Source of the DNA: Eledone cirrhosa
Lineage: Eukaryota
NCBI GenBank assembly: GCA_964016885.1
Contig: OZ024747.1
Coordinates: forward strand, 65,658,001 to 65,722,000
Length of the DNA stretch: 64,000 nt
Reading direction: 5' to 3'
Part shown: piece by piece, positions 1 to 64,000 of the stretch
How positions within the stretch are numbered: position 1 is the stretch's first letter
How the letters are laid out: every line of letters starts with the position of its first letter
Made by a program: the position numbers and the translations under genes
The notes under the pieces: model-generated
The model's database searches: none
What the model saw: only the letters and a program-made list of their open reading frames with translations
What the model was told of the DNA's origin: nothing

Positions 1-13475: not shown

Positions 13476-13784
13476 ATATGATACGTTCTACCTTGCAATC
13501 CACAATGACAAGAAACCTTGTAAATACAATGTCGATCATATCACACCATCTCCACCACCACACCACACATCGTCATGTGCATACCATACACGCCTACATC
13601 CTCATCCCCCCATGTTCCCTCTATCTACCCTAACTTGCAACCCCACGTTAAATTCGATCCTGTAACTACTGTCGCACGCACACACGACCACCGCCACCAC
13701 TAAATACATCCACATACTTCAACAATCATCATCAACACATATCACTCGATCCCAAATCGACTGTATTATATACCCCCCAGGGTG

Positions 13785-13968
13785 GGGGGTTGGCAGTCTC
13801 GGTAGAGGGTCGGACGCCATGCTTTCAAACATAGTTACGTCCCTTTACGATCTGAGTTCAAATCCCGCCTAGGTTGACTTTGCCTTTCATCCTTACGGGT
13901 GTCGATAAAATAAAGTACCAGTAATACACTGGCTATTTGCTGGCCTTGTGCCTAAAGTAGAAACAATT
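13785..13968 (+). mobile_element. tRNA-derived SINE
   Basis: A-box-like tggcagtctcggtag, B-box gagttcaaatccc, then the conserved core ggttgactttgcctttcatccttacggg...aaagtaccag. Confidence 0.85.
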
Positions 13969-14259
13969 ATATACCCCCACCCCCCGTATGCCTACCATAT
14001 AACACACTGTAACCTCTGATCATGTAATCATCTTGCCGAACATATCACCCCAGCACCACCACCATCACCATGTCCACAACACACATGGCCGTACGTCCAT
14101 AAACGCTTTTCCCCCCGCGTTCCCTATCTCACCTCTTAACCGGTATTCGATCCGGTATATATATTTTTGTCCCTCACAACTCCATCCACCACCACCACCA
14201 CCACAAAACACAACTCCATACTTCACCAACACCGACAAAACATACCTCCAACCAACAAT

Positions 14260-14575
14260 AGTGTGTGTGTCTGTGTGTAAGTATTTTACTCATACGGGCG
14301 TTTTAAGTGTGCGTGCGTGTACGCAAATTTATCTGTATGTGTGTGTGTGTGTGTGTATGTGAACACATGTATATACATATGTCTATGTGTGTGTATATAT
14401 ATATATATCTGTATATATATATATGTGTATGCATATGTGTATGTGCGTGTATATATGTATGTGTGTGTATGTGTACGTCTACATATATGTATATGGGTAA
14501 ATCTGACTATGTGTAGGTGAGCTCATATATGTGCATGTATGTATATATGTGCGTGTATGTGTGTGTTGTCGGTAC

Positions 14576-14639
<64 letters not shown>

Positions 14640-14935
14640 GTGTGTGAGTATACGTGTGTGGGAGTGTGTATGTGTATATCTTGCATACATGAGTGTGAGT
14701 CCTTCCCCCCATCTCTGTCGTTCGCCACCCCCACCGATACTCCACCACTCTCCATATTCGTGTCCGCATGCGCGCATGCACATACATGTGTGTACATATA
14801 CATATGGCTGTGTGTGAGCGTATGCCGATATGTGTGGGCAAGGATGTGCGTATGTGTCTTATGTTGTGTGTGTTTATACAACAATATATGTGCACATATA
14901 TACATATATGTGTGTACGTATACGTATATACAAGA
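14260..14935. repeat. (TG)n/(TA)n low-complexity tract
   Basis: Read directly from the sequence. Confidence 0.9.
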
Positions 14936-15889
14936 TATCTGTCAGACGAAGAGCGTCTATGTATCTATGTAAGGTCCTGACGCCACCAATACATCCACCA
15001 CACCACCAAAAACGCCGCTACCATAGACAAAGGCGCCACTACCACACGCCAGCCCGTCTACAGACAGTTCACTAACCTCACACCACAACCCATCCCACTA
15101 AATAACCTTAACCACCACCATATCTTCACATCCACACCAACATACTCGACACGCCAAGGCCAACCCACCACCACACCACAGCCCACCTCATCCACAGACC
15201 GTCACCAACATCTCACCATCACACCCACCCCCCATATACACTACAGGCCAGTACATCGCCTTGATCCTTCTCACCAATCAAAACATCTCATTTTGTCAAA
15301 CTCTTGAAACTCTGACTTTACCACATAGCATGTATTTCATTTTCTTATAGCATTTTAAGAGGGTCCGTCGAGCTGCCGATTATTGAGTCGGGTAGGATCG
15401 ATATAGATCGAACCTTGAGCTGATCAGTGGCGAAACGCGCGTCAAATATCAATAAATGCAATGAAGGAATAATCAACACTACAACTACCATCATGAAAAT
15501 TGCCAATGGTGTCAGAAAATATATATATCTCTGTATTGAGTATGAGGGGTGGGGGAGATTACGGCTGTCATCTCATTTTCTTTCATCAAGGCTAAGTCAT
15601 GTCGGGTTTGAAAACGTAATTCAAATGATGGCGGTGGTAGCGAGTGTTGTTGGTGTGGTGGTTTGGTGGCGGTGTGGTGTCGTAGTGGTGGCGTAGTGGT
15701 GGTGAAATATAAACCACGTGGAGTGGAACAAATATAATGAAATAAATAAATATATATATACAAATACATACATACATACACACATACATACATACATACA
15801 TACATACATACATACATACACACACACACATACATACACACATACACACATACATGTAGGTGATCTCTTTCTCTTAATTTCGAATATAT

Positions 15890-17035
15890 TTTTTGACCGG
15901 TCACCTTCCTGGTGGCAAGGTTGTAAAAGAAAAGAAATTGTCATCCCTTGAATCGCAAGAATGTTTTGCAAATTTTGAAGGTGCCAACTATCGCAGCCAC
16001 TTGTAGACTGAATTAGGGAGCTGCGCTCTTTGTCAGCAAATCCAAGTTCAGTCATACTTTGGTCCAAGCGGGTTGGTATATAACCCGTAGCTCCAATAAT
16101 GATGGGTATGAAGCTAAAGGTGTATTTTGGATACTGGATTTGTAAACTCCTCATCAATGGTCCGGAGATGTCCTCCTCCTGTATTTTTCTGACAACGTTT
16201 ACATCAAGTGGGCAGCTGATCTCCACAACACAACACGTTTTCAATGGGTGGTCCCAAACAACAATATCAGGCCGGTTGTGCTTTAATTTGGTGGCAGTTT
16301 TTATTTTCAGGTTCCACCAGTATTCCTTAGTGCCATCTGTCTCGATATATTCTTCCTCGTTTGTTGTTAATTTTGTTTTCCAAAGTGCGTTCCAGATGGT
16401 TCTAGCTATCCCATCGTGTCTCATGGGGAGGTAGTAGCGAGATGACATTCTTTCGCAGCTGGCAACAATGTCGCTTACATCTTCAATCTTTGTTTTACAT
16501 AAGCCTACGTTTATTGTCAGCTGATGGCCCTCCTCTTTTGTGCAGCAGATATTTGGTAGGGAGTTCTTGTTACTGTATTGCATAGAGATATCCCTCAAGG
16601 TGTCATGTCATAAACTTGTCGGAACTCCATGCCAGGCTTTTTGAGTGGTTTATCACCTCTATGGTCTGTGTTTTACGTCTCAAGTATACGTGCACAACTT
16701 TTTCTGTAAATTGGTCAATTTTTTCATCTTTGAACAGTGAATAGGATCTTCCGATTTCTCTGGGTGAGAGATTTATATCAGGCTTTATTCCATATCTCTC
16801 CTCCAGATCAGTGGCTATCCTAATGATATTTTTTTTTTCATGCTCATAAACCTGGGCCATAAAACTTTTCCTCTGTTGAAGATGTTGCTTCAGTGTTACT
16901 ATCCGGGTGTCATATGATGTTAATATGGATTTTAGACCCCGGCCACCTTCCTTGCATGACAAGTACAGCCTATCCACATAACCAAAGTTCCCAGTAACAC
17001 TGACAAGTTTTCGAGTTCTAACATCTATCTCTCTT
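15890..17035 (-). mobile_element. RLE-type non-LTR retrotransposon (R4/Dong-like) 3' fragment
   Basis: RLYL...EGGRGLKSI, a degenerate CCHC knuckle (LCK...IVASC), RHD.IAR, restriction-like endonuclease NRPDIVVWD...VVEISCPLD and FIPIIIGATG; frameshifted. Confidence 0.9.
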
Positions 17036-17100
17036 AAGTATGTGATATTTACATCTCAAATGATATATATATACAGGGTGTTTCCAAAAATGTGTAAAGT

Positions 17101-17215
17101 TTATTCCGAGTTCAATCACAGCTAACAACAGTAAGTAAGGTACTCAATTCATAACAGAGTATAAATATTTAATATAGTAATGACTTCTACATGACTAACT
17201 GTTTCATTCAGGAGA
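17101..17215 (-). mobile_element. Penelope-like terminal fragment, truncated
   Basis: Matches 9420-9530 (cagtaagtaaggtactcaat...agagtataa...ctgtttcattca). Confidence 0.6.
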
Positions 17216-17334
17216 ATTATATACGTGCGTGCGTGTGTTTTAATGACCATATACATACATCCCTCCCCTCAAACAGTCCTTCACAATGTCTGGTTCCGGT
17301 TTCTCATCATTGTCAAGTCACACGTTAGCACGTT

Positions 17335-17590
17335 TTGTATTGAGAAGTGTCCATCCAATTCACAGTACTTGGATCCGATACTGTGCTGCCGCTGTGAAAG
17401 GGGTTTCGAGCGGCCAACTGGACTGTCACTTCTCATAACAGTGCAATCTAGTCCCAGGCTGCCACGGTCGTCTTTCGTATTGAGAAGTATCCATCGCGGG
17501 GAGAGGGCCCGGCTCCGAAATTGGGGTGCCGCTGTGAGAAGGATTCGGTGCGGCAAACTGGCCTCTTCCTCCTCATAATGATATCACTGG
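17335..17590 (+). pseudogene. Two degenerate C2H2-like zinc-finger units (140-bp spacing)
   Basis: CCRCERGFERPTGLSL and GCRCEKDSVRQTGLFL; repeated gtattgagaagt...tgccgctgtga...aactgg...ctcataa; the His ligands are lost. Confidence 0.45.
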
Positions 17591-17793
17591 TCACTTCGCA
17601 TAGTTGTGCCATCCAACGCCATGCTCCAAAACTGGCTGTCGCTACATTGTCAGCTGTAAAATACTCAGCCGAAAAGAGTGTTTGGGACATAAAGGTTTTT
17701 AGATAAATATAAACACTTAGAGCGTGATTCTCGGGGAGATTCAGCATCAAACATTCATCTATATATACCACAGACAAATTATATATATAATAT

Positions 17794-17892
17794 ACAGTTC
17801 TACTCCTGCAGAAGACATTTCTAGATTCAATATTTATACTCTGCTATGTATTGAGTACCTTACTGTGGTTACCCCAGATTGAACCTGGGACC
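17794..17892 (+). mobile_element. Penelope-like terminal fragment, inverted relative to the 17101 copy
   Basis: tatactctgctatgtattgagtaccttactgtggttacc is the reverse complement of part of 9440-9485. Confidence 0.6.
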
Positions 17893-18697
17893 AACTCACA
17901 CACACATTTTTATATATACACCTACCCATACACATGCACTCAGTTTGACATACGCACAGATACATTCTGATATAATGGCTGCGGTTAAAGATCGGAAGTA
18001 GGGTGTATGTCAGAAATTAGATTCTTTTATTGTTAACAAAGAACAAAGAACATGGCGGTAAATGTTGACTGACTCCAAAAGATAAAAAATAAATATTCGT
18101 TAATTTTTTTAAAATTATATTTCAGCTTTTCTTTGTAAATATTCATTTCCTCTCAATAATCTATGACATATCATCACTGTTAGATACACATGTGTATTAT
18201 CGGAATCAAAGAAACAACAACACGCGTAATTGTCTGTATCTCTATAACTGTGTCTTTCTATCTAACCCCCGCCCCCTCCTCTCTCTATATATACATATAT
18301 CTTTCTATCAGTATGTCTATCTTTCACCAATTCTATTTCCTTCACTTTGACTACGTAGCCCAACTGGTGGCGACAGTGTTGGTGTAGTGGTGTGTTGGTG
18401 GTGTGTGTTGGTGTGGTGGCGTGGTGGTGTGGTGGTGTGGTGGTGTTGTGGTGATGAAATATCAACCACGTGGAACACAAAATAGAATGAATACTACTAC
18501 TAATACTACAAACAACAATAATAATTGTTTCTGCTTTGGGCAAAATGCAAACATTTTGAGAGGACGCTCTACCGATTACTGCAGGCACGTTACCCATCTA
18601 ATAATAATATACTGTACATAAAAATCACAACACCATACATAATGACTGCGCCCTCGTTATCGAGTATGGCCATTGCGAGATATAACATTATTGATAA

Positions 18698-19860
18698 CTA
18701 GCAGTTTAGCCCGGCGTTACTCGGGTTTGTTCATTTGCTATGAAAAGTTACATACAGGTAAACGTAGCTTGAAAGCGCATAATCTTATCAATTAAGTGCA
18801 TAAAGCAGTTGAACCGGTTATTAATAGTTACAAACCAATTAGCATTTTGGACAATCAATGATGGCTTAATAATCTTCCAATAGCGAATTTAGTAGAACAA
18901 AGTTGCAAGATGGTGGCCCTGGTGCCGCTGCGTGTCAGATCTGTCCGCTATGGGTGACCCAACCAGTTTTCCAGACGGCATAACTCAAACATCTATAGCA
19001 CTTCATAGTAGACGATATTGCGTGTCATCCCTTGAGGAGTGTAAGCAAAAAGTCCATTCCTGCTCCATACGCGGAAACTGGCAACAAAGTTGGCCATGGG
19101 AGAAGCATGGCTCCCCCAAATGGATGACCGCCACCAACAATGTTTGCCCTTGTGACTTGTTAATGGACTTGGAAAAAAAAAAAAATGGTCTCACCGGGAA
19201 TTGGGATCGCCGGAAATCGAACGGGATATCTGACGCCGAGAGGCAAAGGTTCATCCTTGGAATGAAAACATTCTCCCCTCTCCAGCACCCCGTTACAATG
19301 GTGGCCTCAATCAAGTGCAGCGTCAGTGACTTGACGACCATGCGAGTACCGTTGCACTGCTTTGGTGGACGCAAGTTCCTTATTAGCATAATGGGACAGC
19401 CAACCCTAAGCTTAAGAATAAGAGGTGGGAGCCCTGGGGAATTTAATAACTCAACCGGATAATTAACGATATCGTCGGGGTCTGACGCCAGGTCGATAGA
19501 TTTGAAGATGTCTTCTTTACCGGGAATCTTCTCAATCAGCTGCTCGTTAATAAAATTAACCATGGTATTTTTCCGAGCAAGGATGGCTCTTTCGCTGAGC
19601 TAATCGAGGTTTTTAAAGTTAGATGAGACATTAGAAAAAACTGCTTCCAAAAGGTCAGAAGGGCTGCTCACAATGTTGCACAGGGAGTCGATTGCTATTC
19701 CGCCTTTGTCATCCGCAGGGACCTTGCCCTCACAAAGTGCTAAAATATTCTGACCAAATGCTGCAGACATGTCACCATGCAAATGAGCACGCATATTTGT
19801 GCTCAAGTACAAACTCTTCACCTGGAGCCACAACATGGACGACTTAAGGCAGGCAGGCAC
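18698..19860 (-). mobile_element. Helitron 3' portion with Pif1-family helicase C-terminal remnant
   Basis: 3' CTAG at 18698 with hairpin cccggcgttactcggg. Protein motifs: LSTNMRA, GLPPLILKLRVGCPIMLIRNL...CNGTR, VFIPRM, RRSQFPVR, INKSQGQTL and FSHGQL. Confidence 0.9.
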
Positions 19861-19864
19861 GCAC

Positions 19865-20352
19865 TTCTGCTCTTGTCAAGGTGAACGGCTACTTCTCGGA
19901 GCCGTTCGAAATCGCGCGGTCCATCCGACAAGGGTGCCCTCTCTCCTCCCTTCTGTATGTAATGACTAGAGCCACTGCTGCAGAAGTTGGAGTTGTTAAT
20001 GCCGTCGTCGGGCGGAGGTGGCGAACACATCTACTACCGCCTGACCGTCGTGCCTTGCCCAAGGGAAACGCTCTCCAAAATGGAGCGCACACTCTTCCAA
20101 TTCCTTTGGAAGAAGCGGGCTCCTATGGTGAGGAGATCCATCTGCTGTCAACACCCTTCGAAAGGAGGGCTGAGATGCCGTGGCTGGTGATGCGTAAACA
20201 CGCATTAAGGCTACGGCACCTCCAGGTATTCATCACCGGTCAACCGGTGTGGGCCCCGTTTGTGAGGGGAGCCTTTCCCAGACTCGTCTCGCTCACCGAG
20301 CTGCAATCCTGGGTCAAGCAAAGACCGAGAAAATCACCCAGACACCTTTGGT
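19865..20352 (+). mobile_element. L1/Tx1-clade LINE RT fragment
   Basis: VNGYFSEPFEIARSIRQGCPLSSLLYV, LFQFLWK, HPSKGGL and HALRLRHL; internally deleted. Confidence 0.8.
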
Positions 20353-20773
20353 AATGCTGTTTCGCAAAATTAATTGTGAAGAGGAATACCAATTCTTGCT
20401 CATCAGTGGATGAAGAATTATTATCATGGACATTTCTAAGTATATTAAAAAACTGAATAGTGTGCGTATATATAACGCACATGGTATCTGAACTTAGCGT
20501 GTCTCACAAACTCCCACCACTAAAGATAGCAGCCAAGTTTGTATTTATTTTATTGATTTATTCTTAAATTGTCTATAGTTAGTATTCTTTTCACCTTAGC
20601 GAATCTCATGCCTTACTATTTGAACACATGTATATATCTGTGTTCGTTTTTCTTTTATATTCAATTATGATATATATATATATATATTTATTAAAATAAC
20701 AGATTAAAGTTTAAGCAAAGAATCGCTGCTTTCACCCTTAACGGGATCTTCTGAAACTCACATACATACGTAC

Positions 20774-20822
<49 letters not shown>

Positions 20823-20869
20823 TATCTGCGCATGCGCGCGTGTGTGTGTGAATGTGGCGAAGATTAACG

Positions 20870-21134
20870 TCATTGCTGACGTCATGGATCATAATGTCGT
20901 TATGCAGACAGCCAGACATACAAACAGATATTATAAGGGCACGATGGAGATCGATAACTGGTGCCTAACACCTCTTTAAAAACAGAAAATTGAAAAATAA
21001 AAGCTCCAGTTAATATCTTTAGACCACAAGGAATATATAAATGCAAGTTTGAAGCCAATCAGAGTAGAAATGTGGATTTGTATAGACTTTGCAAAAATGA
21101 GGAGAGACACACACAGTTTTATATATATATATGA
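20870..21134 (-). mobile_element. Helitron 5' terminal fragment
   Basis: atgcagacagccagacata...ataagggc matches the 1683 and 12665 elements; minus-strand start A|TC-atatatatatataaaac at 21134. Confidence 0.55.
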
Positions 21135-22094
21135 TATGAGTGTGCGGCGTTGTATCTATATCTTTCTAATTATGTCACTGAAAACATTGCCTTTCTTTTC
21201 ACATTTTAGAAATGACACTGTTCAATTATATGACCTTATAGAAGTGTCTAGAAGAGAGAGAGAGATTAAGCATACCTTATGGTTTGGCACCACTGGGTCG
21301 GGCCTCTTTTCGTGGCAGGGTCTCCTTAGCTCCAGGGAAGTATTTCTCAAAACCATCTGGTACATTGCTGTTGCGTAGCAGAGCCCAGTCCTTCATTATG
21401 GACAACAACGGCCGTGGTGAAGCAGTTACATATTTAGAGGTAACGTAGGAATGACGATATATCTGAAATAGAGATTTTAGGGGTTATAAAGGGCCAGGGT
21501 TAAAGGTGGGGTAGATATGATATATCTGAATATATAGAATGGTGGTGTTGGTGGTGATGTAGTGTGATGGTGGTAGTGTAGTATGGCAGTGTTATAGTGT
21601 CTGGTAGTGCTGTAGTGTGTGGTAGTGTTCTAATGTAGGTTCAGTATGTGATGGTGGGGCTTCAATGGTTAGTGTGCTGCACTCATAAACATAACATCAA
21701 ACCCTAGGTCTGGCAGCACATTGCATTAATAAGCCAGTTGCTTCATTTCAAGTTTTTCGGGATAGAACTGGAGTCTATCATTACAACAACCGGGAAACCT
21801 CCTATGTGAGGACACCCTTGTCCATCTACCTATCTATATACATAGATCCACACACAAATGTTTATGGATCTGTATTTTTGTGTATGAAAAAAATGGAAAA
21901 AATTAAAATCTCAAGTAAGGCTACTCTATAATTTAACTATTTGGTTCTTTGTTGGGTGTGGGTGTGTTTTATTTAGAAAGTTCAGACAGACAGCCATACA
22001 GATACATGATATGAGGGCGACGCGTCGTATCAATGTATCTAATTATTTGTCACTTCAAAGCTTGCTTGCTTTTCTTTTAACATTAAGTGTATGC

Positions 22095-22125
<31 letters not shown>

Positions 22126-22134
22126 AAAGAGAGA

Positions 22135-22462
22135 AAGCATACCTTTTGGTTTGGCACCACTGGGTCGGGCCTCTTTTCGGGGTGGGGGTCTTCTTAGTTC
22201 CAGGGAAGTATTTCTCAGTGTCCGAATTGTCCTCACATTCAGAGTGCCCATAAGCCTTGACAACCTTAGTGCTGTTAAATCGACTACATGGTTCTTTTAT
22301 TATTTCACCCATAAATGGGGCCCTAACAGGTAACACTGCTCCGGGCCAGAGCAGACCTGGGAGTTATGACAACTAAGGGGTAACTCCACATTCCCCACAG
22401 CTCATGAATTGCCGAAATGGAGCCTTGTCACTGGATGTAGTTTAATGTCATACCCAGGACAA
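22135..22462 (-). mobile_element. Internally deleted RTE-type element (5'UTR, start of APE endonuclease, 3' end)
   Basis: Minus strand starts tgtcctgggtatgacattaaac; its ORF contains GTLNVRT (APE N-terminus). The 3' part recurs at 21265-21350 and the 5' part recurs in every array unit. Confidence 0.7.
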
Positions 22463-22873
22463 TATGTGTGTGTCATTATATATATATATATATATATATA
22501 TGATAGATAGATATATACACGGGTGTGTATGATTATGTATAGAAGATTATATTAATAAAAGGAATTCCAACTTTGATTTACTCGCTTTATTTACAATCCT
22601 TTAAAATTTATAGTATTAGAATGAAATAGTATGGTAGAATATTAAATGTTAAGTGTTAATTGAACAAGTACTTTCATGCTTTCGCAATCTTCAGGTTCAT
22701 AATGTGTGGTGACAGTCAAGTTTGCAATTTTCAACTGTAATGAGATGGGTAAATTTTGCCACTGTGAAAAGTGGCTCCAGAATGCTAAATCTTGAAAACT
22801 GTATTTCGACCAATCGGTGTGTAGTTTCACTGGATTACTAAAGCTGATTGGTTTAGGCGTCACAGTTGGTTGA

Positions 22874-22913
<40 letters not shown>

Positions 22914-22937
22914 GTTTGACAGATTTAACCTGAAGCA

Positions 22938-23262
22938 TACGGAAAATACAGGATAAAGAGTAAAATGTACAGATCGTTTCAATAACTATTTCATCTCCCA
23001 GACAGATTAGAGATTTAATCTGTTTCGCCCTGAGAATTGTGTTTGTAACAGATAATCCGTAGGCATCATCAGCGAGAGATAAGATGAAATGTGACAAACA
23101 CCTAAAACTAAAAGCTACACGAATGAATATTTCACCTCGTGCGAGCAAACGGAAAATACAGGATAGAGTAAAATGTACACACAGTTTCAATAACTATTTC
23201 ATCTCCCGGACAGATTAGAGATTTAATCTGTTTCGCCCTGAGAATTGTGTTTGTAACAGATC
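22938..23262 (+). repeat. Direct duplication of ~115 bp, ~210 bp apart
   Basis: acggaaaatacaggata...gagaattgtgtttgtaacagat occurs at ~22938 and ~23148. Confidence 0.85.
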
Positions 23263-23899
23263 AGGAGACTGACTATTGTGCGTATATAAATTAACGCACA
23301 TGGCATAAATACATACATCTAATTATATGTCAGTTAAAACCTTGCCTTTCTTTTCACATTTTACAGACAGCCACAATGCTGAATTATATGATCTTATGTC
23401 AGTGTATGGGAGAGAGAGAGAGGGGGGGGGGTGAGCAAGCCAGGGTTTAGTCCCACATTTAAGATCATAGGTAACATTTATCATATAAGAAGCTTCAAGA
23501 AAGTCATTAAAATGCCAGTCTCTGAAAATGTGAATATTGTCCTGTGCTACTGTTTCCTTGTGGGAATGATGGGTTTCGGGTTGGTTTGAAAAGGATTGAC
23601 AACCACACACTCACACCCACTGGTTATCGGTTTCAGGTTAGGCAAGGTGACTAATGTTGTCGTGAAGAGCAGGTGGCTGATGCAGCAATATGCTGTAGAT
23701 GCCCAGGGAAAAATACAATGCTGTCACCTCAAAATGGCCGTAACAATCGAACCGTGATGTGAGCTGAAAAGTATGAGGGTTTCTATGATGCTGAGGGAGA
23801 TTCAGTAAATGAAGGCCGGAGAATTGTTCTTCCACCTTCAATCTATGGTTCCCAATCGCTTCTACACTGAGTGCTTTCAGAATTCGATGACTGTGGTTC

Positions 23900-25560
23900 G
23901 ACATGGTAAAGTCGTCTTATTTCATCACGGTAACAACTAACTAACTGGGATGAAATAAAAAATAATTTGCACCCTAGTCAAGAACCTAGAGACCGTCCTG
24001 ATATTTGTGCAAGATTCTTCAACATCAAGTATGACAGCCTCATGGGTGACATACTGAAAAAGAAAATGTCCTAGGAAAAGTTGTTGCTCGTTCTGCTACA
24101 ATAGAGTGGCAGAAACAAGGCCCCACTCATGCTCATATTCTGCAGATAATGGCTGAAGATAGTAAGCACAACACTGCTGATGACATTGATCAGGTAGTGT
24201 ACTGTGAGATTCCAATTCTACAGAAGATCATCCCCATCTTGCAACATTCATGGCCCATGTGGACAAGTTAATATGATGTGCTCATGAAAGGAAGGGCTAG
24301 GACAACAATAACAATGCTCGAACAGTTATCCCAAGGCAAACCGCATTTGTTGCCAAAAGTTCCTTTTCAAAGTATAGAAGAAGGGGTAGACAGCATGGTC
24401 AATTGTGAGGTTGTCTACAGTGTCAAGGTTGTTAACTACTTAAAGTACATCACAAAAGGATCAGACAAAATCACTTTCACTATTAAGGATGATCGAGGAA
24501 ATTGTGTCCATGCTCGAAATGAAATTGAGACCTATATCAATGCATGGTACATCTCAGCCAGTGAAGCATTCTGGAAAGTTGCCTTGCCATTTACCTGGGG
24601 AACAAATGGTCGTGTTTGAGCAAGGGCAGGAAGAAAGTTCTTTCTAGGGGACAGCCAATGACTAAGTTCACGGAATATTTTCAACTGAATATTAGAGACC
24701 CGCTGGAACAAGATATATTGTATATTGATATTCCTAAATATTTCACTTGGACAAACAAAAAATGGCAAAGAAAAAAAGGGGACATCTGGATGGTGATCAA
24801 CAATTTATGAGTGAATCTCTTGGACGCATTCTCAGAAGACATCAATCTGAATTATATTACCTCAGAATGATCATACATCACAAGGCTGGGTAAACTTCAT
24901 ATAAAGATTAACTTAGTCTGTTGGTCCTCAGCTGCCACAGATCTTCTGCACCATTTAATTGCACTGCATGCCAAATGACCCTCTGCAGTTCTGGGAGAAA
25001 TAGAAGAATTGTCTTGCAGAGGATATCATGCATGAACGTCATGAGCAATTCATGTCCATGCAAACAAATAAATCAACTTCTGCCAACATTGAATCCTCAG
25101 CAACTGGTTCTTTTTCACAAAGTAATTACCTCTGTAAATGAAAATGAGGGCAGAATTTTCTGCTTGAATGCAAGTGCAGGTACAGGTCATAAGCATTCTA
25201 ATGGATTACCTCCAATGTAAAAAAATAATTGCACTTGCCACTGCCATATCTGGAATAGCAGCCACTTTGCTTCACAAACGAAGAACTCTTCATTCCAAGT
25301 GCACGATTCCTCTCAATATGACTGCTGAATCAACTTGCTTCTTCACAAAGAGGGATGACACAGGTAAACTTATGCAGCAAGCTGACCTGTTAATCATTGA
25401 TGAGAGAGGTATGGGACATAAGAATATCTTTCAATGCCTGACAGGAGTTTCAAAGATGTTCGAGATTGCAAAAAGCCATTTAGTGGTATCTGGTGACTAA
25501 AACCAAATTCTTCCAGTTCTACGTCATGGTGATAGACCACAAATAGTTGAAACAACCTTC
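23900..25560 (+). mobile_element. Degenerate autonomous Helitron RepHel (HUH Rep plus Pif1 helicase) pseudogene
   Basis: YFITVT, DRPDICARFF, IEWQKQGPTHAHIL (HUH), HGPCG, KYITKGSD, YISASEAFW, LYIDIPKYFTW, EYYLRM, ASAGTG (Walker A), ATAISGIAATLL...RTLHS, LLIIDE (Walker B) and QILPV. Confidence 0.92.
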
Positions 25561-25956
25561 AAGGGCAGACATTTATCTACAAACACAATTCTCACGTATG
25601 TTGCATTATCACAAAAAAGAAAATATTAAAATATTAAATGAAAGGTGTCTGTTTGCTGGCAACTGTGTCTACAAAGAAATTCTACAGTCATGTGAAACAG
25701 CTATCACTCTTTTAGTTGAAATGCATTTCAGTTTCTTTTTAAATGATAGAAAAGGGACACTACAAAAACTTATGTCTATATATACTAGCAGAAAAACGCC
25801 CAAAGGGCAGTTCTTCAGCTAGCATATATAAATATATGTCGTCTCTCTCGGTGTATGTGTGTGTATGTGTGCATATATATATAATGATAAAATGCGAAAT
25901 ACTTTCAGATGTTAAAGTCCTTTATTGATAATGCTGCGATACATATTTGTATGACG

Positions 25957-25987
<31 letters not shown>

Positions 25988-26061
25988 TAACAGGGGAGAG
26001 TCATATTGTTATAAATATTGCAAGAAATAATAACAGAACACACGGTTTGGTTTGGGTTGTT

Positions 26062-26340
26062 TTTCGGTGTAGGTGTTGATGAATGGCTTGTGAGGACATT
26101 GCAAGCTTTGTACAGAGGTGCTGTCAGTAAAGTGAGGGTAGGAATGGAGTTTAGTGACAAATTCCAGATACAAGTAGGAATACATCCTGTTTACAGAAAC
26201 TTATCTATGCTGATGATAAAATCAGTAGAAGAGCTTGAGAATAAATTCTGGCTATGAAAACAGAGTTGGAATTAAGAGGACTGAGAGTGAACATAGCTAA
26301 GACAAAATTGTTGATGAGTAGAAAAGAGGACAAAACTCAG
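26062..26340 (+). mobile_element. RTE RT middle fragment
   Basis: GVDEWLVRTLQALYRGAVSKVRVG...QVGIH; ends with ttgatgagtagaaaagaggacaaaactc, identical to 29733-29760 in the array unit. Confidence 0.85.
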
Positions 26341-26349
26341 CGGAGAAGG

Positions 26350-27230
26350 AAACTATGAATAAAATGGCAAGCTGTGTGGTTGCATTTAAGTATAATGAAA
26401 AGAAAAGTTATGGGCAAAAGAGGGCAATATCCATCGTCAGTTGTCTGCTAGGAATCATAGGCATTTCTTCGCGTTAGAGACAAGATGCCTCAACCTAGGG
26501 CGAACAATAACTAAAATAAGTTATTGGAATAAAAAAAGGGGGAGAGAGAAAAATGGATACACACATGAAGGGTGAAGAAACGAAAAGAGGAAAAATCAAG
26601 TCAACAACTCATTTTGAACATAAGTTCTGGTGGGTTTAACGAGAAAAAAAAATACATGTCTTCACTGTAGCAGTGTGAGTGAGAGAAGAGACTGCTTTAG
26701 AAGTGGCAGGTTAGCCGAGAGAAGGTGACTAGCAGAAGAGGGAGAAGGGGGAGAGAGAGCATAGCAACAAGGGGATAGAAGAGAGATGGGTCACAACTGA
26801 GAAGAAAACTATGTGAATAAAATGGCAAGCTGTGTGGTTGCATTGAAATATAATCAAAATAAAAGTTACGGGCAAAAGAGGGCAATATCCATCGTCAGTT
26901 GTCTGCTAGGAATCATAGGCATTTCTTCGCGTTAGAGACAAGATGCCTCAACCTAGGGCGAACAATAACTAAAATAAGTTATTGGGATAAAAAAGAGGGG
27001 AGAGAGAGAGAAAAATATAAACAGACACAAAGGCTGAAGCAACAAAAAGAAAGGAAAAAAAAAAAAAAAAAAAAAAAAAAAATCGAGTGAACAATTGATT
27101 TCGAACACAAGTTCTGGCGGGTTTGATAAGAAAAAAAGACACATTCACTGTAGAAGTGTGAGCAAGAGAAGAGACAGTTACGGACGAGGAAGGAAGTGAG
27201 CTAGCGGAGGAGTGAGTGAAAATAAGAGAA
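26350..27230 (+). repeat. Tandem duplication of a ~458-bp unit
   Basis: An essentially identical ~115-bp core, gggcaaaagagggcaatatcc...aaataagttattgg, at ~26412 and ~26870, with more diverged flanks. Confidence 0.85.
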
Positions 27231-27321
27231 AGCCAGAAACATACATATATATATATATATATATATACATACAAATATATGCATATATACATACATATAA
27301 ATATATACATATATACATATA

Positions 27322-27928
27322 TATGGTGGTTGCCAACTCTTTTTCGAGTACGGCCCCTACTTTATATCCATGTAGGAGAACCCCTACCGATGGGCTGAAC
27401 GAGTGTGACGTTTTAGTCCAGCCAGTGACTTGAAAACTCTGGTACAAACACTACACTTGTGACAATTATTGACAGTGCTGGGCCAATCGTACCATGTGAC
27501 GACAAGTGCAGAGAGATCTCCAGATATAAAGCAATGCCTGTGCTGTGAAGCTTTTATAGTGAGCAAAGGCACTGCACAAAGCCAGTCCCACTCTCTTAAC
27601 CGAGATGATATTTACCAAAAAGAAGAACAAGACAACATCATTGGATACCATCAGGGTTTCAGGTGTTATATCAGAGTTTTCTTCTCCTAGAATTCTGCCT
27701 TGACACAGGCTAAGGGGTCATCTCTCCCGGTGATTTTGGATGGCCATTGACTCTTAAGAGCTCCTTTGCCCTTTGACAGGTTTTGTTTTTAGTCCTGCAG
27801 GATGTCCAAAGTCACCCTCCTCACCAAGAAACCTTAGTGGGGTTGCCAGTTTAGTCGCCAACGACCCGACCAGGAGACAGGTTGTACTGGGATACATGTT
27901 ACCAGTAGCACCAACTGGTGACCTGACA
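27322..27928 (-). mobile_element. Internally deleted RTE-like element with C-terminal C2H2 zinc finger
   Basis: Minus-strand CSVCTRVFKSLAGLKRHTRSAHR* just before a short 3'UTR and TA tail; RTE-type 5'UTR (ggcgactaaactggcaacccca). Confidence 0.6.
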
Positions 27929-27946
27929 TAATATATATGTATGTAC

Positions 27947-27983
<37 letters not shown>

Positions 27984-27984
27984 A

Positions 27985-28425
27985 GTGAGATGCGCGATGC
28001 TGCATGGTAGTGAGACATGGACAGCAACTGCAGAGGGTATGCGATGGCTGGAGAGAAAGGAAGCAAGCACGCTCCGTTGGATGTGCAATGTCAATGTGCG
28101 GGAACGACCAAGCATAAACGAGTTGAGAGAGAAACTGTGTTTAAGAGGGATAAGTTGTGGTGTGCAAGAGAGGACTGAGATGGTATGGACATGTGATGCG
28201 CATGGAGGTTGAGCGCTGGGTAAAGAAGGGAGACGCAGTAGAGGAAGACCACGAAAAACATGGGTGGAGGTGGTGAGAGCCGACTTCAGATCGCTGAAAC
28301 TCACCAAGGAGATGACGAAGGACCGTGACAAGTGAAGAGATGCTTTGCTCAAGAGGACCTGTCCCACCCTTTCAAGCAGGGAAAAGCGGACGTAAAATGA
28401 TGAACAGACGATGATAATGATGCTC
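27985..28425 (+). mobile_element. RTE 3' end (LHGSETW...GRRSRGRPRKTW, ATG-repeat tail); recurs in each unit (e.g. 31690-32130)
   Basis: Protein motifs of the RTE ORF2 C-terminus; tail aaatgatgaacagacgatgataatgatg. Confidence 0.9.
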
Positions 28426-28486
28426 TCTATATATCTATCTCTCTATCAATCTATCCAGATATCTGTGCATCAGTCTATCTATTTAC

Positions 28487-28745
28487 CTGCACTTCTCACT
28501 CCGTCTCAGGATCACCGAGACATCACCAACAACCAACCCACGCTGTGGGAAACAGTCCTCCCCGGGGCACACCCTGGTACTTCACACCATCTGTCTGTCT
28601 CGCTGCCTAACTACCGAGAAATCCGGCTTCTGTGCTTGCCTAATTTGTAGGTTATTAGGCAGTTGGCAGGTTTGCGGAAGTTGGTTTTGCAAATGGTTAA
28701 AACACTTGCATCACGAAATTCAAATAGCATCACTCCTTGTTTTAT
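28487..28745 (-). mobile_element. Inverted, diverged copy of the RTE APE segment (left arm of the long inverted repeat); one per unit
   Basis: The reverse complement aligns to 29010-29271 at ~79% identity (hand alignment). Confidence 0.9.
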
Positions 28746-28746
28746 C

Positions 28747-28865
28747 TTTCTCGTCTTTACCTAGGCCTGCATAAGTTAGTGTTACGGTTAGTGTTACTGT
28801 TAGCGTTACGGCTAGTTTTAGGGTTAATTGAGAGCAAGAAACTGCTGCTAGGTAAAGACAAGAAA
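28747..28865. mobile_element. MITE-like element: 18-bp TIR around degenerate (GTTAGG)-like repeats; one per unit
   Basis: tttctcgtctttacctag ... ctaggtaaagacaagaaa (1 mismatch), with internal gttagtgttacggttagtgttactgttagcgttacgg. Confidence 0.6.
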
Positions 28866-28869
28866 TTCT

Positions 28870-29830
28870 GCATTTACAAGCAATTTTTACAAACAGCCAC
28901 AATGACAGGACGGAGACATCGTTATGCTAGCAGGGGATTTCAATGGTCATGTTGGACAGCTCTACGATGGTTACACTGAGGTACATGTTGGGCACACTTA
29001 CGGCTTAAGAAATGAAGCAGTGAAACTTCTTGAATTTTGCGATGCAATTGCACTAACCATCTACAACACTAACTTACACAAATCTGCCAACCACCTAATA
29101 ACCTACAAATCAGGCAAGCACATAAGCCAGATTGACTTCTTGCTAGTTAGGCAGCGGGACAGGCAGATGGTGTCAAATACAAAGGCATACCCCGGGGAAG
29201 AATGTACCCCACAGCATAGGTTAGTCGTTAGTGATATCTCATTAAGCAAGAGACTGAATGAGACATACAGGAAGGTGTGGAAAAAAGAAAGGTCTGGAAG
29301 CTAAAAGAGCTCTCACTAAAATACAAATTTAGGAAAGCCCTTCAATATGTGTATGATGAAAAAGAAGACGATTTAGAGTCGTACAACATAGATGATAACT
29401 GGAATTTCTTATGCGATACCTTACTGCAGGTTACTGATGAAACTTGTGGCTGGATCAGAGTTCCAACCAGACAGAGAGTGACATGGTGGTGGGACAGCAC
29501 GGTAGATCGGGCCATTGGAGACTAAAGACTAGCATGGAATGCTTGCAAAATTAGTGCGAGTAGAGAAGAATATACAGCCGCTAAGAGAGAAGCTAGACGT
29601 CAGGTGTACTTAGCATGCAAGGAGGCTGCTCGACGACGTGCGCTGTTCCGTACTGCAAGGCAGTGTGTCAGTGAAAATCGGGATTAAGTCTGTCCGCAAT
29701 GATGCCGCTGTACTTTGTGTCACGAATGAGTGTTGATGAGTAGAAAAGAGGACAAAACTCTATTCCGTCAGGGAAATGGCCATGTTCGATATGCAGAAAC
29801 GGAACTGGCATAAATTATATAAAACGTACA
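28870..29830 (+). mobile_element. RTE APE endonuclease plus linker fragment, fused to a post-RT Cys-rich piece; one per unit
   Basis: LAGDFNGHVG, SQIDFLLVR, CTPQHRLVVSD and TWWWDS; 29730-29830 encodes ...SGKWPCSICR; frameshifts and stops are present. Confidence 0.92.
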
Positions 29831-29982
29831 CAAAAGATCGAGTGCGATAGCAGGCACGTAGTGGGATAGCAGGCAAACTAACAGCATATTTTGATTATAA
29901 TAAAACAAATAATAATAGTAATAATAATAATAATAATCGTCATTGTTCTTTTCTTCTGTGCCTTTCTTTGCCTTCTCTGTCA

Positions 29983-30599
29983 TCTGAATAACAAAAATAA
30001 AAGAAAAAAAGAATCTTAAACATATGTTGCCTTTACAAAGTGCTGTGATCAAAGTAGCTTTTAAGCAATTTCCTAACTAACAAACAACATCAACAAAATA
30101 TATACAAATATCTTTGAATGTCAAGTCCACCAAGAGAAAATAGTCATAATGTACTTACAGATACAATGCTAGGGACTCGCATCAATGAGTTTTAGTAGAA
30201 AATGACTGACTGACTGTTGAGGGACAGAGGTGTGTTTTCAAATATTTATCAATTCACAACAAAGCCTCACAAAGCTACATCATAATGCAAACTCACAACA
30301 CCCTTCTTATGCAACCTCACCAAGCAACCCCACAACACAACCTCACGTTCACAATTCACAACACTCAACAAGGCATTCGTTATCTAGGGTTTACAGTAAA
30401 CATAGCGAGGTAAAACACACCCAGTACACTCTGTAAAGTGGTCATTAGGTTAAGATTAAACTGAAATCATACCTCCATTGTCGTTGGCGTATATTTTCTC
30501 TAAAACTTAATTTCATTGCTTTCATTTCTCTTCTTTTTCTTCTATTCCATCTAAATATGAAAAAAATTATACAGGTCATTTCGTCTTATCAAGAGGTCC

Positions 30600-30635
<36 letters not shown>

Positions 30636-30720
30636 GAGATAATACCTTAAAATAATGGTAAAAAAAGTGTTTAATTACGAAAATCCTTTGAAATAACTTC
30701 CTCGCTCTTACTGGTCATAC
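29983..30720 (-). other. Cluster of candidate non-coding exons (30646-30720, 30473-30550, 30159-30213, and one starting at 29983); one set per unit
   Basis: Acceptors: ctctaac...tgttttgtgttttgcag, tttttttcatatttag, cctctgtccctcaacag and tttttttcttttatttttgttattcag. Donors: AAG|GTATTA, GAG|GTATGA and TCT|GTAAGT. They alternate correctly, all on the minus strand. Confidence 0.5.
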
Positions 30721-30899
30721 CTGCAAAACACAAAACACTAGCGTTAGAGTGAACAGTGCAGTGCAGTGCAGTGCAGTGCAGTGTAGTGTAGTGTAATTTA
30801 GTATGGTGCAGTTTAGTGGCACAGTACACTGTAAAACATTTAGCCAATCTCTCAGACATTTACAAATCTTTCAAGATATATATATATATATATATATAT

Positions 30900-31405
30900 A
30901 TGGGAGAGAGAGAAATTACCCTCAGTAGATCAGACAGAGGGACCAGCTATTGAGATTAACGAATATAGGGTCCAAGAGGCGATTAAGGAAATGAAAAATG
31001 GTGAGGCTGCTGGACCATCGGAGATAGTTGCTGAGATGCTGAAGGCCTCAGGGGACGTAGGCACTAAACTGGTTGCACACATCATCAATCAGGCTATATA
31101 TGGCAGTGTCATACCCAAAGACTAGTGCAAAAGTAAAGGGGACGCTCTTGAGAGGAGAAATTATAGGGATATAAAACTGATGGATCAGGTTATGAAAGTG
31201 GCAGAAAGGATATTAGCACAACTAATTAGAGAAAGGGTCAAACTAGATGAGATGCAGTTTGGTTTTGTGCCTGGGAATAGTACAACAGATGCCCTCTTCT
31301 TGATGAGACAATTACAAGAGAGGTTCTTAGAGAAAAATAAGCCACTATACTTAGCCTTTGTTGACCTAGAGAAGGCCTTTGATAGGGTACGCCGATCTGT
31401 CATCT
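30900..31405 (+). mobile_element. RTE RT N-terminal fragment; one per unit
   Basis: GEAAGPSEIVAEMLKASG, MQFGFVPGNSTTDA and RQLQE...LYLAFVDLEKAFDRV; truncated before YADD. Confidence 0.93.
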
Positions 31406-31409
31406 TATT

Positions 31410-31565
31410 ATTTAACCTATAAATGGGGCCCCAACAGGTACTACTACACCAGGCCAGAGCAGACCTGGGAGTTATGACAACTAAGGGGGTAACTCCACGT
31501 TCCCCACAGTTCCTCCTGAACTTGAGCCTTGCCACTGGATGTAGTTTAATGTCATACCCAGGACA
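31410..31565 (-). mobile_element. Antisense insertion of an RTE-type 5'UTR fragment (same family as 22310-22462); one per unit
   Basis: Highly similar to 22310-22462 (ccagagcagacctgggagttatgacaactaagggg...ggatgtagtttaatgtcatacccaggaca). Confidence 0.8.
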
Positions 31566-31600
31566 AATATATACATACATATATATATATATATATACAT

Positions 31601-31643
<43 letters not shown>

Positions 31644-34303
31644 TACAAATATATATATGCGTACGAAAGTGTGGTTACATGATGCCTATGCGAGATGTGC
31701 GACCCTGCATGGTAGTGAGACATGGACAGCAACTGCAGAGGGTATGCGATGGCTGGAGAGAAAGGAAGCAAGCACGCTCCGTTGGATGTGCAATGTCAAT
31801 GTGCGGGAACGACCAAGCATAAACGAGTTGAGAGAGAAACTGTGTTTAAGAGGGATAAGTTGTGGTGTGCAAGAGAGGACTGAGATGGTATGGACATGTG
31901 ATGCGCATGGAGGTTGAGCGCTGGGTAAAGAAGGGAGACGCAGTAGAGGAAGACCACGAAAAACATGGGCGGAGGTGGTGAGAGCCGACTTCAGATCGCT
32001 GAAACTCACCAAGGAGATGACGAAGGACCGTGACAAGTGAAGAGATGCTTTGCTCAAGAGGACCTGTCCCACCCTTTCAAGCAGGGAAAAGCGGACGTAA
32101 AATGATGAACAGACGATGATAATGATGCTCTCTATATATCTATCTCTCTATCAATCTATCCAGATATCTGTGCATCAGTCTATCTATTTACCTGCACTTC
32201 TCACTCCGTCTCAGGATCACCGAGACATCACCAACAACCAACCCACGCTGTGGGAAACAGTCCTCCCCGGGGCACACCCTGGTACTTCACACCATCTGTC
32301 TGTCTCGCTGCCTAACTACCGAGAAATCCGGCTTCTGTGCTTGCCTAATTTGTAGGTTATTAGGCAGTTGGCAGGTTTGCGGAAGTTGGTTTTGCAAATG
32401 GTTAAAACACTTGCATCACGAAATTCAAATAGCATCACTCCTTGTTTTATCTTTCTCGTCTTTACCTAGGCCTGCATAAGTTAGTGTTACGGTTAGTGTT
32501 ACTGTTAGCGTTACGGCTAGTTTTAGGGTTAATTGAGAGCAAGAAACTGCTGCTAGGTAAAGACAAGAAATTCTGCATTTACAAGCAATTTTTACAAACA
32601 GCCACAATGACAGGACGGAGACATCGTTATGCTAGCAGGGGATTTCAATGGTCATGTTGGACAGCTCTACGATGGTTACACTGAGGTACATGTTGGGCAC
32701 ACTTACGGCTTAAGAAATGAAGCAGTGAAACTTCTTGAATTTTGCGATGCAATTGCACTAACCATCTACAACACTAACTTACACAAATCTGCCAACCACC
32801 TAATAACCTACAAATCAGGCAAGCACATAAGCCAGATTGACTTCTTGCTAGTTAGGCAGCGGGACAGGCAGATGGTGTCAAATACAAAGGCATACCCCGG
32901 GGAAGAATGTACCCCACAGCATAGGTTAGTCGTTAGTGATATCTCATTAAGCAAGAGACTGAATGAGACATACAGGAAGGTGTGGAAAAAAGAAAGGTCT
33001 GGAAGCTAAAAGAGCTCTCACTAAAATACAAATTTAGGAAAGCCCTTCAATATGTGTATGATGAAAAAGAAGACGATTTAGAGTCGTACAACATAGATGA
33101 TAACTGGAATTTCTTATGCGATACCTTACTGCAGGTTACTGATGAAACTTGTGGCTGGATCAGAGTTCCAACCAGACAGAGAGTGACATGGTGGTGGGAC
33201 AGCACGGTAGATCGGGCCATTGGAGACTAAAGACTAGCATGGAATGCTTGCAAAATTAGTGCGAGTAGAGAAGAATATACAGCCGCTAAGAGAGAAGCTA
33301 GACGTCAGGTGTACTTAGCATGCAAGGAGGCTGCTCGACGACGTGCGCTGTTCCGTACTGCAAGGCAGTGTGTCAGTGAAAATCGGGATTAAGTCTGTCC
33401 GCAATGATGCCGCTGTACTTTGTGTCACGAATGAGTGTTGATGAGTAGAAAAGAGGACAAAACTCTATTCCGTCAGGGAAATGGCCATGTTCGATATGCA
33501 GAAACGGAACTGGCATAAATTATATAAAACGTACACAAAAGATCGAGTGCGATAGCAGGCACGTAGTGGGATAGCAGGCAAACTAACAGCATATTTTGAT
33601 TATAATAAAACAAATAATAATAGTAATAATAATAATAATAATCGTCATTGTTCTTTTCTTCTGTGCCTTTCTTTGCCTTCTCTGTCATCTGAATAACAAA
33701 AATAAAAGAAAAAAAGAATCTTAAACATATGTTGCCTTTACAAAGTGCTGTGATCAAAGTAGCTTTTAAGCAATTTCCTAACTAACAAACAACATCAACA
33801 AAATATATACAAATATCTTTGAATGTCAAGTCCACCAAGAGAAAATAGTCATAATGTACTTACAGATACAATGCTAGGGACTCGCATCAATGAGTTTTAG
33901 TAGAAAATGACTGACTGACTGTTGAGGGACAGAGGTGTGTTTTCAAATATTTATCAATTCACAACAAAGCCTCACAAAGCTACATCATAATGCAAACTCA
34001 CAACACCCTTCTTATGCAACCTCACCAAGCAACCCCACAACACAACCTCACGTTCACAATTCACAACACTCAACAAGGCATTCGTTATCTAGGGTTTACA
34101 GTAAACATAGCGAGGTAAAACACACCCAGTACACTCTGTAAAGTGGTCATTAGGTTAAGATTAAACTGAAATCATACCTCCATTGTCGTTGGCGTATATT
34201 TTCTCTAAAACTTAATTTCATTGCTTTCATTTCTCTTCTTTTTCTTCTATTCCATCTAAATATGAAAAAAATTATACAGGTCATTTCGTCTTATCAAGAG
34301 GTC

Positions 34304-34342
<39 letters not shown>

Positions 34343-35304
34343 GAGATAATACCTTAAAATAATGGTAAAAAAAGTGTTTAATTACGAAAATCCTTTGAAA
34401 TAACTTCCTCGCTCTTACTGGTCATACCTGCAAAACACAAAACACTAGCGTTAGAGTGAACAGTGCAGTGCAGTGCAGTGCAGTGTAGTGTAGTGTAATT
34501 TAGTATGGTGCAGTTTAGTGGCACAGTACACTGTAAAACATTTAGCCAATCTCTCAGACATTTACAAATCTTTCAAGATATATATATATATATATATATA
34601 TATATGGGAGAGAGAGAAATTACCCTCAGTAGATCAGACAGAGGGACCAGCTATTGAGATTAACGAATATAGGGTCCAAGAGGCGATTAAGGAAATGAAA
34701 AATGGTGAGGCTGCTGGACCATCGGAGATAGTTGCTGAGATGCTGAAGGCCTCAGGGGACGTAGGCACTAAACTGGTTGCACACATCATCAATCAGGCTA
34801 TATATGGCAGTGTCATACCCAAAGACTAGTGCAAAAGTAAAGGGGACGCTCTTGAGAGGAGAAATTATAGGGATATAAAACTGATGGATCAGGTTATGAA
34901 AGTGGCAGAAAGGATATTAGCACAACTAATTAGAGAAAGGGTCAAACTAGATGAGATGCAGTTTGGTTTTGTGCCTGGGAATAGTACAACAGATGCCCTC
35001 TTCTTGATGAGACAATTACAAGAGAGGTTCTTAGAGAAAAATAAGCCACTATACTTAGCCTTTGTTGACCTAGAGAAGGCCTTTGATAGGGTACGCCGAT
35101 CTGTCATCTTATTATTTAACCTATAAATGGGGCCCCAACAGGTACTACTACACCAGGCCAGAGCAGACCTGGGAGTTATGACAACTAAGGGGGTAACTCC
35201 ACGTTCCCCACAGTTCCTCCTGAACTTGAGCCTTGCCACTGGATGTAGTTTAATGTCATACCCAGGACAAATATATACATACATATATATATATATATAT
35301 ACAT

Positions 35305-35347
<43 letters not shown>

Positions 35348-38007
35348 TACAAATATATATATGCGTACGAAAGTGTGGTTACATGATGCCTATGCGAGAT
35401 GTGCGACCCTGCATGGTAGTGAGACATGGACAGCAACTGCAGAGGGTATGCGATGGCTGGAGAGAAAGGAAGCAAGCACGCTCCGTTGGATGTGCAATGT
35501 CAATGTGCGGGAACGACCAAGCATAAACGAGTTGAGAGAGAAACTGTGTTTAAGAGGGATAAGTTGTGGTGTGCAAGAGAGGACTGAGATGGTATGGACA
35601 TGTGATGCGCATGGAGGTTGAGCGCTGGGTAAAGAAGGGAGACGCAGTAGAGGAAGACCACGAAAAACATGGGCGGAGGTGGTGAGAGCCGACTTCAGAT
35701 CGCTGAAACTCACCAAGGAGATGACGAAGGACCGTGACAAGTGAAGAGATGCTTTGCTCAAGAGGACCTGTCCCACCCTTTCAAGCAGGGAAAAGCGGAC
35801 GTAAAATGATGAACAGACGATGATAATGATGCTCTCTATATATCTATCTCTCTATCAATCTATCCAGATATCTGTGCATCAGTCTATCTATTTACCTGCA
35901 CTTCTCACTCCGTCTCAGGATCACCGAGACATCACCAACAACCAACCCACGCTGTGGGAAACAGTCCTCCCCGGGGCACACCCTGGTACTTCACACCATC
36001 TGTCTGTCTCGCTGCCTAACTACCGAGAAATCCGGCTTCTGTGCTTGCCTAATTTGTAGGTTATTAGGCAGTTGGCAGGTTTGCGGAAGTTGGTTTTGCA
36101 AATGGTTAAAACACTTGCATCACGAAATTCAAATAGCATCACTCCTTGTTTTATCTTTCTCGTCTTTACCTAGGCCTGCATAAGTTAGTGTTACGGTTAG
36201 TGTTACTGTTAGCGTTACGGCTAGTTTTAGGGTTAATTGAGAGCAAGAAACTGCTGCTAGGTAAAGACAAGAAATTCTGCATTTACAAGCAATTTTTACA
36301 AACAGCCACAATGACAGGACGGAGACATCGTTATGCTAGCAGGGGATTTCAATGGTCATGTTGGACAGCTCTACGATGGTTACACTGAGGTACATGTTGG
36401 GCACACTTACGGCTTAAGAAATGAAGCAGTGAAACTTCTTGAATTTTGCGATGCAATTGCACTAACCATCTACAACACTAACTTACACAAATCTGCCAAC
36501 CACCTAATAACCTACAAATCAGGCAAGCACATAAGCCAGATTGACTTCTTGCTAGTTAGGCAGCGGGACAGGCAGATGGTGTCAAATACAAAGGCATACC
36601 CCGGGGAAGAATGTACCCCACAGCATAGGTTAGTCGTTAGTGATATCTCATTAAGCAAGAGACTGAATGAGACATACAGGAAGGTGTGGAAAAAAGAAAG
36701 GTCTGGAAGCTAAAAGAGCTCTCACTAAAATACAAATTTAGGAAAGCCCTTCAATATGTGTATGATGAAAAAGAAGACGATTTAGAGTCGTACAACATAG
36801 ATGATAACTGGAATTTCTTATGCGATACCTTACTGCAGGTTACTGATGAAACTTGTGGCTGGATCAGAGTTCCAACCAGACAGAGAGTGACATGGTGGTG
36901 GGACAGCACGGTAGATCGGGCCATTGGAGACTAAAGACTAGCATGGAATGCTTGCAAAATTAGTGCGAGTAGAGAAGAATATACAGCCGCTAAGAGAGAA
37001 GCTAGACGTCAGGTGTACTTAGCATGCAAGGAGGCTGCTCGACGACGTGCGCTGTTCCGTACTGCAAGGCAGTGTGTCAGTGAAAATCGGGATTAAGTCT
37101 GTCCGCAATGATGCCGCTGTACTTTGTGTCACGAATGAGTGTTGATGAGTAGAAAAGAGGACAAAACTCTATTCCGTCAGGGAAATGGCCATGTTCGATA
37201 TGCAGAAACGGAACTGGCATAAATTATATAAAACGTACACAAAAGATCGAGTGCGATAGCAGGCACGTAGTGGGATAGCAGGCAAACTAACAGCATATTT
37301 TGATTATAATAAAACAAATAATAATAGTAATAATAATAATAATAATCGTCATTGTTCTTTTCTTCTGTGCCTTTCTTTGCCTTCTCTGTCATCTGAATAA
37401 CAAAAATAAAAGAAAAAAAGAATCTTAAACATATGTTGCCTTTACAAAGTGCTGTGATCAAAGTAGCTTTTAAGCAATTTCCTAACTAACAAACAACATC
37501 AACAAAATATATACAAATATCTTTGAATGTCAAGTCCACCAAGAGAAAATAGTCATAATGTACTTACAGATACAATGCTAGGGACTCGCATCAATGAGTT
37601 TTAGTAGAAAATGACTGACTGACTGTTGAGGGACAGAGGTGTGTTTTCAAATATTTATCAATTCACAACAAAGCCTCACAAAGCTACATCATAATGCAAA
37701 CTCACAACACCCTTCTTATGCAACCTCACCAAGCAACCCCACAACACAACCTCACGTTCACAATTCACAACACTCAACAAGGCATTCGTTATCTAGGGTT
37801 TACAGTAAACATAGCGAGGTAAAACACACCCAGTACACTCTGTAAAGTGGTCATTAGGTTAAGATTAAACTGAAATCATACCTCCATTGTCGTTGGCGTA
37901 TATTTTCTCTAAAACTTAATTTCATTGCTTTCATTTCTCTTCTTTTTCTTCTATTCCATCTAAATATGAAAAAAATTATACAGGTCATTTCGTCTTATCA
38001 AGAGGTC

Positions 38008-38046
<39 letters not shown>

Positions 38047-39008
38047 GAGATAATACCTTAAAATAATGGTAAAAAAAGTGTTTAATTACGAAAATCCTTT
38101 GAAATAACTTCCTCGCTCTTACTGGTCATACCTGCAAAACACAAAACACTAGCGTTAGAGTGAACAGTGCAGTGCAGTGCAGTGCAGTGTAGTGTAGTGT
38201 AATTTAGTATGGTGCAGTTTAGTGGCACAGTACACTGTAAAACATTTAGCCAATCTCTCAGACATTTACAAATCTTTCAAGATATATATATATATATATA
38301 TATATATATGGGAGAGAGAGAAATTACCCTCAGTAGATCAGACAGAGGGACCAGCTATTGAGATTAACGAATATAGGGTCCAAGAGGCGATTAAGGAAAT
38401 GAAAAATGGTGAGGCTGCTGGACCATCGGAGATAGTTGCTGAGATGCTGAAGGCCTCAGGGGACGTAGGCACTAAACTGGTTGCACACATCATCAATCAG
38501 GCTATATATGGCAGTGTCATACCCAAAGACTAGTGCAAAAGTAAAGGGGACGCTCTTGAGAGGAGAAATTATAGGGATATAAAACTGATGGATCAGGTTA
38601 TGAAAGTGGCAGAAAGGATATTAGCACAACTAATTAGAGAAAGGGTCAAACTAGATGAGATGCAGTTTGGTTTTGTGCCTGGGAATAGTACAACAGATGC
38701 CCTCTTCTTGATGAGACAATTACAAGAGAGGTTCTTAGAGAAAAATAAGCCACTATACTTAGCCTTTGTTGACCTAGAGAAGGCCTTTGATAGGGTACGC
38801 CGATCTGTCATCTTATTATTTAACCTATAAATGGGGCCCCAACAGGTACTACTACACCAGGCCAGAGCAGACCTGGGAGTTATGACAACTAAGGGGGTAA
38901 CTCCACGTTCCCCACAGTTCCTCCTGAACTTGAGCCTTGCCACTGGATGTAGTTTAATGTCATACCCAGGACAAATATATACATACATATATATATATAT
39001 ATATACAT

Positions 39009-39049
<41 letters not shown>

Positions 39050-41709
39050 TACAAATATATATATGCGTACGAAAGTGTGGTTACATGATGCCTATGCGAG
39101 ATGTGCGACCCTGCATGGTAGTGAGACATGGACAGCAACTGCAGAGGGTATGCGATGGCTGGAGAGAAAGGAAGCAAGCACGCTCCGTTGGATGTGCAAT
39201 GTCAATGTGCGGGAACGACCAAGCATAAACGAGTTGAGAGAGAAACTGTGTTTAAGAGGGATAAGTTGTGGTGTGCAAGAGAGGACTGAGATGGTATGGA
39301 CATGTGATGCGCATGGAGGTTGAGCGCTGGGTAAAGAAGGGAGACGCAGTAGAGGAAGACCACGAAAAACATGGGCGGAGGTGGTGAGAGCCGACTTCAG
39401 ATCGCTGAAACTCACCAAGGAGATGACGAAGGACCGTGACAAGTGAAGAGATGCTTTGCTCAAGAGGACCTGTCCCACCCTTTCAAGCAGGGAAAAGCGG
39501 ACGTAAAATGATGAACAGACGATGATAATGATGCTCTCTATATATCTATCTCTCTATCAATCTATCCAGATATCTGTGCATCAGTCTATCTATTTACCTG
39601 CACTTCTCACTCCGTCTCAGGATCACCGAGACATCACCAACAACCAACCCACGCTGTGGGAAACAGTCCTCCCCGGGGCACACCCTGGTACTTCACACCA
39701 TCTGTCTGTCTCGCTGCCTAACTACCGAGAAATCCGGCTTCTGTGCTTGCCTAATTTGTAGGTTATTAGGCAGTTGGCAGGTTTGCGGAAGTTGGTTTTG
39801 CAAATGGTTAAAACACTTGCATCACGAAATTCAAATAGCATCACTCCTTGTTTTATCTTTCTCGTCTTTACCTAGGCCTGCATAAGTTAGTGTTACGGTT
39901 AGTGTTACTGTTAGCGTTACGGCTAGTTTTAGGGTTAATTGAGAGCAAGAAACTGCTGCTAGGTAAAGACAAGAAATTCTGCATTTACAAGCAATTTTTA
40001 CAAACAGCCACAATGACAGGACGGAGACATCGTTATGCTAGCAGGGGATTTCAATGGTCATGTTGGACAGCTCTACGATGGTTACACTGAGGTACATGTT
40101 GGGCACACTTACGGCTTAAGAAATGAAGCAGTGAAACTTCTTGAATTTTGCGATGCAATTGCACTAACCATCTACAACACTAACTTACACAAATCTGCCA
40201 ACCACCTAATAACCTACAAATCAGGCAAGCACATAAGCCAGATTGACTTCTTGCTAGTTAGGCAGCGGGACAGGCAGATGGTGTCAAATACAAAGGCATA
40301 CCCCGGGGAAGAATGTACCCCACAGCATAGGTTAGTCGTTAGTGATATCTCATTAAGCAAGAGACTGAATGAGACATACAGGAAGGTGTGGAAAAAAGAA
40401 AGGTCTGGAAGCTAAAAGAGCTCTCACTAAAATACAAATTTAGGAAAGCCCTTCAATATGTGTATGATGAAAAAGAAGACGATTTAGAGTCGTACAACAT
40501 AGATGATAACTGGAATTTCTTATGCGATACCTTACTGCAGGTTACTGATGAAACTTGTGGCTGGATCAGAGTTCCAACCAGACAGAGAGTGACATGGTGG
40601 TGGGACAGCACGGTAGATCGGGCCATTGGAGACTAAAGACTAGCATGGAATGCTTGCAAAATTAGTGCGAGTAGAGAAGAATATACAGCCGCTAAGAGAG
40701 AAGCTAGACGTCAGGTGTACTTAGCATGCAAGGAGGCTGCTCGACGACGTGCGCTGTTCCGTACTGCAAGGCAGTGTGTCAGTGAAAATCGGGATTAAGT
40801 CTGTCCGCAATGATGCCGCTGTACTTTGTGTCACGAATGAGTGTTGATGAGTAGAAAAGAGGACAAAACTCTATTCCGTCAGGGAAATGGCCATGTTCGA
40901 TATGCAGAAACGGAACTGGCATAAATTATATAAAACGTACACAAAAGATCGAGTGCGATAGCAGGCACGTAGTGGGATAGCAGGCAAACTAACAGCATAT
41001 TTTGATTATAATAAAACAAATAATAATAGTAATAATAATAATAATAATCGTCATTGTTCTTTTCTTCTGTGCCTTTCTTTGCCTTCTCTGTCATCTGAAT
41101 AACAAAAATAAAAGAAAAAAAGAATCTTAAACATATGTTGCCTTTACAAAGTGCTGTGATCAAAGTAGCTTTTAAGCAATTTCCTAACTAACAAACAACA
41201 TCAACAAAATATATACAAATATCTTTGAATGTCAAGTCCACCAAGAGAAAATAGTCATAATGTACTTACAGATACAATGCTAGGGACTCGCATCAATGAG
41301 TTTTAGTAGAAAATGACTGACTGACTGTTGAGGGACAGAGGTGTGTTTTCAAATATTTATCAATTCACAACAAAGCCTCACAAAGCTACATCATAATGCA
41401 AACTCACAACACCCTTCTTATGCAACCTCACCAAGCAACCCCACAACACAACCTCACGTTCACAATTCACAACACTCAACAAGGCATTCGTTATCTAGGG
41501 TTTACAGTAAACATAGCGAGGTAAAACACACCCAGTACACTCTGTAAAGTGGTCATTAGGTTAAGATTAAACTGAAATCATACCTCCATTGTCGTTGGCG
41601 TATATTTTCTCTAAAACTTAATTTCATTGCTTTCATTTCTCTTCTTTTTCTTCTATTCCATCTAAATATGAAAAAAATTATACAGGTCATTTCGTCTTAT
41701 CAAGAGGTC

Positions 41710-41747
<38 letters not shown>

Positions 41748-42709
41748 GAGATAATACCTTAAAATAATGGTAAAAAAAGTGTTTAATTACGAAAATCCTT
41801 TGAAATAACTTCCTCGCTCTTACTGGTCATACCTGCAAAACACAAAACACTAGCGTTAGAGTGAACAGTGCAGTGCAGTGCAGTGCAGTGTAGTGTAGTG
41901 TAATTTAGTATGGTGCAGTTTAGTGGCACAGTACACTGTAAAACATTTAGCCAATCTCTCAGACATTTACAAATCTTTCAAGATATATATATATATATAT
42001 ATATATATATGGGAGAGAGAGAAATTACCCTCAGTAGATCAGACAGAGGGACCAGCTATTGAGATTAACGAATATAGGGTCCAAGAGGCGATTAAGGAAA
42101 TGAAAAATGGTGAGGCTGCTGGACCATCGGAGATAGTTGCTGAGATGCTGAAGGCCTCAGGGGACGTAGGCACTAAACTGGTTGCACACATCATCAATCA
42201 GGCTATATATGGCAGTGTCATACCCAAAGACTAGTGCAAAAGTAAAGGGGACGCTCTTGAGAGGAGAAATTATAGGGATATAAAACTGATGGATCAGGTT
42301 ATGAAAGTGGCAGAAAGGATATTAGCACAACTAATTAGAGAAAGGGTCAAACTAGATGAGATGCAGTTTGGTTTTGTGCCTGGGAATAGTACAACAGATG
42401 CCCTCTTCTTGATGAGACAATTACAAGAGAGGTTCTTAGAGAAAAATAAGCCACTATACTTAGCCTTTGTTGACCTAGAGAAGGCCTTTGATAGGGTACG
42501 CCGATCTGTCATCTTATTATTTAACCTATAAATGGGGCCCCAACAGGTACTACTACACCAGGCCAGAGCAGACCTGGGAGTTATGACAACTAAGGGGGTA
42601 ACTCCACGTTCCCCACAGTTCCTCCTGAACTTGAGCCTTGCCACTGGATGTAGTTTAATGTCATACCCAGGACAAATATATACATACATATATATATATA
42701 TATATACAT

Positions 42710-42748
<39 letters not shown>

Positions 42749-45409
42749 TACAAATATATATATGCGTACGAAAGTGTGGTTACATGATGCCTATGCGAGA
42801 TGTGCGACCCTGCATGGTAGTGAGACATGGACAGCAACTGCAGAGGGTATGCGATGGCTGGAGAGAAAGGAAGCAAGCACGCTCCGTTGGATGTGCAATG
42901 TCAATGTGCGGGAACGACCAAGCATAAACGAGTTGAGAGAGAAACTGTGTTTAAGAGGGATAAGTTGTGGTGTGCAAGAGAGGACTGAGATGGTATGGAC
43001 ATGTGATGCGCATGGAGGTTGAGCGCTGGGTAAAGAAGGGAGACGCAGTAGAGGAAGACCACGAAAAACATGGGCGGAGGTGGTGAGAGCCGACTTCAGA
43101 TCGCTGAAACTCACCAAGGAGATGACGAAGGACCGTGACAAGTGAAGAGATGCTTTGCTCAAGAGGACCTGTCCCACCCTTTCAAGCAGGGAAAAGCGGA
43201 CGTAAAATGATGAACAGACGATGATAATGATGCTCTCTATATATCTATCTCTCTATCAATCTATCCAGATATCTGTGCATCAGTCTATCTATTTACCTGC
43301 ACTTCTCACTCCGTCTCAGGATCACCGAGACATCACCAACAACCAACCCACGCTGTGGGAAACAGTCCTCCCCGGGGCACACCCTGGTACTTCACACCAT
43401 CTGTCTGTCTCGCTGCCTAACTACCGAGAAATCCGGCTTCTGTGCTTGCCTAATTTGTAGGTTATTAGGCAGTTGGCAGGTTTGCGGAAGTTGGTTTTGC
43501 AAATGGTTAAAACACTTGCATCACGAAATTCAAATAGCATCACTCCTTGTTTTATCTTTCTCGTCTTTACCTAGGCCTGCATAAGTTAGTGTTACGGTTA
43601 GTGTTACTGTTAGCGTTACGGCTAGTTTTAGGGTTAATTGAGAGCAAGAAACTGCTGCTAGGTAAAGACAAGAAATTCTGCATTTACAAGCAATTTTTAC
43701 AAACAGCCACAATGACAGGACGGAGACATCGTTATGCTAGCAGGGGATTTCAATGGTCATGTTGGACAGCTCTACGATGGTTACACTGAGGTACATGTTG
43801 GGCACACTTACGGCTTAAGAAATGAAGCAGTGAAACTTCTTGAATTTTGCGATGCAATTGCACTAACCATCTACAACACTAACTTACACAAATCTGCCAA
43901 CCACCTAATAACCTACAAATCAGGCAAGCACATAAGCCAGATTGACTTCTTGCTAGTTAGGCAGCGGGACAGGCAGATGGTGTCAAATACAAAGGCATAC
44001 CCCGGGGAAGAATGTACCCCACAGCATAGGTTAGTCGTTAGTGATATCTCATTAAGCAAGAGACTGAATGAGACATACAGGAAGGTGTGGAAAAAAGAAA
44101 GGTCTGGAAGCTAAAAGAGCTCTCACTAAAATACAAATTTAGGAAAGCCCTTCAATATGTGTATGATGAAAAAGAAGACGATTTAGAGTCGTACAACATA
44201 GATGATAACTGGAATTTCTTATGCGATACCTTACTGCAGGTTACTGATGAAACTTGTGGCTGGATCAGAGTTCCAACCAGACAGAGAGTGACATGGTGGT
44301 GGGACAGCACGGTAGATCGGGCCATTGGAGACTAAAGACTAGCATGGAATGCTTGCAAAATTAGTGCGAGTAGAGAAGAATATACAGCCGCTAAGAGAGA
44401 AGCTAGACGTCAGGTGTACTTAGCATGCAAGGAGGCTGCTCGACGACGTGCGCTGTTCCGTACTGCAAGGCAGTGTGTCAGTGAAAATCGGGATTAAGTC
44501 TGTCCGCAATGATGCCGCTGTACTTTGTGTCACGAATGAGTGTTGATGAGTAGAAAAGAGGACAAAACTCTATTCCGTCAGGGAAATGGCCATGTTCGAT
44601 ATGCAGAAACGGAACTGGCATAAATTATATAAAACGTACACAAAAGATCGAGTGCGATAGCAGGCACGTAGTGGGATAGCAGGCAAACTAACAGCATATT
44701 TTGATTATAATAAAACAAATAATAATAGTAATAATAATAATAATAATCGTCATTGTTCTTTTCTTCTGTGCCTTTCTTTGCCTTCTCTGTCATCTGAATA
44801 ACAAAAATAAAAGAAAAAAAGAATCTTAAACATATGTTGCCTTTACAAAGTGCTGTGATCAAAGTAGCTTTTAAGCAATTTCCTAACTAACAAACAACAT
44901 CAACAAAATATATACAAATATCTTTGAATGTCAAGTCCACCAAGAGAAAATAGTCATAATGTACTTACAGATACAATGCTAGGGACTCGCATCAATGAGT
45001 TTTAGTAGAAAATGACTGACTGACTGTTGAGGGACAGAGGTGTGTTTTCAAATATTTATCAATTCACAACAAAGCCTCACAAAGCTACATCATAATGCAA
45101 ACTCACAACACCCTTCTTATGCAACCTCACCAAGCAACCCCACAACACAACCTCACGTTCACAATTCACAACACTCAACAAGGCATTCGTTATCTAGGGT
45201 TTACAGTAAACATAGCGAGGTAAAACACACCCAGTACACTCTGTAAAGTGGTCATTAGGTTAAGATTAAACTGAAATCATACCTCCATTGTCGTTGGCGT
45301 ATATTTTCTCTAAAACTTAATTTCATTGCTTTCATTTCTCTTCTTTTTCTTCTATTCCATCTAAATATGAAAAAAATTATACAGGTCATTTCGTCTTATC
45401 AAGAGGTCC

Positions 45410-45446
<37 letters not shown>

Positions 45447-48400
45447 GAGATAATACCTTAAAATAATGGTAAAAAAAGTGTTTAATTACGAAAATCCTTT
45501 GAAATAACTTCCTCGCTCTTACTGGTCATACCTGCAAAACACAAAACACTAGCGTTAGAGTGAACAGTGCAGTGCAGTGCAGTGCAGTGCAGTGTAGTGT
45601 AGTGTAATTTAGTATGGTGCAGTTTAGTGGCACAGTACACTGTAAAACATTTAGCCAATCTCTCAGACATTTACAAATCTTTCAAGATATATATATATAT
45701 ATATATATATATGGGAGAGAGAGAAATTACCCTCAGTAGATCAGACAGAGGGACCAGCTATTGAGATTAACGAATATAGGGTCCAAGAGGCGATTAAGGA
45801 AATGAAAAATGGTGAGGCTGCTGGACCATCGGAGATAGTTGCTGAGATGCTGAAGGCCTCAGGGGACGTAGGCACTAAACTGGTTGCACACATCATCAAT
45901 CAGGCTATATATGGCAGTGTCATACCCAAAGACTAGTGCAAAAGTAAAGGGGACGCTCTTGAGAGGAGAAATTATAGGGATATAAAACTGATGGATCAGG
46001 TTATGAAAGTGGCAGAAAGGATATTAGCACAACTAATTAGAGAAAGGGTCAAACTAGATGAGATGCAGTTTGGTTTTGTGCCTGGGAATAGTACAACAGA
46101 TGCCCTCTTCTTGATGAGACAATTACAAGAGAGGTTCTTAGAGAAAAATAAGCCACTATACTTAGCCTTTGTTGACCTAGAGAAGGCCTTTGATAGGGTA
46201 CGCCGATCTGTCATCTTATTATTTAACCTATAAATGGGGCCCCAACAGGTACTACTACACCAGGCCAGAGCAGACCTGGGAGTTATGACAACTAAGGGGG
46301 TAACTCCACGTTCCCCACAGTTCCTCCTGAACTTGAGCCTTGCCACTGGATGTAGTTTAATGTCATACCCAGGACAAATATATACATACATATATATATA
46401 TATATATACATACACACATATATATATATATATATATACATATATACAAATATATATATGCGTACGAAAGTGTGGTTACATGATGCCTATGCGAGATGTG
46501 CGACCCTGCATGGTAGTGAGACATGGACAGCAACTGCAGAGGGTATGCGATGGCTGGAGAGAAATGAAGCAAGCACGCTCCGTTGGATGTGCAATGTCAA
46601 TGTGCGGGAACGACCAAGCATAAACGAGTTGAGAGAGAAACTGTGTTTAAGAGGGATAAGTTGTGGTGTGCAAGAGAGGACTGAGATGGTATGGACATGT
46701 GATGCGCATGGAGGTTGAGCGCTGGGTAAAGAAGGGAGACGCAGTAGAGGAAGACCACGAAAAACATGGGTGGAGGTGGTGAGAGCCGACTTCAGATCGC
46801 TGAAACTCACCAAGGAGATGACGAAGGACCGTGACAAGTGAAGAGATGCTTTGCTCAAGAGGACCTGTCCCACCCTTTCAAGCAGGGAAAAGCGGACGTA
46901 AAATGATGAACAGACGATGATAATGATGCTCTCTATATATCTATCTCTCTATCAATCTATCCAGATATCTGTGCATCAGTCTATCTATTTACCTGCACTT
47001 CTCACTCCGTCTCAGGATCACCGAGACATCACCAACAACCAACCCACGCTGTGGGAAACAGTCCTCCCCGGGGCACACCCTGGTACTTCACACCATCTGT
47101 CTGTCTCGCTGCCTAACTACCGAGAAATCCGGCTTCTGTGCTTGCCTAATTTGTAGGTTATTAGGCAGTTGGCAGGTTTGCGGAAGTTGGTTTTGCAAAT
47201 GGTTAAAACACTTGCATCACGAAATTCAAATAGCATCACTCCTTGTTTTATCTTTCTCGTCTTTACCTAGGCCTGCATAAGTTAGTGTTACGGTTAGTGT
47301 TACTGTTAGCGTTACGGCTAGTTTTAGGGTTAATTGAGAGCAAGAAACTGCTGCTAGGTAAAGACAAGAAATTCTGCATTTACAAGCAATTTTTACAAAC
47401 AGCCACAATGACAGGACGGAGACATCGTTATGCTAGCAGGGGATTTCAATGGTCATGTTGGACAGCTCTACGATGGTTACACTGAGGTACATGTTGGGCA
47501 CACTTACGGCTTAAGAAATGAAGCAGTGAAACTTCTTGAATTTTGCGATGCAATTGCACTAACCATCTACAACACTAACTTACACAAATCTGCCAACCAC
47601 CTAATAACCTACAAATCAGGCAAGCACATAAGCCAGATTGACTTCTTGCTAGTTAGGCAGCGGGACAGGCAGATGGTGTCAAATACAAAGGCATACCCCG
47701 GGGAAGAATGTACCCCACAGCATAGGTTAGTCGTTAGTGATATCTCATTAAGCAAGAGACTGAATGAGACATACAGGAAGGTGTGGAAAAAAGAAAGGTC
47801 TGGAAGCTAAAAGAGCTCTCACTAAAATACAAATTTAGGAAAGCCCTTCAATATGTGTATGATGAAAAAGAAGACGATTTAGAGTCGTACAACATAGATG
47901 ATAACTGGAATTTCTTATGCGATACCTTACTGCAGGTTACTGATGAAACTTGTGGCTGGATCAGAGTTCCAACCAGACAGAGAGTGACATGGTGGTGGGA
48001 CAGCACGGTAGATCGGGCCATTGGAGACTAAAGACTAGCATGGAATGCTTGCAAAATTAGTGCGAGTAGAGAAGAATATACAGCCGCTAAGAGAGAAGCT
48101 AGACGTCAGGTGTACTTAGCATGCAAGGAGGCTGCTCGACGACGTGCGCTGTTCCGTACTGCAAGGCAGTGTGTCAGTGAAAATCGGGATTAAGTCTGTC
48201 CGCAATGATGCCGCTGTACTTTGTGTCACGAATGAGTGTTGATGAGTAGAAAAGAGGACAAAACTCTATTCCGTCAGGGAAATGGCCATGTTCGATATGC
48301 AGAAACGGAACTGGCATAAATTATATAAAACGTACACAAAAGATCGAGTGCGATAGCAGGCACGTAGTGGGATAGCAGGCAAACTAACAGCATATTTTGA

Positions 48401-49105
48401 TTATAATAAAACAAATAATAATAGTAATAATAATAATAATAATCGTCATTGTTCTTTTCTTCTGTGCCTTTCTTTGCCTTCTCTGTCATCTGAATAACAA
48501 AAATAAAAGAAAAAAAGAATCTTAAACATATGTTGCCTTTACAAAGTGCTGTGATCAAAGTAGCTTTTAAGCAATTTCCTAACTAACAAACAACATCAAC
48601 AAAATATATACAAATATCTTTGAATGTCAAGTCCACCAAGAGAAAATAGTCATAATGTACTTACAGATACAATGCTAGGGACTCGCATCAATGAGTTTTA
48701 GTAGAAAATGACTGACTGACTGTTGAGGGACAGAGGTGTGTTTTCAAATATTTATCAATTCACAACAAAGCCTCACAAAGCTACATCATAATGCAAACTC
48801 ACAACACCCTTCTTATGCAACCTCACCAAGCAACCCCACAACACAACCTCACGTTCACAATTCACAACACTCAACAAGGCATTCGTTATCTAGGGTTTAC
48901 AGTAAACATAGCGAGGTAAAACACACCCAGTACACTCTGTAAAGTGGTCATTAGGTTAAGATTAAACTGAAATCATACCTCCATTGTCGTTGGCGTATAT
49001 TTTCTCTAAAACTTAATTTCATTGCTTTCATTTCTCTTCTTTTTCTTCTATTCCATCTAAATATGAAAAAAATTATACAGGTCATTTCGTCTTATCAAGA
49101 GGTCC

Positions 49106-49142
<37 letters not shown>

Positions 49143-50107
49143 GAGATAATACCTTAAAATAATGGTAAAAAAAGTGTTTAATTACGAAAATCCTTTGAAA
49201 TAACTTCCTCGCTCTTACTGGTCATACCTGCAAAACACAAAACACTAGCGTTAGAGTGAACAGTGCAGTGCAGTGCAGTGCAGTGCAGTGTAGTGTAGTG
49301 TAATTTAGTATGGTGCAGTTTAGTGGCACAGTACACTGTAAAACATTTAGCCAATCTCTCAGACATTTACAAATCTTTCAAGATATATATATATATATAT
49401 ATATATATGGGAGAGAGAGAAATTACCCTCAGTAGATCAGACAGAGGGACCAGCTATTGAGATTAACGAATATAGGGTCCAAGAGGCGATTAAGGAAATG
49501 AAAAATGGTGAGGCTGCTGGACCATCGGAGATAGTTGCTGAGATGCTGAAGGCCTCAGGGGACGTAGGCACTAAACTGGTTGCACACATCATCAATCAGG
49601 CTATATATGGCAGTGTCATACCCAAAGACTAGTGCAAAAGTAAAGGGGACGCTCTTGAGAGGAGAAATTATAGGGATATAAAACTGATGGATCAGGTTAT
49701 GAAAGTGGCAGAAAGGATATTAGCACAACTAATTAGAGAAAGGGTCAAACTAGATGAGATGCAGTTTGGTTTTGTGCCTGGGAATAGTACAACAGATGCC
49801 CTCTTCTTGATGAGACAATTACAAGAGAGGTTCTTAGAGAAAAATAAGCCACTATACTTAGCCTTTGTTGACCTAGAGAAGGCCTTTGATAGGGTACGCC
49901 GATCTGTCATCTTATTATTTAACCTATAAATGGGGCCCCAACAGGTACTACTACACCAGGCCAGAGCAGACCTGGGAGTTATGACAACTAAGGGGGTAAC
50001 TCCACGTTCCCCACAGTTCCTCCTGAACTTGAGCCTTGCCACTGGATGTAGTTTAATGTCATACCCAGGACAAATATATACATACATATATATATATATA
50101 TATACAT

Positions 50108-50148
<41 letters not shown>

Positions 50149-52809
50149 TACAAATATATATATGCGTACGAAAGTGTGGTTACATGATGCCTATGCGAGA
50201 TGTGCGACCCTGCATGGTAGTGAGACATGGACAGCAACTGCAGAGGGTATGCGATGGCTGGAGAGAAAGGAAGCAAGCACGCTCCGTTGGATGTGCAATG
50301 TCAATGTGCGGGAACGACCAAGCATAAACGAGTTGAGAGAGAAACTGTGTTTAAGAGGGATAAGTTGTGGTGTGCAAGAGAGGACTGAGATGGTATGGAC
50401 ATGTGATGCGCATGGAGGTTGAGCGCTGGGTAAAGAAGGGAGACGCAGTAGAGGAAGACCACGAAAAACATGGGCGGAGGTGGTGAGAGCCGACTTCAGA
50501 TCGCTGAAACTCACCAAGGAGATGACGAAGGACCGTGACAAGTGAAGAGATGCTTTGCTCAAGAGGACCTGTCCCACCCTTTCAAGCAGGGAAAAGCGGA
50601 CGTAAAATGATGAACAGACGATGATAATGATGCTCTCTATATATCTATCTCTCTATCAATCTATCCAGATATCTGTGCATCAGTCTATCTATTTACCTGC
50701 ACTTCTCACTCCGTCTCAGGATCACCGAGACATCACCAACAACCAACCCACGCTGTGGGAAACAGTCCTCCCCGGGGCACACCCTGGTACTTCACACCAT
50801 CTGTCTGTCTCGCTGCCTAACTACCGAGAAATCCGGCTTCTGTGCTTGCCTAATTTGTAGGTTATTAGGCAGTTGGCAGGTTTGCGGAAGTTGGTTTTGC
50901 AAATGGTTAAAACACTTGCATCACGAAATTCAAATAGCATCACTCCTTGTTTTATCTTTCTCGTCTTTACCTAGGCCTGCATAAGTTAGTGTTACGGTTA
51001 GTGTTACTGTTAGCGTTACGGCTAGTTTTAGGGTTAATTGAGAGCAAGAAACTGCTGCTAGGTAAAGACAAGAAATTCTGCATTTACAAGCAATTTTTAC
51101 AAACAGCCACAATGACAGGACGGAGACATCGTTATGCTAGCAGGGGATTTCAATGGTCATGTTGGACAGCTCTACGATGGTTACACTGAGGTACATGTTG
51201 GGCACACTTACGGCTTAAGAAATGAAGCAGTGAAACTTCTTGAATTTTGCGATGCAATTGCACTAACCATCTACAACACTAACTTACACAAATCTGCCAA
51301 CCACCTAATAACCTACAAATCAGGCAAGCACATAAGCCAGATTGACTTCTTGCTAGTTAGGCAGCGGGACAGGCAGATGGTGTCAAATACAAAGGCATAC
51401 CCCGGGGAAGAATGTACCCCACAGCATAGGTTAGTCGTTAGTGATATCTCATTAAGCAAGAGACTGAATGAGACATACAGGAAGGTGTGGAAAAAAGAAA
51501 GGTCTGGAAGCTAAAAGAGCTCTCACTAAAATACAAATTTAGGAAAGCCCTTCAATATGTGTATGATGAAAAAGAAGACGATTTAGAGTCGTACAACATA
51601 GATGATAACTGGAATTTCTTATGCGATACCTTACTGCAGGTTACTGATGAAACTTGTGGCTGGATCAGAGTTCCAACCAGACAGAGAGTGACATGGTGGT
51701 GGGACAGCACGGTAGATCGGGCCATTGGAGACTAAAGACTAGCATGGAATGCTTGCAAAATTAGTGCGAGTAGAGAAGAATATACAGCCGCTAAGAGAGA
51801 AGCTAGACGTCAGGTGTACTTAGCATGCAAGGAGGCTGCTCGACGACGTGCGCTGTTCCGTACTGCAAGGCAGTGTGTCAGTGAAAATCGGGATTAAGTC
51901 TGTCCGCAATGATGCCGCTGTACTTTGTGTCACGAATGAGTGTTGATGAGTAGAAAAGAGGACAAAACTCTATTCCGTCAGGGAAATGGCCATGTTCGAT
52001 ATGCAGAAACGGAACTGGCATAAATTATATAAAACGTACACAAAAGATCGAGTGCGATAGCAGGCACGTAGTGGGATAGCAGGCAAACTAACAGCATATT
52101 TTGATTATAATAAAACAAATAATAATAGTAATAATAATAATAATAATCGTCATTGTTCTTTTCTTCTGTGCCTTTCTTTGCCTTCTCTGTCATCTGAATA
52201 ACAAAAATAAAAGAAAAAAAGAATCTTAAACATATGTTGCCTTTACAAAGTGCTGTGATCAAAGTAGCTTTTAAGCAATTTCCTAACTAACAAACAACAT
52301 CAACAAAATATATACAAATATCTTTGAATGTCAAGTCCACCAAGAGAAAATAGTCATAATGTACTTACAGATACAATGCTAGGGACTCGCATCAATGAGT
52401 TTTAGTAGAAAATGACTGACTGACTGTTGAGGGACAGAGGTGTGTTTTCAAATATTTATCAATTCACAACAAAGCCTCACAAAGCTACATCATAATGCAA
52501 ACTCACAACACCCTTCTTATGCAACCTCACCAAGCAACCCCACAACACAACCTCACGTTCACAATTCACAACACTCAACAAGGCATTCGTTATCTAGGGT
52601 TTACAGTAAACATAGCGAGGTAAAACACACCCAGTACACTCTGTAAAGTGGTCATTAGGTTAAGATTAAACTGAAATCATACCTCCATTGTCGTTGGCGT
52701 ATATTTTCTCTAAAACTTAATTTCATTGCTTTCATTTCTCTTCTTTTTCTTCTATTCCATCTAAATATGAAAAAAATTATACAGGTCATTTCGTCTTATC
52801 AAGAGGTCC

Positions 52810-52846
<37 letters not shown>

Positions 52847-55800
52847 GAGATAATACCTTAAAATAATGGTAAAAAAAGTGTTTAATTACGAAAATCCTTT
52901 GAAATAACTTCCTCGCTCTTACTGGTCATACCTGCAAAACACAAAACACTAGCGTTAGAGTGAACAGTGCAGTGCAGTGCAGTGCAGTGCAGTGTAGTGT
53001 AGTGTAATTTAGTATGGTGCAGTTTAGTGGCACAGTACACTGTAAAACATTTAGCCAATCTCTCAGACATTTACAAATCTTTCAAGATATATATATATAT
53101 ATATATATATATGGGAGAGAGAGAAATTACCCTCAGTAGATCAGACAGAGGGACCAGCTATTGAGATTAACGAATATAGGGTCCAAGAGGCGATTAAGGA
53201 AATGAAAAATGGTGAGGCTGCTGGACCATCGGAGATAGTTGCTGAGATGCTGAAGGCCTCAGGGGACGTAGGCACTAAACTGGTTGCACACATCATCAAT
53301 CAGGCTATATATGGCAGTGTCATACCCAAAGACTAGTGCAAAAGTAAAGGGGACGCTCTTGAGAGGAGAAATTATAGGGATATAAAACTGATGGATCAGG
53401 TTATGAAAGTGGCAGAAAGGATATTAGCACAACTAATTAGAGAAAGGGTCAAACTAGATGAGATGCAGTTTGGTTTTGTGCCTGGGAATAGTACAACAGA
53501 TGCCCTCTTCTTGATGAGACAATTACAAGAGAGGTTCTTAGAGAAAAATAAGCCACTATACTTAGCCTTTGTTGACCTAGAGAAGGCCTTTGATAGGGTA
53601 CGCCGATCTGTCATCTTATTATTTAACCTATAAATGGGGCCCCAACAGGTACTACTACACCAGACCAGAGCAGACCTGGGAGTTATGACAACTAAGGGGG
53701 TAACTCCACGTTCCCCACAGTTCCTCCTGAACTTGAGCCTTGCCACTGGATGTAGTTTAATGTCATACCCAGGACAAATATATACATACATATATATATA
53801 TATATATACATACACACATATATATATATATATATATACATATATACAAATATATATATGCGTACGAAAGTGTGGTTACATGATGCCTATGCGAGATGTG
53901 CGACCCTGCATGGTAGTGAGACATGGACAGCAACTGCAGAGGGTATGCGATGGCTGGAGAGAAATGAAGCAAGCACGCTCCGTTGGATGTGCAATGTCAA
54001 TGTGCGGGAACGACCAAGCATAAACGAGTTGAGAGAGAAACTGTGTTTAAGAGGGATAAGTTGTGGTGTGCAAGAGAGGACTGAGATGGTATGGACATGT
54101 GATGCGCATGGAGGTTGAGCGCTGGGTAAAGAAGGGAGACGCAGTAGAGGAAGACCACGAAAAACATGGGTGGAGGTGGTGAGAGCCGACTTCAGATCGC
54201 TGAAACTCACCAAGGAGATGACGAAGGACCGTGACAAGTGAAGAGATGCTTTGCTCAAGAGGACCTGTCCCACCCTTTCAAGCAGGGAAAAGCGGACGTA
54301 AAATGATGAACAGACGATGATAATGATGCTCTCTATATATCTATCTCTCTATCAATCTATCCAGATATCTGTGCATCAGTCTATCTATTTACCTGCACTT
54401 CTCACTCCGTCTCAGGATCACCGAGACATCACCAACAACCAACCCACGCTGTGGGAAACAGTCCTCCCCGGGGCACACCCTGGTACTTCACACCATCTGT
54501 CTGTCTCGCTGCCTAACTACCGAGAAATCCGGCTTCTGTGCTTGCCTAATTTGTAGGTTATTAGGCAGTTGGCAGGTTTGCGGAAGTTGGTTTTGCAAAT
54601 GGTTAAAACACTTGCATCACGAAATTCAAATAGCATCACTCCTTGTTTTATCTTTCTCGTCTTTACCTAGGCCTGCATAAGTTAGTGTTACGGTTAGTGT
54701 TACTGTTAGCGTTACGGCTAGTTTTAGGGTTAATTGAGAGCAAGAAACTGCTGCTAGGTAAAGACAAGAAATTCTGCATTTACAAGCAATTTTTACAAAC
54801 AGCCACAATGACAGGACGGAGACATCGTTATGCTAGCAGGGGATTTCAATGGTCATGTTGGACAGCTCTACGATGGTTACACTGAGGTACATGTTGGGCA
54901 CACTTACGGCTTAAGAAATGAAGCAGTGAAACTTCTTGAATTTTGCGATGCAATTGCACTAACCATCTACAACACTAACTTACACAAATCTGCCAACCAC
55001 CTAATAACCTACAAATCAGGCAAGCACATAAGCCAGATTGACTTCTTGCTAGTTAGGCAGCGGGACAGGCAGATGGTGTCAAATACAAAGGCATACCCCG
55101 GGGAAGAATGTACCCCACAGCATAGGTTAGTCGTTAGTGATATCTCATTAAGCAAGAGACTGAATGAGACATACAGGAAGGTGTGGAAAAAAGAAAGGTC
55201 TGGAAGCTAAAAGAGCTCTCACTAAAATACAAATTTAGGAAAGCCCTTCAATATGTGTATGATGAAAAAGAAGACGATTTAGAGTCGTACAACATAGATG
55301 ATAACTGGAATTTCTTATGCGATACCTTACTGCAGGTTACTGATGAAACTTGTGGCTGGATCAGAGTTCCAACCAGACAGAGAGTGACATGGTGGTGGGA
55401 CAGCACGGTAGATCGGGCCATTGGAGACTAAAGACTAGCATGGAATGCTTGCAAAATTAGTGCGAGTAGAGAAGAATATACAGCCGCTAAGAGAGAAGCT
55501 AGACGTCAGGTGTACTTAGCATGCAAGGAGGCTGCTCGACGACGTGCGCTGTTCCGTACTGCAAGGCAGTGTGTCAGTGAAAATCGGGATTAAGTCTGTC
55601 CGCAATGATGCCGCTGTACTTTGTGTCACGAATGAGTGTTGATGAGTAGAAAAGAGGACAAAACTCTATTCCGTCAGGGAAATGGCCATGTTCGATATGC
55701 AGAAACGGAACTGGCATAAATTATATAAAACGTACACAAAAGATCGAGTGCGATAGCAGGCACGTAGTGGGATAGCAGGCAAACTAACAGCATATTTTGA

Positions 55801-56505
55801 TTATAATAAAACAAATAATAATAGTAATAATAATAATAATAATCGTCATTGTTCTTTTCTTCTGTGCCTTTCTTTGCCTTCTCTGTCATCTGAATAACAA
55901 AAATAAAAGAAAAAAAGAATCTTAAACATATGTTGCCTTTACAAAGTGCTGTGATCAAAGTAGCTTTTAAGCAATTTCCTAACTAACAAACAACATCAAC
56001 AAAATATATACAAATATCTTTGAATGTCAAGTCCACCAAGAGAAAATAGTCATAATGTACTTACAGATACAATGCTAGGGACTCGCATCAATGAGTTTTA
56101 GTAGAAAATGACTGACTGACTGTTGAGGGACAGAGGTGTGTTTTCAAATATTTATCAATTCACAACAAAGCCTCACAAAGCTACATCATAATGCAAACTC
56201 ACAACACCCTTCTTATGCAACCTCACCAAGCAACCCCACAACACAACCTCACGTTCACAATTCACAACACTCAACAAGGCATTCGTTATCTAGGGTTTAC
56301 AGTAAACATAGCGAGGTAAAACACACCCAGTACACTCTGTAAAGTGGTCATTAGGTTAAGATTAAACTGAAATCATACCTCCATTGTCGTTGGCGTATAT
56401 TTTCTCTAAAACTTAATTTCATTGCTTTCATTTCTCTTCTTTTTCTTCTATTCCATCTAAATATGAAAAAAATTATACAGGTCATTTCGTCTTATCAAGA
56501 GGTCC

Positions 56506-56542
<37 letters not shown>

Positions 56543-57507
56543 GAGATAATACCTTAAAATAATGGTAAAAAAAGTGTTTAATTACGAAAATCCTTTGAAA
56601 TAACTTCCTCGCTCTTACTGGTCATACCTGCAAAACACAAAACACTAGCGTTAGAGTGAACAGTGCAGTGCAGTGCAGTGCAGTGCAGTGTAGTGTAGTG
56701 TAATTTAGTATGGTGCAGTTTAGTGGCACAGTACACTGTAAAACATTTAGCCAATCTCTCAGACATTTACAAATCTTTCAAGATATATATATATATATAT
56801 ATATATATGGGAGAGAGAGAAATTACCCTCAGTAGATCAGACAGAGGGACCAGCTATTGAGATTAACGAATATAGGGTCCAAGAGGCGATTAAGGAAATG
56901 AAAAATGGTGAGGCTGCTGGACCATCGGAGATAGTTGCTGAGATGCTGAAGGCCTCAGGGGACGTAGGCACTAAACTGGTTGCACACATCATCAATCAGG
57001 CTATATATGGCAGTGTCATACCCAAAGACTAGTGCAAAAGTAAAGGGGACGCTCTTGAGAGGAGAAATTATAGGGATATAAAACTGATGGATCAGGTTAT
57101 GAAAGTGGCAGAAAGGATATTAGCACAACTAATTAGAGAAAGGGTCAAACTAGATGAGATGCAGTTTGGTTTTGTGCCTGGGAATAGTACAACAGATGCC
57201 CTCTTCTTGATGAGACAATTACAAGAGAGGTTCTTAGAGAAAAATAAGCCACTATACTTAGCCTTTGTTGACCTAGAGAAGGCCTTTGATAGGGTACGCC
57301 GATCTGTCATCTTATTATTTAACCTATAAATGGGGCCCCAACAGGTACTACTACACCAGGCCAGAGCAGACCTGGGAGTTATGACAACTAAGGGGGTAAC
57401 TCCACGTTCCCCACAGTTCCTCCTGAACTTGAGCCTTGCCACTGGATGTAGTTTAATGTCATACCCAGGACAAATATATACATACATATATATATATATA
57501 TATACAT

Positions 57508-57548
<41 letters not shown>

Positions 57549-60209
57549 TACAAATATATATATGCGTACGAAAGTGTGGTTACATGATGCCTATGCGAGA
57601 TGTGCGACCCTGCATGGTAGTGAGACATGGACAGCAACTGCAGAGGGTATGCGATGGCTGGAGAGAAAGGAAGCAAGCACGCTCCGTTGGATGTGCAATG
57701 TCAATGTGCGGGAACGACCAAGCATAAACGAGTTGAGAGAGAAACTGTGTTTAAGAGGGATAAGTTGTGGTGTGCAAGAGAGGACTGAGATGGTATGGAC
57801 ATGTGATGCGCATGGAGGTTGAGCGCTGGGTAAAGAAGGGAGACGCAGTAGAGGAAGACCACGAAAAACATGGGCGGAGGTGGTGAGAGCCGACTTCAGA
57901 TCGCTGAAACTCACCAAGGAGATGACGAAGGACCGTGACAAGTGAAGAGATGCTTTGCTCAAGAGGACCTGTCCCACCCTTTCAAGCAGGGAAAAGCGGA
58001 CGTAAAATGATGAACAGACGATGATAATGATGCTCTCTATATATCTATCTCTCTATCAATCTATCCAGATATCTGTGCATCAGTCTATCTATTTACCTGC
58101 ACTTCTCACTCCGTCTCAGGATCACCGAGACATCACCAACAACCAACCCACGCTGTGGGAAACAGTCCTCCCCGGGGCACACCCTGGTACTTCACACCAT
58201 CTGTCTGTCTCGCTGCCTAACTACCGAGAAATCCGGCTTCTGTGCTTGCCTAATTTGTAGGTTATTAGGCAGTTGGCAGGTTTGCGGAAGTTGGTTTTGC
58301 AAATGGTTAAAACACTTGCATCACGAAATTCAAATAGCATCACTCCTTGTTTTATCTTTCTCGTCTTTACCTAGGCCTGCATAAGTTAGTGTTACGGTTA
58401 GTGTTACTGTTAGCGTTACGGCTAGTTTTAGGGTTAATTGAGAGCAAGAAACTGCTGCTAGGTAAAGACAAGAAATTCTGCATTTACAAGCAATTTTTAC
58501 AAACAGCCACAATGACAGGACGGAGACATCGTTATGCTAGCAGGGGATTTCAATGGTCATGTTGGACAGCTCTACGATGGTTACACTGAGGTACATGTTG
58601 GGCACACTTACGGCTTAAGAAATGAAGCAGTGAAACTTCTTGAATTTTGCGATGCAATTGCACTAACCATCTACAACACTAACTTACACAAATCTGCCAA
58701 CCACCTAATAACCTACAAATCAGGCAAGCACATAAGCCAGATTGACTTCTTGCTAGTTAGGCAGCGGGACAGGCAGATGGTGTCAAATACAAAGGCATAC
58801 CCCGGGGAAGAATGTACCCCACAGCATAGGTTAGTCGTTAGTGATATCTCATTAAGCAAGAGACTGAATGAGACATACAGGAAGGTGTGGAAAAAAGAAA
58901 GGTCTGGAAGCTAAAAGAGCTCTCACTAAAATACAAATTTAGGAAAGCCCTTCAATATGTGTATGATGAAAAAGAAGACGATTTAGAGTCGTACAACATA
59001 GATGATAACTGGAATTTCTTATGCGATACCTTACTGCAGGTTACTGATGAAACTTGTGGCTGGATCAGAGTTCCAACCAGACAGAGAGTGACATGGTGGT
59101 GGGACAGCACGGTAGATCGGGCCATTGGAGACTAAAGACTAGCATGGAATGCTTGCAAAATTAGTGCGAGTAGAGAAGAATATACAGCCGCTAAGAGAGA
59201 AGCTAGACGTCAGGTGTACTTAGCATGCAAGGAGGCTGCTCGACGACGTGCGCTGTTCCGTACTGCAAGGCAGTGTGTCAGTGAAAATCGGGATTAAGTC
59301 TGTCCGCAATGATGCCGCTGTACTTTGTGTCACGAATGAGTGTTGATGAGTAGAAAAGAGGACAAAACTCTATTCCGTCAGGGAAATGGCCATGTTCGAT
59401 ATGCAGAAACGGAACTGGCATAAATTATATAAAACGTACACAAAAGATCGAGTGCGATAGCAGGCACGTAGTGGGATAGCAGGCAAACTAACAGCATATT
59501 TTGATTATAATAAAACAAATAATAATAGTAATAATAATAATAATAATCGTCATTGTTCTTTTCTTCTGTGCCTTTCTTTGCCTTCTCTGTCATCTGAATA
59601 ACAAAAATAAAAGAAAAAAAGAATCTTAAACATATGTTGCCTTTACAAAGTGCTGTGATCAAAGTAGCTTTTAAGCAATTTCCTAACTAACAAACAACAT
59701 CAACAAAATATATACAAATATCTTTGAATGTCAAGTCCACCAAGAGAAAATAGTCATAATGTACTTACAGATACAATGCTAGGGACTCGCATCAATGAGT
59801 TTTAGTAGAAAATGACTGACTGACTGTTGAGGGACAGAGGTGTGTTTTCAAATATTTATCAATTCACAACAAAGCCTCACAAAGCTACATCATAATGCAA
59901 ACTCACAACACCCTTCTTATGCAACCTCACCAAGCAACCCCACAACACAACCTCACGTTCACAATTCACAACACTCAACAAGGCATTCGTTATCTAGGGT
60001 TTACAGTAAACATAGCGAGGTAAAACACACCCAGTACACTCTGTAAAGTGGTCATTAGGTTAAGATTAAACTGAAATCATACCTCCATTGTCGTTGGCGT
60101 ATATTTTCTCTAAAACTTAATTTCATTGCTTTCATTTCTCTTCTTTTTCTTCTATTCCATCTAAATATGAAAAAAATTATACAGGTCATTTCGTCTTATC
60201 AAGAGGTCC

Positions 60210-60247
<38 letters not shown>

Positions 60248-63200
60248 GAGATAATACCTTAAAATAATGGTAAAAAAAGTGTTTAATTACGAAAATCCTT
60301 TGAAATAACTTCCTCGCTCTTACTGGTCATACCTGCAAAACACAAAACACTAGCGTTAGAGTGAACAGTGCAGTGCAGTGCAGTGCAGTGCAGTGTAGTG
60401 TAGTGTAATTTAGTATGGTGCAGTTTAGTGGCACAGTACACTGTAAAACATTTAGCCAATCTCTCAGACATTTACAAATCTTTCAAGATATATATATATA
60501 TATATATATATATATGGGAGAGAGAGAAATTACCCTCAGTAGATCAGACAGAGGGACCAGCTATTGAGATTAACGAATATAGGGTCCAAGAGGCGATTAA
60601 GGAAATGAAAAATGGTGAGGCTGCTGGACCATCGGAGATAGTTGCTGAGATGCTGAAGGCCTCAGGGGACGTAGGCACTAAACTGGTTGCACACATCATC
60701 AATCAGGCTATATATGGCAGTGTCATACCCAAAGACTAGTGCAAAAGTAAAGGGGACGCTCTTGAGAGGAGAAATTATAGGGATATAAAACTGATGGATC
60801 AGGTTATGAAAGTGGCAGAAAGGATATTAGCACAACTAATTAGAGAAAGGGTCAAACTAGATGAGATGCAGTTTGGTTTTGTGCCTGGGAATAGTACAAC
60901 AGATGCCCTCTTCTTGATGAGACAATTACAAGAGAGGTTCTTAGAGAAAAATAAGCCACTATACTTAGCCTTTGTTGACCTAGAGAAGGCCTTTGATAGG
61001 GTACGCCGATCTGTCATCTTATTATTTAACCTATAAATGGGGCCCCAACAGGTACTACTACACCAGGCCAGAGCAGACCTGGGAGTTATGACAACTAAGG
61101 GGGTAACTCCACGTTCCCCACAGTTCCTCCTGAACTTGAGCCTTGCCACTGGATGTAGTTTAATGTCATACCCAGGACAAATATATACATACATATATAT
61201 ATATATATATACATACACACATATATATATATATATATATACATATATACAAATATATATATGCGTACGAAAGTGTGGTTACATGATGCCTATGCGAGAT
61301 GTGCGACCCTGCATGGTAGTGAGACATGGACAGCAACTGCAGAGGGTATGCGATGGCTGGAGAGAAATGAAGCAAGCACGCTCCGTTGGATGTGCAATGT
61401 CAATGTGCGGGAACGACCAAGCATAAACGAGTTGAGAGAGAAACTGTGTTTAAGAGGGATAAGTTGTGGTGTGCAAGAGAGGACTGAGATGGTATGGACA
61501 TGTGATGCGCATGGAGGTTGAGCGCTGGGTAAAGAAGGGAGACGCAGTAGAGGAAGACCACGAAAAACATGGGCGGAGGTGGTGAGAGCCGACTTCAGAT
61601 CGCTGAAACTCACCAAGGAGATGACGAAGGACCGTGACAAGTGAAGAGATGCTTTGCTCAAGAGGACCTGTCCCACCCTTTCAAGCAGGGAAAAGCGGAC
61701 GTAAAATGATGAACAGACGATGATAATGATGCTCTCTATATATCTATCTCTCTATCAATCTATCCAGATATCTGTGCATCAGTCTATCTATTTACCTGCA
61801 CTTCTCACTCCGTCTCAGGATCACCGAGACATCACCAACAACCAACCCACGCTGTGGGAAACAGTCCTCCCCGGGGCACACCCTGGTACTTCACACCATC
61901 TGTCTGTCTCGCTGCCTAACTACCGAGAAATCCGGCTTCTGTGCTTGCCTAATTTGCAGGTTATTAGGCAGTTGGCAGGTTTGCGGAAGTTGGTTTTGCA
62001 AATGGTTAAAACACTTGCATCACGAAATTCAAATAGCATCACTCCTTGTTTTATCTTTCTCGTCTTTACCTAGGCCTGCATAAGTTAGTGTTACGGTTAG
62101 TGTTACTGTTAGCGTTACGGCTAGTTTTAGGGTTAATTGAGAGCAAGAAACTGCTGCTAGGTAAAGACAAGAAATTCTGCATTTACAAGCAATTTTTACA
62201 AACAGCCACAATGACAGGACGGAGACATCGTTATGCTAGCAGGGGATTTCAATGGTCATGTTGGACAGCTCTACGATGGTTACACTGAGGTACATGTTGG
62301 GCACACTTACGGCTTAAGAAATGAAGCAGTGAAACTTCTTGAATTTTGCGATGCAATTGCACTAACCATCTACAACACTAACTTACACAAATCTGCCAAC
62401 CACCTAATAACCTACAAATCAGGCAAGCACATAAGCCAGATTGACTTCTTGCTAGTTAGGCAGCGGGACAGGCAGATGGTGTCAAATACAAAGGCATACC
62501 CCGGGGAAGAATGTACCCCACAGCATAGGTTAGTCGTTAGTGATATCTCATTAAGCAAGAGACTGAATGAGACATACAGGAAGGTGTGGAAAAAAGAAAG
62601 GTCTGGAAGCTAAAAGAGCTCTCACTAAAATACAAATTTAGGAAAGCCCTTCAATATGTGTATGATGAAAAAGAAGACGATTTAGAGTCGTACAACATAG
62701 ATGATAACTGGAATTTCTTATGCGATACCTTACTGCAGGTTACTGATGAAACTTGTGGCTGGATCAGAGTTCCAACCAGACAGAGAGTGACATGGTGGTG
62801 GGACAGCACGGTAGATCGGGCCATTGGAGACTAAAGACTAGCATGGAATGCTTGCAAAATTAGTGCGAGTAGAGAAGAATATACAGCCGCTAAGAGAGAA
62901 GCTAGACGTCAGGTGTACTTAGCATGCAAGGAGGCTGCTCGACGACGTGCGCTGTTCCGTACTGCAAGGCAGTGTGTCAGTGAAAATCGGGATTAAGTCT
63001 GTCCGCAATGATGCCGCTGTACTTTGTGTCACGAATGAGTGTTGATGAGTAGAAAAGAGGACAAAACTCTATTCCGTCAGGGAAATGGCCATGTTCGATA
63101 TGCAGAAACGGAACTGGCATAAATTATATAAAACGTACACAAAAGATCGAGTGCGATAGCAGGCACGTAGTGGGATAGCAGGCAAACTAACAGCATATTT

Positions 63201-63907
63201 TGATTATAATAAAACAAATAATAATAGTAATAATAATAATAATAATCGTCATTGTTCTTTTCTTCTGTGCCTTTCTTTGCCTTCTCTGTCATCTGAATAA
63301 CAAAAATAAAAGAAAAAAAGAATCTTAAACATATGTTGCCTTTACAAAGTGCTGTGATCAAAGTAGCTTTTAAGCAATTTCCTAACTAACAAACAACATC
63401 AACAAAATATATACAAATATCTTTGAATGTCAAGTCCACCAAGAGAAAATAGTCATAATGTACTTACAGATACAATGCTAGGGACTCGCATCAATGAGTT
63501 TTAGTAGAAAATGACTGACTGACTGTTGAGGGACAGAGGTGTGTTTTCAAATATTTATCAATTCACAACAAAGCCTCACAAAGCTACATCATAATGCAAA
63601 CTCACAACACCCTTCTTATGCAACCTCACCAAGCAACCCCACAACACAACCTCACGTTCACAATTCACAACACTCAACAAGGCATTCGTTATCTAGGGTT
63701 TACAGTAAACATAGCGAGGTAAAACACACCCAGTACACTCTGTAAAGTGGTCATTAGGTTAAGATTAAACTGAAATCATACCTCCATTGTCGTTGGCGTA
63801 TATTTTCTCTAAAACTTAATTTCATTGCTTTCATTTCTCTTCTTTTTCTTCTATTCCATCTAAATATGAAAAAAATTATACAGGTCATTTCGTCTTATCA
63901 AGAGGTC

Positions 63908-63946
<39 letters not shown>

Positions 63947-64000
63947 GAGATAATACCTTAAAATAATGGTAAAAAAAGTGTTTAATTACGAAAATCCTTT

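What the first reader, a model, noticed from the sequence alone, without database searches (positions are those of the whole stretch)
27985..64000. Tandemly amplified, spliced, antisense hairpin-RNA cassette assembled from RTE retrotransposon parts
Seen: every 3.7-kb unit combines (a) sense RTE fragments, (b) a ~260-bp inverted RTE copy that folds best as minus-strand RNA, (c) four acceptors and four donors that alternate correctly, all on the minus strand, with no long spliced ORF, and (d) an antisense LINE 5'UTR upstream of the exons. Established: long inverted-repeat transcripts (Drosophila hpRNAs, mouse oocyte IR loci) yield endo-siRNAs, and long dsRNA is an ADAR substrate. Inference: a minus-strand non-coding transcript (per unit or read through the array) carries RTE-antisense sequence plus a long RTE hairpin and has been amplified at least 10-fold. 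It could be a host small-RNA locus against an abundant LINE family, or a dsRNA/editing-substrate array.
Basis: partly seen in the sequence, partly recalled or inferred. Interest (0 to 1): 0.85.

Follow-up and report, generated by a model that had tools for sequence, protein, structure and literature searches.

The report
Subtelomeric array carrying ADAR-edited LINE fossil
This 3.7-kb tandem array is a chromosome-end repeat shared by many chromosomes and is likely transcribed and spliced from a few copies, and one arm of its hairpin is a retrotransposon piece with clustered A-to-G changes, as are three other copies in the genome, which likely means RNA editing was copied back into inherited DNA.

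Summary
The array is real (3.70-kb unit, 99.7% identical) but not locus-specific: 168-177 copies lie in a duplicated block found at 27 or more places, many 40-66 kb from chromosome ends with fixed polarity. This window starts 680 bp from a telomere tract.

One public run (kind not on record, contigs only) behaves like RNA. It shows a GT-AG joint 30473>29983 on the minus strand; predicted exon 4 is skipped and none of the four predicted junctions is seen. Its alleles fit other paralogues, not this array.

The hairpin is two independent RTE insertions, 77% identical. Its better minus-strand fold comes mostly from arm A, which carries 18 A>G and 0 G>A changes, clustered, with ADAR-like neighbours. 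A genome-wide probe found three more independently A>G-hypermutated RTE copies (61, 118 and 44 A>G against 2, 2 and 8 T>C); the mirror probe found none.

Verdict: a subtelomeric macrosatellite whose hairpin is probably accidental. The result worth keeping is ADAR-type editing fixed in germline LINE copies, which my literature searches did not find described. Small-RNA function is untested.

The parts
27985..64000 (.). 3.70-kb tandem macrosatellite; continues beyond the window to about window coordinate 75600, ending in a divergent last unit without the exon segment
1..27984 (.). telomere-side flank of the duplicated subtelomeric block, 91-99% identical at other loci; a (CCCTAA)n tract ends 680 bp left of window base 1
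27987..28406 (+). RTE 3' end with (GAT)n tail (31660-32110 in the next unit)
28486..28745 (-). arm A: inverted RTE endonuclease fragment with 18 A>G changes of 86 A sites (15 of them in 28490-28580) and 0 G>A; ADAR-like context
28745..28866 (.). short element with a terminal inverted repeat and a GTTAGTGTTACG repeat in the hairpin loop; MITE-like (label is my inference from the sequence)
28862..29880 (+). RTE copy B: endonuclease, linker and C-terminal piece joined by an internal deletion at 29728/29729; arm B is 29007-29273 and shows no editing signature
28732..29983 (-). inferred terminal exon starting at acceptor 29983; array-type contigs at depth 333-377 down to at least 28732; 3' end unknown
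29984..30472 (-).
30473..30550 (-). 78-nt exon; donor used (array type), acceptor used (C28 paralogue type)
30646..30720 (-). predicted 75-nt exon; junction 30646>30550 not seen; the C28 paralogue uses a GT donor at the 30701 equivalent that this array lacks; deleted in C5, C6 and C19 units
30904..31404 (+). RTE reverse-transcriptase fragment
31405..31566 (-). 5' end (likely 5' UTR) of a second LINE family, pointing the same way as the spliced transcript; candidate promoter, untested

Best explanation
The array is a subtelomeric macrosatellite of retrotransposon debris plus an old spliced non-coding segment, likely spread between chromosome ends by ectopic exchange, and its hairpin likely arose by chance when an RTE fragment, likely hyper-edited by ADAR as RNA and then reverse-transcribed, came to lie head to head with an unedited RTE copy. 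Steps: (1) Shown: arm A carries a clustered, strand-specific A>G excess, as do three dispersed RTE copies. Inferred: ADAR edited RTE RNA and the RTE reverse transcriptase wrote inosines into germline DNA as G. (2) Shown: arms A and B are independent insertions, and 16 of the 18 A>G sites predate the split from the C28 paralogue. (3) Shown: unit and flanks are shared by many loci, with fixed polarity at chromosome ends. Inferred: unequal crossing-over and exchange between ends amplified whatever lay there. (4) Likely: a few paralogues are transcribed towards the telomere and spliced 30473>29983, giving a non-coding RNA whose last exon holds about 1 kb of antisense RTE and an imperfect hairpin. 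The promoter may be the LINE 5' UTR (untested). (5) Inferred: the hairpin is a by-product, not selected.
For: Context. Three separate RTE-containing tandem arrays in one block. Editing footprint: 18 A>G against 6.4 expected from transversions, P 1e-4; clustering 15/33 against 3/53, P 2e-5; 5' G in 0 of 17 edited and 17 of 60 unedited sites, P 0.017; 12 non-synonymous to 6 synonymous; 1 of the first 100 of 1981 degenerate hits has two or more G, and it is a block copy of arm A. Class: 3 of 3 A>G probe hits hypermutated, 0 of 1 T>C probe hit; pooled 5' G depletion P 2e-9, absent in 37 control copies; edit sites overlap only about as chance predicts. Setting the 18 sites back shrinks the minus-strand advantage from 73 to 17 kcal/mol. 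Hairpin not constrained: arm B lost in C28, C1:1.2 Mb and C3:361.6 Mb units; transversions in arm A not purged (15 of 244). Transcription: joint with CT..AC ends at two predicted sites, absent as joined DNA from the assembly (0 hits) and from 138 held records; 262 + 75 is about the 333-377 depth of the last exon; a second joint sits on a GT donor specific to C28.
Against: Arm A also shows C>T 8 against G>A 0 (P 0.008), which editing does not explain and which selection for a minus-strand duplex, or single-strand deamination, would. A residual 17 kcal/mol minus-strand advantage remains (about 1 SD of the null). Arm A is an internal fragment with no tail, so how it was inserted is unexplained. 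7 of the 18 A>G sites follow C, and some of these could be retained ancestral CpG. X2's kind is not on record, it is one run from one study, only contigs were laid, and both joints are flagged 'between: not known'. Family copies used to polarise were chosen by a motif matching arm B. Neutrality is argued from missing constraint, not from population data.
Confidence: 0.62

Rival explanations
1. One reading: expressed paralogues are a selected hairpin or antisense small-RNA source against the RTE family, and subtelomeric amplification raises its dose.
For: Spliced minus-strand RNA likely covers both arms and about 1 kb of antisense RTE. The minus duplex has WC+GU runs of 39 and 35 pairs, 232 of 264 paired. 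G:U bias 30 to 6, P 7e-5, including C>T 8 against G>A 0. The target family is abundant (1787 and 1981 motif hits). Telomere-associated repeats as piRNA sources in Drosophila (recalled).
Against: Longest pure Watson-Crick run is 17. Arm B is deleted in the deeper-covered C28 type and in several blocks, and 27 bp of it are lost in many arrays. The A>G excess is above the neutral rate, which purifying selection cannot produce. Expressed alleles are rare among units (29693C in 3 of 82 held matches), so most amplified copies add no visible RNA in X2.
Confidence: 0.15
2. The transcript acts at chromosome ends as a subTERRA-like RNA (telomere-directed subtelomeric lncRNA), and the array is kept for telomere chromatin or clustering; the hairpin is incidental.
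For: Fixed polarity at 10 contig ends, so minus-strand transcription points to the telomere. Such transcripts are described in yeasts and others (PMC7374410, passages).
Against: Several blocks have no array or a single unit (C1:438.0, C2:0.78, C2:412.3, C3:5.25 Mb). The array is 28 kb or more from the telomere tract. The same exons are expressed from the interstitial C28 megasatellite. No functional data.
Confidence: 0.1
3. The A>G cluster comes from a DNA-level process (deamination of single-stranded or hybrid DNA at the hairpin or an R-loop, possibly by ADAR on RNA:DNA hybrids), not from re-insertion of edited RNA.
For: Arm A has both A>G and C>T on one strand and lacks insertion hallmarks.
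Against: Neighbouring RTE pieces show no such skew. Dispersed copy L139 is a 5'-truncated insertion with an intact (GAT)n tail, 118 A>G and only 7 C>T. The three probe-found copies are edited on the RTE sense strand; the one antisense probe hit is not hypermutated.
Confidence: 0.08
4. Nothing is transcribed: X2 is low-coverage DNA, the joints come from processed or rearranged copies missing from the assembly, and the array is silent satellite.
For: X2 has no library record; depth 75 over the unique part would fit about 180 copies at 0.4x; no RNA holder was listed (which is no evidence either way).
Against: Array-type contigs are 4-5 times deeper in the last exon than in the intron; C28-type depth (about 490) is missing at intron position 30559 (total 159) although the C28 DNA matches there; two joints fall exactly on GT and AG.
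Confidence: 0.12

Closest known systems
APOBEC 'DNA-edited' LTR retrotransposons (Knisbacher and Levanon, PMC4866542; passages read)
   Same: Deaminase-hypermutated retroelements that integrated anyway; clustered, unidirectional, strand-biased changes with an enzyme context motif; ORF damage.
   Different: Here A>G on the sense strand (RNA-level, ADAR-like motif) in a non-LTR RTE of an invertebrate. That screen looked for G>A in LTR elements and treated 19 invertebrate genomes as an empty control; ADAR has 0 mentions in its main text. Its supplements were not read.
ADAR hyper-editing of repeat RNA (PMC4365171 passages; squid repeats, PMC9068888 passages)
   Same: Same cluster type and same neighbour rule (G depleted 5', enriched 3').
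   Different: Those are RNA-versus-DNA differences; here the G is in the assembled genome. [quoted passage not shown]
D4Z4 and other subtelomeric macrosatellites in segmental duplications (PMC7374410 passages)
   Same: Unit of 3-4 kb, subtelomeric, variable copy number, exchanged between chromosome ends, transcribed.
   Different: No DUX4-like ORF; spread over 27 or more loci, not two; unit made of RTE debris.
Drosophila hpRNA / endo-siRNA loci (recalled, no paper read)
   Same: Long imperfect inverted repeat with many G:U pairs in a spliced non-coding transcript; some are tandemly repeated.
   Different: Arms here are two independent TE insertions, 77% identical, and one is dispensable among paralogues; no small-RNA evidence.
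Octopus RTE LINEs and TE-containing lncRNAs (PMC9115989 and PMC13282606 passages)
   Same: Abundant, recently active RTE family; TE fragments in lncRNAs.
   Different: The passages seen mention neither genomic A>G-edited copies nor subtelomeric arrays. That this genome is an octopod is my recalled impression, not tested.

Membership tests
subtelomeric macrosatellite in a segmental duplication | multi-kb head-to-tail unit with high identity | tested here: met
subtelomeric macrosatellite in a segmental duplication | close to telomeric repeats, shared flanks and polarity across chromosome ends | tested here: met
   telomere tracts seen at C9 start, C6 end and beside the C7 gap; 8 array starts 45-66 kb from contig ends; interstitial blocks other than C7 not checked for a telomere tract
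subtelomeric macrosatellite in a segmental duplication | copy number varies between loci and individuals | tested here: inconclusive
   0 to 12 or more units per locus in this assembly; individuals not compared
deaminase-edited retroelement, ADAR type | cluster of one substitution type, polarised against the family majority | tested here: met
deaminase-edited retroelement, ADAR type | strand bias (A>G on sense, not T>C) | tested here: met
   18/3, 61/2, 118/2, 44/8; mirror probe hit 6/6; one motif only
deaminase-edited retroelement, ADAR type | G depleted 5' and enriched 3' of edited A | tested here: met
   pooled P 2e-9 and 0.005; arm A alone P 0.017 (5') and not significant (3')
deaminase-edited retroelement, ADAR type | absent from DNA transposons | not tested
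   genome not available as a file
deaminase-edited retroelement, ADAR type | insertion hallmarks of target-primed reverse transcription | tested here: inconclusive
   L139 has 5' truncation and tail, no clear target-site duplication seen; arm A has no tail
hpRNA / endo-siRNA locus | transcribed long inverted repeat that folds on the transcribed strand | tested here: inconclusive
   fold predicted; coverage in one run of unrecorded kind, contigs only
hpRNA / endo-siRNA locus | phased 21-22-nt Dicer products loaded on Argonaute | not testable with these tools
   no small-RNA run listed
hpRNA / endo-siRNA locus | duplex maintained among expressed paralogues | tested here: not met
   arm B deleted in the C28 type and others; transversions not purged
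piRNA cluster | 25-31-nt 1U RNAs from one strand, TE fragments mostly antisense | not testable with these tools
   orientation fits (most RTE pieces antisense to the transcript) but there is no small-RNA data
Helitron or other mobile tandem element | unit inserted in unrelated flanks with defined termini | tested here: not met
   flanks shared at every fetched array locus

The most novel reading that the evidence does not exclude
ADAR acts as a heritable mutagen of LINEs in this lineage, an RNA-level mirror of APOBEC restriction: edited RTE transcripts are re-inserted as dead copies. One such edited arm was captured in a subtelomeric, spliced antisense-and-hairpin RNA, where its A>G changes still pair as G:U on the transcribed strand, and was amplified across chromosome ends as a source of dsRNA that feeds further editing or silencing of the RTE family. 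The first sentence alone has a probability near 0.85; the figure given is for the whole loop.
Probability: 0.1. Interest if true: 0.88.

Novelty: new variant of a known kind. Interest (0 to 1): 0.58.

Why it matters
The array itself is an ordinary kind of object. The editing footprint is not: four independent genomic LINE copies, with up to about 40% of adenosines in a stretch changed in an ADAR-like pattern, indicate that A-to-I editing reaches inherited DNA through retrotransposition. If general, this makes an open question (does ADAR restrict retrotransposons by mutating them?) testable from assemblies alone. It would also give a dated fossil record of germline ADAR activity in an animal group likely known for heavy editing, and it warns that G:U-rich 'good' hairpins in TE-rich genomes can be editing fossils and not signs of selection. 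The block also describes subtelomere structure in this genome and marks a telomere scaffolded inside C7.

Tried and rejected
No RNA holder listed for 29700-30830; no evidence either way. X1 (guessed RNA, share 0.05) gave only low-complexity pieces and one 179-nt RTE match; X6 and X7 gave unspliced pieces at depth 2-4; not used as evidence. Generic splice weight matrix: uninformative. Protein-coding reading of the exons: no Pfam hit for three exon-region frames, longest ATG ORF 79 aa; rejected. Helitron or mobile unit: rejected, flanks shared. Local inverted duplication or twin priming for the hairpin: rejected, 1 of 9 derived changes shared and only one arm edited. Reverse transcription of the whole local hairpin: rejected, arm B has 2 T>C of 54. 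Arm A as a separate subfamily: unlikely, changes mostly non-synonymous and no dispersed match among the first 100 hits. C28 array as rDNA or histone cluster: rejected; Rfam gave only one marginal Histone3 hit (36.6 bits, cut-off 34) and no histone ORF was seen. One search was a badly chosen probe (699 dispersed RTE hits). The 'opposite-strand RTE' lines are contaminated by one mis-oriented family locus (L119) and were ignored. L086, L092 and L119 were left out of the 37-copy background because other repeats in them align spuriously; L093, L109, L114 and L119 were left out of the duplex null. The bacterial promoter scan is irrelevant here. Flanks of dispersed copies of the 31405-31566 element could not be obtained, so its identity rests on two held contexts. 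Earlier scan findings: none. Literature searches showed no title or abstract describing ADAR-edited LINE copies fixed in a genome, and none on this array; the library lacks most subscription papers (Carmi et al. 2011 was seen only as a citation), so absence from print is not established.
Full report
Observation. The array is as described: ten unit starts 3696-3705 bp apart, 99.6-99.8% identical, twelve marker copies at the locus, then a divergent last unit in which the RTE runs on unbroken and the exon segment is missing. The unit is a mosaic: RTE 3' end, inverted endonuclease fragment (arm A), a short inverted-repeat element, RTE copy B with an internal deletion, about 1 kb of non-RTE sequence with the splice-like sites, an RT fragment and a 162-bp repeat. 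The arms are 77% identical. All eight GT/AG sites are at the stated coordinates.

Context. An exon-3 motif has 168 exact copies in the genome and an exon-4 motif 177 with up to three mismatches. At every array locus fetched, the flanks match the window's flank at 91-99%, so the unit is not a mobile element: it is part of a duplicated block. A flank marker occurs at 27 places at 98% or more among the 40 candidates scored of 1610. Eight array starts lie 45-66 kb from contig ends, all in the same polarity, two more ends appear, and C9 and C6 end in telomeric repeats. The window itself follows a 200-N gap and a 12.8-kb (CCCTAA)n tract that ends 680 bp before base 1. The block holds two other tandem arrays with RTE pieces (about 4.4 kb and 3.57 kb), and some blocks carry the hairpin but no array. 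Tandem amplification is therefore the local norm, which removes amplification as an argument for function. Exchange between ends is inferred from the general behaviour of subtelomeres (PMC7374410, passages).

Transcription. No run on record as RNA holds the stretch. I laid four runs, contigs only. X2 (kind unknown, 88 million letters) shows a joint 29983 to 30473 with CT..AC ends at depth 262, that is a minus-strand intron from the predicted donor 30473 to the predicted acceptor 29983. The joined form is not in the assembly (0 exact hits) nor in 138 held records. Contigs of array type are 333-377 deep between 28732 and 29736 and 75 deep in the intron, matching 262 + 75. A loose end at 28486 led to a second family: a megasatellite of about 36-45 kb on C28, with 63 exact motif hits including C18 and unplaced contigs, holding 79-89% paralogues of arm A, part of B and the exon region. 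It explains the deep variants and the 28962-29255 joint in X2, and it has a GT donor exactly where X2's second joint (30550 to 30701, depth 490) lands, while its intron is not covered at that depth. I take X2 to be RNA (about 85%; inference). The array-type contigs carry 28977C and 29693C, found in 7 of 54 and 3 of 82 held matches (C14:1.23 Mb, first C8 unit) and in none of the ten window units. So the family is likely transcribed and spliced, from a few paralogues; this array is not shown to be expressed. The 162-bp repeat looks like the 5' end of a second LINE pointing the same way as the transcript and is a candidate promoter, untested.

The hairpin. The minus strand folds better (-409.8 against -345.7 kcal/mol) because transitions between the arms favour minus-strand G:U by 30 to 6. 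Against the majority of 39 dispersed family copies, arm B has 9 changes in 256 sites with no skew; arm A has 44 in 244, of which 18 are A>G, 8 C>T, 3 T>C and 0 G>A. Family copies show 0-4 A>G in the same stretch. The excess is significant when scaled on transversions (6.4 expected, P 1e-4), clustered (15 of 33 against 3 of 53), never 3' of a G (0 of 17 against 17 of 60) and mostly non-synonymous. G depletion upstream is the published ADAR preference (PMC4365171, passages). Sixteen of the 18 sites are shared with the C28 paralogue, so the event is older than that split. The arms share 1 of 9 derived changes. Setting the 18 sites back cuts the strand advantage from 73 to 17 kcal/mol. Arm B is missing or cut in many paralogues. 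Against this reading: C>T 8 versus G>A 0 (P 0.008) is unexplained, and arm A has no tail.

A class, not one case. A 30-nt RT probe requiring at least two of three A>G changes gave 3 hits; the mirror T>C probe gave 1. All three are hypermutated: L138 61 A>G and 2 T>C in 2558 sites, L139 118 and 2 in 1065, L140 44 and 8 in 1798; the mirror hit has 6 and 6. Pooled with arm A, editing is 6% after G and 12-19% after other bases (P 2e-9), a pattern absent from 37 control copies. Their edited sites overlap about as chance predicts (21 vs 15, 3 vs 4.5, 8 vs 5.5), so they are separate events. L139 is 5'-truncated with an intact tail. Such copies are rare: 1 of the first 100 of 1981 hits of an endonuclease motif has two or more G, and it is arm A. 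The simplest mechanism is ADAR editing of RTE RNA followed by reverse transcription into the germline; the enzyme and the route are inferred.

Comparison and novelty. The array works like D4Z4-type subtelomeric macrosatellites and is a new member of that kind, without an ORF. It fails one hpRNA feature that I could test (duplex kept among expressed paralogues); the defining small RNAs could not be tested. The edited copies mirror APOBEC-edited LTR elements (PMC4866542, passages; supplements not read, and its note on invertebrates may bear on this). Squid repeats are edited as RNA and a defence role is called unexplored (PMC9068888, passages); a review calls suppression by mutation undetermined (PMC4982230, passage). 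PMC2873906, PMC13282606 and PMC9115989 were read as passages; other papers were seen as listings only. Eight searches on editing showed no description of genomic ADAR-edited LINE copies, within a library that lacks most subscription journals. That the animal is an octopod is a recalled impression, not tested.

Verdict. Observation partly confirmed; interpretation partly supported. Best reading: subtelomeric macrosatellite, family likely transcribed, hairpin accidental and built on an editing fossil (0.62). Selected small-RNA source 0.15; silent DNA 0.12; telomere RNA 0.10; DNA-level deamination 0.08 (these are not all exclusive). Interest 0.58, carried by the editing footprint.

Noticed in passing
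L138 (G000:C4:327.57 Mb), L139 (C5:28.81 Mb), L140 (C7:27.06 Mb): Three dispersed RTE copies with 61, 118 and 44 A>G changes and ADAR-like context; independent events.
   Followed up: yes
G000:C7:65644305-65657320 (just left of the window): 200-N gap followed directly by a 12.8-kb (CCCTAA)n tract inside a 94-Mb scaffold: a chromosome end scaffolded internally, or a fusion relic.
   Followed up: partly
G000:C28:124.7-126.4 Mb (L124-L135), also C18:6.7 Mb and unplaced contigs: Megasatellite of about 36-45 kb per unit with nested GC-rich and other repeats, degenerate telomere repeats, an 857-aa LINE-like frame and paralogues of the array's arm A and exons; likely spliced in X2. Not rDNA, no histone ORFs seen.
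   Followed up: partly
window 2600-7010 and window coordinates 83700-101700 (L023, L060): Two further RTE-containing tandem arrays (about 4.4 kb, single here but repeated at C6 and C9 ends; 3.57 kb) in the same block.
   Followed up: partly
window 46516-61319: Units alternate 3704/3696 bp with a matching G/T variant at the 28059 equivalent: an incipient dimeric higher-order repeat.
   Followed up: no
L034-L037, L080 (C5, C6, C19): Shorter 3.35-kb unit lacking 30608-30948, so without predicted exon 2.
   Followed up: partly
L025 and L075: The alleles that mark the likely expressed units (28762, 28977, 29693) are all T>C on the plus strand, that is A>G on the transcribed strand; they exist in genomic copies, so editing is not needed to explain them.
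   Followed up: no
run X6: A 567-nt contig from a run labelled as another organism carries the indels of the C14:1.23 Mb haplotype with no substitutions, at depth 2; not interpreted.
   Followed up: no
37 dispersed RTE copies (L081-L120): Slight overall excess of A>G over T>C (1.27% against 1.06%, P 0.03) without ADAR context; could be low-level editing or composition.
   Followed up: partly
G000:C2:412.33-412.38 Mb, C21:13.8 and 14.0 Mb, C11:32.7-35.2 Mb, C14:1.2 Mb, C1:1.2 Mb: Blocks that lie inside scaffolds, some as opposed pairs or pointing away from the nearest end; may be mis-oriented contigs or old fusion points.
   Followed up: no

Follow-up and report, generated by a model that had tools for sequence, protein, structure and literature searches.

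ADAR edits long double-stranded RNA (dsRNA), and the inosine that results is copied as G. Such A-to-I editing is usually regarded as non-heritable. Hypermutated retroviral and RNA-virus genomes do carry ADAR-type A>G changes that are passed on by replication or reverse transcription, but they are not host germline repeats, unlike the sequence described here. LINE reverse transcription runs from the 3' end of its template and often truncates. A further kind of strand asymmetry is seen in the hairpin RNAs of Drosophila, which derive from long inverted repeats with strand-asymmetric, G-U-biased stems. In hairpin RNAs under selection, G-U changes are expected on both arms and from both types of transition, which is not what we find.

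Footprints of APOBEC 'DNA editing' are fixed in vertebrate LTR retrotransposons (PMC4866542, PMC2873906). As summarised in those reports, they resemble the present case in being deaminase marks acquired in the course of retrotransposition that are strand-biased, clustered, context-dependent, fixed in the germline and recognized by polarisation against the family. They differ in that the APOBEC changes are G>A, made on the cDNA of vertebrate LTR elements, whereas here the changes are A>G in an ADAR context, in a mollusc non-LTR element and apparently over several rounds. The APOBEC screen, as outlined in PMC4866542, was filtered for G>A and not for A>G, and invertebrates served as a negative control and were depleted.

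The other close parallel is RNA-level ADAR hyper-editing, which produces dense A>G clusters in inverted-repeat dsRNA with a 5' U or A favoured and a 5' G disfavoured, and which targets mainly repeats outside the nervous system. It normally appears as differences between RNA and DNA, whereas in the present case genomic DNA itself carries the pattern, restricted to a single arm. RNA-level editing directed at repeats is known in cephalopods, and the account in PMC9068888 proposes an anti-retrotransposon role and describes it as unexplored. Finally, the copies discussed below resemble the 5'-truncated, twin-primed LINE retrocopies set out in PMC12016303, both in their 5' truncation and, in one case, in an internal 5' inversion with a small gap. 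Unlike those retrocopies, they end in microsatellites, and their template would have been a composite non-coding hairpin RNA. No description of ADAR footprints fixed in the genome within LINEs emerged from a literature search of limited coverage, and earlier accounts may exist. What appears unusual here is the multi-round history combined with the one-armed pattern.

The locus is an inverted repeat in the window (the whole 64,000-nt stretch of Eledone cirrhosa DNA analysed here), in which one arm has accumulated A>G changes on one strand. Judged from the sequence, the left-arm pattern is a genomically fixed footprint of ADAR hyper-editing. With a probability of roughly three in four, the left arm is a LINE fragment whose strand-specific A>G changes would be the fossil of an ADAR hyper-edited RNA, copied by LINE reverse transcriptase into germline DNA.

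Architecture and setting of the repeat unit

The inverted repeat belongs to a 3.70-kb macrosatellite unit arranged in tandem on the plus strand from 27987 to 64000. Ten units lie in the window and 13 in the array, which extends to ~C7:65.733 Mb. An earlier sequence-only reading of this DNA gave ten start positions for the repeat, all of which are correct; as the units are 99.5-99.8% identical, they constitute one observation, not ten. Unit-length variants of ~3.35, 3.64 and 3.70 kb are found at other chromosome ends.

The unit opens with an RTE-type LINE 3' end bearing an (ATG)n tail (27985-28438, plus strand), and an ATCT-rich degenerate microsatellite common to all paralogues (28423-28485) separates this tail from the left arm. 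The left arm is a LINE endonuclease fragment with its sense on the minus strand (28486-28741, the repeat itself reaching 28743). It is followed by the 5'-most piece of the left element (28744-28770, minus strand; 2581-2608 of the reference copy L101), which, read by eye from the printed sequences, abuts the arm where ~150 nt were deleted internally. The spacer (28771-28826, plus strand) is a 12-nt minisatellite formed by a decayed (TTAGGG)n tract, clearest in paralogue L134, and its G-rich strand is directed away from the present telomere. The 5'-truncated right LINE element occupies 28848-29729 on the plus strand; within it, 29010-29271 pairs with the left arm of the window and 29010-29585 with the long ancestral arm described below. 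Beyond it lie rearranged reverse-transcriptase pieces of the plus-strand LINE (29729-29884 and 30900-31405) with intervening repeats (29729-31405 overall, plus strand). The plus-strand LINE at 28848-31691 is internally reordered, running through family positions 2588-3519, 4447-4604, 3577-4106 and 4841-5318.

Both arms are endonuclease fragments of a single LINE family that has intact members in this genome. These intact relatives contain one open frame of 1024-1045 residues with an endonuclease and a reverse transcriptase; Pfam returns RVT_1 at E 3e-10, with Exo_endo_phos_2 below its cut-off. We take the family to belong to the RTE clade on account of its single frame and microsatellite tail. 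The best named homologue of the right-arm frame is an Octopus bimaculoides protein (55% identity), and active RTE LINEs are described in Octopus in the account of PMC9115989. The family is abundant, a single degenerate motif matching 2173 times in the genome with satellite copies counted. Identity to family copies is 87-91% for the right arm and 75-78% for the left. The 5' ends of the arms face each other across the decayed (TTAGGG)n and lie within ~50 nt of one another in family coordinates, where the left arm falls wholly inside the span of the right element. The arms have most subfamily alleles in common, several of them rare, and differ at five subfamily-polymorphic sites. Because of these five differences, the arms are probably two insertions, and the first round of editing could have had another partner. 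Near 29555, a derived allele is common to the left arms of paralogues L111 and L132-L134 and to right arms of the window type, and is not found in the right arms of L132-L134, a distribution that hints at conversion between arms.

The setting is subtelomeric. The left-arm motif has 270 matches in the 3.0-Gb genome, and among the matches listed many arrays lie 45-100 kb from contig ends; contigs C13 and C19 start with telomere repeats. In the end-proximal arrays checked for strand (C5, C6, C7, C8, C9, C10, C13, C18 and C19), the minus strand of the window runs telomere-ward. The segment adjoining the window on its left (C7:65648001-65658000) contains 1400 CCCTAA, so the window array is also subtelomeric in character though internal to C7. 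This telomere tract sits at an internal position in the 93.95-Mb contig and is a relic of chromosome fusion or else a join made in scaffolding. Comparable points may be marked by the other internal arrays, at C5:9.6 Mb, at C11:32.8 and 35.2 Mb, and at C12:43.4 Mb. A flanking block of up to ~11 kb is common to chromosome ends, and within it an older direct duplication of ~360 nt (82-87% identical) lies at 26343-27175. Elsewhere in the window, 19003-19596 on the minus strand encodes a Pif1 helicase 2B domain (Pfam PF21530, E 1.8e-10), probably a Helitron remnant. Open frames at 15621-17055, also on the minus strand, resemble the C-terminal part of another non-LTR element, and the 328-aa frame among them has no Pfam match.

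A strand-specific A>G footprint in the left arm

The sequence-only reading had counted the differences between the reverse complement of 28487-28712 and 29041-29271 by hand. Our count reproduces it exactly, with 19 G/A, 8 T/C, 2 A/G and 3 C/T differences, 16 transversions and one 4-nt gap. A pairwise alignment of the full arms (28486-28743 and 29010-29271) has 201 identical columns out of 258, with G/A differences skewed 20:2 and T/C 10:4. As had been argued, symmetric decay does not account for such a skew (binomial p = 1.1e-4 for 27:5 and 7e-5 for 30:6 over the full arms). Read on the minus strand, 30 of the 57 mismatches become G-U pairs; for the plus strand the number is 6. The fold-energy comparison then suggested likewise favours the minus strand, by 64 kcal/mol (−409.8 versus −345.7 kcal/mol); the corresponding energies for the hairpin of paralogue L133 are −839 and −669. 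This asymmetry follows from the fact that an A-U pair hit by A>G becomes G-U in minus-strand RNA, whereas in plus-strand RNA the same change yields a C-A mismatch. Assembly error is not the source of the A>G sites, since a 169-nt contig from run X4 (contig kind unrecorded) matches 28375-28543 with zero differences.

We polarised the differences against 30 near-intact family copies, leaving out six ambiguous columns. The left arm carries 40 derived changes (A>G 18/83, T>C 3/53, C>T 6/56 and G>A 0/56), and the right arm 11 in 258, with no skew. A second set of 30 copies yields 22 A>G changes in the left arm and at most 3 per family copy. None of the 60 copies in the two sets has the G-rich state, which refutes the subfamily difference that had been named as a possible cause; the subfamily alleles common to the arms also argue against it. 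CpG decay, the other explanation then raised, fails as well, as the skew persists once CA/TG contexts are set aside (A>G 12/55, T>C 2/40, p = 0.037). The adjoining LINE 3' end, which serves as a regional control, shows neither A>G nor T>C skew in the window or in any paralogue.

The changes are clustered and depend on context. The segment 28486-28597 (minus-strand sense) holds 15 changes among 37 ancestral A, distributed by 5' neighbour as T 7/9, A 4/7, C 4/12 and G 0/9, a depletion of 5' G with p = 0.005. A preference for 5' U and A over G is reported for ADAR across metazoans in the portions of PMC9989829 and PMC2873906 that deal with it. The 5' G depletion has p < 0.02 in six of seven left arms and p = 0.057 in the whole arm of the window, the arms being related and the tests not independent. 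In the form given in PMC9989829, hyper-editing is called when A>G affects more than 5% of positions and makes up more than 60% of all mismatches. By these thresholds the paralogue L111 (79 of 118 changes) and the window cluster (15 of 23) both qualify, and the whole arm of the window (18 of 40) would fail by itself. A>G without matching T>C is seen in both, at 79/160 versus 3/87 in L111 and at the window counts given above. The A>G changes break residues kept in intact frames, for example a His-Arg pair.

The excess of C>T in the earlier count does not hold up as part of this pattern. It is present in the short arm of the window (6/56 versus G>A 0/56, p = 0.027) and absent from the long paralogous left arms, where C>T numbers 5-10 and G>A 5-12. 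Two of the seven C>T sites in the window arm are CA>TG, which we read as an edit followed by CpG decay.

Older paralogues and probable layers of editing

The solitary match L111 (C1:115.06 Mb) is a longer version of the left arm. Here A>G affects 79 of 160 positions and T>C 3 of 87 (p = 1.5e-15), while 57 family copies have at most 3/161 A>G over the same span. By 5' neighbour, the changes fall at T 23/30 (77%), A 28/50 (56%), C 15/32 (47%) and G 13/48 (27%), and by 3' neighbour at G 32/54, C 13/27, A 24/52 and T 10/27, in the order that ADAR's weak preference for a 3' G would give. All codon positions are affected (29/59, 24/58 and 26/43). A search with L111 identified five more paralogues among 40 scored matches. 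In all six of these older paralogues (L111 and L132-L136) the left arm is longer than in the window, and 35-59% of its A have become G.

Three of them, L132, L133 and L134, retain the whole hairpin of ~570 bp. The left arm of the window is thus what remains of a 570-nt arm after this lineage lost the distal 310 nt by a deletion at 28486. In the intact hairpins, the left arms carry 64-69 A>G changes among 182-191 A, whereas their right arms have 2-4 T>C of 115-116 (2-6 of 115-116 across four right arms). Editing is therefore not on both strands of the duplex: in L133, the right arm has 3/115 in antisense against 69/191 for the left arm. The editing profile is low at both arm ends and high mid-arm (4/48 versus 65/143 in L133, p = 1.4e-6), as expected if the duplex was the arm itself.

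The remaining three paralogues, L111, L135 and L136, lack the right arm and are 5'-truncated inside the left arm. They end in (CATA)n or (TA)n microsatellites, with no clean target-site duplication or poly(A) recognizable by eye. A core of 55 edits is common to the lineage (L111 50/55, L135 41/46, L136 23/27, window 14/14). Extra G residues occur where the three intact long arms all have A, at 16/78 sites in L111, 15/56 in L135, 7/35 in L136 and 1/54 in the window. Among private changes, A>G makes up 12/24 in L111 and 3/56 in the intact hairpins (p = 1.2e-5); the corresponding figure for L136, 8/18, pools two slightly different definitions. These extra private changes in the truncated copies point to additional cycles in which RNA was edited and reverse-transcribed.

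In a tree built from the unedited flank, L111 is nested with L133, L132 and the window (support 100/99), so the extra edits of L111 are most simply gains. In the same tree L134 falls outside with weak support, and support for where L134, L135 and L136 are placed is weak (79/87). L135 and L136 are basal, and some of their private G could be ancestral. An 8-nt deletion common to L134 and L136 conflicts with the flank tree, and the private counts may be distorted by conversion between copies or between arms.

L136 also contains an inverted 69-nt segment that carries left-arm markers (family positions 2820-2896, attached to ~2915), located at what would be the 5' end of the RNA. A 5' inversion is described as the twin-priming hallmark of target-primed reverse transcription in PMC12016303's account. 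The match suggests that the template was the minus-strand RNA.

Proposed origin of the edited arm

We propose that a telomere-ward transcript, from the minus strand of the window, would fold the two arms into the ~570-bp hairpin, which ADAR would then edit. Reverse transcription would begin on the 3' side, copy the left (3') arm and usually halt before the loop. Such cDNAs, inserted elsewhere, would have given rise to L111, L135 and L136, each adding a new layer of edits. At the parent locus, an early cDNA may have replaced the left arm by recombination, placing an edited arm beside an unedited one; this is the least certain step, with about even odds. The low-ended editing profile and matched 5' ends favour such cDNA conversion of the parent locus, whereas the five allele differences and two edited copies from outside the lineage, L142 and L149, leave room for insertion of an already edited fragment. 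Subtelomeric duplication at the DNA level would later have spread the block, which would have gone on to lose 310 nt of the arm and to be amplified as a macrosatellite. That a telomere-ward germline hairpin RNA was repeatedly ADAR-edited and LINE-reverse-transcribed, including cDNA conversion of its own locus, is a tentative reconstruction that we place somewhat below even odds. Against the hairpin account as a whole, ADAR should edit both strands, and the unedited right arm requires an assumed truncated cDNA plus recombination. The experiments described in PMC5224506 reportedly showed no ADAR1 editing of L1 RNA in HeLa cells. The sequence-only reading had linked the skew to long-term transcription of the minus strand; the skew does point to a minus-strand RNA, but slow transcription-coupled asymmetry as its cause is unsupported. 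Twin priming was considered as the origin of the whole hairpin and rejected, as both cDNAs would carry the same edits and the overlaps reported are short (median 12 bp in the data set of PMC12016303).

An ordinary LINE mRNA fragment could instead have been ADAR-edited with antisense RNA from elsewhere and inserted de novo beside a same-subfamily copy, the hairpin arising by chance. We regard this as doubtful, though a substantial contender; the judgement covers the first-round history and not the involvement of ADAR, and a chance hairpin would explain only the later rounds. L142 (C13:28.27 Mb; A>G 42 versus T>C 5 over ~2 kb) and L149 (C12:18.27 Mb; 46 versus 4 over ~2 kb) lend it weight, as both are 5'-G-depleted, unrelated to the hairpin lineage and edited without an inverted partner being seen (for L149, none within the 3.3-kb locus). 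These two copies were ascertained with an edited query and show existence only. The five polymorphic sites at which the arms differ and the abundance of the family fit de novo insertion too, and no cDNA recombination is required. Yet editing in L142 and L149 is patchy, at 0-23% per 150 nt, and weaker than the 35-59% that extends over whole long arms. Also against de novo insertion are the drop of the profile at both duplex ends, the coincidence of the two 5' ends to within ~50 nt with the left arm wholly inside the span of the right element, and the lack in the arm of a LINE 3' end at which priming could start.

Adenine might also have been deaminated in DNA, either by ADAR acting on the DNA of an RNA:DNA hybrid between nascent right-arm RNA and the displaced left-arm strand, or by a tRNA deaminase acting on hairpin DNA. 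ADAR is active on RNA:DNA hybrids, and such a process would directly explain why only the second-transcribed arm is changed. There is also a precedent in metazoan ADAT2/3, for which A-to-I activity on DNA hairpins is reported in the account of PMC10354150. We nevertheless consider deamination of DNA improbable. Intact hairpins should keep mutating, yet only 3 of their 56 private changes are A>G, and the extra edits occur in copies that lost the partner arm, one of which (L136) bears a retrotransposition hallmark. Moreover, ADAT reportedly prefers loops and GAA sites, but the changes here fall in the stem and disfavour a 5' G.

A functional hairpin RNA under selection, in which G-U-keeping changes are tolerated and others purged, was the interpretation first attached to this repeat. 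The 30:6 excess of G-U pairs on the minus strand and its better folding agree with it, as do the four right arms, in which T>C plus G>A (9-13) outnumber A>G plus C>T (5-7). Selection on pairing would, however, act on both arms and admit C>T too. The excess consists of A>G alone, on one arm alone, clustered and with the ADAR neighbour bias, and selection on pairing predicts no neighbour bias; T>C in the right arms is in line with transversions, and the long left arms lack a C>T excess. The arm has, in addition, taken 10-28 transversions per copy and a 310-nt deletion. A selected hairpin is thus highly improbable.

Ordinary causes (a G-rich subfamily, misread CpG decay, transcription-coupled asymmetry, GC-biased conversion or TpA hypermutation of duplex DNA) are the least probable of all, for although 7 of 19 A>G changes in the window arm are in a CA context and one set of family copies has a little more A>G (30/2700) than T>C (14/1620), all codon positions are affected, residues of intact frames are broken, and the adjacent LINE 3' end, the right arm and an unbiased grid of family fragments (A>G 6.4%, T>C 8.0%) are unskewed. 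TpA hypermutation fails on its own terms, as TA>TG numbers 16-26 and TA>CA 0-2 in the five long arms counted, so this is not a duplex process. APOBEC DNA editing, which would appear as sense-strand G>A, was rejected because polarisation gives A as ancestral and G as derived.

Under the ADAR reading, the footprint is most likely a neutral by-product and not a selected RNA. If the tentative multi-round reconstruction is true, A-to-I editing would act as a recurrent, heritable mutagen directed by sequence, with layers that a tree of copies could date, and LINE insertions scarred by ADAR would form a measurable class across the genome. A genome-fixed footprint implies that editing reached germline LINE RNA and survived reverse transcription, and would offer a record of how ADAR acted in the past, and in which contexts, that can be read from DNA alone. 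The share of LINE insertions inactivated by editing would then become testable from assemblies alone. Such fossils mimic selected G-U hairpins, and could pass for RNA editing if reads mis-map among the 270 copies.

Across the genome, LINE copies with ADAR-type A>G clusters exist but are uncommon. A degenerate pattern for independently triple-edited copies, with the satellite excluded, has 0 genome matches against 2173 for the looser motif, so heavy editing at that exact site is rare outside the hairpin lineage. The unbiased grid, which covered 54 stretches of 10 kb, contained 14 family fragments (18.6 kb aligned, too small for a frequency); none was flagged, and they showed no strand skew. Among 360 fragments from outside the grid, 48 were flagged for A>G, 46 of them left-arm paralogues, against 1 for G>A, 0 for T>C and 0 for C>T. 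The single fragment flagged for a G>A cluster, at 492-1808 of locus L147, carries 31 G>A and 6 A>G changes.
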